Below are positions 1-34,258 of a DNA stretch of 34,258 nucleotides, piece by piece; the first letter of the stretch is position 1; each line of letters starts with the position of its first letter. The notes below the pieces were generated by a model. The model had not been told where the DNA came from. It was given only the letters and a program-made list of their open reading frames with translations, and did no database searches. A program made the position numbers and the translations under genes. Source of the DNA: Thermodesulfovibrionia bacterium (GTDB taxonomy: Bacteria > Nitrospirota > Thermodesulfovibrionia > JACRGW01); NCBI GenBank assembly GCA_919902655.1, contig CAKKRL010000057.1, forward strand, positions 7,356 through 41,613, in the 5' to 3' direction.

Positions 1-216
1 CTGCCGCGCGTGCAGCATGTAGAGCACGGCGAACCACATGAAGAACCCTGCGATGGGCGCGGCCACCTCCGCACCGTCGGCAAAGAGCAGAAACGTTGGG
101 AACGGCTGCCGGAGGCAGAGGAGAACGTAGAATCCGGCGACCATGAGCGCGAGGACCGAGACACGAAAGACGCACCCCTTGGTGAAATCAAACACCCATT
201 TGCGTTTCTCGATCAT
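1..216 (-). CDS. 5' part of a membrane-protein gene (72 N-terminal codons; runs off the window start)
   Basis: My own reverse-strand reading: ATG at 216-214 preceded by GAGGA four nt upstream. Translation is MIEKRKWVFDFTKGCVFRVSVLALMVAGFYVLLCLRQPFPTFLLFADGAEVAAPIAGFFMWFAVLYMLHARQ, hydrophobic and open to position 1. It is absent from the ORF track because no stop lies in the window. It makes the listed plus ORF 10..258 unlikely. Confidence 0.4.
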   Translation of the reverse strand, partial: MIEKRKWVFDFTKGCVFRVSVLALMVAGFYVLLCLRQPFPTFLLFADGAEVAAPIAGFFMWFAVLYMLHARQ

Positions 217-243
217 TTCGTCCTCGCCCGCTCCAAACAGGCA

Positions 244-909
244 TCACTTCAGCGTTAACAGAACCTCGGGGAAATACCGCTTCTCGTCATAGGTCGAGTC
301 CTGCTCCTCGATGACGATGCGGACCGTCTGTCCCGAAGAGACGCCGATCTCCGAATAAGGGAAGGTAATCCCGACCTCCCTTTCCTTGATCGTCTCGTGC
401 GGTGATTTTGAAATCCAAAAGACGTCATGGATCCCCTTGCTCGATGTTTTTCCCTGTTCGTATTTTTCCGTGTTGTATCCAGACACGAACTCAGACGGCT
501 CGCTTCCCTTCAATCCGCCGCTGCATGCCATTCCACCATTTTGATACTTGATGCAGGCTGCCAGCCCAACCTTGTACTCAAAACCCGTGCTTTTACCCCA
601 GAAAAGCTTGCCGCCGGTCTTGGAATTGTTGTCGGTATCGAAGTGGAGGGTCAGCACGTCTCCCGCCAGGCCCTTTGTCAAGTAGTGAGAGATTTCATCC
701 TTCAATACCGCCTTGACGCGCAGATTCTTCCCATCGCTGTTGATAACGACTTTCACCACGTCCTTTCCTGGCCCTTTACTGTCGCTTTGCACGTCGCCCG
801 CCGCATCCTTCAACTCCACTGAGTGCCTGGCTTTTAGTGTCTCAGCAAAAGGCGCTTGTGATACGAAAACAAGCAAGAACATCACTATCCAAGAACTTGT
901 TCTACTCAT
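244..909 (-). CDS. Secreted hypothetical protein (signal peptide)
   Basis: The ORF 244..948 contains an internal ATG at 909 preceded by a strong GGAGG (reverse complement of 913-920). From that start the N-terminus MSRTSSWIVMFLLVFVSQAPFAETL looks like a Sec signal peptide. I recognise no family motif. Confidence 0.6.
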   Translation of the reverse strand: MSRTSSWIVMFLLVFVSQAPFAETLKARHSVELKDAAGDVQSDSKGPGKDVVKVVINSDGKNLRVKAVLKDEISHYLTKGLAGDVLTLHFDTDNNSKTGGKLFWGKSTGFEYKVGLAACIKYQNGGMACSGGLKGSEPSEFVSGYNTEKYEQGKTSSKGIHDVFWISKSPHETIKEREVGITFPYSEIGVSSGQTVRIVIEEQDSTYDEKRYFPEVLLTLK

Positions 910-1105
910 TTTTCCCCTCCTCTGCTTATAAGCTCCCATTTCCACCAATAGGTCCCTTTGGTGACAGTGCTATAAGACCCCCCTATTGGCCAAGATTTCA
1001 GGGCCTTTGCGTTATCGACTTTTTGTTAAGGAGTTTTATTTTTGGATTAGACCATACTTCTTAAAGTGCTGTCAAGAGATTATTTCTTGACAAAGGAGTT
1101 ATAAC

Positions 1106-1132
1106 GTGTTACTTTTGTTATAAAGGTAACAC
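1106..1132. promoter_or_regulatory. Candidate NikR operator: perfect inverted repeat GTGTTAC-N13-GTAACAC
   Basis: GTGTTAC at 1106-1112 and GTAACAC at 1126-1132 are exact reverse complements, ending 2 nt before the nikR ATG. A TTGACA hexamer lies at 1087-1092. A second inverted repeat, GTCAAGA-N7-TCTTGAC, lies at 1071-1091. Confidence 0.55.
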
Positions 1133-1133
1133 G

Positions 1134-1550
1134 ATGGGCATAAGACGGTTTGGAGTTTCACTGGACTCTTCCCTTCTTAAGGGCTTTGACAGCCTTATAG
1201 CAAGGAAGGGCTATGCTAATAGGAGTGAAGCCTTAAGGGATCTTATTAGGGATAGCCTTGTAAGGGAAGAATGGGAAGATGGCAATAGGGAGACAGTTGG
1301 CACTATTACCATAGTCTATTCCCACGATACACGGGAGCTTGTTGATGTCCTGACTGACCTCCAGCATAATTTCTATACCTCAATAATATCATCTCTGCAT
1401 ATCCATCTTGACGGGCATAACTGCCTCGAGGTCCTTGTTACTAAAGGTAAGGCGAAGGATATAAAGAAGATAGCCGATAAGCTTATTGGTACAAAGGGAG
1501 TAAAACACGGCAGGCTCTCACTCACAACAACAGGCAGAAACCTGAGATAA
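1134..1550 (+). CDS. nikR: Nickel-responsive transcriptional regulator NikR
   Basis: 138 aa. N-terminal ribbon-helix-helix ([36 protein letters not shown]). C-terminal metal site pattern H-x-H-x5-C ([13 protein letters not shown]) plus an upstream His (YSHD), the same spacing as the E. coli NikR high-affinity Ni site. Confidence 0.9.
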
Positions 1551-1573
1551 ATCCTCTATAGAAAGTGTATTAG

Positions 1574-2275
1574 ATGCATATACCTGATGGATACTTAGGG
1601 CCAATTACTTACGGCAGTCTCTGGGCGGCTATAATCCCTTTATGGGTTTATGCATCAAAGAAGATTAAGGAAACCATGAAGGCATCCCGGATACCCCTCC
1701 TTGCTATGGCATCGGCCTTCAGCTTTGTTATCATGATGTTTAATGTGCCTGTACCTGGAGGTACAACAGGACATGCAACTGGCTCAACACTGATTGCCAT
1801 ACTCATAGGGCCATGGGCTGCATCAATAGCTTTATCCATCGCCCTTATTATCCAGGCCATTGCATTCGGAGACGGCGGGATCACTGCTATAGGTGCAAAC
1901 TGTTTTAACATAGCCTTTGCAGGTGTGTTTGGAGGTTATGGGATATACAGGCTGATTTCAGGTTTTAATCCCCCCTCACCCCCCTTTATTAAAGGGGGGC
2001 AGGGGGGGATTAATAGTCACCTGATCGGTGCCGGGATCGGTGCATATATTGGGATCAATATTTCAGCATTACTTACAGCTATCGAACTCGGTATCCAGCC
2101 TTTAATTCATACAGGCGCTGACGGAAGTCCCCTTTATAGCCCTTTTCCTTTAAGCATTACCATACCTGCAATAATGATCGGAAATCTCTTGATATTCGGT
2201 ATTATAGAGGCAGTCGTTACTATTCTTGTATTAATCTATCTGAGGAAATCTCATCCTGAATTAATAAGGGGATAG
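1574..2275 (+). CDS. cbiM: ECF transporter substrate-capture component CbiM/NikM
   Basis: Begins MHIPDGYLGP, the hallmark Met1-His2 metal-ligand N-terminus of CbiM/NikM. Polytopic membrane protein of 233 aa. Carries an in-frame palindromic insert (see the repeat at 1966-2012). Confidence 0.9.
   Translation: MHIPDGYLGPITYGSLWAAIIPLWVYASKKIKETMKASRIPLLAMASAFSFVIMMFNVPVPGGTTGHATGSTLIAILIGPWAASIALSIALIIQAIAFGDGGITAIGANCFNIAFAGVFGGYGIYRLISGFNPPSPPFIKGGQGGINSHLIGAGIGAYIGINISALLTAIELGIQPLIHTGADGSPLYSPFPLSITIPAIMIGNLLIFGIIEAVVTILVLIYLRKSHPELIRG
1966..2012. repeat. C-run/G-run palindromic element, copy 1 (inside cbiM/nikM)
   Basis: TAATCCCCCCTCACCCCCCTTTATTAAAGGGGGGCAGGGGGGGATTA is an imperfect hairpin. 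It is translated in-frame as NPPSPPFIKGGQGGIN. Confidence 0.8.
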
Positions 2276-2277
2276 AA

Positions 2278-2640
2278 ATGGAAAATTCGAAATTCGAAAT
2301 CCGAAATCCGAAATTAAAAAATCTCTGGATATGGATTGGAATATTGATACTACTTGCTCCAATAGGGTTAATCCTGCCTGAGATATTTAAGGCAGGTGGT
2401 GCATGGGGTGAGTGGGGAGCAGATGAATCAGAGAAGATAATCGGCTATGTGCCTGATGGGCTTAAAAGACTCTCTAAACTATGGTCATCGCCAATCACTG
2501 ATTATACCTTTTCCGGATGGGAAACCGGGGTTAAGTCATATATAGGCTATATCCTTTCCGGGATCATAGGAGTTGCTCTTGTTATAGGGTTATCAATCCT
2601 TATCGGAAAATTTCTTGTGAGGAAGAATGGAAATACCTGA
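2278..2640 (+). CDS. PDGLE-domain small membrane component of the Ni/Co ECF system (CbiN/NikL-like)
   Basis: 120 aa with two hydrophobic segments flanking GYVPDGLKRL (the PDGL motif of the PDGLE domain). GGGGA Shine-Dalgarno sequence upstream. Lies between cbiM and cbiQ. Confidence 0.7.
   Translation: MENSKFEIRNPKLKNLWIWIGILILLAPIGLILPEIFKAGGAWGEWGADESEKIIGYVPDGLKRLSKLWSSPITDYTFSGWETGVKSYIGYILSGIIGVALVIGLSILIGKFLVRKNGNT
2281..2316. repeat. Heptamer tandem array GAAATTC/GAAATCC (about 5 units)
   Basis: gaaaattc gaaattc gaaatcc gaaatcc gaaatta, starting directly after the ATG at 2278. Translated as ENSKFEIRNPKLK. Confidence 0.85.
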
Positions 2641-3565
2641 GTGGTTGAAAAAACAGTCGGGAGTCGACAGTCGACAGTCGACAGTCATCAAGAGACCAAA
2701 AGAAAATTTCCTTGATAAGACCCTCAGGCATGTCCTCTCTTTCACAGAGGATATAATGTTTAATGAAACTGTTTCTGCTAAAAGAGGGATTCTTCAGGGT
2801 ATTGAACCGAGACTAAAGATACTCAGCCTCATAATATTCATAATCGTATTAAGCCTCCAGAGATCTATCGCAGGAATACTTATATTCCTCATAGTATCAT
2901 TATCCCTTATGTCCTTATCCGGAATACCCTTAACACTATTCCTTAAAAGACTCCTTCCTGTATTCCTGTTTACAACTATCATTGCCTTCCCTGCCTCATT
3001 CAGTTTTATCGTAAATGGAGACCCACTATTGTTTTTATATAGATCCGATGCACCTCATAATGTCGGACCAATAGAGATCCCGGCAGTAATCTCTCTGACA
3101 AGGCAGGGTGTCTTCAGCGCATTAACTTTGATATTTCGTGTCATAACCTCGGTCTCTATCTTATTCTTAATAACACTTACAACCCCTCCTAACAGGCTGA
3201 TAAAAACTATTACATATTTTATGCCGGGGACCCTGAAGTCAATAGTATCTGTAAGTTACAGATACATCTTCTTCCTTGTCCAGAAGGTTGAGCAGTTAAT
3301 AATGGGCATTAAATCGAGGAGCATCTCTGCAGTCAGCGTTCCTGTCCAGCAGAGATTGGTTGCATCAAGGATAGGTCTTTTATTTTCGCTGAGCTTGAGG
3401 CTTAGTAATGATCTTGAAAGGGCGATGGAGGCGAGAGGATATAACTACAAGTTTGAAGTTAAAAGTTCAAAGTTCAAAGTTAAAGATTTTTCAGGTGCAG
3501 ATACTATCTGGGTTATCGTAAGCATAATATTTGCGGGGGTGATGCTTTGGAAGTCTTTGGAATAA
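2627..3565 (+). CDS. cbiQ: ECF transporter T component CbiQ/NikQ (EcfT family)
   Basis: 312 aa, multi-TM. The core starts at GIEPRLKILSL. The C-terminal coupling motif is ERAMEARGY. GAGGAAG Shine-Dalgarno sequence before the ATG at 2627, which overlaps the previous gene by 14 nt. Confidence 0.85.
   Translation: MEIPEWLKKQSGVDSRQSTVIKRPKENFLDKTLRHVLSFTEDIMFNETVSAKRGILQGIEPRLKILSLIIFIIVLSLQRSIAGILIFLIVSLSLMSLSGIPLTLFLKRLLPVFLFTTIIAFPASFSFIVNGDPLLFLYRSDAPHNVGPIEIPAVISLTRQGVFSALTLIFRVITSVSILFLITLTTPPNRLIKTITYFMPGTLKSIVSVSYRYIFFLVQKVEQLIMGIKSRSISAVSVPVQQRLVASRIGLLFSLSLRLSNDLERAMEARGYNYKFEVKSSKFKVKDFSGADTIWVIVSIIFAGVMLWKSLE
2653..2687. repeat. Heptamer tandem array ACAGTCG (5 units; contains GTCGAC palindromes)
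   Basis: acagtcg ggagtcg acagtcg acagtcg acagtca. Translated as QSGVDSRQSTVI in the CbiQ N-terminal extension. Confidence 0.85.
3449..3485. repeat. Heptamer tandem array AAGTTCA-like (about 5 units)
   Basis: aagtttg aagttaa aagttca aagttca aagttaa. Translated as KFEVKSSKFKVK near the CbiQ C-terminus. Confidence 0.85.
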
Positions 3566-4581
3566 AAAATATTTCCTACACATATAAGGGTAGTAAGAAT
3601 GCAATCGATAATATCTCTTTTAATGTGAGAGATAGTGAAAGCATTACAATAATAGGAACGAATGGCTCAGGCAAATCAACACTCCTCTATCTTCTTGACG
3701 GTCTCATCGAACCAGAATCAGGCAGTCTCAGTGTATTCGGAAAAATAATAAGGAATGGTTTCCCTTCAGAGTTCAGGCAGAGGATAGCCCTTCTCTTCCA
3801 GAACCCGCAGGCACAGCTATTCTCTCTGAGTGTATGGGATGAGCTTTCATTTGGACCTGTGCAGATCGGCCTTGAGAAGGATGAGGTGGCTGGCAGGGTT
3901 GATGATCTTCTCAGACTCCTCGAAATCGAACATCTGAGGGACAGAGGTCCCTGGGATCTGAGTATGGGAGAAATGAAGAAGGTAGCACTCGGTACATGCC
4001 TGAGTATCAACCCCGATATCCTGCTATTAGATGAACCAACAAGCGGCCTTGACCCGAGGAGTCAGGTCGATGTGATCGACATGATCCAGAAACTCAGGGA
4101 ATCCGGAAAGACCATAATTACAGCCACCCATGACCTTGCCCTCATCGAAGATATATCTGATAGAACCCTTGTTCTCGGAGAAAATCATAATTTGCTCAGA
4201 GAGGGGACTCCTCATGAAATCCTGAAAGACAGAGAGGCTCTTCTTACTGCAAATCTCATTCATAAACATCCGCACAGGCATGCCTGGTTTATCCATGACC
4301 ATAGCCATTATGCAGAACACGAACATGAACATCTCGCTGAATCATACGATATAAATAATGCTATAAAGGAGGTTACCGGCAAAATGTCAGACATTGATAA
4401 AATCAAAAAGCTCCTTGAACACTGGATTGAACATAACAGGTCTCACAGGGATACCTATAAGGAATGGGCAGGGAAAATGGAGACCCTCCTCAAGGAAGAA
4501 GAGGCAAATATCCTTAAAAAAATAGTAGAAGAGACAGGAGAAATAGATAAACTATTTCTAAGACTCAAGGGGATACTCTGA
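3547..4581 (+). CDS. cbiO: ECF transporter ATPase CbiO/NikO with a His-rich C-terminal extension
   Basis: Walker A GTNGSGKST, signature LSMGEMKK, Walker B ILLLDEPTSGLD, H-loop ATHD. TTG start overlaps cbiQ by 19 nt. An extra stretch of about 110 aa begins with HKHPHRHAWFIHDHSHYAEHEHEH. Confidence 0.9.
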   Translation: MEVFGIKNISYTYKGSKNAIDNISFNVRDSESITIIGTNGSGKSTLLYLLDGLIEPESGSLSVFGKIIRNGFPSEFRQRIALLFQNPQAQLFSLSVWDELSFGPVQIGLEKDEVAGRVDDLLRLLEIEHLRDRGPWDLSMGEMKKVALGTCLSINPDILLLDEPTSGLDPRSQVDVIDMIQKLRESGKTIITATHDLALIEDISDRTLVLGENHNLLREGTPHEILKDREALLTANLIHKHPHRHAWFIHDHSHYAEHEHEHLAESYDINNAIKEVTGKMSDIDKIKKLLEHWIEHNRSHRDTYKEWAGKMETLLKEEEANILKKIVEETGEIDKLFLRLKGIL

Positions 4582-4587
4582 TATACT

Positions 4588-5016
4588 ATGGGAATATTTT
4601 CTGTAAGTCCTGCGAAGGAAAACACACTAAAAGCAAAAATGTATTCCCTGAACATCTATGAAAAGGATGTAGAGGAGTCGTTTGTTCGTTCAGGGGGGAG
4701 AGGCGGGCAGAAAGTAAATAAGGCCTCGACATGCGTTTATCTCAAACACATCCCGACCGGAATTGAGGTCAAATGCCAGAAGGAGAGGTCTCAGGCGCTG
4801 AACCGTTATCACGCAAGAGCGATACTTGTAAAGAAGATTGAGCAATTGATAAAAGGCAAGGAAAGCGAAGAGAGGCAGAGGATAGAGAAAATCCGCCGCC
4901 AGAAGAGAAAACGTTCAAGAAGGGCAAAAGAGAAAATCCTTGCAGAAAAGAAGATCGTATCCGAAAAGAAAAGGCTCCGTTCTTCCTTTTCTGATTTCAA
5001 AAAATCATATTTCTGA
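4588..5016 (+). CDS. Release-factor-like GGQ-domain protein (ArfB-like peptidyl-tRNA hydrolase architecture)
   Basis: SGGRGGQKVNKASTCVYLKHIPTGIEVKCQKERSQALNR is the class-I RF GGQ domain. It is followed by a Lys/Arg-rich tail. Starts 6 nt after the cbiO stop. Confidence 0.8.
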   Translation: MGIFSVSPAKENTLKAKMYSLNIYEKDVEESFVRSGGRGGQKVNKASTCVYLKHIPTGIEVKCQKERSQALNRYHARAILVKKIEQLIKGKESEERQRIEKIRRQKRKRSRRAKEKILAEKKIVSEKKRLRSSFSDFKKSYF

Positions 5017-5068
5017 AAAATTAGCAACAAGATTTAATGATCCCCCTTATTCCTTTCCCTTAAAGTAA

Positions 5069-5097
5069 TTGACAAAGAGATCGGTATGATGTAAAGT
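5069..5097 (+). promoter_or_regulatory. Sigma-70-type promoter for the toxin-antitoxin pair
   Basis: TTGACA (5069-5074), a 17-nt spacer, then TAAAGT (5092-5097). The direct repeat TAAAGTAAT occurs at 5061-5069 and 5092-5100 and could be an autoregulatory operator. Confidence 0.45.
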
Positions 5098-5113
5098 AAT
5101 ACCAGGGGTGCTT

Positions 5114-5356
5114 ATGGGAAAAACAAAAATTGCAATAACCTTGGATGAAAAATTTGTGGAAGAGATAGACCATCTCGTCGATAGGCATTTATTTCAAAAC
5201 CGCAGCCAGGCAATTCAGAATGCTGTAGAAGAAAAGCTTTCAAAAATGAAACGCACCCGTTTGGCCAAAGAATGCGCTAAGCTCGACAGGGCTTTTGAAA
5301 AGGCAATGGCAGAAGAAGGATTAGCTGAGGATTTGAGCAAATGGCCAGAATACTGA
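5114..5356 (+). CDS. Ribbon-helix-helix (CopG-type) antitoxin
   Basis: KIAITLDEKFVEEIDHLVDRHLFQNRSQAIQNAVEEKL is a typical RHH fold. The ORF track starts at GTG 5108; I prefer ATG 5114. The 3' end overlaps the toxin gene. Confidence 0.75.
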   Translation: MGKTKIAITLDEKFVEEIDHLVDRHLFQNRSQAIQNAVEEKLSKMKRTRLAKECAKLDRAFEKAMAEEGLAEDLSKWPEY

Positions 5357-5679
5357 GGGGCGATATCAGATGGGCTGACTTGAACCCTGTGAGGGGTCGT
5401 GAGCAGGCAGGCTTACGGCCCGTTTTGATTTTAAGCCACGACATTTTTAATGAACGTTCTGGAACTGTTATCGCGGTAGCTATTACGAGTAAACCACAAC
5501 GAGCAGGTTTTCCACTTACTATTGAATTAAAGACTGAGGATTTGCCCAAACGATCATGGGTCAAAATAAGTCAGATTCGGACGCTTTCTGTTGAGAGGAT
5601 TGGAAAAATGATTGGCAAGGCATCTCCAGAGGAACTGGATCAGGTTATTGAAGGACTTAACGAAATAATAGGGGCATAG
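5341..5679 (+). CDS. mazF: MazF/PemK-family endoribonuclease toxin
   Basis: RGDIRWADLNPVRGREQAGLRPVLILSHDIFNERSGTVIAVAITS is the canonical PemK/MazF N-terminal half. 112 aa. Confidence 0.9.
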   Translation: MARILRGDIRWADLNPVRGREQAGLRPVLILSHDIFNERSGTVIAVAITSKPQRAGFPLTIELKTEDLPKRSWVKISQIRTLSVERIGKMIGKASPEELDQVIEGLNEIIGA

Positions 5680-5827
5680 CAAATCACTCGTGCGAATAGC
5701 ATTCCGCCACCGCACACTTCGGGCGTTATGCACATTACAACCAGCAATCAATAAGTTTTAATCGTAGTCAATTTTGCGTACTTGTAGGTATAATACTTAG
5801 AATTAATTTCTTTCAATACTTATATCT

Positions 5828-6670
5828 CTACACTATTTTATTCTCGAGCTCTTTTCTCATCACATCTACAGGTGGTTCCTGGCCTGTCCAGATCTTGAAG
5901 GAAAGGGCGCCCTGATAGAGGAGCATACCGAGACCTCCCAGTGTCTTTGCACCTCTTTTCTTTGCTTCTTTAAGAAGGGGCGTCTCAGGAGGGTTATAGA
6001 CGATATCATAGACAATCAGCCCTTGTGAAAGTAACTCAGGCAAAACTGGAAGAGGGTCTTCTTTCTTCATTCCAAGTGGAGTGGCATTGATCAGAATATC
6101 GACATCTCCTATCCTATCTTTTAAATCCTTTATGTATATTGCCTCTGCGGATATCTTGTTACTTATTGCGGATGAAAGTTCTTTTGCCTTTTCCTCTATA
6201 ATATCCTTTATAAATATCTTTCCCGCACCTTCGATTGCAAGTGTGAAGGCTATTGCCCTTGCCGCACCTCCTGCCCCAATAATCATTATCTTCTTTCCCC
6301 TCGGATCTATTCTTCCATCTTCCCTGAGAGACCTCACAAACCCTCTCCCATCAGTGTTATAGCCTATTAACCTCTTCTCTTTATTAAGCACCGTATTTAC
6401 CGCCCCTATTAGTTCAGCCTCTCTGTCAAGTTCATCAAGATAAGGTATTATCGCCTCTTTATGGGGTATGGTGATATTCACACCCTGCAGGCTGAGTGCC
6501 TTAATCGAATTGATAGCTGTCTTAAGATTCTCAGGGCGAACCCTGAATGGAATATAACAGTAATCAAGCCCCATAGCCTCAAAGGCCGCATTATGCATGT
6601 ATGGGGACAGGGTATGCTCCACAGGATAACCGAATATTCCGATAATCTTTGTCTTACCTGTGATCATCAT
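5828..6670 (-). CDS. aroE: Shikimate dehydrogenase
   Basis: TLSPYMHNAAF, NTDGRGF and IIGAGGAARA (NADP site) motifs. 280 aa. Confidence 0.9.
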   Translation of the reverse strand: MMITGKTKIIGIFGYPVEHTLSPYMHNAAFEAMGLDYCYIPFRVRPENLKTAINSIKALSLQGVNITIPHKEAIIPYLDELDREAELIGAVNTVLNKEKRLIGYNTDGRGFVRSLREDGRIDPRGKKIMIIGAGGAARAIAFTLAIEGAGKIFIKDIIEEKAKELSSAISNKISAEAIYIKDLKDRIGDVDILINATPLGMKKEDPLPVLPELLSQGLIVYDIVYNPPETPLLKEAKKRGAKTLGGLGMLLYQGALSFKIWTGQEPPVDVMRKELENKIV

Positions 6671-8016
6671 TGGATTAGCGCCCCTATCAGTCCCTCTGCT
6701 GTTGCATCAATCACCTTTGTCCTGACACCAACGGCATTCTCGATGTCCCCGGGTGTCATACCGTCAAGAAACATATCCCCACCGTCTCTCAGGGTAACGG
6801 ATGGGATTAAGATGGTATCTCCTGAGATATTTCCTTTTAATGCCCCGATTATATCCTGTCCTGTCAGCAAACCGGTTACAGTAACCGAATCCCCGAAGAA
6901 CCTGTTTTCAACTGTAATCACTTCAAGTTCTGGAATACCGGACTTATTTGATTTGTCCGCCCTATGGCCTATGGCTCGTGAGCCACGGCTCATAGAGGTT
7001 GGGTCTTCGACCAGTCTTTTCAGTAAAGGGGAGAAAGAAACACCCGTGAATGTTGTAAAAACTTTTCCTCTGTCCGCTGTTTTCTTAATTTCCGAAACAC
7101 CCTTCTCGAATCTATCTATAAAGACCGGAACCAAACCGACCCCGTTTTCAATCTGAGGGAAATCGCCGTATTCCTTAAGAGGTGGAAAATCCAGACCTGC
7201 CTTTATATAAAACTCGTCAGAGGGATATACAAAGGTGTCTCCATATTTTTTCCTGAACCTCTTTCTTACATGTTCAAGTGACCTAACCACTCCGATCGCC
7301 TCATCCTGTGTGTAGGGTCTGAGATCGGGGTTCTTTCTGTATTTAGTAAGCCCCACAGGGACGACTGCTATAGACGAGACATAGGGATAGAACTTACCGA
7401 GATCCTCAACCGTCTTCATTAGATGACTCCCGTCATTAATACCCGGACATAAGACTATCTGGGCATGTATCCTGATTTTATGTGAGACAAGCTCCTTTAT
7501 TTCTTTCATAATATCCGGTGCATTGGGATTTTCCAGTATATGGTTACGGAGCTTTTTGTCGGTGGCATGGACAGAGATATAGAGCGGAGAAAGCCTCTCC
7601 TCATATATCCTCTTTTTATCCTCAGCGGATAGATTTGTGAGGGTTACATAATTTCCATAGAGAAAGGACATCCTGTAATCTTCATCCTTTATATAGAGAC
7701 TTTTCCTCATACCCCTGGGGAGATTGCTCACAAAGCAGAATATGCACCTGTTCCTGCACCGTCTTATCTTGAAAGGAGAGAGAGCTAAACCAAGGTCTTC
7801 CGATTCTTCTTTCCCGATTTCTATCTCCCGCTGCTTACCGTTCTCATTTCTTAGTTCGACTTTCAGTCTTTCTTCCTGCATATAGAAATGGTAGTCAATA
7901 ACATCCCTCACGACCTTGTCGTTTATACTGAGGAGATAGTCTCCTTGCTTTATACCGGCCTTATCCCCTATACTTCCTGGATGAATACTTTCTATTTTGA
8001 CGCCATTGCTTATCAT
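6667..8016 (-). CDS. PDZ-domain radical SAM protein with DUF512-like C-terminal region
   Basis: N-terminal PDZ-like GSIGDKAGIKQGDYLLSIND. CX3CX2C motif CRNRCIFC. Long conserved-looking C-terminal half. 4-nt overlap with aroE. Confidence 0.75.
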   Translation of the reverse strand: MISNGVKIESIHPGSIGDKAGIKQGDYLLSINDKVVRDVIDYHFYMQEERLKVELRNENGKQREIEIGKEESEDLGLALSPFKIRRCRNRCIFCFVSNLPRGMRKSLYIKDEDYRMSFLYGNYVTLTNLSAEDKKRIYEERLSPLYISVHATDKKLRNHILENPNAPDIMKEIKELVSHKIRIHAQIVLCPGINDGSHLMKTVEDLGKFYPYVSSIAVVPVGLTKYRKNPDLRPYTQDEAIGVVRSLEHVRKRFRKKYGDTFVYPSDEFYIKAGLDFPPLKEYGDFPQIENGVGLVPVFIDRFEKGVSEIKKTADRGKVFTTFTGVSFSPLLKRLVEDPTSMSRGSRAIGHRADKSNKSGIPELEVITVENRFFGDSVTVTGLLTGQDIIGALKGNISGDTILIPSVTLRDGGDMFLDGMTPGDIENAVGVRTKVIDATAEGLIGALIQ

Positions 8017-8023
8017 AGAATAT

Positions 8024-9094
8024 CTATTCTTCGAGATAAAATGCTGACTTCCTGTAACTTTCTAACGAACTTGTTAAAAAAACCTTCATTACCGCAGTAA
8101 AAGGTACAGCAAGGAGGATGCCGAAGAATCCGAATATATACCCTCCTGTCATTATCGAAAGGATTATGATTACAGGGTGTAGCCCGACCTTCTTCCCCAT
8201 TATCTTTGGTGATAAGACTACAGTCTCAAGGGCCTGGACCCCTCCGAAGAGAGCCAGTACCCACAGGATATGTGCGAAGTCATGAAATTCGAGCAGGGAT
8301 AAAATGATAGATACAGAAAGACCAAAGAAAAACCCTAAATAAGGGACAATGCTTCCTAACCCTGCCATGATCCCTACGAGGATAGCCATGTCTATCCCTA
8401 TCAGGGAAAGGCCAATACTGAATATTACTCCCTCTATAAAGGCAATGAGGAGCTGGCCCCTGAGGAACTTACCGAGTATTGTATTTACCTCATCTATCTT
8501 CTCAATCCAGAGTTTCTTTTTACCCCTTGGAATATATTCCTTTACCCTTTCTTTTATAACCTTGAAATCCTTAAGCAGATAGATGGTAACTACAGGGATA
8601 ATTACGATACTCAATAATGCACCAAATATTCCCCAGAGGCTTGAAAATGCCCTGCCGATAAAGGATACTATCGGTGAGATAGTCTCAGGGGATAGGCCAT
8701 TGACCCTCAGGATTGCCTCATTGAAAATCTCATCTGCTGTCGCAGGTATCTTGATATTGAGTCTTTCCTCAATATAAGGAATTACATTTGCCTTTATCAA
8801 CTCCAGATACCCGGGCATCTTCTTTATAAGGAGACTTATCTCATACTGGATTATAGGGACGATAAAAACAATCCCTGAGATAAAAATTCCGGAGAGGAAA
8901 AGAAGAATTATGGAAATTGATAGTCCCCGCGATATCTTCCATTTCTCAAGGAGCTCTACAAGAGGATTCAATATATAGGCAAGGATGAAGGCAAACAGAA
9001 ATGGTGTAAGTACATCTCTTAGCAGATAACCTGTGATGAGAGTTAGAAGGATGCCTGCAGTAACAGTGATTCTATTTCTCAAGGTCTGATTCAT
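8024..9094 (-). CDS. AI-2E (PerM/UPF0118) family transporter
   Basis: 356 aa with about 8 TM segments. The overall pattern is typical of the AI-2E family, with a large cytoplasmic loop (KERVKEYIPRGKKKLWIEKIDEVNTILGKFLRGQ). Confidence 0.8.
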   Translation of the reverse strand: MNQTLRNRITVTAGILLTLITGYLLRDVLTPFLFAFILAYILNPLVELLEKWKISRGLSISIILLFLSGIFISGIVFIVPIIQYEISLLIKKMPGYLELIKANVIPYIEERLNIKIPATADEIFNEAILRVNGLSPETISPIVSFIGRAFSSLWGIFGALLSIVIIPVVTIYLLKDFKVIKERVKEYIPRGKKKLWIEKIDEVNTILGKFLRGQLLIAFIEGVIFSIGLSLIGIDMAILVGIMAGLGSIVPYLGFFFGLSVSIILSLLEFHDFAHILWVLALFGGVQALETVVLSPKIMGKKVGLHPVIIILSIMTGGYIFGFFGILLAVPFTAVMKVFLTSSLESYRKSAFYLEE

Positions 9095-9106
9095 TCATTT
9101 AATAGC

Positions 9107-9706
9107 TTATGACACTATCTTTAACCCTACATAGATATAGTGAAGTCCTGAGACCAGAGTTAAAATGCCGCTTAACCATAAAAAGACAGGAAGATAAAGT
9201 GCGCCGCTCTCATTGGGCTGGAAACCGAGGTTTATTGTAACAAGGATTATGGCTATGAGGAGGACCTGAGAGTTTGTCGTCAGCTTACCGAGGATACTCG
9301 GTGATACCTTGAGATCACCTGTAAGGATATATATACTCAGATTTCCGATGATAAGGATTGCATCCCTGCTTATAACGACTATAGTAAGCCATTTAGGTAT
9401 CCATTCGAGCATTGTCAACGTTATAAAGGAAGATACAAGAAGGGCCTTATCAGCCACGGGATCGAGCAAGGCGCCCAGTTTTGTCTTCTGGTGTTTTATC
9501 CTCGCAAGAAGCCCGTCCAGTAAGTCCGTAAGCCCTGCCACGGCAAAGAAGATAACAGCATAGCCGTAATATCCGTAGCTCAGCGCCCCTATAAAGAAAG
9601 GGACAAGTATTATACGGAGGACGGTCAGGGCATTCGGAAGGGTTAACCCTGTCCCTCTAAGCTCCTGTAAAGGTGTCTCTCGAGAATTTTGTGATAGCTT
9701 GTCCAT
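9107..9706 (-). CDS. pgsA: CDP-alcohol phosphatidyltransferase (probable phosphatidylglycerophosphate synthase)
   Basis: Exact D-G-x2-A-R-x8-G-x3-D-x3-D motif: DGLLARIKHQKTKLGALLDPVADK. Multi-TM, 199 aa. Confidence 0.85.
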   Translation of the reverse strand: MDKLSQNSRETPLQELRGTGLTLPNALTVLRIILVPFFIGALSYGYYGYAVIFFAVAGLTDLLDGLLARIKHQKTKLGALLDPVADKALLVSSFITLTMLEWIPKWLTIVVISRDAILIIGNLSIYILTGDLKVSPSILGKLTTNSQVLLIAIILVTINLGFQPNESGALYLPVFLWLSGILTLVSGLHYIYVGLKIVS

Positions 9707-10626
9707 TTACCCTCTTCTGTACCCTCTCTTTCCATAAAAGATTGAAAACAGTTCACCTTTGCGTTCAAATTATCCAGGGAATACAGGATCAGTGCCTCAA
9801 CTGTCTTTGGTACTATGGGAGAACCATATTCATTCTCCCCGTGATGGCTTATAATGAGATGTTCGAGGAGCATTTTTGATTCCCCTGGAAATCCTTTTAT
9901 CTCTCTTACTTTTTCTTCGAGAAGACCTACCCCTATAGCGATATGGCCAAGGAGCCTTCCCTGCGTTGAATAATCGATAAATCTGTCATAGCTGAATTCA
10001 TAGACCTTCCCTATATCATGGAGCAGTGCCCCTGCAACAAGCAGGTCTCTATTGATGTTCTTAAAATGATTCACGGATTCAAGACAGAGTTTTGTTACCT
10101 CAAGTGTGTGTTCGAGCAGTCCTCCAAGATAGACATGGTGGATTTCCTTTGCAGCAGGGGCCTTTTTAAAGAGCGACATGAATTCATCATTACCAAAAAA
10201 AGAGTCAAGAAGTTTATGAAGATAAGGGTCATTTATTGTCCCTATATACCCCCTTACCTCTTTAACCATCTCTCCGATATCCCTTGCTGAGACAGGGAGG
10301 AACTCTCTGATATCCACATCCTGCACCACATTCATCTCTTTAATATTTATTTGGAGATGGCCTTTGAAGGCAATAACCTTCCCTTTAATTTTCAGGAAAT
10401 CCCCTTCAGTGAGGTTCTTTGTCCAGTCCTCTATCCCTTCTCCTCCGGAGGATCCTGTGGAAGAGATCCCTGTGGACCAGAGCCTCCCCTCTATTTCACC
10501 TGTCCTGTCAGAAAGTCTCATACTTAGATAGGGATTACCGTTCTGCGAGGTATAGAGACCTTTCCTTTTTACCTGAAAGACCTCCTCAACCAAGTCACCC
10601 TCTTTGAGTTCTGCTGCCTTTGGCAT
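9643..10626 (-). CDS. OB-fold + HD-domain phosphohydrolase (YhaM-like 3'-5' exoribonuclease family)
   Basis: N-terminal OB fold (VFQVKRKGLYTSQNGNPYLSMRLSDRTGEIEGRLW). HD domain with LLHDIGK and ISHHGE. Confidence 0.8.
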   Translation of the reverse strand: MPKAAELKEGDLVEEVFQVKRKGLYTSQNGNPYLSMRLSDRTGEIEGRLWSTGISSTGSSGGEGIEDWTKNLTEGDFLKIKGKVIAFKGHLQINIKEMNVVQDVDIREFLPVSARDIGEMVKEVRGYIGTINDPYLHKLLDSFFGNDEFMSLFKKAPAAKEIHHVYLGGLLEHTLEVTKLCLESVNHFKNINRDLLVAGALLHDIGKVYEFSYDRFIDYSTQGRLLGHIAIGVGLLEEKVREIKGFPGESKMLLEHLIISHHGENEYGSPIVPKTVEALILYSLDNLNAKVNCFQSFMEREGTEEGKWTSYHKILERHLYRSLEGQG

Positions 10627-10712
10627 AATATATATTCTTCTCTACCAGTCGCTGACAATAATTTATCGAATTATATTCCCTATACATAATGATGTCAACA
10701 ATTCTTATAGTC

Positions 10713-10721
10713 TGATATAAT
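10713..10721 (+). promoter_or_regulatory. Extended -10 element (TGaTATAAT) upstream of the oxidoreductase gene
   Basis: TG at 10713-10714, TATAAT at 10716-10721, AGGAGG at 10729-10734, ATG at 10741. Confidence 0.35.
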
Positions 10722-10740
10722 TCCTTTTAGGAGGATAACC

Positions 10741-11703
10741 ATGAAGGCAATCCATGTCCATGAATTCGGAAACCCTGAGGTAATGAAATTAGAAGAGACA
10801 GAAGATCCGAAACCTGCTAAGGGAGAGGTCGTTGTAAAAATCCACGCAGCCGGATTAAACCCTGTTGATACATACATCCGTTCAGGGCTCTATCCATTTA
10901 AACCTCCATTACCTTACACCCCGGGTATGGATGGGGCAGGTATCGTCGAATCTTCCGGTGAAGGGGTAACCCGTGTCAAGGTCGGAGATAGGGTATACAC
11001 TGCAGGAACGATCAGCGGTTCCTATGCTGAAAAGGCCCTGTGCAAGGAGTCTCAAGTATATCACCTGCCTGAAAAGATAACTTTCAAACAGGGCGCTGCG
11101 ATCGGTACGCCTTATGCCACCGCCTATTACGCACTTTTCTATCGAGCACATGCTATACCCGGAGAGACCGTCCTTGTCCATGGCGCAAGCGGCGGTGTTG
11201 GTATTGCAGCAGTCCAGTTTGCAAGGGCATCAGGAATGAAGGTCATCGGGACAAGCGGCACTGAAAAAGGAAGGGGACTTGTTATCGAACAGGGTGCCCA
11301 TCATGTCTTTGACCATAATTCACCGGGCTATCTGGAAGAGATACTCAGGACTACCGATGGTAAGGGTGTAGATGTCATCCTCGAAATGCTTGCGAATGTC
11401 AATCTTGGCAAAGACCTTACTATTCTTGCAAAGAATGGAAGGGTTGTGGTTATTGGAAGCCGGGGGACCGTTGAGATCGACCCCCGCAACACCATGGTCA
11501 GGAATGCCTCAATCCTCGGGATGATCCTTATGAGCGCATCAGAAAATGAAACATTTAGCATCCATTCCGCACTCATAGCAGGTCTCGAAAACCGAACTCT
11601 ACGTCCTGTTATCGGTCGGGAATATCCTTTATCTGAAGCAGCACTTACACACCACGAGGTCATCGAATCAAAGGCATTTGGTAAAATAGTATTGATCCCC
11701 TGA
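10741..11703 (+). CDS. Zeta-crystallin-type NADPH:quinone oxidoreductase (MDR superfamily)
   Basis: VLVHGASGGVGIAAVQ nucleotide-binding motif. N-terminal GroES-like fold (GEVVVKIHAAGLNPVD). 320 aa. Confidence 0.85.
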   Translation: MKAIHVHEFGNPEVMKLEETEDPKPAKGEVVVKIHAAGLNPVDTYIRSGLYPFKPPLPYTPGMDGAGIVESSGEGVTRVKVGDRVYTAGTISGSYAEKALCKESQVYHLPEKITFKQGAAIGTPYATAYYALFYRAHAIPGETVLVHGASGGVGIAAVQFARASGMKVIGTSGTEKGRGLVIEQGAHHVFDHNSPGYLEEILRTTDGKGVDVILEMLANVNLGKDLTILAKNGRVVVIGSRGTVEIDPRNTMVRNASILGMILMSASENETFSIHSALIAGLENRTLRPVIGREYPLSEAALTHHEVIESKAFGKIVLIP

Positions 11704-11730
11704 CTGGAACGTCATGCTTCCTGAGAGTCC

Positions 11731-14142
11731 CTAAAATGACTGTCCTATGCTGAGGTAAAAGGCAGGGCGATGTTCCACATCAGGCCCGATTGGTATTGCC
11801 ACATCAACCCTTCCTATCCCAGGATAGATTCCCAAGAGGTTTGAATGGAAGCGGAAACCTATCCCGATATCATGTCTATATTCCCTGAAACGAAAGACAT
11901 CCTTTCTATCCAAGACCATACCTGTATCTGCAAAAAGGGCGACCTGTAAGGTATGGGCAGTAAGAAGGCCAAAGAAATCTTCGTCCAGATCATGGATAAG
12001 CGGGAAACGGTACTCTGCGGTAAAGAGGGCGATATTCTCTCCCCTGTCGTCAGCCTTCGAGAAACCCCTTGCCCCGTTGATTCCACCGAGGAAGAATAGC
12101 TTATGTTCCGGCCTATCTCCATCTGATATGCCCAGTATAGTCCTCAGCGCTATTGATTCTTTCTTAGTTATCTGAAATTCCTTTATTGCAGTTAACTGGA
12201 GTTTATAGTACGAGTAGTCACTTCCGAGGTCTTTTGTGGAAAATTCAAGTGATGTCTCAATACCTCCGTCTCTGTATATTAAAAGAGGGCTTACAACATA
12301 TCTCCCATCCCCGTATCTCGAAAATTCTCCTGAAAGTTTTTCGAGCCCCATGGATGCATAAAGGCTTTTATTCTTCCATCTGTATTCATACCCGCCTCTT
12401 ATCCCATCGAGTTCAAACCAGTGGTAATAGTTAAATATAAACCTGTTGTTGGGGTCATAGAACCTCTGGAGTGATACCTGGATATTTGCCTCTACTGTGT
12501 ATGTTTGGAAATCGTAGCTAAGCCTGAACCTGTGGAGAAGGAACTTCCAGCGCTGGGGAGTACGGTTATTGTGACGGTACATATCTGAAAGCATCTTCTC
12601 AGGGTCTATCTCTACAACCTTTATGGGTGACGTGGTATATCTTTTCAAAACAAATTCCCCGTCTTTTCCATCCCAGAGGATTTTATCTTCATCGCCTTCG
12701 GCATCTTTCATGTAAAGTTCAACCGGCTCTATTGCCTTTCCGTTCTTCCCGATTGTAATCTTTGTCAGATAACGGTCTTCATCTTGCTCCCTTTTTATCC
12801 CCTTGAGGTAATAGTCTGTGGGAGGTACTTCCTTCAGCCACTGGTTATAGAACCAGTTGAGGTCTTTCTTCGCAATATCTTCGGAAATCCCCCTGAATGG
12901 CCCGGGGGATCTGATATATTCTTTAATAATCTCTTTAAATCTTTCCTCACCTATGAGGTCTCTCAGCTTTGAAAATACCCTTCCTCCTTCAAGTCTTCTG
13001 TTGTTAAAGAACCGTATATCCTCACTTGCACCTGTGTGTCTTTCATTATTAAAATATGCATTACGGTAGGGGAGCCTTGGGGAATGCATGACTTCGTCCA
13101 CCGCAGGGATAAAGGAAAATAACTTTATTGACTTCGCAAGGTCAGGCCTTTCAGGGTATCTCTCCTTGAGGTATAACTCCGTTGAATACTCTGCCATGCC
13201 TTCTGCAACCCAGCCCTCGTCTTTAAGTATCCTCCTCCAGAAGATTGTATAAAGTGATTTAACAAGTTGTATCTCATGAAACCTCATAAGGTAGGGATAG
13301 ACCTTGAACATCCTGTTATTTATAAGTATTACATCTTCCCCTGCAATAGCCATATCTGAATATAGATAGACCTCGCCTACCCTTACCGGCACGGTTCCAG
13401 GGTCAGAGAAACTCCTTCTGAAAAAGTCAGTTGCATGATTCAGGACTTCCGATGCCTTTTCTATATACCATTCATCCTTTTTAAGGAAGAAAAACTCAAA
13501 AGGGATTGCGCCGTTCATGGTCTCCTTTTTGATAAACCGTTTAGAGACGATCAGAGTCGGAGACTTTATATCAGTCGCCTCAAATTCAAAGACCCTTTTA
13601 TCCATGTCATATTCGTCCTTGATCATTATTCCTGTATGAAGGATATTATAAAAAGAAGGGGCTGTGAATCTGACCGTAAAGTCAGAAGAGGGCAGTTCAC
13701 CATCAGGGGAATACGAGATGATCGGATGCCATCCGCCGTTAAGTGTTGTAATACCGCCATGATAACCGAAGAGTCCGAGTCTCTCAGGGATCTTTGTTAT
13801 GAATTCTATCCTGATTACCGTGAACAGTGAACCGTGAACAGTGAACCGTGAACTATCAACAGGTTTTAATTCTAAAGGATTGCCTTCTCCATCTGTTATA
13901 GAGATTATACCCATCGAGCCAGGGTCAAACCTTACAGGATAACTCTCCGGGGCTACTTCTTTCTGATAGATATTGGGATAAAGAATAAGGGAAGGGGTTT
14001 CCATCCCATCGAGATGTACATTAAGAAAACCATGAATTGTATTCCTGTCAGGGTCAAAGGTTGCATCGATAGAATATTTTGTCTTTGCCTCTGCGGCAAT
14101 GGGAAGGATGAAAAGGATTATTATAATGATGTATTTGGACAC
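11731..14142 (-). CDS. Outer-membrane Omp85-family protein with an N-terminal M1-peptidase-like (degenerate) domain
   Basis: Signal peptide MSKYIIIIILFILPIAAEA. The C-terminal beta-barrel has the surface-antigen pattern (FFLGGINGARGF, ALFADTG, terminal IGQSF). The central segment HEIQLVKSLYTIFWRRILKDEGWVAEGMAEY resembles the gluzincin HExxH...E(G)xA module, but the second His is replaced. Confidence 0.7.
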   Translation of the reverse strand: MSKYIIIIILFILPIAAEAKTKYSIDATFDPDRNTIHGFLNVHLDGMETPSLILYPNIYQKEVAPESYPVRFDPGSMGIISITDGEGNPLELKPVDSSRFTVHGSLFTVIRIEFITKIPERLGLFGYHGGITTLNGGWHPIISYSPDGELPSSDFTVRFTAPSFYNILHTGIMIKDEYDMDKRVFEFEATDIKSPTLIVSKRFIKKETMNGAIPFEFFFLKKDEWYIEKASEVLNHATDFFRRSFSDPGTVPVRVGEVYLYSDMAIAGEDVILINNRMFKVYPYLMRFHEIQLVKSLYTIFWRRILKDEGWVAEGMAEYSTELYLKERYPERPDLAKSIKLFSFIPAVDEVMHSPRLPYRNAYFNNERHTGASEDIRFFNNRRLEGGRVFSKLRDLIGEERFKEIIKEYIRSPGPFRGISEDIAKKDLNWFYNQWLKEVPPTDYYLKGIKREQDEDRYLTKITIGKNGKAIEPVELYMKDAEGDEDKILWDGKDGEFVLKRYTTSPIKVVEIDPEKMLSDMYRHNNRTPQRWKFLLHRFRLSYDFQTYTVEANIQVSLQRFYDPNNRFIFNYYHWFELDGIRGGYEYRWKNKSLYASMGLEKLSGEFSRYGDGRYVVSPLLIYRDGGIETSLEFSTKDLGSDYSYYKLQLTAIKEFQITKKESIALRTILGISDGDRPEHKLFFLGGINGARGFSKADDRGENIALFTAEYRFPLIHDLDEDFFGLLTAHTLQVALFADTGMVLDRKDVFRFREYRHDIGIGFRFHSNLLGIYPGIGRVDVAIPIGPDVEHRPAFYLSIGQSF
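13817..13851. repeat. Heptamer tandem array ACCGTGA/ACAGTGA (5 units)
   Basis: accgtga acagtga accgtga acagtga accgtga. Translated on the minus strand as SRFTVHGSLFTV inside the Omp85-like protein. Confidence 0.85.
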
Positions 14143-14166
14143 AGGGTATTATAACATCATTTCTAT

Positions 14167-14195
14167 TTGCATAGAAAAGCTACCTCTGGTATAAT
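14167..14195 (+). promoter_or_regulatory. Strong sigma-70-type promoter of the 14220-19264 operon
   Basis: TTGCAT (14167-14172), a 17-nt spacer, then TATAAT (14190-14195), with TGg immediately upstream forming an extended -10. Confidence 0.5.
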
Positions 14196-14219
14196 CAAAC
14201 CCTTAGCGATGTCTCGGCT

Positions 14220-15146
14220 TTGATGAAACAGATGAGTAAAATCAGTGTGGGGATCCCCCGGGCCCTCCTTTATTACGAGTTTTTCCCTGTCTGGAAGGCA
14301 TTTCTTGAAGAACTGGGTCTGAATGTCATTGTATCAGGAAATACTACTGACAGGGTAGTAAGGAGGGGTATCGGTTCCACAGGGGGAGACCTTTGCCTCC
14401 CTGTAAAGACATTTCTCGGCCATGTCCATGAGATAAAAGACTCTGTAGATTTCCTCTTTATACCGAGATATATAAGTATCGAAGAGGACGCCTATATGTG
14501 TCCCAAGTTCCTTGGCCTTCCTGATATGGTGAGGGCAGCGATCAGCCCCCTCCCTCCGGTCATAGATTCTCCGATGAATATAAAAAAGGGTGGGCTTAAA
14601 GAGTTTTTTGATAGTATAAGCAATGTCCTTAGGAAAGATAAAAGAGTAATCGAATCCGCCTACAGCAAGGCATTGAGTTCGGCCGGTGCTATTACATATA
14701 ATGATAGCTCGTCATCAGGCGATTTAAAGATTGCCCTCCTGGGAAGGCCCTATGTCCTTTACGATTCCTGTATCAATCGGTCAATTATCCAGAGACTTAA
14801 ATCACTCGGTGCTGATGTAAAGATAAAGACCATGTTTTCACAGGAGGAAATAAAGAAAGCAATGTCACTCTTGCCTAAGGTATTATACTGGAGTACCGGG
14901 AAAGAGGTAGTAACCTCGGCTTATCACTTCATGAAGAAAAGCGTGGTTGATGGCATAATAAATCTCGTATCCGTTGCCTGCGGGCCTGACTCTTTTACTT
15001 CAGAGATAATAAACGGCCTCAAAAAAAAGATGGATGATATTCCCTATATGGTCCTCTATCTCGATGAACATACATCCGATGTAGGTGTTCTTACGAGGAT
15101 CGAAGGTTTTCTCGACATGATAAGAAGGAAAAGAGGTGAGGCATGA
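14220..15146 (+). CDS. 2-hydroxyacyl-CoA dehydratase / BCR-family subunit (DUF2229-like, activase-associated)
   Basis: The N-terminus GIPRALLYYEFFPVWKAFLEELG is the characteristic start of the activase-associated domain. Conserved-looking Cys at DLCLPVK, YMCPKF and VACGPD. The true start may be ATG 14223 or 14232. Confidence 0.75.
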   Translation: MMKQMSKISVGIPRALLYYEFFPVWKAFLEELGLNVIVSGNTTDRVVRRGIGSTGGDLCLPVKTFLGHVHEIKDSVDFLFIPRYISIEEDAYMCPKFLGLPDMVRAAISPLPPVIDSPMNIKKGGLKEFFDSISNVLRKDKRVIESAYSKALSSAGAITYNDSSSSGDLKIALLGRPYVLYDSCINRSIIQRLKSLGADVKIKTMFSQEEIKKAMSLLPKVLYWSTGKEVVTSAYHFMKKSVVDGIINLVSVACGPDSFTSEIINGLKKKMDDIPYMVLYLDEHTSDVGVLTRIEGFLDMIRRKRGEA

Positions 15147-16216
15147 GACTCACAGTCCCCCATATGGGCCTTCTCGATATCGCATACACAAGGGTCTTAA
15201 GGAACCTCGGTGTAGATATGTTGCCGCCTCCAAGACCGAATACAAACACACTTAACCTCGGAGTTAAATACTCACCAGAATATGCCTGCATCCCTTTTAA
15301 GCTGAACCTGGGTAATATGATAGAGGCCCTCGATAAAGGTGCCGACAGTATCATCATGCCTGGAGGCTATGGGCCATGCCGGTTCGGCTATTACGGCGTA
15401 ATACAGGAACAGATACTTAAGAACCTGGGATATAAATTTTCCATGGGGAGGACTGATAACCCTGATAGCCTCAGGGATATGGTCATGACCATAAAAGAGA
15501 TCGGAGGCCTCTCAAATAAATGGAAGGCATATACGGTATTCTATCTAATCCTTATGAGGATGTCAGCCCTCGACAGGGCAATGAAGTTATATCATTACTA
15601 CAAGCCGAGAGAAAAGAGAAAGGGGGAAACTGACGAGGCGCTCAGAGACGCAATCAGCATTATCGATTTATCGCTTACATTTGGATCTCTCTTCTGGGCA
15701 GAATTAAAGGTGAGGGGAATATTCAAAAAGGTTTCTATCCGGAAAGATATAAAACCTTTAAAGATAGGAATACTCGGTGAGATCTTCATAGTGATAGAGC
15801 CCTTTGCAAATATGAACATCGAAAAGAAGCTCGGGGAGCTGGGAGTCGAGGTCGTGAGGGGTGTCTGGCTCGGTGACTGGCTTAATGACCGTTTCAGGTT
15901 CAAGCCCTTCAGGAGGAACCAGAACAAGCTCGCTACAAAATGGGCATATCCATATCTCAGATACCCTGCAGGCGGGGAGAGTATTGAGTCTGTGGGAAAG
16001 ACGATACTTTTTCACAGGAAGAGGATCGATGGCGTTATCCATCTGATGCCATTTACATGCATGCCCGAGCTTGTGGCATTTACAATTCTTGAGAGGATAA
16101 GGAAGGATTTGAATTATCCTGTTATATCCCTTGTCTTTGATGAGCAGATGTCAGAGACGAATTTGATTACAAGGCTCGAGGCCTTTGTGGATATGATAAA
16201 GCGGAAAAGAAAATGA
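15143..16216 (+). CDS. 2-hydroxyacyl-CoA dehydratase D-component-like subunit
   Basis: PEYACIPFKLNLGNMIEAL, GYGPCRFGYYG and MPFTCMPE motifs (three Cys, as in the HgdA/B-type Fe-S subunits). ATGA overlap with the previous gene. Confidence 0.75.
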   Translation: MRLTVPHMGLLDIAYTRVLRNLGVDMLPPPRPNTNTLNLGVKYSPEYACIPFKLNLGNMIEALDKGADSIIMPGGYGPCRFGYYGVIQEQILKNLGYKFSMGRTDNPDSLRDMVMTIKEIGGLSNKWKAYTVFYLILMRMSALDRAMKLYHYYKPREKRKGETDEALRDAISIIDLSLTFGSLFWAELKVRGIFKKVSIRKDIKPLKIGILGEIFIVIEPFANMNIEKKLGELGVEVVRGVWLGDWLNDRFRFKPFRRNQNKLATKWAYPYLRYPAGGESIESVGKTILFHRKRIDGVIHLMPFTCMPELVAFTILERIRKDLNYPVISLVFDEQMSETNLITRLEAFVDMIKRKRK

Positions 16217-17166
16217 AAGGCTATTTAGGCATTGATGTCGGTTCGGTAACGACAAAACTTGTCCTCCTCGATGAAAGGAAGGATGTCCGCTGGCAGCTTT
16301 ACACGAGGACGAAAGGCCAGCCCATAGTCGCCATCCAGGAGGCATTGAAATTACTCGAAAGGGACACAGGTAACGGGCTCACTGTCCTCGGTGTCGGGGC
16401 TACAGGAAGCGGAAGGAACCTGGCAGGGCACCTCCTCGGTGCAGATGTCATAAAGAATGAGATTATAGCCCATGCTGTAGCAGCGATAGACTGTATGCCT
16501 GAGGTGAGGACAATCCTCGAGATAGGAGGGCAGGATTCAAAGCTTATAATTATCAGGAACGGTGTTGTAGTTGATTTTGCGATGAACACAGTCTGTGCTG
16601 CAGGGACAGGTTCATTTCTTGACCATCAGGCCTCCCGCCTCGGCATCCCTATCGAGGAGTTCGGGGAATATGCCCTTTCATCATCATCGCCTGTCAGGTT
16701 GGCAGGAAGGTGCACGGTCTTCGCAGAGTCAGACATGATCCATAAACAGCAGTCAGGCCATAAGGTTGAGGACATAATCGCAGGCCTCTGCGAGGCACTC
16801 GTAAGGAACTACCTCAATAACCTCGGAAGGGGTAAGGAAATCCTTGAGCCTGTTGTCTTTCAGGGTGGGGTTGCGGCAAATAAGGGAATAAAGAAGGCCT
16901 TTGAGGAGGAGTTGAAGAAAGAAGTAGAGGTTGTGCAGAACCACTTGATTATGGGTGCCATCGGTGCTGCTATACTTTCAATGGAAAACAGGGGAGACAA
17001 TGGTTCAAACTTCAGGGGGTTTTCGATTGCAAGGGAGATACTCGCTACAAAGACCTTTACCTGTGAGGATTGCTCAAATAGCTGCACCGTTGTTTCTATA
17101 GCAGGAGAAGAAGGTGCTATAGCCTCCTGGGGTGGCACCTGCGGGAAATGGGAGGGCAATCCTTGA
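16213..17166 (+). CDS. BadF/BadG/BcrA/BcrD-type ATPase (HgdC-like activase)
   Basis: ASKHA phosphate-1 motif GIDVGSVTTKLVLLD. Cluster-ligand contexts CAAGTGSFLD and GRCTVFAESD. Cys-rich tail CEDCSNSC...TCGKW. ATGA overlap with the previous gene. Confidence 0.9.
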   Translation: MKGYLGIDVGSVTTKLVLLDERKDVRWQLYTRTKGQPIVAIQEALKLLERDTGNGLTVLGVGATGSGRNLAGHLLGADVIKNEIIAHAVAAIDCMPEVRTILEIGGQDSKLIIIRNGVVVDFAMNTVCAAGTGSFLDHQASRLGIPIEEFGEYALSSSSPVRLAGRCTVFAESDMIHKQQSGHKVEDIIAGLCEALVRNYLNNLGRGKEILEPVVFQGGVAANKGIKKAFEEELKKEVEVVQNHLIMGAIGAAILSMENRGDNGSNFRGFSIAREILATKTFTCEDCSNSCTVVSIAGEEGAIASWGGTCGKWEGNP

Positions 17167-17918
17167 AATTTCAAATTGTTGAATTCCTTAATCCCCCTCA
17201 ATCCTCCTTTAGTAAAGGGGGACTTAGGGGGATTATTAACAAAGGGGGGTTGTGGGGGGATTTTCACATTTTAAATTTTATTTTTTCATTATTAATTCTA
17301 TTGATTTTTTTACCTGTTAACTCTTTTGGGGAGATTGAAAAAGCCCTTAAGGACCTCGAGGAAAAGCAGAAGGCAATAGATACATGGGAGGCGGATTTTA
17401 TTCAGACAAAGGTAACATCTCTTATGTCGGATAAGATCGTATCTGAGGGACATGCAGTCTTCAAAAGACCTAACCTCATCCACTGGCGCTATACAAAAGG
17501 GAGTAACCTCCTGATGGTGTTTAACGGAAATGAGGCATGGCTCTATTATCCTAACCTCAAAGAGGCAGAGAGATACAAGAACATCGAGAGGATGATCAGG
17601 AAATTTCCTCTCGCCTATGGCCTTGAGATAGAAACCCTCAGGAAGTACTGGGATATATCTATCATTTCTGATTCCCCCAGCGGATTTATTTCCCTGGAAC
17701 TCCGTCCTAAAGAAAAGGAAAGCAGAAGGGTATTTGAGAAAATAACCTTATTAATAGAAAGGAAGATAGGGGTTCCCGGGAAGGTCCAGATCTTTGAGCC
17801 AGGAGGGGACCATACTATAATAGAGTTCAAAGAGATAAGGGTTAATGGAAAAATCCCATCAGATTTTTTTACCTTTAAACCACCTCCCGGAGTAAAGGTG
17901 ATTACACCCTTTGAATAG
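17148..17918 (+). CDS. LolA-like periplasmic lipid/lipoprotein carrier protein (start uncertain)
   Basis: Hydrophobic leader ILNFIFSLLILLIFLPVNSFG, then a LolA-type pattern FIQTKVTSLMSDKIVSEGHAVFKRPNLIHWRYTKGSNLLMVFNGNEAWLYYP. Candidate starts are ATG 17148, TTG 17163 and TTG 17250. The palindromic repeats lie between them. Confidence 0.65.
   Translation: MGGQSLKFQIVEFLNPPQSSFSKGGLRGIINKGGLWGDFHILNFIFSLLILLIFLPVNSFGEIEKALKDLEEKQKAIDTWEADFIQTKVTSLMSDKIVSEGHAVFKRPNLIHWRYTKGSNLLMVFNGNEAWLYYPNLKEAERYKNIERMIRKFPLAYGLEIETLRKYWDISIISDSPSGFISLELRPKEKESRRVFEKITLLIERKIGVPGKVQIFEPGGDHTIIEFKEIRVNGKIPSDFFTFKPPPGVKVITPFE
17189..17262. repeat. C-run/G-run palindromic element, copy 2, plus an adjacent half copy
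   Basis: TAATCCCCCTCAATCCTCCTTTAGTAAAGGGGGACTTAGGGGGATTA occupies 17189-17235. The right-arm-only copy AAAGGGGGGTTGTGGGGGGATT occupies 17241-17262. Confidence 0.8.
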
Positions 17919-17920
17919 AG

Positions 17921-19264
17921 ATGAAAGTCCTTCTCATATATCCCGGCAGTTCTGACATATACCGTAAGGTCGGTTTCATTCTCCCGCCACTCGGTCTCGC
18001 ATATATAGCCTCTGTACTTAGAGGGAATAACTATGATGTGGAGATCTTCGATATGAAGGTGTCCGGGAAGGAGCCTGAACTCTCAAGGTACGATGTTGTG
18101 GGGATCTCTGCAGATGCGATGCGTTACAAGGAAGGCCTCCGGATAGCAAAGTCCGCAAAAGGAGAAGGCCGCACTGTCATCATGGGAGGTCCACATCCCA
18201 CATTCCTCGACGAGGATGCCCTGAGGAACGGTGCAGATTTCGTTATAAGGGGAGAAGGTGAAGAGACAGCACTTGAACTACTTGAGGCGATAAAAGGAGG
18301 TCTATCGCCTTATGGAGTAAAAGGGATAAGTTTTCACAATAACGGAGGTGTCCATAGAACCCCTGCCAGAAAACCTGTAACCGATCTTGATTCATTGCCG
18401 CTCCCTTCGAGGGATATCCTTCCAATGCACTCTTACAGGACCCTCGAGATGGGGAAGAGAAAAGTGACATCAATGATTACGAGCAGGGGGTGCCCATACG
18501 GTTGCACCTTCTGTGCATCCTCTGAGTTCAGCGGCTATAGCTGGAGGGCGAGGAAACCTGAGAGTGTCGTCAATGAGATAGAACACATTGTGAATAATTA
18601 CGGTTTCAATGCAATAGCATTCCTCGACGATAACTTCACACTCAACCCAAGAAGGGTTATAGAGATATGCGATGAGATAATTAGGAGAGGGATAGACATT
18701 TACTGGTGGTGCTTTTCGAGGGCTGATATACTTTTAAGGAATGAAGGTATGGTAAAGAAGATGGCAGAGGCAGGGGCAAGGTATACCTTTATAGGGTTCG
18801 AGAGCGGAAGGCAGGAATTCCTCGAAGGTCATAAAAAAAGGACTAAGGCCTCAGACGCGAAGGAAACAATAAACCTGCTAAGAAGATACGGAATTGAAAC
18901 CCATGCAAGCTTCATAATAGGTGGTATTGATGAGACTGAGGAAATGGCAAGGGATACCATAAGATTTGCAAAGGAACTGAGGCCTGAGGCTGCACAGTTT
19001 TCTATCCTCACACCCTATCCGGGGACGAAACTGTTCGAAGATGTTAAAGATAGGATTACGACATACGACTGGGATCTGTATGACTGTCTCCATTCTGTCG
19101 TAACCCTTGACCATCTCAAAAAAGAAGAAGTAGAGAGACTCGTCAGGCAGGCATACATTTCCTTCTATGTAACTCCGTCGAGGATCTTCAGGGGACTCCT
19201 GAGCGGTATCAGGGGGAAAGGGATAAAGCTTAGTTCGATACTTAATATACTCAGAGGAATCTGA
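17921..19264 (+). CDS. B12-binding-domain radical SAM enzyme (class B)
   Basis: N-terminal cobalamin-domain pattern MKVLLIYPG...PPLGLAYIASVLRGNNYDVEIFD...GGPHPTF. Radical SAM motif SRGCPYGCTFC. Starts 2 nt after the LolA-like stop. Confidence 0.85.
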   Translation: MKVLLIYPGSSDIYRKVGFILPPLGLAYIASVLRGNNYDVEIFDMKVSGKEPELSRYDVVGISADAMRYKEGLRIAKSAKGEGRTVIMGGPHPTFLDEDALRNGADFVIRGEGEETALELLEAIKGGLSPYGVKGISFHNNGGVHRTPARKPVTDLDSLPLPSRDILPMHSYRTLEMGKRKVTSMITSRGCPYGCTFCASSEFSGYSWRARKPESVVNEIEHIVNNYGFNAIAFLDDNFTLNPRRVIEICDEIIRRGIDIYWWCFSRADILLRNEGMVKKMAEAGARYTFIGFESGRQEFLEGHKKRTKASDAKETINLLRRYGIETHASFIIGGIDETEEMARDTIRFAKELRPEAAQFSILTPYPGTKLFEDVKDRITTYDWDLYDCLHSVVTLDHLKKEEVERLVRQAYISFYVTPSRIFRGLLSGIRGKGIKLSSILNILRGI

Positions 19265-19552
19265 TGGGAAATTGCCGAACAGAGATTTAAGTAGAAGTGG
19301 CGATAAGACTGATTGAAGAAGCAAAAAGAGGAAAAAAGTAATTGCAGGATTTTTAAAAGGGAGCGACACTTTAAATATTTATCATAATCCTTTGCTGGAA
19401 ATGTTAATCGGAATGTGAAGATTGAGAAGGCGGAGATATGGATAACAAGCGAGAAATGGAGTGAAGGGGGAGAGGTGGGATAAACTGTCAATTTAGTCCT
19501 TTATAAAGAGCTGATTATTTGGTAAAATTATGCAAAAATCAGGAGTTGATAA

Positions 19553-19819
19553 ATGAAAACCGCATATGACAAGAAACACATAGCATGGTTTACAAATATT
19601 GAAGAATTAGACCTTGATAAAAAAGAAAACAGAAAATGGTGGATTAAACAGGTTCTTCTAAAGGGCCGCATGGAAGATATTAAAGACCTCGACTTCAATG
19701 AAGTTGAAAGGTTACTACCAGAATTCTATTTGCCTAAACCTATAAAGAAATTATGGGAGAACTACTTTGAGTGGAAAAGAAAAGGGACCATTGACGGAAC
19801 TCCAGCAAGAGATCATTAA
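19553..19819 (+). CDS. Small partner protein of the AbiEii-like toxin (putative antitoxin)
   Basis: 88 aa. AGGAG Shine-Dalgarno at 19541-19545. Extended -10-like TGgTAAAAT at 19520-19528. The 3' end overlaps the nucleotidyltransferase ORF. The function is inferred only from position. Confidence 0.5.
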   Translation: MKTAYDKKHIAWFTNIEELDLDKKENRKWWIKQVLLKGRMEDIKDLDFNEVERLLPEFYLPKPIKKLWENYFEWKRKGTIDGTPARDH

Positions 19820-20453
19820 CACCCTTAAAGGAATAGAAGAATCAAAGGAATTATATTTTACAGGAGGTTCTGCCCTTTCTGCTTATTACCTTCATCACAG
19901 ACTTTCTGAAGACCTCGATTTTTTTACCCCTGTGGAAGACATGATTCAGCTTATTTCGAGAAAACTATTACAATCTCTTGAGAAAAAAGGCATGAAAGTT
20001 GAGATGGTCAGAAACTTTAAAAGCTTTGTGGAGATGATAACAAGCAGGGGCAATGAATCAATGAAAATTCAGATTGCCCTCGACAGTCCGTACAGGCTTG
20101 AAAGGACCAAAGAGATAGATGGTTTGATAGTTGATAGCCTTATGGATATAGCAGCAGGCAAACTTCTTGCCCTTTTCGGCAGGGCAGCGGAAAGAGATTT
20201 TGTAGATATTTATTTTTTGATAAAAGAAGGCAAGTTTAATCTTGACGAATTGATCAATAAGGCATCGAAAAAAGACCCGGGAATGGATAAATATTATCTT
20301 GCGATAGCCTTTGAACAGGTCAGGGATCTGCCGGATACATCTGAAGAATTAAAGCTCAGGCTCTTGAAGCCTCTGGATGTAAAAGAACTGAAGAGGCTTT
20401 TCATAGAAAAGGCAGTGCAATTGATTGATGAAGCAAGAAAAGGCAAGAAATAG
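19767..20453 (+). CDS. AbiEii/AbiGii-family nucleotidyltransferase toxin (DUF1814-type)
   Basis: GGSALSAYYLHHRLSEDLDFF is the family's catalytic N-terminal motif (GGxAL...R.S.DLDF). Also RDFVDIYFL further on. TTG start at 19767, or alternatively TTG at 19791. Confidence 0.8.
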   Translation: MSGKEKGPLTELQQEIINTLKGIEESKELYFTGGSALSAYYLHHRLSEDLDFFTPVEDMIQLISRKLLQSLEKKGMKVEMVRNFKSFVEMITSRGNESMKIQIALDSPYRLERTKEIDGLIVDSLMDIAAGKLLALFGRAAERDFVDIYFLIKEGKFNLDELINKASKKDPGMDKYYLAIAFEQVRDLPDTSEELKLRLLKPLDVKELKRLFIEKAVQLIDEARKGKK

Positions 20454-20485
20454 TTTTTAAACTGAAAATCAGGGCGCTGAAAATA

Positions 20486-20525
20486 AACTCATTAACTCTG
20501 GAACTCTTTAACTCTTGAACTTATA
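20486..20525. repeat. Octamer tandem array AACTCTKK (5 units), intergenic
   Basis: aactcatt aactctgg aactcttt aactcttg aacttata. Lies between two convergent genes. Confidence 0.8.
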
Positions 20526-20624
20526 CGGTTGGGGTGAAGGGGAAGAAACCCTACTCAAAAGCGTCTCAGAGATACTTCTCTACGAGTCATAGACCAATAA
20601 AACAAGGATTGAAACTGGATATGA

Positions 20625-21275
20625 CTACTTTGCGACCGCTTCTATCTCGAGGTTAATCGCATTTGTCCTTATCTTCCATTCTGCGAAATCTGATTTATGA
20701 AGTATGGACTCCGCTTCCTCAGTGGTGTAAGATGCCATAAGAGAGGACACAAATAGATTCCTCATATAATTGTCCCTTATCAAGGGGGCGAATATAAGAT
20801 TTTCTTCTCTCCGTCTGAGGTCGTAGATAAGGGCGGTTCCGTCTTTCTTCAAAACCCTCTTCACCTCATTGAATACCGGGGCCGCATCCTTCCAGTGGTG
20901 GAGGGAGACGTAGCTTACTACTGCCTCAAAACTATTCTTTTTGAAAGGAATACTTGAGGCATCAGACCTTATGAATTTTACCCTTGACCCTAATCCCTCA
21001 TCTATGATTGCCTTCTTTGCGATATTCAGCATATCCATCGATATATCAACACCGAAGACCTCAATATCCCTGAATCCCCTTGCGATCTCGATGCAGAGAA
21101 GCCCTGTTCCTGAACCGATGTCCAATACCCTGCCTGAAGAAATACCTGAGGACGAGAGCGACTTAATGATCCTCTTATGCCCTAATGGGTAGAGATATTT
21201 TTTCGCCTGGAGGTTATAGACCTCAAGCTCCTCATGATTCCCCATTACCTCCGGTTCTTCGATTCTTCCTCTCAC
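20625..21275 (-). CDS. Class I SAM-dependent methyltransferase
   Basis: Motif I VLDIGSGTGLLCIEIA, then the acidic motif VFGVDIS. GTG start 3 nt after the desaturase stop. Confidence 0.85.
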   Translation of the reverse strand: MRGRIEEPEVMGNHEELEVYNLQAKKYLYPLGHKRIIKSLSSSGISSGRVLDIGSGTGLLCIEIARGFRDIEVFGVDISMDMLNIAKKAIIDEGLGSRVKFIRSDASSIPFKKNSFEAVVSYVSLHHWKDAAPVFNEVKRVLKKDGTALIYDLRRREENLIFAPLIRDNYMRNLFVSSLMASYTTEEAESILHKSDFAEWKIRTNAINLEIEAVAK

Positions 21276-21278
21276 AAT

Positions 21279-22742
21279 TTAAATTGATATTCCTTCTTTC
21301 CTGCAAATCTCAACAGCAGACTTAAAACCGGAATACGCTGATGTTAATACGCCTCCACCCATTCCACCCCAATGTCCTGCTATAAAAAGATTATGCATGT
21401 TATGCCTGAAAGGTTTTATATAACCGGGCACCTGTTTCCAGCCATATGCGGCACCCTCATAATTAAAGGTATATTTTTTTAAAGTCAGCGGAGTAGCTGC
21501 TTCAATATGCACAATGTTTTTTCTGATATCCGGGATAAGATTTTCTGCCTTTTGCAACAATCTATCAATAAGCTCTGATTTATGTTTATTCCATTGCTCA
21601 ACAAACCCGAAGTTGACCATTTCATGAAGTATCAGCGAATGGTGTCCGTCAGGGGAAAGGGTTTTATCTTCAATTGTAGGGACGGTGATGCCGAGAGATG
21701 ATTTATTCCCGAAAGCAGATTTGGGATTGAATAAATGTTCCATATCGTAGGATGGGAAATAACCAATACTCGAACATCCCGGCAGATTAGATAGCCTCCC
21801 TCTGATCCCGACGTACACCATAAAGAAAGATGATGATATGCCAGGGCATCTCAGCCTTTCTTCTGCTGAGGAAACATATTTACCTCCTATTAGTTCTCTG
21901 AATGTATGCATGAAATCAGCATTGGAAATAATGAACCTTCCTGTATATATCTCTTTGTCTGCGGTCTGAACACCATAACAGAGGTCCCCTTCTAAAAGTA
22001 TCTTTTCTACCTGCTTGTTGAAGATTACTTTCCCGCCCTTGTTTATTATACCATCAACAAATGTATCAGAAAGTTTCTGGTACCCTCCGACAGGGCGATA
22101 TGCCCCCATTCTGAAATAGGACATTACCAGTGATATCATCGATAATACTGAAGTCTTTGAGGGTGGCAACCCTATAAAGGGACATCTGTCTGAGAGGATG
22201 GAAATCAATCTTCTATCTGTGATAAAATCTTCAATAAAACCACTGTAAGAATCGTTCACAAACTTATAAAGAATATTATATTCAGGAAAAGGCCCTAATC
22301 TGCCACCGATAAGTGATTTGTTTATTTTCTCTATCAAAGAATATATTTCGTCTATTTTCCTGAATAGATTTTCTATGCCATCTTTCTCAAAAGGGAAAAG
22401 GCTTTTAAGATTATTAATATATACATTAATATCACTGTCCACATTTATTTCGACATCAGGGAATATGCTTGCACGTATAGGATCAACCCTTACAAAATCT
22501 ATAAATCTTTCTGCACCGAGCCTTTCAAGAACAAGACTTATTATTCTTTCCGGACCAACCCCTGCTATGCAATCTACTACCGAGTTAAAAATAAATCCTT
22601 TTCTTATAAACGAGCTCAAATAACCTCCTGGCTTGCCCTGTTTTTCTATTACAAGAACTTTAAACCCCTTTGAAGACAAAAGGCTTGCACTAATCAGTCC
22701 ACCAATCCCACTTCCAATAACAATAATGTCAAAATCTTTCAC
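21279..22742 (-). CDS. CrtI/phytoene-desaturase-family FAD-dependent oxidoreductase
   Basis: N-terminal Rossmann motif DIIVIGSGIGGLISASLLSSKGFKVLVIEKQGKPGG. 487 aa. C-terminal FIAGHWGGMGGGV is typical of the family. Confidence 0.85.
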   Translation of the reverse strand: MKDFDIIVIGSGIGGLISASLLSSKGFKVLVIEKQGKPGGYLSSFIRKGFIFNSVVDCIAGVGPERIISLVLERLGAERFIDFVRVDPIRASIFPDVEINVDSDINVYINNLKSLFPFEKDGIENLFRKIDEIYSLIEKINKSLIGGRLGPFPEYNILYKFVNDSYSGFIEDFITDRRLISILSDRCPFIGLPPSKTSVLSMISLVMSYFRMGAYRPVGGYQKLSDTFVDGIINKGGKVIFNKQVEKILLEGDLCYGVQTADKEIYTGRFIISNADFMHTFRELIGGKYVSSAEERLRCPGISSSFFMVYVGIRGRLSNLPGCSSIGYFPSYDMEHLFNPKSAFGNKSSLGITVPTIEDKTLSPDGHHSLILHEMVNFGFVEQWNKHKSELIDRLLQKAENLIPDIRKNIVHIEAATPLTLKKYTFNYEGAAYGWKQVPGYIKPFRHNMHNLFIAGHWGGMGGGVLTSAYSGFKSAVEICRKEGISI

Positions 22743-23949
22743 AATTCACCTTTTTTAAAGTAATACATAAATGATTCCCGCCGGTAGAGAACCCATTGAC
22801 GAGGGCGGCTTCGATATTTTTCCTCCTCGATTCATTCGGCACGCAGTCGATATCACACTCAGGGTCAGGGTCTTTATAATTTATCGTCGGTGGGATTATA
22901 CCTTCTTTTACTGAAAGAGAAGCCACTGCCACCTTTATCCCGCCTGACGCCCCGATCTCGCCTATCATAGATTTTATAGAAGAAGCAGGTGGATGGCTAT
23001 TCCCAAATACTGACTTTACAGCTTTTGATTCAAGGGCATCGAGTAAGCTCGAAGAATCAGCAGAGGCTGAGATATAATCTATATCTTCAGGAACAAGTCC
23101 CCCGTTCTTTATCGCCCCTTCCATGGCCTTACAGAGACCGGTCGGTTCTTCGTCCCATCCGAGAAGTGGGGCGTGAGTGCCATAGAAACCAAAACCTGCG
23201 ATTTCTGCATACATCCTTGCATTTCTTTTTACAGCGTCTTCCATCCTCTCAAGTATTAAAAACCCTGCCCCTTCTCCGAGAATAATACCGTTCCTCCTCC
23301 TGTCATAAGGGCAGGATTGCTCGCTACCGGTTGCAAGGACATTGAGAATGTCATGGACCTGATAAAGGATCCAGCAGATCTCATCGCAGCCTCCGGTAAT
23401 AATAATATCCGCTTTTTTTCTACGTAAAAGATTATATCCGTAAAAAATTGCCTGTTCTGCCGACGACTGCTTATGGACGACTGTAACATTTGGCCCTTTA
23501 ATCTCGAGTTCAATGGCTATATAACTTGCAGGTGCGTTTGATACGGTATTAGGAAAGATAAAGGGATTTGCCCTCGAAGGACCGTAATCTACAAGTCCGT
23601 TGAGATATTGAGAGGTGCTTTTTAGGCTACCGTATGCTGTACCTATAACAACACCTGCCCTATCTTGCCAGGAAAATTCCTTAAGTCCTGCATCCTCTAA
23701 TGCAAGCCTTGCTCCTGCCACAGCAATATGGGAAAGCCTGTCCATCTTTCTTTCGTTCGATGAACTTATAAAATCTGAAGGATTAAATTCCCTGACCTCA
23801 GCACCCTTATGGGATGAGAACCTCGCTGTATCGAATGAACTTATCTCCCTTATCCCTGATATACCCTTAAGGGCATTCGCCCAGAAAGCTTCTTTTCCTA
23901 TCCCTATAGGGGTGATGAGACCTATTCCTGTTATGACTATTCTTTCCAT
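22729..23949 (-). CDS. Ketosynthase beta / chain-length-factor-like subunit (catalytic triad replaced)
   Basis: KAS fold (MERIVITGIGLITPIG). The active-site Cys position reads HKQSS (Cys to Gln). The two His positions read ASADSS and GEIGASGG. 13-nt overlap with the upstream KS gene. Confidence 0.85.
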   Translation of the reverse strand: MERIVITGIGLITPIGIGKEAFWANALKGISGIREISSFDTARFSSHKGAEVREFNPSDFISSSNERKMDRLSHIAVAGARLALEDAGLKEFSWQDRAGVVIGTAYGSLKSTSQYLNGLVDYGPSRANPFIFPNTVSNAPASYIAIELEIKGPNVTVVHKQSSAEQAIFYGYNLLRRKKADIIITGGCDEICWILYQVHDILNVLATGSEQSCPYDRRRNGIILGEGAGFLILERMEDAVKRNARMYAEIAGFGFYGTHAPLLGWDEEPTGLCKAMEGAIKNGGLVPEDIDYISASADSSSLLDALESKAVKSVFGNSHPPASSIKSMIGEIGASGGIKVAVASLSVKEGIIPPTINYKDPDPECDIDCVPNESRRKNIEAALVNGFSTGGNHLCITLKKVNCERF

Positions 23950-25205
23950 CTTCTAAAGACGAGACAGGCGTTATTTCCGCCAAAGGCAAATGAATTTGAG
24001 AGGGCAATATTTATATCCGCTTCCTTCGCTTTGTTTGCAACATAATCGAGATCACATTCAGGGTCTCTCGCAGAGTAATTTATTGTCGGAGGGATGATCC
24101 CATTATGTATAGAGAGAACAGATACTACGGCCTCTATTGCACCTGCAGCGCCGAGGGTGTGACCGACCATCGCCTTGATTGAACTTACAGGAACACCTGT
24201 ATCATTGCCGAGGACCGACTTTATGGCCCTTGTCTCCATAAGGTCATTGAGTGGCGTAGCTGTGCCGTGGGCATTTATATAATCTACATCTTTAGGTGTT
24301 ACTCCTGCATCTTCTAACGCATTCTTTATTGCCATGGCCGCGCCTTCTCCGTCTGGTAGAGGGGCTGTCATATGTCCTGCATCACAGCTTAACCCATAGC
24401 CTGAAAACTCTGCATAGATCCTTGCCCTCCTTTTGATTGCATGCCCGAGTTCCTCGAGTATAAGGAAGGCCGCCCCTTCTCCGAGGGAAAGACCGTTTCT
24501 TTTCATGTCGAAAGGTTTGCATGGTTCGGGGTCAACCAGTCTCAGGGAATTGAATCCGCTATATGTAAGCCTGCAGAGAGATTCTACGCCACCGGCCATC
24601 ATTGCATCCTGATAACCGAGTCTTATCATATCAAGGGCATGACCCAGTGCAACTGCACTCGAGGAGCAGGCTGTCATGATAGTTGTCCTTGGGCCTGTAA
24701 GACCCCAGTAACCTGCAATAAGATCAGCGGTTGTTGCAGGCTGTTGTGAGATAAGAATAGAAGGTTTTACCTTCTTCCTTTTATAGACACCCTCATAATA
24801 GACCTCTCCAGCAAGCATCCCTCCTACACCGACGCCTATACTGACACCCATATTTCGGAGTTCAAATCCCCCCTTACCCCCCTTTTCTAAAGGGGGGGTG
24901 GGGGGATTATGGGGGAAGATAGACGCATCTTCCATTGCCATCTTAGTTGCCAAAAGGCCAAGCCTGTCACTTCTCGAAAGTCTGTCTTTTCTGTATACTC
25001 CATGTCTGAAGTCTGATGTCTGAAAGTCAGGTATCTCTTTGACCTCTGCGGCTATATGTGTCCGATAATCCCTGTGGTCGAAAAGCCCGAATTCTTTTAT
25101 CCCGCATTTACCCTCTATGAGGCTATGCCAGAAATCGGTAAGGTTACTTCCTATTGCTGTGATAATACCAAGGCCAGTAATTACAACTCTGCGAGTATTA
25201 CTCAT
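23937..25205 (-). CDS. Beta-ketoacyl synthase (KAS II-like, catalytically complete KS-alpha)
   Basis: Cys-His-His triad contexts TACSSS, NAHGTATP and VGHTLGAAG. I prefer ATG 25205 (MSNTRRVVITGLG, 8-nt overlap with the upstream stop) over the track's GTG 25241. Confidence 0.9.
   Translation of the reverse strand: MSNTRRVVITGLGIITAIGSNLTDFWHSLIEGKCGIKEFGLFDHRDYRTHIAAEVKEIPDFQTSDFRHGVYRKDRLSRSDRLGLLATKMAMEDASIFPHNPPTPPLEKGGKGGFELRNMGVSIGVGVGGMLAGEVYYEGVYKRKKVKPSILISQQPATTADLIAGYWGLTGPRTTIMTACSSSAVALGHALDMIRLGYQDAMMAGGVESLCRLTYSGFNSLRLVDPEPCKPFDMKRNGLSLGEGAAFLILEELGHAIKRRARIYAEFSGYGLSCDAGHMTAPLPDGEGAAMAIKNALEDAGVTPKDVDYINAHGTATPLNDLMETRAIKSVLGNDTGVPVSSIKAMVGHTLGAAGAIEAVVSVLSIHNGIIPPTINYSARDPECDLDYVANKAKEADINIALSNSFAFGGNNACLVFRRWKE
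24864..24909. repeat. C-run/G-run palindromic element, copy 3 (inside the KS-alpha gene)
   Basis: AAATCCCCCCTTACCCCCCTTTTCTAAAGGGGGGGTGGGGGGATTA. Translated on the minus strand as NPPTPPLEKGGKGGFE. Confidence 0.8.
25004..25031. repeat. Heptamer tandem array GTCTGAA (3 good units plus 1 degenerate)
   Basis: gtctgaa gtctgat gtctgaa agtcagg. Translated on the minus strand as PDFQTSDFRH in the KS-alpha N-terminal region. Confidence 0.7.
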
Positions 25206-26226
25206 TCTTCCAGCAGGTGGGGTCTGATGCGAAAGGGTCACCTGTCATCTGATATGCTACTCCCCTGCATCCATAACAGGAAGGACTCAGGTTACAGTCC
25301 CTGCAGGGACCCTTAAGGTTCTCTTTTATGTTCCTTAGTCCCTTACGCAGCGATGAATTATTGAGGATCGAAGAGAGACTGTCATTCCTTATATTCCCTA
25401 TAGCGATATCAACTCCGGCACAGGGGTTAACATTACCGTTGGAGGTTATGAGACAGCTATAATAACACCTGTTACAGGTGAGTGCGGCTATCGGAGGTTT
25501 GGGTTCCCATTTGTATCCAAAATATTTCTTATCCATGTCCGAGAGTTTTTCAAAAAGCGCCTTGATCTCTTTTGGTGAAACCCAGAGGGAATTATTCCTT
25601 GCCCTCCCCTGCGGGGTAATGGTTTCAAAATATGGTATAATCCCCTTCTCCCTTGCCCACATCCATATATCAGGTAGTTCCTCTATGTTCTGGCGGCATA
25701 TTATCGTTTCCACACCGAGCTGGATTCCATTCTCGTGATAGCCCACATCGAGAAGTCTCTGGATACCCTCGGTTATCTTCTCGTATGTACCCTTAATCCC
25801 GCCTGCCAGATAGTCCTGTATCTCTTTATTAAAACTGTTAAGCTTTACACAGACAGAGACCTTATGGTCAGAAAGTTTCTTTGCCATTTTTCTGGATATA
25901 GCAGTTCCGTTTGTAAAAACAATAGTCGGGATATTTCTACCCTTCAGGTAAGCAGTTATTTTAAAGAAATCAGGATATATAAGTGGTTCACCTCCGCCTA
26001 CTATGCTCACCTTTTTAGCGCCGAGATCGACCGCCTGATCGATTACATCGAAGATCTCTTCAGTTGTCAACTCATTCTCTAAAGGCTCACCTCCATTTGT
26101 ATAACAGTATATACATCTGAGGTTACACCTCCTGCTCAGTTCGAGGTCGAGTGTGAGGAGCCTGCCATCCCTCATCGCCCTTTCTATCTCTTTCCAGTCA
26201 AGGTCAAGGCCATAGACCTTTTCCAT
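25198..26226 (-). CDS. Radical SAM enzyme with a SPASM-type C-terminal Cys-rich domain
   Basis: CX3CX2C motif in LSRRCNLRCIYCY. C-terminal clusters CNRCYYSCLITSNGNVNPC and GPCRDCNLSPSCYGCRG. Confidence 0.85.
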   Translation of the reverse strand: MEKVYGLDLDWKEIERAMRDGRLLTLDLELSRRCNLRCIYCYTNGGEPLENELTTEEIFDVIDQAVDLGAKKVSIVGGGEPLIYPDFFKITAYLKGRNIPTIVFTNGTAISRKMAKKLSDHKVSVCVKLNSFNKEIQDYLAGGIKGTYEKITEGIQRLLDVGYHENGIQLGVETIICRQNIEELPDIWMWAREKGIIPYFETITPQGRARNNSLWVSPKEIKALFEKLSDMDKKYFGYKWEPKPPIAALTCNRCYYSCLITSNGNVNPCAGVDIAIGNIRNDSLSSILNNSSLRKGLRNIKENLKGPCRDCNLSPSCYGCRGVAYQMTGDPFASDPTCWKNE

Positions 26227-27508
26227 TATCCCTCCTGTCGAAAAACCTTCTTGGCTTTCTGTCTCCCTCTTTATACTGCATGTCCCTTATCATCTCAGGG
26301 TCGTGGAGTGTTATCTCCGGGGTAACCCTTGCATGGGCATTGATCTTTTTCCCTATCTCTTTCCTGAATAACTCATCCCTTCTCCCGGAACCGACTCTCA
26401 CATGGAGTTTCTCACCGTGGTCATCGCCTATATACGCCTCGAGTACATAATTTACAACTTCAGGTATCCCGTTAAGGATGTCTTCAACCTGAGAAGGGTA
26501 GATTGCTGTCCCTTTCAGTTTTATTGCCTGTTTCTCCCTTCCGAGGATCGGTCCTATCCTCGGGGAGCTCCTTCCGCATTCACATTTTTCGTTTATCATA
26601 AAGGTAATATCCCCTGTCCTGTATCTAATAAGTGGCATTGCCTCTGTTCTGAAGGTAGTAACAGTTAGCTCCCCTGTTTCCCCTTCAGGCAGGACATTAC
26701 CCTTCTCATTTATAACCTCACAGTAAACAAGGTCGGGATGGATATGCCCTCCCCTCTTTACCTTACATTCGCACATCGATGTGGCAATCTCTGTATTCCC
26801 GTATGTAGAATAGAGATCGAGGTCCCAGATTTCCTGGATAGCCTTGCCGATATTATTCATGCTGAAATCCCTGTTCTTTATACTCTCTCCTATCAGGACA
26901 GCCTTCTTGAGGCCAAGGTCTTTAGGTCTAATGCCTTCATTTTCTGCCTCCTTAGACAAGGCGATAAGATATGTCGGTACACTCACTATTCCGTTCGGCC
27001 TAAGCTCCTTCATCACCTTAAGGTGCATCTTTGTGTTCTTCGTACCCACCCTTATAGCCTTTGCACCGAGCCCAGTTATTCCGAGGTAATATGCCATCCC
27101 TGCTATAAACATGCTGTCGAGGGTCACTGCAAGCTGAAAGGTATCCTGATCGGTTGCCCCTGCAGTAGTAAAACTTTTCATCTCGTTCTCCTTCAGGCGG
27201 ATAAGGTCATTTGATGAGAGGGCAATATATATCGGTGCACCAGTTGTCCCGCTGGTATTAACATATTCTACAACCCTCTTTTTAGGGACAGAGAGAAAGT
27301 CGTTATTTCTTTTTTGAAGATCTTCTTTTGTTGTAAATGGAAGGGATCCTATATTTTCAAGGGTAACATCACCTGGATCTATTTTACTAAGCCTCTCTTT
27401 ATAAAAAAGGGAGTTTTTCAGGATGTAATTCAGGGACTCTCTTAAAAGCTTTTCCTGTGCCTTCCTGATTTCTTCTTTGTTTTTAAATTCTAACTCGTCT
27501 ATTCTCAC
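26204..27508 (-). CDS. Phenylacetate-CoA-ligase / coenzyme F390 synthetase-family adenylate-forming enzyme
   Basis: P-loop-like motif NTSGTTGAPIY. YGNTE and RYRTGD motifs. 434 aa, the short ANL form typical of PaaK. Confidence 0.85.
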   Translation of the reverse strand: MRIDELEFKNKEEIRKAQEKLLRESLNYILKNSLFYKERLSKIDPGDVTLENIGSLPFTTKEDLQKRNNDFLSVPKKRVVEYVNTSGTTGAPIYIALSSNDLIRLKENEMKSFTTAGATDQDTFQLAVTLDSMFIAGMAYYLGITGLGAKAIRVGTKNTKMHLKVMKELRPNGIVSVPTYLIALSKEAENEGIRPKDLGLKKAVLIGESIKNRDFSMNNIGKAIQEIWDLDLYSTYGNTEIATSMCECKVKRGGHIHPDLVYCEVINEKGNVLPEGETGELTVTTFRTEAMPLIRYRTGDITFMINEKCECGRSSPRIGPILGREKQAIKLKGTAIYPSQVEDILNGIPEVVNYVLEAYIGDDHGEKLHVRVGSGRRDELFRKEIGKKINAHARVTPEITLHDPEMIRDMQYKEGDRKPRRFFDRRDNGKGLWP

Positions 27509-29880
27509 GGCCTTTTAAGGATAAGAAAGGATGATTTTTTAGTATAGCAGAGGCTCAGTATTCCTACAACAGAAAATTTCTCTTTCCATAGGGATGCCGC
27601 AGCAACAGAGAGAGGCCCGTGCGCCCCGAAGGTCTCACCCAGAAGTGGTTTCAGATATACAAGAGAAGGGTTATGCCTGAATATAGAACCTATAGCCTTC
27701 TGCTCGATCCTGTCTATAAAAGTAGAGTTGGCGCTCAGAAACAGGGCATCTATACTTTCCGGGTTGCATCCTGCCTCTCCGAGGGCATCCTCGATAGATC
27801 TCGTTATTGCCCTATTAAAATCCCTGTTACAGGAGAATCCGTATCCTATGACCTCGGCATAGATCCCTGCACCCCTTTTAAGGGCACCGGAGATATCTTC
27901 AATTATAAAAAAAGAAGCCCCCTCTCCCGGGATAAATCCATTATCTTCAAAGGGTACTATATCCCTGCTCTTTGAGAGCGACTTCAGCCTGCTCAGGCAT
28001 TTATGGAGTATCTCCCCGTATGCGTCAACCCCTCCTGCAAGGATAGCATCGGCATGTCTCTTCCTGAGCGTAAGTGATCCCAGACCTATTGCATCGAGGC
28101 CGGAAGTCCAGCCAGAACTCATGGTCAGGTTCACCCCTTTCATCTTAAACTCTATAGCAAGCTCCCCTGTAGCAGCACTCGGAATTGTGTAGGGGAAAAG
28201 AAAGGGGCTCACCCCCTCCGGCCCCAGTAGGAGCAGATCCCTGTAAAACCTCTCGTTTGTTATGAGGCTACCGTATGCCGTACCCAGGACTATACCGTTT
28301 CTTTCACCATCAGGGGTTAATCCTGAATCTGTTATTGCGAGGTGAGAACCTATCATAGCAAGGCTGGAGACCCTGTCGAGCCTCCTGAACCTGTCAGCCT
28401 GTGCGACTTCCTGTTCCTTTCCATATCGGGTTTCGTTTAAATTGGCGGCGAGCCATTCATCAGGGATAATGTCTTTTATCTCTGAAGAGAACAAATATTG
28501 ATAAGGCGATGGGTCGAATGAACCTATTTCAGAAATACCTGACTTTTTATTTTGAAGACCCTTACAGAAATCATCCTTACCAATACCAACTGGCGAAACA
28601 ACACCTATGCCTGTAATTACTGGCCTCCTGCTCCCCCTCACCATTCCTCTCCCCTTAGGGGAGAGGGCGGGGGTGAGGGGGCATTTACTCAAAATAACTG
28701 CCGCATTATTCCCTCCAAAGGCCGAGGATGTAGACAGGGAGATATCAACTTCTGCCTTTCTCGGTTTGTTAGGTATATAGTCAAGGTCACATTCAGGGTC
28801 GGTTTCATTATAGTTTGCCGTCTGTGGCAGCAATCCCCTTTTCATAGCAAGTATAACCATTATAGCCTCAAGCGCACCTGAGGCACCGAGACAGTGCCCT
28901 GTAAGTGATTTTATAGAATTTACAGGAATCCTGTAGGCACCCTTTCCGAAGACCTTTTTAAAGGCGAGGGTCTCCATCCTGTCATTATAGAGCGTACCAG
29001 TTCCGTGGGCGCTTATGAACCCGATATTGTCTTTACCTGCATTACTATCACTTATCGCCATCCTGATTGCCCTCGCAAGGCCTGAGCCGTCCCTCGATGG
29101 ACCTGTCATATGCTCTGCATCAGAGCTCAAGCCATAACCAAGTACCTCTGCCCATATCTCTGCACCCCTTTTTTTAGCATTGGAGAGTTCTTCGAGTATA
29201 AGGAAACCTGCGCCTTCACCGAGTGCAAGGCCTGTCCTGTCCCTGTCAAAGGGTCTCACGGGTTCATCAGTTGTAGCTCTCAGGATATCAAACCCGCTGA
29301 ATACAAAGGGAGAAAGGACATCCACGCCCCCACAGATCATAATATCTGCCCTCCTGTCTCTGATAATCTCAAGACCGAGGCCTATCGCCCCTGTCCCGGA
29401 GGCACAGGCGATAGAGAGTGTGATATTTATTCCAGAGAGTCCGAAATGTTTTGCTATCTCTGATGAAGGGCCATAGTAAGGGGACTGGAGTATCAACCTT
29501 AAGGGATCATCGCCTCTGGCATGAACCGTATGGCTCATGCCTCTGTAATATTTCTCTCCTGATGACATGCCTCCGAGGGAAGTGCCGAGGACTATGCCGA
29601 TATCATTTTTTGACGGGTCTAATCTGGAGGATCTAAGTGCCTCTTCTATTGCGGTGATCGCATACCGGGAGGCCATGCTGTACCTCGTGGTGAGACTGCC
29701 GAACCATCCGGAGAGACCCTTTATCTCTGCTGCCTTTCTGCAGCGGTATCCGTTTGTATCAAAACCCCCGATCTCCTTTATCCCTGTCTTGCTGTCTATC
29801 AAGGCATCCCAGAAATTATCGAGGCCGATACCAATGGCAGAGACAACTCCCATCCCTGTAATTACAACTCTTTTATTCAT
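27505..29880 (-). CDS. Fused ketosynthase didomain: KS-alpha (complete triad) + KS-beta-like (triad lost)
   Basis: N-terminal domain: IACASG, SAHGTGT, TGHCLGASG. C-terminal domain: the Cys position reads SSGWTSG, and the His positions read SANSTF and GETFGAHG. The domains are joined by CPLTPALSPKGRGMVRGS, which is encoded by a palindromic repeat. Confidence 0.85.
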   Translation of the reverse strand: MNKRVVITGMGVVSAIGIGLDNFWDALIDSKTGIKEIGGFDTNGYRCRKAAEIKGLSGWFGSLTTRYSMASRYAITAIEEALRSSRLDPSKNDIGIVLGTSLGGMSSGEKYYRGMSHTVHARGDDPLRLILQSPYYGPSSEIAKHFGLSGINITLSIACASGTGAIGLGLEIIRDRRADIMICGGVDVLSPFVFSGFDILRATTDEPVRPFDRDRTGLALGEGAGFLILEELSNAKKRGAEIWAEVLGYGLSSDAEHMTGPSRDGSGLARAIRMAISDSNAGKDNIGFISAHGTGTLYNDRMETLAFKKVFGKGAYRIPVNSIKSLTGHCLGASGALEAIMVILAMKRGLLPQTANYNETDPECDLDYIPNKPRKAEVDISLSTSSAFGGNNAAVILSKCPLTPALSPKGRGMVRGSRRPVITGIGVVSPVGIGKDDFCKGLQNKKSGISEIGSFDPSPYQYLFSSEIKDIIPDEWLAANLNETRYGKEQEVAQADRFRRLDRVSSLAMIGSHLAITDSGLTPDGERNGIVLGTAYGSLITNERFYRDLLLLGPEGVSPFLFPYTIPSAATGELAIEFKMKGVNLTMSSGWTSGLDAIGLGSLTLRKRHADAILAGGVDAYGEILHKCLSRLKSLSKSRDIVPFEDNGFIPGEGASFFIIEDISGALKRGAGIYAEVIGYGFSCNRDFNRAITRSIEDALGEAGCNPESIDALFLSANSTFIDRIEQKAIGSIFRHNPSLVYLKPLLGETFGAHGPLSVAAASLWKEKFSVVGILSLCYTKKSSFLILKRP
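28633..28681. repeat. GC-rich nested palindrome (second subfamily) forming the KS-KS linker
   Basis: CCCCCTCACC ATT CCTCTCCCC TTA GGGGAGAGG GCG GGGTGAGGGGG, with both outer and inner arms complementary. Confidence 0.8.
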
Positions 29881-29907
29881 CGAGATGCCTGTGGCTAAAC
29901 CTCCAGC

Positions 29908-30708
29908 TTAACGTTGTCTCACTGCTTCATAAAGGCAGATAGCAGCAGAGGCAGCGACATTAAGACTTTCTGCCTTTCCTATGATTGGAACCTTAAGAAT
30001 AGAATCAGCATTCCTTTTCATTTGATTGCTAACACCGTGAGCCTCATTCCCGAAGACAAAGGCAACAGCATTTTTAAGGTTTGCATCAAATAAAGATACC
30101 TTAGCATCCACATCAGTAACGATCAGGGGTATTTTCTCCGAGGTCAGCCATTTGAGCAGGGCGTCGGTTTCTGCATGGATAACCGGTATATTAAAGATAC
30201 TTCCGGCAGTCGCCCTTATAGTTTTCTGCATAAAGGGATCGCATGTGCCTTTAAGGATTATCACAGCATCTGCACCGGCTGCATCAGAAGTCCTGATGAT
30301 TGTGCCGAGGTTTCCAGGTTCCTGAACACCATCGATTACCACGATAAGAGTGACCGATCTGAATCTTATCTCCCTGAGATTTCTATGTGTATAAGATGCT
30401 ATCGCAATTATACCCTGAGGGGTTTCTGTATCCGTGAGTTTATTAAGTATCCGGTCTGTAACTTCAAATATCTCAAAAGTCTTTTTCAAAATCTCCCTTA
30501 AGAGCCTTTGCCCTTCCTTTTTTGCTGAGAATGAAGATGTAAAAAATGCCTTCTTTACCGGGCTTCCCGATGCCAGAGCCATCTCAACAAGATGAGGGCC
30601 TTCAATGATAAACGCCTTTTCCCTGTATCTGTCCCTTTTATTCTTTATATCAAACGCTTCCTTGATTTTTGGGTTCGAGAGACTTGTAATTATTCTGATT
30701 GCTTCCAT
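29908..30708 (-). CDS. TrmH/SpoU-family RNA 2'-O-methyltransferase (RlmB-like, with N-terminal substrate-binding domain)
   Basis: SPOUT motifs NLGTIIRTSDAAGAD, VFGNEAHGVS and ESLNVAASAAICLYE. Confidence 0.85.
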   Translation of the reverse strand: MEAIRIITSLSNPKIKEAFDIKNKRDRYREKAFIIEGPHLVEMALASGSPVKKAFFTSSFSAKKEGQRLLREILKKTFEIFEVTDRILNKLTDTETPQGIIAIASYTHRNLREIRFRSVTLIVVIDGVQEPGNLGTIIRTSDAAGADAVIILKGTCDPFMQKTIRATAGSIFNIPVIHAETDALLKWLTSEKIPLIVTDVDAKVSLFDANLKNAVAFVFGNEAHGVSNQMKRNADSILKVPIIGKAESLNVAASAAICLYEAVRQR

Positions 30709-30718
30709 AATTAAATCC

Positions 30719-32011
30719 TTATCGCCTTATGGTCCTTGACCATGCAGACCTCAGGCTCAGGTTCATTGGTAAGAAGATCTGTAGTCCCCTCATAAAACCA
30801 AAGAGCCTCTTCCCGATTGAAGGCAAGGAGTAGAACTCCTTATATGCAATTTCATGGCCTATCCGGAGCTCCTCTGGTGTCATCCCTTTGGGCCTGAATA
30901 CTACATGGTCCATGTCGTAGAAAGACCAGTCCTTTGTGAGTATCCTCCCTTCTCCCTCTAACTTTTTAAATATCTTTGTCCCGGGGAAGGGCGTGAGTAC
31001 AGCGAAGATGATAGCATCGAGCTTTACCTTCTGGACAAAGGTGAGGGTTTTATCGAAGATGGATACATCGTCATCGTCATAGCCGAAGATAAAGGAACCC
31101 TGTATCCTTATACCGTGGTCATGTATCTTATTAATTATATCTTCATAATGGGCTACCCTGTTAAACCTTTTGTTCATCCTGTTAAGGGTCTCCTGGTTAA
31201 GGCTTTCAAAACCCATAAAAAGGCCATAACATCCACTCTCAGCGCAGCTCTTGAGAAGCCCATCATCATGTGCTATAGTTGTGGATGCCTGGCTCATCCA
31301 TTTAATCCTATATTCCTTAAACAGACCGAAGAGTTTGAGGGCATACCTCCTGTCCCCGACTATATTGTCATCCACAACGAATATATACCTCCCCCTCCAG
31401 CCTTTCTGCTCGAGGGACACGATCTCCTTTTCCACATCTTCTAACGGTCTCTGGCGGAAGGACTTTCCATGAAAGGCCGTTACAGAGCAGAACTCACAGT
31501 CAAAGGGACAACCCCTTGTAGTCTGAATGGTATTGTATAAAAGATATTTGTCTCTGTTCAGCAGGTCCCTCCTCGGTACAGGGATATTAGAGATGTTTGA
31601 CAAACCGGGCGCCCTGTAGATTTTTTTTATGTTTCCGCTCTTATAATCCTCAAGGATCCCTGCCCATACACCTTCTGCCTCACCTATAACCACAGAGTCT
31701 GCATGTTCGGATGCCTCTTCAGAAAGCCATGTGGGGTGGTAGCCACCGAGGACTACTTTTACATCCCTTTCCCTGAAGGTGTCCGCAATTTCATAAGCCC
31801 GCGGTGCAAGGGGAGTTATTGAAGATATTGCAACAAGGTCAGGCCGTGAATCAAAATCTATCGGATCAATATTTTCATCAACTATCCTGAGATCAAATTC
31901 AGAAGGTGTGAGCCCGGCCAGGAGAGGTACCGAAAGATAAGGGAATCGGAATGTCGCCTTTCCCCAAAGGCTGAAGGAAGGCCATTTAGGGATTATGAAG
32001 AGGATCTTCAT
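30719..32011 (-). CDS. B12-binding-domain radical SAM enzyme
   Basis: MKILFIIPKW...VVLGGYHPTW cobalamin-domain pattern. Radical SAM motif TTRGCPFDCEFC. 430 aa. Confidence 0.85.
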   Translation of the reverse strand: MKILFIIPKWPSFSLWGKATFRFPYLSVPLLAGLTPSEFDLRIVDENIDPIDFDSRPDLVAISSITPLAPRAYEIADTFRERDVKVVLGGYHPTWLSEEASEHADSVVIGEAEGVWAGILEDYKSGNIKKIYRAPGLSNISNIPVPRRDLLNRDKYLLYNTIQTTRGCPFDCEFCSVTAFHGKSFRQRPLEDVEKEIVSLEQKGWRGRYIFVVDDNIVGDRRYALKLFGLFKEYRIKWMSQASTTIAHDDGLLKSCAESGCYGLFMGFESLNQETLNRMNKRFNRVAHYEDIINKIHDHGIRIQGSFIFGYDDDDVSIFDKTLTFVQKVKLDAIIFAVLTPFPGTKIFKKLEGEGRILTKDWSFYDMDHVVFRPKGMTPEELRIGHEIAYKEFYSLPSIGKRLFGFMRGLQIFLPMNLSLRSAWSRTIRR

Positions 32012-32069
32012 ATCACTTGACTTGAAACGTGATACTATATAAACTTAACCAAATTGTGTCAAGGGATTT

Positions 32070-33476
32070 ATGCGGGTTCTCCTTATATCAGCGAATAACG
32101 AAAAGAAACCTTACCCTGTTGCACCCCTCGGCCTTGCCTATCTGTCAGGGGCACTGATCAAAGAAGGTCACGATGTAAGGATACTCGACCTCTGTTTTGT
32201 TGAGAATGTTGAAATTTTTCTAAATACTTCTATAGGAGAGTTTTCACCTGAATTGATAGGTGTCTCTATAAGGAATGTGGATAACCTTACATATCCTCTG
32301 AGTATTTCCTATCTACCCTTTATAAAATCTGTTACCGATCATATTAAAGCTATCACGGATGCCCCTATTGTCCTCGGTGGTTCAGGGTTTTCTATATTCC
32401 CCAATTCAATGCTTGACTACCTCGGACTGGACTTAGGCGTAATAGGAGAAGGAGAAAAAGCTATAAAAGGGCTGGCAGGAGGAGAAGGCATTGAAGTCAT
32501 ACCGAATCTTGTATTCAGGGAGGGTAACGGTTTCAGCAGGAATATGATAGAACCAATCGAAGATTTCGGAAGACCATTCAGGGGGGGTATTGACAATGAG
32601 GGCTATCTGAAATGGGGAGGGATGGGAAACATCCAGACAAAGAGGGGATGCCCATTCAACTGTATATACTGCACATATCCGTTAATAGACGGAAGGAAGG
32701 TGAGGCTCAGGGAACCTGATGATATAGGTGAAGAGATCGGGCGTATGCACAGGGAATACGGGATAGACCATATCTTTTTTGTCGATGATATCTTTAACTA
32801 CCCTGTAGAACATGCAGAGACCATCTGCAGGGAGATGATAAGGAGGAAAATCAATGTCCGGTGGACCGCCTTCTGTAACCCTGCCTTTATGTCTCCTTCG
32901 TTATTTACTTTGATGAAGGAAGCAGGCTGTCAGGGGATAGAGTTCGGAACAGACTCTCTCTCTGAGCATGTATTAAAGAACCTCGGAAAATCCTTCAGCC
33001 CTGAAGATGTGGTAAATGCCTGTGAGTCATCCGGAAAGGCCGGTCTCGGAGCAGCCCATTATATAATCTTTGGAGGGCCGGGTGAAACTCCGGAAACCAT
33101 GAAGGAGACCTTTGAGAAATTGGACAGACTCGACCCAACTGCCGTGATCGCTATGATAGGGATTCGGGTATATCCTGGGACAACTATAGAGGCGATGGGA
33201 AGAGGTGATGGTCTCTTAAAAAGGGGTGCTGTAATAGACGATGGGAAGGTCAATGACCTCGATCCTTTCTTCTACCTATCTTCAGTCGAAGACCCGACCC
33301 ATAGGGAAGAAGATACCCTGATAGAGATGGTCAGAGAACACGCCATCAGCAGACCCAACTGGGTTGTACCCGGTCTCAACATTAGAAGTGGAGGAGAGGA
33401 TTTTATTAAGCTCAGAAAGATAGGTAAGAGGGGTCCGCTGTGGGACCTCCTTAAAGGTAATGCTCAGAGATTTTAA
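32070..33476 (+). CDS. B12-binding-domain radical SAM enzyme (divergent from 30719-32011)
   Basis: MRVLLISANNEKKPYPVAPLGLAYLSGALIKEGHDVRILD. Radical SAM motif TKRGCPFNCIYC. 468 aa. Confidence 0.85.
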   Translation: MRVLLISANNEKKPYPVAPLGLAYLSGALIKEGHDVRILDLCFVENVEIFLNTSIGEFSPELIGVSIRNVDNLTYPLSISYLPFIKSVTDHIKAITDAPIVLGGSGFSIFPNSMLDYLGLDLGVIGEGEKAIKGLAGGEGIEVIPNLVFREGNGFSRNMIEPIEDFGRPFRGGIDNEGYLKWGGMGNIQTKRGCPFNCIYCTYPLIDGRKVRLREPDDIGEEIGRMHREYGIDHIFFVDDIFNYPVEHAETICREMIRRKINVRWTAFCNPAFMSPSLFTLMKEAGCQGIEFGTDSLSEHVLKNLGKSFSPEDVVNACESSGKAGLGAAHYIIFGGPGETPETMKETFEKLDRLDPTAVIAMIGIRVYPGTTIEAMGRGDGLLKRGAVIDDGKVNDLDPFFYLSSVEDPTHREEDTLIEMVREHAISRPNWVVPGLNIRSGGEDFIKLRKIGKRGPLWDLLKGNAQRF

Positions 33477-33894
33477 ACCTGCTGTTGACAGGAAGGCATT
33501 GATATTTCTGGCAGGTATTGTCTGGAGTATTGCAGGCATTATTCTCTGCAGTTATGCCGTTAGCTGGCTCTCTTTAAGCGGGAAGGGATTATCTTTCGGT
33601 CTTGCAGGTCTGTTAATCTCTCTTATTGTCTATCATTTCGGCTTCTCCGATATCGTTAAAAAAAATATAGACCGTATCTCCCTGATGGGAGAGAAGGTAT
33701 GTATCTTTGCCTTCCAGCCATGGAAGAGTTACATTGTGGTAGTCTCAATGATGGGTATGGGTATCCTTCTCAGACAACTCCCAATCCCAAAGCATTATCT
33801 CTCTATAATCTATATAGGGATGGGCCTTGCCATGATATTCTCAAGCATTCAATACTATAGAGTCTTCTTAAAGGTGTCTGTAGAAGGTGGATGA
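33460..33894 (+). CDS. Small polytopic membrane protein, translationally coupled to the radical SAM gene
   Basis: 144 aa with about four hydrophobic segments. 17-nt overlap with the upstream gene. I recognise no family. Confidence 0.5.
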   Translation: MLRDFKPAVDRKALIFLAGIVWSIAGIILCSYAVSWLSLSGKGLSFGLAGLLISLIVYHFGFSDIVKKNIDRISLMGEKVCIFAFQPWKSYIVVVSMMGMGILLRQLPIPKHYLSIIYIGMGLAMIFSSIQYYRVFLKVSVEGG

Positions 33895-33938
33895 AAGTTT
33901 TCAAGAATACTAACTTTGTTTTAGAACATATAAAACCC

Positions 33939-33968
33939 TTTACAACTACCTATCTCAGATTCTATAAT
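33939..33968 (+). promoter_or_regulatory. Possible promoter for tRNA-Glu
   Basis: TTACAA (33939-33944), an 18-nt spacer, then TATAAT (33963-33968), about 60 nt upstream of the tRNA. Confidence 0.3.
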
Positions 33969-33986
33969 TACTTTATCTATTTTCTT

Positions 33987-34020
33987 AACTCAAAACTCTT
34001 AACTCTCAAACTATTAACTA
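33987..34020. repeat. Heptamer-like tandem array with an AACTC core (5 units)
   Basis: aactcaa aactctt aactctca aactatt aacta. It ends 8 nt before the tRNA and shares the AACTC core with the array at 20486. Confidence 0.7.
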
Positions 34021-34028
34021 TTTTTCAT

Positions 34029-34104
34029 GGTCCCATCGTCTAGAGGCCTAGGACGGTGCCCTCTCAAGGCATAAACACGGGTTCGAATCCCGTTGGGACC
34101 ACCA
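34029..34104 (+). tRNA. tRNA-Glu: tRNA-Glu, anticodon CUC, CCA encoded
   Basis: Hand-folded cloverleaf. Acceptor stem GGTCCCA/TGGGACC. D arm GTCT..GGAC. Anticodon stem GTGCC/GGCAT with loop CTCTCAA (anticodon CTC). T arm ACGGG-TTCGAAT-CCCGT. 3' ACCA. The 5' half closely resembles the E. coli tRNA-Glu sequence as I remember it. Confidence 0.9.
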
Positions 34105-34258
34105 AAGACGATTTGTCGCCTCGCTCGGGGCTTCGCCCCTCGCTTCGGCGGGCATTTCGGCAAGATAATTCCAAGGATTTTTGAAATCAATCGCCAATTT
34201 TCTCGCCGAAAGTCGGCGGTTCGAGCCGATGGAAACAAGAAAATCTCTCATCCGTGAG

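Follow-up and report, generated by a model that had tools for sequence, protein, structure and literature searches.

A split DUF2229-type reductase and a LolA-like carrier linked to a ladderane-like ketosynthase cluster in a Thermodesulfovibrionia bacterium

The 34,258-nucleotide stretch of Thermodesulfovibrionia DNA analysed here (the window) carries five tightly packed ORFs on the plus strand between positions 14223 and 19264, which we refer to as genes A to E. A (14223-15146) and B (15143-16216) overlap in an ATGA at 15143, B and C (16213-17166) overlap in a second ATGA at 16213, and a 2-nt gap (TAG-AG-ATG, 17916-17923) separates D (17163-17918) from E (17921-19264). Our ORF check thus bore out the original prediction of five co-directional, tightly joined genes. 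Translation of A most likely starts at the ATG at 14223, because the resulting 307 aa equal the length of a 99%-identical database protein (P0001). D most likely begins with the TTG at 17163, judged by comparison with the called start in the relative L004; this codon sits on the TGA stop of C in a TTGA overlap, and all four junctions are therefore compact. The 77-bp gap between A and a divergent Omp85-family gene contains a sigma-70-like promoter candidate with an extended -10 element (14166-14195, plus strand; TTGCAT, 17-nt spacer, TGgTATAAT). The motif scan, which read it as TTTGCA-18-TATAAT with an upstream TG, scored it at 10 of 12 matches plus this TG, and it is the best-placed of the sites scanned in the region. 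The near-consensus site is present as first described and plausibly drives A to E; however, promoter-like sites across the region are not clearly enriched (17 versus 11.1 +/- 3.6 in shuffles), and the site is therefore only a candidate.

Genes A and B encode two predicted reductase subunits, which Pfam assigns to DUF2229 (PF09989) with E = 1.5e-43 for A and 1e-10 for B. Their matches to HGD-D (PF06050), 28.8 bits in the case of B, cover only the last ~65 residues and are at or below threshold, and on these domain matches both subunits are DUF2229 and not full-length HGD-D proteins. Each has three cysteines (C59, C94 and C254 in A, numbered from the ORF at 14220; C49, C79 and C306 in B), which are conserved in 41-46 of 43-46 aligned homologues, fused PlsA-type proteins included. 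The three-cysteine motifs noticed at the outset in the first two ORFs are thus real and practically invariant. HadBC, DCCP, BzdNO and MbdON folds make up the top 18 PDB matches of the AF2 model of A (pLDDT 83). The earlier assignment as HAD/BCR-type subunits therefore holds for superfamily and fold, but not for HGD-D membership. The family of B, the beta subunit, comprises 332 clusters at 50% identity with E<1e-30.

Gene C encodes a predicted ATP-dependent activase of the HgdC/BcrAD type, which matches Pfam BcrAD_BadFG (1.6e-49) and passes TIGR00241 with 202.7 bits (cut-off 125.4). Two cluster-bridging cysteines (Cys128, Cys167) and the four of a C-terminal CX2CX3C...C tail (C284, C287, C291, C310) are invariant in 72 of 72 homologues, again including fused PlsA-types. 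The PDB matches of C (MbdQ, HgdC, HadI, DCCP-R) span residues 4-263 only; as they end at about residue 260, the tail is without counterpart in those solved activases. Domain hits, fold and PDB matches agree on a split BCR/HAD-superfamily enzyme with one activase, as had been proposed.

Such superfamily likeness could point to a catabolic trio, either a 2-hydroxyacyl-CoA dehydratase of amino-acid fermentation or a class I benzoyl-CoA reductase for aromatics. With the dehydratases HgdAB/HgdC, HadBC/HadI and FldBC/FldI, the window's genes share the alpha/beta/activator trio, the three cysteine ligands per subunit, an activase that reaches TIGR00241 and, in A, the HadB/HadC fold. BcrABCD/BzdNOPQ/MbdONPQ and DCCP/DCCP-R (YjiLM type), which both the structural search with A and the sequence search with C retrieved, likewise use a BcrAD-type ATPase to feed low-potential electrons to a HAD-fold module. 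However, neither A nor B has a full-length HGD-D match, and the equivalog models for all these groups fall far below their cut-offs (HadC 16.9 versus 700, BcrA 126 versus 578, BzdQ 82 versus 380, double_cubane 18.7 versus 350). The Cys4 tail of the activase lies outside every HgdC/HadI PDB match, a single ATPase gene stands in place of a BcrA/BcrD pair, and DCCP carries six cysteines on one subunit, whereas the window has 3+3 across two. No genes for a CoA-transferase, 2-hydroxyacid dehydrogenase, dienoyl-CoA hydratase or any further step of such pathways were found in the window or in about 20 related loci, in line with the earlier remark that the locus has no amino-acid-fermentation or aromatic-degradation context. 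In the tree, the subunits group with DUF2229 proteins. We consider a catabolic role highly improbable; the Pfam and equivalog scores and the tree effectively refute it.

The nearest characterised sequence relatives are instead PlsA and Ger, DUF2229 proteins of BBD(H)D(H) architecture (Ger is reported as BBDHDDH or BBDHDHDH) whose chemistry was established via heterologous expression. PlsA/PlsR, the anaerobic plasmalogen synthase (Clostridium perfringens CPE1194/1195; fused in Listeria, Enterococcus and others), combines a BcrAD_BadFG activation domain with two DUF2229 modules that have an HGD-D-like C-terminus. It shares this set with the window, together with three cysteines per reduction module, the bridging cysteines of the activase and the C-terminal Cys4 motif. 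It is an oxygen-sensitive enzyme of anaerobes, as the window's enzyme presumably is too. A aligns to residues 672-967 (Red1), B to 1021-1410 (Red2) and C to 326-642 (Act2) of the Listeria PlsA orthologue. This module-for-module match makes A-B-C a relative of PlsA/PlsR and Ger in which the split is complete, with A equivalent to Red1 and B to Red2/PlsR; judged by sequence, the trio belongs to the DUF2229 branch within the BCR/HAD superfamily and is divided over three polypeptides. Ger (Thermotoga maritima Tmari_0479; Desulfatibacillum alkenivorans SHJ90043) resembles it in Pfam families, restriction to anaerobes and a proposed lipid substrate.

The differences are equally clear. The window has three polypeptides with one activation domain, whereas PlsA comprises Act1-Act2-Red1, in some cases together with Red2, on one or two polypeptides; Ger is a single fused chain, whereas the window's enzyme is split with a single B domain. 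The PlsA gene is solitary or lies beside a TetR regulator, whereas the window's genes lie inside a cluster with ketosynthase/chain-length-factor (KS/CLF), radical-SAM (rSAM) and LolA genes. Identity to fused PlsA-type proteins is 19-27%, and the window's subunits form a separate split clade outside the sampled PlsA clade (bootstrap 90-100); the same function as PlsA can therefore not be assumed. The tree compares the split proteins with sampled PlsA-type proteins, and Ger is likened here by its published description. The link to PlsA/PlsR and Ger thus stands at family level (DUF2229, colinear with Listeria PlsA), but does not extend to the sampled PlsA clade. The search criteria of the Ger paper (E<=1e-50 and >=30% coverage of a ~1400-aa query) would presumably miss split subunits of ~310 aa. 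The split trio is common among strict anaerobes whatever the gene context, with at least 596 relatives in species-representative genomes. Splitting and fusion of the modules are labile: fusions of alpha and beta (~700-770 aa) exist, and PlsA/PlsR itself is split in Clostridium and Fusobacterium and fused in Listeria.

Gene D encodes a predicted secreted LolA-fold carrier (Pfam LolA, 3.6e-20; LolA structures among its PDB matches) with the signal-peptide h-region ILNFIFSLLILLIFLPVNSFG. It scores below both equivalog cut-offs, those of housekeeping LolA (93.8 < 112) and flexirubin LolA2 (93.3 < 125). At its 5' end, a GC-rich palindromic repeat element of 51 nt (17188-17238, no strand assigned) forms an in-frame insertion in the n-region of the signal peptide; the element is absent from this position in gene D of the close relatives L001 and L004, and it recurs at 1965-2015 and 24863-24913. 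A second GC-rich palindrome, at 28629-28683, coincides with the junction of the fused KS/CLF-like protein described below.

Gene E encodes a putative rSAM enzyme with a B12-binding domain (B12-binding 1.4e-21, Radical_SAM 1e-25; CPYGCTFC as the CX3CX2C motif). Its best NCBIfam matches, BchE, HpnJ and HpnR, are all far under cut-off, and its nearest solved structures are AprD4 (6FD2) and OxsB. Beyond E, a biosynthetic cluster continues on the minus strand with a SAM-dependent methyltransferase (20625-21275), which is syntenic in L001 (91%) and L004 (77%) and adjoins gene E directly there, and a FAD oxidoreductase of the CrtI/carotenoid-isomerase family (21279-22742; carot_isom 5.4e-50, below cut-off). 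These are followed by a chain-length-factor-like ketosynthase with Gln for the active-site Cys and both catalytic His missing (22729-23949), and by a ketosynthase predicted to be active, with Cys-His-His present and one in-frame copy of the palindromic element (23937-25241). A radical-SAM/SPASM enzyme (25198-26226; syntenic in L004), a PaaK/FlxY-like adenylating acyl-CoA ligase (26204-27508; NF053551 FlxY 468 bits, cut-off 520) and a fusion of an active KS with an inactive CLF-like part, judged by active-site residues (27505-29880), complete this series. A second B12-domain rSAM enzyme (30719-32011, minus strand) has orthologues (46-54%) that accompany A-B-C in Nitrospirota and Thermodesulfobacteriota loci. 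The third (32070-33476, plus strand) is a member of TIGR04072, named "lipid biosynthesis B12-binding/radical SAM protein" (371 bits, cut-off 360), and its gene end is overlapped by that of a small polytopic membrane protein with no family match (33460-33894, plus strand). In all, this lipid cluster, of type-II FAS/PKS-like make-up and ~20 kb in size, holds two KS/CLF pairs, the ligase, the oxidoreductase, the methyltransferase, three B12-domain rSAMs and one SPASM rSAM. Acyltransferase, ACP, ketoreductase and dehydratase genes were not found in the window, and an ester substrate for reduction is therefore hypothetical.

Of 11 non-redundant loci in the window's clade, a Nitrospirota subclade, 10 have a LolA-like gene after A-B-C, which confirms the predicted status of this gene as a conserved neighbour. 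KS and CLF genes follow in all loci of this clade with enough sequence, and B12-rSAM or CrtI-like genes are frequent companions in the subclade. In seven relatives, A-B-C is interleaved on the same strand with KS/CLF and CrtI-like genes, and in L005, L006 and L022 a CrtI-like homologue lies between A and B. The LolA and KS/CLF linkage holds at 41-50% alpha-subunit identity and survives rearrangements, toxin-antitoxin insertions and strand changes. The complete five-gene unit is kept only in close relatives (>=65% identity), and gene E, predicted as a conserved neighbour, has an orthologue in only some loci, while other B12-rSAMs or a CrtI-like gene substitute elsewhere. Across the loci compared, the conserved core is thus A-B-C plus LolA plus KS/CLF, which is larger than five genes. 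Because this linkage is conserved, the adjoining ketosynthase/desaturase cluster, which the original prediction had cited as context, appears to be part of one system and more than a neighbour.

A simpler explanation would be a housekeeping split Ger/PlsA that acts on bulk membrane phospholipids and lies beside KS/CLF genes through general clustering of lipid genes. The module set and cofactor ligands are identical to those of PlsA and Ger, the split trio is widespread in strict anaerobes irrespective of context, and the split/fused state is labile, as in PlsA/PlsR. However, persistence of the LolA and KS/CLF linkage to such low identity and through rearrangements argues against this explanation, as do the CrtI-like gene between A and B in three loci and the separation of the window's clade from the sampled PlsA clade. 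Moreover, modification of bulk inner-membrane phospholipids needs no dedicated secreted LolA paralogue. A housekeeping role is thus improbable, if less so than a catabolic one.

The cluster resembles two known types. Aryl-polyene/flexirubin clusters likewise combine KS/CLF pairs, a FlxY-like adenylating ligase, a SAM methyltransferase and a dedicated LolA-like chaperone, and in the sister Thermodesulfobacteriota clade an RND/MMPL exporter and an acyltransferase join this set for delivery to the outer membrane. They differ in that the window yielded no gene for an ACP, ketoreductase, dehydratase, thioesterase or LolB-like protein and its FlxY and LolA2 models are under cut-off; in the accessible portions of the published gene tables, neither a BCR/HAD-type enzyme nor a B12-rSAM is listed. 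The right-hand half of the window resembles the "ladderane-like" FASII clusters of Kuenenia and Desulfotalea (Rattray et al. 2009; antiSMASH "ladderane" class, in non-anammox anaerobes). Shared features are divergent FabF paralogues, some with dead active sites, phytoene-desaturase-like and phenylacetyl-CoA-ligase-like genes, a SAM methyltransferase, rSAM and B12-rSAM enzymes, one of them in TIGR04072, and a small membrane protein. The published descriptions, in the portions accessible, mention no DUF2229 enzyme, activase or LolA-like gene. The related genomes indicate that A-B-C-D-E is an arm of a larger fatty-acid/polyketide cluster, an orphan of "ladderane-like" type. The FlxY-like ligase is the counterpart of the "phenylacetyl-CoA ligase" in the Kuenenia/Desulfotalea clusters, and the 33460-33894 product may be their syntenic "new membrane protein".

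We propose, with moderate confidence, that A-B-C carries out an ATP-coupled reductive tailoring of the acyl product of the KS/CLF cluster, possibly from ester to ether, which is then exported with the help of LolA. As in the wider family, C would form a homodimer in which Cys128 and Cys167 ligate a bridging [4Fe-4S] cluster; a low-potential electron would enter C, probably via the C-terminal Cys4 site. ATP hydrolysis by C could then drive this electron into the A/B heterodimer, in which each subunit would bind a [4Fe-4S] cluster through three Cys and leave one iron site open, and where a hard-to-reduce carbonyl would be converted by ketyl-radical-type reduction and dehydration. We infer four pathway steps, given by decreasing support. 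First, KS/CLF would build an unusual acyl chain on a housekeeping ACP. Second, rSAM and CrtI-like enzymes may alkylate, desaturate or cyclise it. Third, A/B/C would reduce the acyl (thio)ester carbonyl of the product, most likely turning an ester into an alk-1-enyl or alkyl ether, the reaction of PlsA and Ger. Fourth, secreted D could shield the hydrophobic product and ferry it through the periplasm until it reaches the outer membrane, the role suggested for ApeL of aryl-polyene clusters. The neighbours of A-B-C in the sister Thermodesulfobacteriota clade are genes for an LpxL-family acyltransferase, a B12-rSAM and an MMPL exporter as well as a CrtI-like gene; ester formation and lipid export encoded beside an ester-reductase family fit the proposed chemistry, and the export logic of LolA-like protein, RND transporter and acyltransferase has published precedent in aryl-polyene clusters. 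Against this proposal, about 60 loci of Firmicutes, Actinomycetota and Chloroflexota carry the trio without lipid-cluster context, in spore-formers between spoVA and lysA, and the ancestral substrate is thus not tied to KS/CLF products.

The interleaving with KS/CLF and CrtI-like genes fits action on ACP- or CoA-bound intermediates equally well. A/B/C could accordingly be an assembly-line radical enzyme that works during chain building and not on a finished ester, either by HAD-like dehydration or BCR-like Birch-type reduction of a polyenoyl thioester, or by reduction of an aryl starter that the FlxY-like ligase has activated, which would supply skipped dienes or alicyclic starters to the KS/CLF pairs. 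To our knowledge, all biochemically understood HAD and BCR enzymes act on thioesters. Physical interleaving in seven relatives, the FlxY/PaaK-like CoA ligase, a cluster that itself has no ketoreductase or dehydratase gene, and a fold of A that resembles HadBC and BzdNO/MbdON as well as any other are all consistent with such a role. However, the HadC and BcrA equivalog scores are far under cut-off, and no KS accompanies A-B-C in the loci of the sister Thermodesulfobacteriota clade. A ligase gene is missing from the minimal clusters L005, L006 and L022, so aryl-CoA dearomatisation is not the conserved role. We regard assembly-line action as the strongest of the alternatives and still rather unlikely, and tailoring of the acyl product remains our preferred reading: PlsA and Ger, the nearest characterised sequence relatives, use glycerolipid esters and not thioesters.

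The locus reveals a large subfamily of split DUF2229 proteins, present in hundreds of anaerobe species and distinct from the fused PlsA-type proteins. PlsA and Ger (glycerol ester reductase), both of them identified recently, are the only DUF2229 enzymes with experimentally shown function that we found in the literature. The members of the split subfamily in the window open a five-gene operon, encoding the reductase subunits alpha (A, 14220/14223-15146) and beta (B, 15143-16216), a 317-aa activase in a separate ORF (C, 16213-17166), a secreted LolA-fold carrier (D, 17148/17163-17918) and a B12-binding radical-SAM (rSAM) enzyme (E, 17921-19264). The ORF listing places all five genes on the forward strand and contains the ATGA overlaps at 15143 and 16213 and the 2-nt gap before 17921, as the original prediction had stated. 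The junction of C and D is, judged from the sequence, most likely a TTGA overlap, with a TTG start at 17163 and the TGA stop at 17164-17166. We preferred this start and set aside the ATG at 17148 (19-nt overlap), because the resulting N-terminus, (M)KFQIVEF, agrees with the called start, (M)KIEIQKSKF, of the orthologue in the related locus L004, which itself overlaps the stop of its own activase gene. The near-consensus promoter that had been proposed, TTGCAT-17-TGgTATAAT at 14166-14195 on the forward strand (TTTGCA-18-TATAAT with TG in the scoring of the scan), does lie in the 77-bp gap after a divergent Omp85-family gene, but it is a reasonable candidate only, since the region has no significant excess of promoter-like matches (17 vs 11.1 +/- 3.6). 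Terminator-like matches showed no excess across the region either, and Rfam detected no riboswitch or leader in the window, its sole match being a tRNA at 34029-34101. The 803-aa product of the divergent gene (11731-14142, reverse strand) has an Omp85 barrel at its C-terminus, together with a weak M1-peptidase-like segment; the gene adjoins the operon in the related loci L001 and L002 (89%) and not in L004.

Both reductase subunits belong to DUF2229 (PF09989; 1.5e-43 and 149 bits for A, 1e-10 and 42 bits for B, Pfam). The HGD-D family (PF06050) matches them over the last ~65 residues only, at 22.6 and 28.8 (B) bits with a cut-off of 28.4, and this HGD-D-like segment forms the C-terminal end of both reduction modules. 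Three cysteines per subunit (C59, C94 and C254 in A; C49, C79 and C306 in B) are invariant or nearly so across more than 40 split and fused homologues, which supports the three-Cys patterns predicted for the first two ORFs. Their reading as iron-sulfur subunits of 2-hydroxyacyl-CoA dehydratases (HADs) was borne out, for A, at the level of the predicted fold, but neither the full-length HGD-D family nor the HAD equivalogs were reached. Because a PDB sequence search with A and B returned marginal C-terminal matches only (E = 0.06-0.26), A was modelled with AF2 on 20 homologues (pLDDT 83) and compared with the PDB by Foldseek. The top 18 matches of the model were (R)-2-hydroxyisocaproyl-CoA dehydratase, the double-cubane cluster protein (DCCP), BzdNO and MbdON (E = 1e-8 to 2e-5, TM about 0.5), led by the 3O3M/3O3N chains (E = 1e-8, TM about 0.5) and followed by unrelated proteins. 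These matches of the predicted structure show that A belongs, at fold level, to the superfamily of HADs and benzoyl-CoA reductases (BCRs).

For A and B, the kinship with HAD, BCR and DCCP proper does not go further. None of the NCBIfam equivalogs for HAD, BCR or DCCP came near its cut-off with the window proteins (HadC 16.9 vs 700; BcrA 126 vs 578; BcrD 74 vs 313; BzdQ 82 vs 380; DCCP model NF040772 18.7 vs 350 bits), so that for the catalytic subunits the comparison with HgdABC/FldIBC and BcrABCD leaves a resemblance in the fold of A only. With the HADs (HgdAB, HadBC, FldBC), A shares this predicted fold, whereas A and B lack a full-length HGD-D domain and score below the HadC equivalog. Class I BCRs, which A likewise resembles at fold level only, have two distinct ATPases (BcrA/BcrD), whereas the window holds one activase gene, and DCCP carries six cluster cysteines on one subunit, whereas here three each are distributed over A and B. 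Neither a CoA-transferase, whose absence had been part of the original prediction, nor a 2-hydroxyacid dehydrogenase of fermentation was present in the window or in those of the related loci that were inspected. A catabolic role as a HAD or BCR, the enzymes whose fold A is predicted to share, is effectively excluded.

Protein C is the single HgdC/BcrAD-type activase that had been predicted (TIGR00241, 203 bits, cut-off 125; best PDB matches MbdQ, HgdC, HadI and DCCP-R). In addition to its two cluster-bridging cysteines, C128 and C167, it has a C-terminal extension of ~60 residues with the pattern CX2CX3C...C (C284, C287, C291 and C310). All six cysteines are invariant in 72/72 homologues, including four fused PlsA-type proteins. 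Activases associated with DUF2229 proteins, whether split or fused, share this tail (protein C and 71 homologues), which lies beyond the ends of the PDB matches to the solved activases HgdC, HadI, MbdQ/P and DCCP-R. It may form an additional iron-sulfur or zinc site, and its distribution among the sequences is such that it could be a signature of the PlsA/Ger-type branch.

PlsA and Ger reduce sn-1 esters of glycerolipids to vinyl or alkyl ethers, and both have been studied by anaerobic expression in E. coli. PlsA/PlsR is built from activation and reduction modules in the order Act1-Act2-Red1 plus Red2, and Ger has the architecture BBDHDDH (B, BcrAD_BadFG; D, DUF2229; H, HGD-D). Reference proteins were recovered by tblastn from annotated records of the "plasmids" collection and comprise a fused 1475-aa orthologue from Listeria monocytogenes, a genus named as carrying active plsA/plsR orthologues, a two-gene version from Fusobacterium (975 + 404 aa), fused proteins from Collinsella, Haliovirga and Paraclostridium, and a split trio from Monoglobus. 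The Listeria and Paraclostridium proteins each contain two BcrAD_BadFG stretches followed by DUF2229. In BLASTP against the Listeria protein, C maps to residues 326-642 and, more weakly, to 11-265, A to 672-967 and B to 1021-1410, so that A and B are colinear with Red1 and Red2 and the window encodes the same modules on three polypeptides with one activation domain. Two DUF2229 reduction modules, each with an HGD-D-like C-terminal end, thus recur here, and the three-Cys sets of A and B and the Cys4 tail of the activase, which are common to the PlsA-type proteins, assign the system to the DUF2229 branch, not to HAD/BCR proper.

In PlsA and Ger, however, tandem activation domains are fused to the first reduction module, whereas the window has separate A and B and a single activase, and identity to the fused proteins is low (21-27% for A, 19-22% for B). 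A joint neighbour-joining tree of alpha and beta subunits (Poisson distances, 100 bootstraps, ~320 columns), which covered the PlsA-types but not Ger, recovered the fused PlsA-types as a clade of their own (97/100), with the window proteins outside it, and the split proteins as monophyletic (90/95). The kinship to PlsA/PlsR and Ger suggested in the original prediction therefore holds for the DUF2229 modules and cysteine sets, but not for placement within the PlsA clade; A and B fall in a distinct split clade.

This split family is widespread, with at least 596 relatives of A in species-representative genomes and 332 beta-subunit clusters at 50% identity with E<1e-30 (1070 with E<1e-10), among them alpha-beta fusions of ~700-770 aa. 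All window proteins were compared by tBLASTn and BLASTP with 87-95 loci; synteny was counted in the best 80 of about 600 loci and a few metagenome contigs, several of them phylogenetically close. The comparison separated three tiers. In the first, the Nitrospirota clade that includes the window (beta 64-88% identical, bootstrap 89/99), the LolA-like gene follows A-B-C in 10/11 non-redundant loci, the exception being a 7.7-kb contig. Among the best 80 loci, no cultured host represented this clade. A ketosynthase (KS) and a chain-length-factor (CLF)-like KS follow LolA on the same strand in L005/L006, L008, L020, L022, L026, L030 and L095, and in L001, L004 and the window are found in convergent orientation within 7 kb; in L005, L006 and L022 a CrtI-like gene even stands between A and B. 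Orthologues of E (57-87%) were found in L001, L002, L004 and L008, so that of the two companions singled out in the original prediction the LolA-like gene is a conserved neighbour, but gene E itself is present in some loci only. The five-gene arrangement is limited to close relatives, and the conserved unit of the window's clade is A-B-C with LolA and KS/CLF. In L095, a BrnT/CopG pair is inserted between the activase and the LolA-like gene.

The second tier is a sister clade of Thermodesulfobacteriota, Syntrophobacterales and Syntrophorhabdus (beta 50-56%; grouping with the first tier, bootstrap 100/98), whose loci combine one activase with two successive alpha/beta DUF2229 pairs (e.g., L007, L016, L028, L094). 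This suggests that two different catalytic modules are served by one activase. Several of these loci carry a gene like the 430-aa B12-rSAM of the window, orthologues of which (46-54%) occur in L016, L028 and L056 and in the first-tier loci L008, L020 and L026, and three carry a CrtI-like gene. L094, the one locus annotated with Pfam, additionally encodes an LpxL-family acyltransferase, an MMPL exporter and a SPASM rSAM, and its first DUF2229 gene appears as two short ORFs (162 and 158 aa). KS and LolA genes were absent from the sister-clade loci inspected. In Nitrospirota and Thermodesulfobacteriota the subfamily is thus linked to ketosynthase, radical-SAM and lipid-export genes, which provides a genetic handle on orphan clusters. 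A purely housekeeping role of A/B/C in the manner of Ger or PlsA, whose modules they share, is very unlikely given this persistent linkage to cluster genes.

The third tier comprises about 60 loci of Firmicutes, Actinomycetota and Chloroflexota (34-49%) with the A-B-C trio only. The position of the trio is conserved in spore-forming Clostridia (Thermincola, Desulfotomaculum, Desulfofundulus, Pelotomaculum, Orenia and others), as seen in L014, L015, L021 and about 20 further loci of Firmicutes (e.g., L014:715-10972). It is preceded there by a dacF-like gene, the gene of a sigma factor in the sigF position, spoVAC, spoVAD and a GerA/SpoVAF-like gene and followed by a lysA-like decarboxylase gene, which hints at a sporulation-linked role in these bacteria.

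D has a hydrophobic signal segment and passes the Pfam LolA cut-off (72.8 bits, cut-off 23.6), in agreement with the LolA fold assigned to it. A reading as housekeeping LolA was rejected, as the score lies below the cut-off of the equivalog TIGR00547 (93.8 bits, cut-off 112), and D is as near to the LolA2 of flexirubin clusters (93.3, cut-off 125). E combines an N-terminal B12-binding domain (PF02310, 77 bits) with a radical-SAM core (PF04055, 91 bits) and the CX3CX2C motif (CPYGCTFC in translation), features that are consistent with the predicted class-B radical SAM enzyme. It fits no defined NCBIfam equivalog, reaching 117.7 bits against a cut-off of 360 with the lipid-biosynthesis B12-binding/radical-SAM model TIGR04072. 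The nearest solved structures are AprD4 and OxsB; the use of B12 by E is a prediction, and AprD4, the closest, is named a diol-dehydratase and not a methylase. Genes for a NikR-like regulator and a cobalt/nickel ECF transporter of the CbiM/N/Q/O type (1134-4581) lie ~10 kb upstream of the region with three B12-domain rSAM genes; Rfam detected no cobalamin riboswitch in the window.

The ketosynthase/desaturase cluster predicted beside the operon is present. On the strand opposite the operon lie genes for a methyltransferase, a CrtI/carotenoid-isomerase-like FAD enzyme, a CLF-like KS whose active-site Cys is replaced by Gln, an active KS, a SPASM rSAM, a FlxY/PaaK-like ligase (468 bits, cut-off 520) and a 791-aa protein in which an active and an inactive KS are fused. 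A small membrane protein and, beyond gene E, two further B12-rSAMs, one of 430 aa and one a TIGR04072 "lipid biosynthesis" member (32070-33476; 371 bits, cut-off 360), complete the set. An ORF for a nucleotidyltransferase toxin of the AbiEii type (PF08843, 1.2e-15) and, upstream of it, a small ORF (19553-20453) separate E from the convergent methyltransferase; since these two genes abut directly in L004, the AbiEii ORFs look like a toxin-antitoxin insertion into the cluster.

These remaining cluster genes match the set described by Rattray et al. for Kuenenia and Desulfotalea, which includes divergent FabF paralogues whose active sites are dead, one gene each resembling phytoene dehydrogenase and phenylacetyl-CoA ligase, enzymes of the SAM and rSAM types and a novel membrane protein. 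The cluster class has been reported as orphan "ladderane" clusters in many non-anammox anaerobes, repeatedly from anoxic metagenomes. The window differs in its DUF2229 enzyme, activase and LolA-like gene, none of which appears in the cluster descriptions that we read. KS/CLF pairs, FlxY-like ligase and LolA-like gene also recall aryl-polyene and flexirubin clusters, which in addition combine dedicated ACP, KR and DH genes, for which the window ORFs read in translation gave no candidate. For aryl polyenes, an export route via acyltransferase, RND and LolA-like proteins has been proposed; it is paralleled by the acyltransferase and MMPL exporter of the sister clade and by the secreted LolA paralogue beside the trio in the window's clade, although the MMPL exporter was seen in sister-clade loci only. 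A targeted literature search found no relevant paper on a BCR/HAD-type enzyme with LolA and ketosynthase, or in flexirubin/aryl-polyene clusters, and the original prediction had likewise named no characterized system known to have this exact composition.

From what is known of the family, a dimer of C would take up a low-potential electron, possibly via its Cys4 site, ATP hydrolysis would drive this electron into the A/B heterodimer, and the three-Cys [4Fe-4S] clusters would bind and reduce a carbonyl, yielding a ketyl-type radical. In the reading that we favour, A/B/C would reductively tailor the acyl product of the cluster, which the LolA-like protein would then help to deliver to the outer membrane. 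This reading, to which we assign about an even chance, draws on the ester chemistry of PlsA and Ger and on the position of the trio beside acyltransferase/MMPL or LolA genes, in parallel to aryl-polyene export; the likeliest conversion would be from ester to ether, a step that on its own is a tentative proposal with less than an even chance. As the main rival, A/B/C could act while the chain is being assembled, on thioester intermediates bound to ACP or CoA. That the trio is interleaved with KS/CLF and CrtI-like genes would fit this equally well, as would the lack of recognizable KR and DH genes (no ACP, KR or DH was recognized in the translations of window ORFs of at least 60 aa, including short ORFs outside the Pfam scan), but the aryl-starter version is disfavoured, because minimal clusters without a ligase make aryl-CoA dearomatization improbable as the conserved role. 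Overall, we regard action on thioesters as rather unlikely.

Reductive tailoring could be taken further. The split DUF2229 enzyme would then be the missing oxygen-independent tailoring step of the non-anammox "ladderane-like" clusters, which together with the B12/SPASM rSAMs and the CrtI-like enzyme would convert the chain made by KS/CLF into an envelope lipid of a new class, by radical chemistry undescribed for PlsA, Ger, HAD or BCR. The product might be an ether-linked, branched, cyclized or cross-linked alkyl lipid that the LolA paralogue carries to the outer membrane. We consider this extended proposal unlikely and speculative. Each part's family, the superfamily chemistry and the neighbouring cluster type, described as orphan, are already known; the distinct split DUF2229 subfamily, its stable coupling to a LolA paralogue and KS/CLF, and the common Cys4 tail of the activases appear to be new. 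If the chain on which the enzyme forms ether bonds is specific to the cluster, the enzyme would help to identify producers and pathways of the unusual bacterial ether lipids that serve as environmental biomarkers; if its substrates are thioesters, it would represent a new, biosynthetic rather than catabolic, use of ATP-driven ketyl-radical chemistry.

The window also contains palindromic elements within coding sequences. A GC-rich perfect hairpin of ~51 nt (TTAATCCCCCC..CCCCCCTTTAnTAAAGGGGGG..GGGGGGATTAA) occurs at 1965-2015, 17188-17238 and 24863-24913, in frame within the CbiM-like gene, the signal peptide of the LolA-like gene and the active KS, respectively, and encodes PPxxP(F/L)xKGGxxG(I/F) in either orientation. 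The copy in the LolA-like gene is absent from the relatives L001 and L004, and the pattern resembles the gene-inserting palindromic elements of Rickettsia. A second, different GC-rich palindrome at 28629-28683 (..CCCCTCACC..TCTCCCCT/AGGGGAGAGGG..GGTGAGGGG..) sits precisely where, in the 791-aa protein, the active KS joins the inactive CLF-like part, and encodes PLTPALSPKGRGMVRG there. In the window's other KS/CLF pair, and in the orthologues of that pair in relatives, KS and CLF are encoded separately; the KS-CLF fusion may have arisen through the bridging of two genes by this second palindrome.

Follow-up and report, generated by a model that had tools for sequence, protein, structure and literature searches.

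The 'ladderane-type' lipid gene clusters, the widespread class to which this locus belongs, have been known since 2009 and are already catalogued, and the literature reports a product for none of the members. In anammox bacteria, a large cluster (kuste3335-3352 type) runs from a ketosynthase and chain-length factor (KS-CLF) through a ligase, a SPASM enzyme and a B12-radical-SAM enzyme (B12-rSAM) to PDH, a flavoenzyme of the CrtI family. Kuenenia Cluster I has a KS / dead-KS / PDH run followed by a B12-rSAM gene, together with amxACP and amxFabZ. For the anammox homologues, function as a KS/CLF heterodimer was shown (preprint 10.64898/2026.05.19.726425). The glycerol ester reductase Ger (PlsA) combines PF01869, PF09989 and PF06050, and its ester-to-ether activity is verified (PMC13159169).

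The window analysed here, a stretch of 34,258 nt, comes from an anaerobic groundwater bacterium of a deep Nitrospirota-affiliated lineage. Its housekeeping genes go with Nitrospirota and not with Brocadiales, and it is not an anammox organism. A first-pass annotation had proposed a ladderane-type cluster at 20625-33894. The resemblance of the core was real, but the closest counterpart, the boundaries and the make-up of the locus needed correcting.

Gene content of the locus

All 11 ORFs of that proposal, nine packed minus-strand genes from 32011 down to 20625, a divergent B12-rSAM gene and a small membrane-protein gene, were found at its coordinates with the domains it had named. They are listed here with two further features.

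20625..21275 (-), class I SAM-dependent methyltransferase (Methyltransf_11/25), 216 aa
21279..22742 (-), CrtI/phytoene-desaturase (amine-oxidase) family flavoenzyme, PDH, 487 aa
22729..23949 (-), full-length KS-like protein of chain-length-factor type, 406 aa, triad Gln-Ser-Glu
23937..25241 (-), active ketosynthase (KSa), 434 aa, Cys-His-His triad, TACSSS motif
25198..26226 (-), Radical_SAM + SPASM enzyme, 342 aa, nearest AhbD/NirJ, far under their cutoffs
26204..27508 (-), PaaK/FlxY-like (F390-like) adenylate-forming AMP ligase, 434 aa, presumed to activate the starter acid
27505..29880 (-), KS fused to a dead KS/CLF, 791 aa, Cys-His-His + Trp-Ser-Glu
29908..30708 (-), SpoU/TrmH-family RNA 2'-O-methyltransferase-like protein, 266 aa
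30719..32011 (-), B12-rSAM 2 (rSAM2; B12-binding + Radical_SAM), 430 aa, first gene of the minus-strand operon
32034..32062 (-), sigma-70-like promoter match TTGACA-17-TATAGT in the 59-nt divergent gap
32070..33476 (+), B12-rSAM of family TIGR04072 ('lipid biosynthesis B12-binding/radical SAM protein'), 468 aa, CX3CX2C motif
33460..33894 (+), conserved membrane protein with about four TM helices (4TM protein), 144 aa, overlapping the rSAM gene by 17 nt
34029..34104 (+), tRNA-Glu(CTC), right-hand limit of the locus

Gaps within the minus-strand operon are at most 27 nt, as annotated, and overlaps at most 44 nt, given a GTG start at 25241. The promoter match is the region's best sigma-70-like site (11/12 positions, a consensus match only). 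Since the gene at 17921-19264 also encodes a B12-rSAM, the earlier count of four rSAM enzymes and four KS domains within about 20 kb was correct. So was the absence of ACP, KR, DH and TE: over the whole window, none of the ORFs of 80 aa or longer showed a PP-binding, KR, FabA/FabZ or thioesterase domain, and the minus-strand operon leaves no space for a hidden ACP. Genes for a PPTase, exporter, acyltransferase, ACP, KR or DH were found neither in the window nor in a 92% identical relative; the pathway is therefore incomplete as seen.

Two of the four KS domains carry Cys-His-His, one carries Gln-Ser-Glu, in agreement with the Cys to Gln exchange read earlier, and one carries Trp-Ser-Glu. Both KS partners are catalytically dead and resemble chain-length factors; for the second half of the fusion this follows from its Trp-Ser-Glu triad. 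The two KS units of the fusion do lie in a single ORF, as annotated, and a single base decides this: at 28686 the window has AGT AAA, whereas a sister contig (99.8% identical) has AGT TAA, albeit beside a stretch of N. As the 92% relative encodes a fused protein of 784 aa in two assemblies, the fusion is probably real. The linker between its halves is translated from a palindromic repeat, and KSa contains a palindrome-derived in-frame insert. A 49-nt palindromic element and toxin-antitoxin modules are dispersed across the locus.

Could these be ordinary housekeeping FabF/FabB paralogues that lie near rSAM genes by chance? FabF models are the top NCBIfam matches for all KSs, and KSa exceeds the PRK07314 subfamily cutoff (416 versus 387 bits). 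However, KSa falls below the FabF equivalog cutoff (TIGR03150, 423 versus 493.75 bits), the catalytic triad is missing in two of the four domains, fabH-fabD-fabG-acpP synteny is absent from the window, and the translational packing with ligase, rSAM and PDH genes recurs across phyla. These data contradict the housekeeping reading, to which we give virtually no weight. In the PDB, the top matches of the KS and KS-like pair were the two chains of 9s5h, ahead of all canonical FabF; chain C has Val at the Cys position, in agreement with the amxFabFmut of the preprint.

It had been suggested that the rSAM enzymes be tested for membership of TIGR04072. One of the three B12-rSAMs, the product of 32070..33476, passes the curated NCBIfam cutoff (371 bits, cutoff 360), whereas rSAM2, with only 75.7 bits, lies outside the family. 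The TIGR04072 member has more than 5,000 homologue clusters, and its closest solved structure is TsrM (6wte, 153.5 bits). For the ligase, LolA-like protein, PDH and KSs, no named family has a curated cutoff that they reach. PDH scored 138.5 bits on TIGR02734 (cutoff 238) and 170.6 on TIGR02730 (cutoff 587), and matched CrtI 4dgk in the PDB with 87 bits; the ligase matched PaaK 4r1l with 170 bits. The SpoU/TrmH-like protein (Pfam SpoU_methylase, 128.6 bits; RlmB, 124.8 bits, cutoff 160) occurs in the 92% relative but is missing from all of about 160 further loci, and its role in the pathway is doubtful. The 4TM protein matched nothing in Pfam or NCBIfam and represents an unannotated family. Neither of these two has a counterpart in the other clusters.

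The functional unit also extends beyond the annotated boundaries. The nine-gene operon and divergent pair stood, but that extent was too narrow: the plus-strand operon 14220-19264 is part of the same system, an assignment based on its co-occurrence with the rSAM pair in dozens of metagenome loci. The additional features are the following.

11731..14142 (-), Omp85-family outer-membrane protein, 803 aa, Pfam Omp85 at residues 569-803
14220..15146 (+), DUF2229 + HGD-D protein 'a', 308 aa (PF09989, 149 bits; PF06050)
15143..16216 (+), DUF2229 + HGD-D protein 'b', 357 aa (Pfam)
16213..17166 (+), BcrAD/BadFG-type ATPase, 'activase', 317 aa (TIGR00241, 202.7 bits, cutoff 125.4)
17148..17918 (+), LolA-like periplasmic lipid/lipoprotein carrier, 256 aa (Pfam LolA, 72.8 bits)
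17921..19264 (+), B12-rSAM 3 (rSAM3), 447 aa, nearest BchE/HpnJ/AprD4 (Pfam and NCBIfam)
19553..20453 (+), AbiEii-type toxin and upstream small ORF (Pfam AbiEii)

By family resemblance, protein 'a' would be a reductase- or dehydratase-type subunit of a BCR/HAD-family radical enzyme. In the PDB, rSAM3 matched AprD4 (97.8 bits). The Omp85 gene diverges from the DUF2229 operon, an adjacency kept in one relative (L094). No homologue of its product was found across the other loci compared, and the Omp85-domain protein of one anammox-type cluster (L008) is unrelated; the gene may belong to the pathway, but its membership is uncertain. The toxin-antitoxin genes sit between the two operons as a mobile insert outside the pathway; relatives carry other modules elsewhere in the locus (PIN in L094, YafQ in L003).

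Module sets shared with other loci

Orthology with anammox-type clusters and the co-occurrence of the plus-strand operon with the rSAM pair elsewhere show the window to be a hybrid built from three recurrent module sets. Type A, which forms the core of the large cluster of anammox type, consists of KS-CLF, PaaK/FlxY-like ligase, SPASM rSAM, TIGR04072 B12-rSAM and PDH. The loci compared were from Brocadia, a Deltaproteobacteria MAG, a Dissulfurispiraceae contig and Methylomirabilis, and the window shares their gene order KS-CLF, ligase, SPASM. Identities of the five enzyme types to their type A counterparts, Brocadia included, lie at 40-52%: 42-46% for the ligase, 48-51% for SPASM, 48-52% for the TIGR04072 member, 44-49% for PDH and about 40-43% for the KSs, the N-half of the fusion being nearest the type A 'KS2' (43.5%). 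The methyltransferase at 20625..21275 has no orthology to those of type A, but a 32% homologue in a type C locus (L111).

Type B comprises two DUF2229/HGD-D proteins, activase, rSAM3, rSAM2 and a TIGR04072 rSAM (likewise a family member, 392 bits). Of the 43 metagenome loci that span 9 kb or more and carry an rSAM2 homologue, 30 had a TIGR04072-like neighbour, 26-28 had ACP, KR, LpxL-like acyltransferase, FabD-like protein and thioesterase, 16 had the activase (55-58% identity) and 12-13 had DUF2229. Homologues of protein 'a' (34-38%) lie beside the rSAM pair, those of 'b' (35-57%) were found in four loci (L017, L023, L025, L097), and those of rSAM3 (41-45%) come after the activase. Type C comprises LolA-like, KS, Gln-type CLF, PDH-like and rSAM2 genes, with the LolA-like genes immediately upstream of KS/CLF; relative to the window, identities are 50-51% for KS, 40-43% for CLF and 52-55% for rSAM2. 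KSa is less close to the type B KS (46%) and to 9s5h_B (44%), and the KS-like protein is closest to L011_422 (45%), with 39% to 9s5h chains B/C.

The locus is a lineage-specific mosaic. Its grouping is not accidental, as dozens of loci from other phyla carry these gene sets too. One may nevertheless ask whether the modules merely stand side by side, the rSAM2/rSAM1/4TM trio, the KS-ligase-PDH operon and the DUF2229-activase-LolA operon each having its own substrate, joined by rearrangement in a region rich in repeats and toxin-antitoxin modules. In relatives whose rSAM identity is 73-80%, nothing but the rSAM pair and the small membrane protein is retained, with unrelated genes flanking and no KS nearby, so the modules can exist apart and may act on different substrates. 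The 4TM family is tied to the rSAM pair in this lineage only, being unlinked to rSAM genes in Thermodesulfovibrionia; five inserted genes separate the KS-CLF fusion from the ligase in the 92% relative; type B loci have no ligase or PDH, and type A loci no DUF2229 or activase. Against this, the KS operon opens with rSAM2 at gaps of at most 27 nt, and TIGR04072 genes adjoin those for ligase and SPASM in type A. Moreover, rSAM2 homologues (45-55%) directly follow KS/CLF/PDH in type C and directly precede TIGR04072 in type B, so that every module pair is linked somewhere else. We consider independent modules unlikely, and lean modestly towards 14220-33894 being a single composite pathway, type II PKS/FAS-like and radical-SAM-tailored, that makes a specialised lipid of the envelope.

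Proposed pathway and comparison with known systems

The most likely function, by analogy, is to make an envelope lipid that is aryl-polyene-like and derives from a type II PKS, with anaerobic rSAM tailoring and an ACP from elsewhere; all substrate assignments follow family resemblance. The ligase would activate a carboxylic acid starter, probably aromatic or arylalkyl as for PaaK and FlxY, and hand it to an ACP encoded at another genome site. Two KS/CLF heterodimers would elongate it with malonyl units, the Gln-CLF aiding decarboxylative priming, and the CrtI-like flavoenzyme would tune chain unsaturation. The TsrM-like TIGR04072 enzyme may methylate an sp2 carbon (aryl or olefinic), while the other two B12-rSAMs and the SPASM enzyme may perform further oxygen-independent C-H or C-C chemistry. 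The small methyltransferase would cap a carboxyl or hydroxyl, DUF2229/HGD-D proteins and activase could drive an ATP-dependent low-potential reduction or dehydration of the lipid or its linkage, and LolA-like and Omp85-like proteins would carry the product to the outer membrane.

The DUF2229/HGD-D and activase genes have the same domain set as Ger, an ester-to-ether reductase common in anaerobes. This suggests another product, a branched and/or ether membrane core lipid in place of an aryl-polyene-like pigment: B12-rSAMs would methylate unactivated carbons to give mid-chain methyl-branched acyl or alkyl chains, set on glycerol through Ger-like ester reduction. The groups that carry the clusters, Nitrospirota, Methylomirabilota, anammox bacteria and Desulfobacterota, are known to contain 10-/11-methyl-C16 fatty acids and non-isoprenoid ether lipids, and the ACP, FabD-like, KR, KS, thioesterase and LpxL-like genes of type B loci point to fatty-acyl rather than polyene handling. 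However, the TIGR04072 enzyme is nearest TsrM and BzaD, which methylate sp2 carbons, the ligase is FlxY/PaaK-like rather than FadD-like, two KS/CLF pairs and a CrtI-like enzyme exceed what methyl branching needs, and the Ger-like genes are split, with a single ATPase domain instead of two. Our literature search found no paper tying such lipids to these genes. We hold this product to be rather improbable and retain the aryl-polyene-like lipid.

The product is not a ladderane, and no finding points to ladderanes actually being made. Ladderanes, or their once-proposed polyunsaturated precursor, would be suggested by the TIGR04072 membership, the KS / dead-KS / PDH order of Cluster I, the 9s5h matches and the orthologues of five anammox cluster genes. 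Yet the host is Nitrospirota by its housekeeping genes, amxACP and amxFabZ are missing from the window, and identities to anammox proteins, 39-49%, do not exceed those to Desulfobacterota and Nitrospirota homologues. Ladderanes are known from anammox bacteria only, Desulfotalea has syntenic clusters and none of these lipids, and experiments have linked no gene to their formation, not even in anammox bacteria. We regard a ladderane product as extremely improbable.

The literature agrees with the annotation: non-anammox anaerobes carry clusters of this kind, and no product has been assigned to them. The aryl-polyene resemblance that the annotation noted is also real: the ligase scored 468 bits on FlxY (NF053551, cutoff 520; the Brocadia ligase, 436) and the LolA-like protein 93.3 bits on flexirubin LolA2 (LolA2_flexi, cutoff 125) and 93.8 on TIGR00547 (cutoff 112), all below cutoffs. 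Type A clusters carry further aryl-polyene-type genes (ApeP/ApeI-like DH, MMPL, GT2, acyltransferase). As for kuste3603-3608, the likeness holds for the KS/dead-KS/PDH run, but PDH is followed in Cluster I by a B12-rSAM gene and here by a methyltransferase, and most genes are nearer the kuste3335-3352 type. The window carries a compact, rearranged and conserved version of a catalogued cluster class, with the large anammox cluster as its closest anammox counterpart for most genes.

Gene content and extent of the locus

In the ORF list of the window, nine ORFs lie on the minus strand between 20625 and 32011; a divergent ORF occupies 32070–33476 and is overlapped by another at 33460–33894. Pfam and NCBIfam scans identified the products of the minus operon as a B12-binding radical SAM enzyme (rSAM2), a SpoU/TrmH-family methylase, a 791-aa protein with two ketosynthase (KS) domains, a PaaK/F390-like ligase, an rSAM-SPASM enzyme, a KS, a KS-like protein, a CrtI/amine-oxidase-family flavoenzyme (PDH) and a class I SAM methyltransferase. 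The ORF layout and all domain labels of the first-pass annotation matched these results, including its rSAM at 17921, which is a further B12-rSAM (rSAM3) by both scans.

Features of the locus and its flanks (window coordinates)
1–11.7 kb: unrelated housekeeping genes (NikR, CbiMNQO-type transport, RF-1-domain protein, MazEF, shikimate dehydrogenase, DUF512 rSAM, AI-2E transporter, CDP-alcohol phosphatidyltransferase, HD/OB protein, quinone oxidoreductase)
11731–14142, minus: Omp85-family gene
14220–19264, plus: plus operon, with two DUF2229/HGD-D proteins, a BcrAD/BadFG ATPase (activase), a LolA-like protein and a B12-rSAM (rSAM3, 17921–19264)
19553–20453: AbiEii toxin pair, between the plus and minus operons
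20625–32011, minus: minus operon of nine genes
22729–23949, minus: KS-like protein
23937–25241, minus: KS
29908–30708, minus: SpoU/TrmH-family gene
30719–32011, minus: rSAM2
32070–33476, plus: B12-rSAM of family TIGR04072
33460–33894, plus: small membrane protein (4TM)
34029–34104: tRNA-Glu, closing the locus

No PP-binding, KR, FabA/FabZ or thioesterase domain was found in any window ORF of at least 80 aa, as the first-pass annotation had said for ACP, ketoreductase, dehydratase and thioesterase, and the packed minus operon leaves no space for a small ACP. At gathering thresholds, Rfam detected only the tRNA in the window, and no cobalamin riboswitch or other RNA. Within the divergent gap of 59 nt, upstream of rSAM2, lies the best promoter-like site of the region, a consensus match only. 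Shuffled sequence contained terminator-like sites at least as often as the actual sequence.

Comparison with other loci distinguished three sets of genes: type A, the large anammox-type cluster; type B, a DUF2229/activase/B12-rSAM set; and type C, a LolA-like/KS/CLF/rSAM2 set (CLF, a dead KS of the chain-length-factor type). The locus is a mosaic of modules from all three. Its borders had been set at 20625–33894; the genes are present, but these limits are too narrow. Because the genes co-occur in type B and type C loci, and because a relative (L094) keeps the arrangement Omp85, DUF2229a, DUF2229b, activase, LolA, rSAM3, the plus operon (14220–19264) belongs to the same system as the minus operon, and the unit spans at least 14220–33894.

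Since the named homologues of the DUF512 housekeeping protein were all Nitrospirota (50–53% identity), the window comes from a Nitrospirota-affiliated lineage that is deep and thinly sampled, and not from an anammox planctomycete; its own lineage is represented by a sparse clade at 64–99%. The contig of origin measures 41.6 kb.

Several features of the flanks were also noted. At 1134–4581, NikR is followed by CbiM, PDGLE-domain, CbiQ and ABC-ATPase genes, an ECF-type nickel or cobalt uptake system; the locus encoding the three cobalamin-dependent enzymes is some 10 kb away. The first 1000 nt have a GC content of 0.53, versus about 0.43 for the remaining window; the 234-aa minus-strand ORF at 244–948 had no Pfam or NCBIfam match, and this first kilobase no Rfam match. 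Toxin-antitoxin modules are present in the window (MazEF, 5108–5679, and AbiEii, 19553–20453) and, at other intergenic positions of the same locus, in close relatives (PIN, L094 5219–5904; YafQ, L003 4456–4933). Such modules seem to insert preferentially in this region, as in a hotspot.

Ketosynthase pairs and the KS-CLF fusion

By alignment, the catalytic triad positions are occupied by Cys-His-His in the KS (23937–25241) and in the N-terminal half of the two-KS protein, by Gln-Ser-Glu in the KS-like protein (22729–23949), and by Trp-Ser-Glu in the C-terminal half of the two-KS protein. Two pairs of a KS and a chain-length-factor-type partner are therefore encoded. The Cys to Gln change reported by the first-pass annotation was thus found at the expected position; Gln at the Cys position is the state of classical type II PKS chain-length factors.

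That these KSs could be ordinary fabF/fabB paralogues in housekeeping synteny had been named as a possible refutation. A housekeeping FASII role was rejected: the FabF equivalog cutoff of 493.75 was missed by both KSa (423 bits) and CLFb (343 bits), and the window contains no fabH-fabD-fabG-acpP neighbours.

The fusion of KS and CLF hangs on a single base. Look-ups with the 4TM protein and the rSAM recovered no contig other than one of 15 kb (sister contig, L001), from groundwater well H51 at Hainich, which matches window positions 23474–34208 with 99.8% identity; the exact 216-aa methyltransferase gave no record. At 28686 the window has AGT AAA, reading on into the second KS, versus AGT TAA in the sister contig (L001 5213), and this base (AAA vs TAA) sets fused versus separate KS and CLF. 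The sister contig has, at the fusion site, a run of N (scaffold gap) and three clustered mismatches. A close relative (92% relative) is represented by two assemblies, both with AGT AAA and a 784-aa fusion. As these two independent assemblies are fused, and the stop of the sister contig adjoins a scaffold gap, an assembly artefact was rejected and the fusion is probably real. The base difference between the window and the sister contig may be an assembly problem at a hairpin, and the fusion linker 'PLTPALSPKGRG' is a translated GC-rich palindrome.

A palindrome of ~49 nt (AATCCCCCC..CCCCCTTTA / TAAAGGGGG..GGGGGGATT) is repeated at four places, 1965–2013, 17189–17235, 24865–24908 and 28629–28683, corresponding to cbiM, the 5' end of the LolA-like ORF, the 'PPTPPLEKGGKGGF' insert in the KS and the KS-CLF linker. 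Three or four of the four are in-frame inside coding sequence, and they resemble in-frame palindromic elements known from Rickettsia. A longer version of the palindrome is present at the KS-CLF junction of the 92% relative.

The TIGR04072 enzyme and its module sets

Membership in NCBIfam TIGR04072 ('lipid biosynthesis B12-binding/radical SAM protein', 'rSAM_ladder_B12') is defined by a whole-protein score of at least 360 bits. The protein 32070–33476 scored 371.0 bits, over model positions 1–441 of 443, so that the membership raised for the rSAMs by the first-pass annotation holds for this enzyme; it fails for the other two B12-rSAMs (75.7 and 117.7 bits). The genomic link of TIGR04072 to KS, ligase and SPASM genes is present here, with the minus operon beginning 59 nt away, and the same associations are found in type A and type B members.

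The family is large (more than 5,000 clusters at E <1e-20), with named members in Deltaproteobacteria/Desulfobacterota, Nitrospirota, Deferrimicrobiaceae and Brocadia. Scanning a genome collection with the TIGR04072 alignment gave, among the matches listed, Geobacter, Methylomirabilis, Verrucomicrobiota, Bacteroidales, Holophagales and others, as well as Lentisphaerae including Victivallis vadensis DSM 14823; the best identity among the matches listed was 49%, and the window's own lineage was not among them. V. vadensis, cultured and non-anammox, carries a distant version of the cluster (L063, NZ_QEKH01000012.1), with identities of 36% for the TIGR04072-like rSAM, 38% for SPASM, 39% for both ligase and KS, and 34% for the rSAM2-like protein.

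The closest solved structure to 32070–33476 was TsrM (153.5 bits), and its next-best families after TIGR04072 were BzaD and TsrM. TsrM methylates an sp2 carbon. This proximity of the signature B12-rSAM to an sp2-carbon methylase suggests that its default chemistry would be to transfer methyl groups to aryl or olefinic carbons and not to close rings. The nearest structures of rSAM2 and rSAM3 were an unnamed rSAM (9ccb), AprD4 and OxsB. A literature search found no link of mid-chain methyl fatty acids to B12-rSAM genes.

Several Desulfobacterota genome loci contain a TIGR04072 member together with an rSAM2 homologue (45–50%), and three of them also DUF2229 homologues (~35%) and the activase (55–57%). 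Type B loci (L025, L017, L023) share with the window two DUF2229/HGD-D proteins, the BcrAD activase (55–58%), B12-rSAM3 (41–45%), B12-rSAM2 (45–50%) and a TIGR04072 member (42–47%). In one type B locus, Pfam revealed an LpxL-like lipid A acyltransferase, an ACP, a FabD-like acyltransferase, a thioesterase, four B12-rSAMs, a KR and a KS, and the TIGR04072-like gene was above the cutoff (392 bits). The LpxL-like acyltransferase, ACP, FabD-like protein, thioesterase, fourth B12-rSAM and KR are extras relative to the window, whereas the ligase, PDH and SPASM enzyme belong to the window and not to type B, which has a single KS and, unlike the window, all genes on one strand. Type B, an rSAM-rich acyl-lipid module, turns up very commonly in metagenomes from sediment and groundwater (L025, L017, L023 and about 25 loci among L112–L172), yet the literature that could be searched contained no account of it.

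A metagenome scan with the rSAM2 alignment yielded 43 loci of at least 9 kb. The rSAM2 homologue had a TIGR04072-like neighbour in 30 of the 43. LpxL-like, FabD-like, thioesterase, KR and ACP genes were each near it in 26–28/43, the activase in 16/43, DUF2229 proteins in 12–13/43, an rSAM3 homologue in 11/43, the PDH in 1–2/43 and the ligase in 0/43. A metagenome scan with the single ligase protein gave no matches.

The closest rSAM2 homologues (52–55%) were found in type C loci, ordered as LolA-like, KS (50–51% to the window KS), CLF (40–43%), sometimes a PDH-like protein, and rSAM2. In one of these loci, an ApeP/ApeI-like DH and a protein homologous to the small SAM methyltransferase of the window were present as well; the surroundings of type C loci showed no ACP.

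For a relation to Ger/PlsA-PlsR, NCBIfam gave weak, generic matches; the DUF2229/HGD-D and activase proteins together carry the Ger/PlsA-PlsR domain set, namely BcrAD_BadFG, DUF2229 and HGD-D, relative to the architecture in PMC13159169. In anoxic E. coli, Ger turns sn-1 esters into ethers (PMC13159169). The likeness, compared by domains alone, covers the Pfam domain set, the occurrence in anaerobes and the lipid context; in contrast to Ger, a single BBDHDDH polypeptide, the window has three separate genes and a single ATPase domain. The putative Ger/PlsA-like, ATP-driven radical enzyme is part of the system that shares TIGR04072.

In the pathway that we propose, a starter (aryl or unusual acid) would be activated by the ligase and passed to an ACP encoded elsewhere. 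The two KS/CLF pairs would extend the chain, the PDH would adjust its unsaturation, the rSAMs would C-methylate or otherwise modify it, and the SAM methyltransferase would cap it. The Ger-like enzyme would reduce or dehydrate the product, and the LolA-like and Omp85-like proteins would carry it to the outer membrane.

Alternatively, independent modules could lie side by side without forming one pathway, which we consider unlikely. At 73–80% rSAM identity, relatives retain just the trio of rSAM2, the TIGR04072 enzyme and the membrane protein of ~145 aa, set among unrelated genes; in a Thermodesulfovibrionia genome the membrane-protein gene has no rSAM nearby and adjoins yidC/mnmE and pho genes; and in the 92% relative five genes have been inserted into the operon. 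These three points support juxtaposition, as does the absence of any SpoU or membrane-protein counterpart from ~160 other loci. A single system, which we prefer, is favoured by the type B and type C co-occurrences and by the order kept in L094.

The membrane protein (~145 aa, roughly four TM) belongs to a family of more than 1,600 clusters at 50–60% identity, with no Pfam or NCBIfam model and named members all in Nitrospirota/Thermodesulfovibrionia. Its gene context differs between lineages. The size of the family and its yidC/mnmE and pho neighbours led us to reject a role as dedicated rSAM partner, and it showed no similarity to the 192-aa protein following the rSAM in locus L009. The SpoU/TrmH-family gene, an RNA 2'-O-methyltransferase-like gene inside the lipid operon, is conserved in the 92% relative; its product was below the cutoffs of RlmB (125 vs 160 bits) and TsnR/NshR (109 vs 425 bits).

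Comparison with anammox-type, aryl-polyene and described clusters

Type A was examined in Brocadia UTAMX2 (L005), a 973-kb metagenome contig, a Deltaproteobacteria MAG and a Dissulfurispiraceae-type contig. The four contexts share a single canonical layout with some 20 genes: ATP-grasp, unknown protein and polysaccharide deacetylase; KS, CLF, methyltransferase, KS and short CLF; AMP-ligase, SPASM rSAM and B12-rSAM; KR, ACP, ApeP/ApeI-like DH and PPTase; and methyltransferase, MMPL, PDH, GT2 and acyltransferase. This is the kuste3335–3352-type cluster, with homologues also in Desulfotalea, Geobacter, Nitrospirota and Methylomirabilis, and the antiSMASH class 'ladderane'. Rattray et al. found it syntenic with Desulfotalea psychrophila, including rSAMs, a 'phytoene dehydrogenase' and a 'phenylacetyl-CoA ligase' (PMC2649909).

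The type A core run (KS, CLF, AMP-ligase, SPASM rSAM, B12-rSAM, and PDH) is present in the window, with the TIGR04072 gene displaced: it is divergent and about 5 kb from SPASM, its usual type A neighbour. The shared components, at 40–52% identity, are a KS with a truncated or dead KS (KSs, ~40–43%; that of the fusion is closest to type A 'KS2'), the PaaK/FlxY-like ligase (42–46%), the SPASM rSAM (48–51%), the TIGR04072 rSAM (48–52%) and the CrtI-like PDH (44–49%), and the local order KS-CLF, ligase, SPASM is kept. In contrast to type A, the window CLFs are full-length, one being fused to its KS, and B12-rSAM2, SpoU and the 4TM protein are added. Missing from the window are the KR, ACP, ApeP/ApeI-like DH, PPTase, two methyltransferases, MMPL, GT2, acyltransferase, ATP-grasp and deacetylase of type A; apart from the methyltransferases, ATP-grasp and deacetylase, these were not found in the flanks in the 92% relative either.

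A RiPP reading of the SPASM enzyme, B12-rSAM and a C39 peptidase was rejected, as the peptidase/TPR block is an insertion in the 92% relative only and the SPASM enzyme is orthologous to that of the lipid clusters.

The resemblance to aryl-polyene (APE) loci suggested by the first-pass annotation is real in part. It extends to flexirubin loci and consists of a putative KS/CLF heterodimer logic, an adenylating starter enzyme nearest to FlxY, a LolA-like carrier and a SAM methyltransferase. In type A relatives, MMPL, GT2, an acyltransferase and an ApeP/ApeI-like DH come in addition. No window protein reached a curated APE or flexirubin cutoff, however. The closest named family of the ligase was FlxY, the flexirubin starter ligase (468 bits vs cutoff 520; 436 bits for the Brocadia ligase), and its closest structures were PaaK enzymes. 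The LolA-like protein scored 93.3 bits on LolA2_flexi (cutoff 125), and the two KS and dead-KS pairs scored 203–257 bits vs 445 on NF005490 and 327 bits vs 407 on NF006618, both APE-related PRK models. The two ACPs, KR, two DHs, TE, DarA/DarB and TAL of these pathways are absent from the window, and the window's four radical SAMs, its flavoenzyme, CrtI-like also by structure comparison, and its BCR/HAD-type enzyme have no counterpart in them.

The first-pass annotation had also matched the locus to kuste3603–3608 of Kuenenia. This Cluster I consists of amxACP, amxFabZ, amxFabF2, amxFabFmut, PDH and B12-rSAM (preprint 10.64898/2026.05.19.726425). The order of active KS, full-length dead KS and PDH-like flavoenzyme is indeed shared, but the PDH is followed by a small SAM methyltransferase in the window and by a B12-rSAM in Cluster I, amxACP and amxFabZ are lacking (no PP-binding or FabA/FabZ domain), and in the window's dead KS the Cys position is occupied by Gln, versus Val or Thr in amxFabFmut. 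The best PDB matches of the KS and dead KS were chains B and C of 9s5h (359 and 296/281 bits, above all canonical FabFs; 44% and 39% identity). Chain C has Val at the Cys position, in agreement with the preprint's description, and for this reason we take 9s5h, a code not given in the preprint text, to be the anammox FabF2/FabFmut heterodimer. KS/CLF-type heterodimers of the anammox homologues decarboxylate malonyl-ACP (10.64898/2026.05.19.726425). Known ladderane producers are anammox bacteria (Brocadiales) that make cyclobutane lipids, and the named relatives of the window's housekeeping protein are all Nitrospirota; that the cluster makes ladderanes is very unlikely indeed.

A broader reading, which we regard as a long shot, is that the window, being devoid of ACP, KR, DH and export genes, exposes the minimal core of an anaerobic C-C toolkit acting on sp2 carbons of a polyene chain, of which ladderane synthesis would be a specialisation. 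The core, common with the anammox clusters, would comprise the KS/CLF pairs, CrtI-like enzyme, TsrM-like cobalamin rSAM, SPASM rSAM and starter ligase, would perform methylation and possibly cyclisation, and would be widespread among anaerobes. If so, Nitrospirota and Desulfobacterota would make methylated or cyclised polyene lipids that are still undetected.

How ladderanes are made, and what non-anammox 'ladderane-type' clusters produce, have been questions since 2009 that the window does not answer; a 2026 review and a 2026 preprint (10.64898/2026.05.19.726425) state that no enzyme has yet been experimentally tied to ladderane formation. Useful leads are the modular picture, in which such clusters combine no fewer than three recurrent sets of modules that have the TIGR04072 enzyme in common, the Ger-like component and the TsrM-like signature enzyme. 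The uncultured host makes these questions no easier to test than do cultured carriers such as V. vadensis DSM 14823, where genetics is feasible and lipidomics possible, and another such cluster in an anaerobe MAG would not surprise a specialist.

The window is not a new kind of system. The class has been described since 2009 (PMC2649909), has a curated NCBIfam family, and 'ladderane lipids' has been an antiSMASH class since version 3. Several metagenome studies have found such clusters in non-anammox phyla and state their function as unknown, in line with what the first-pass annotation had stated. Relative to these known clusters, what is new is the lack of ACP, KR, DH and export genes in the window, the deep Nitrospirota-affiliated host, the mosaic of three module sets, and the combination of a fused KS-CLF with a Gln-type CLF.
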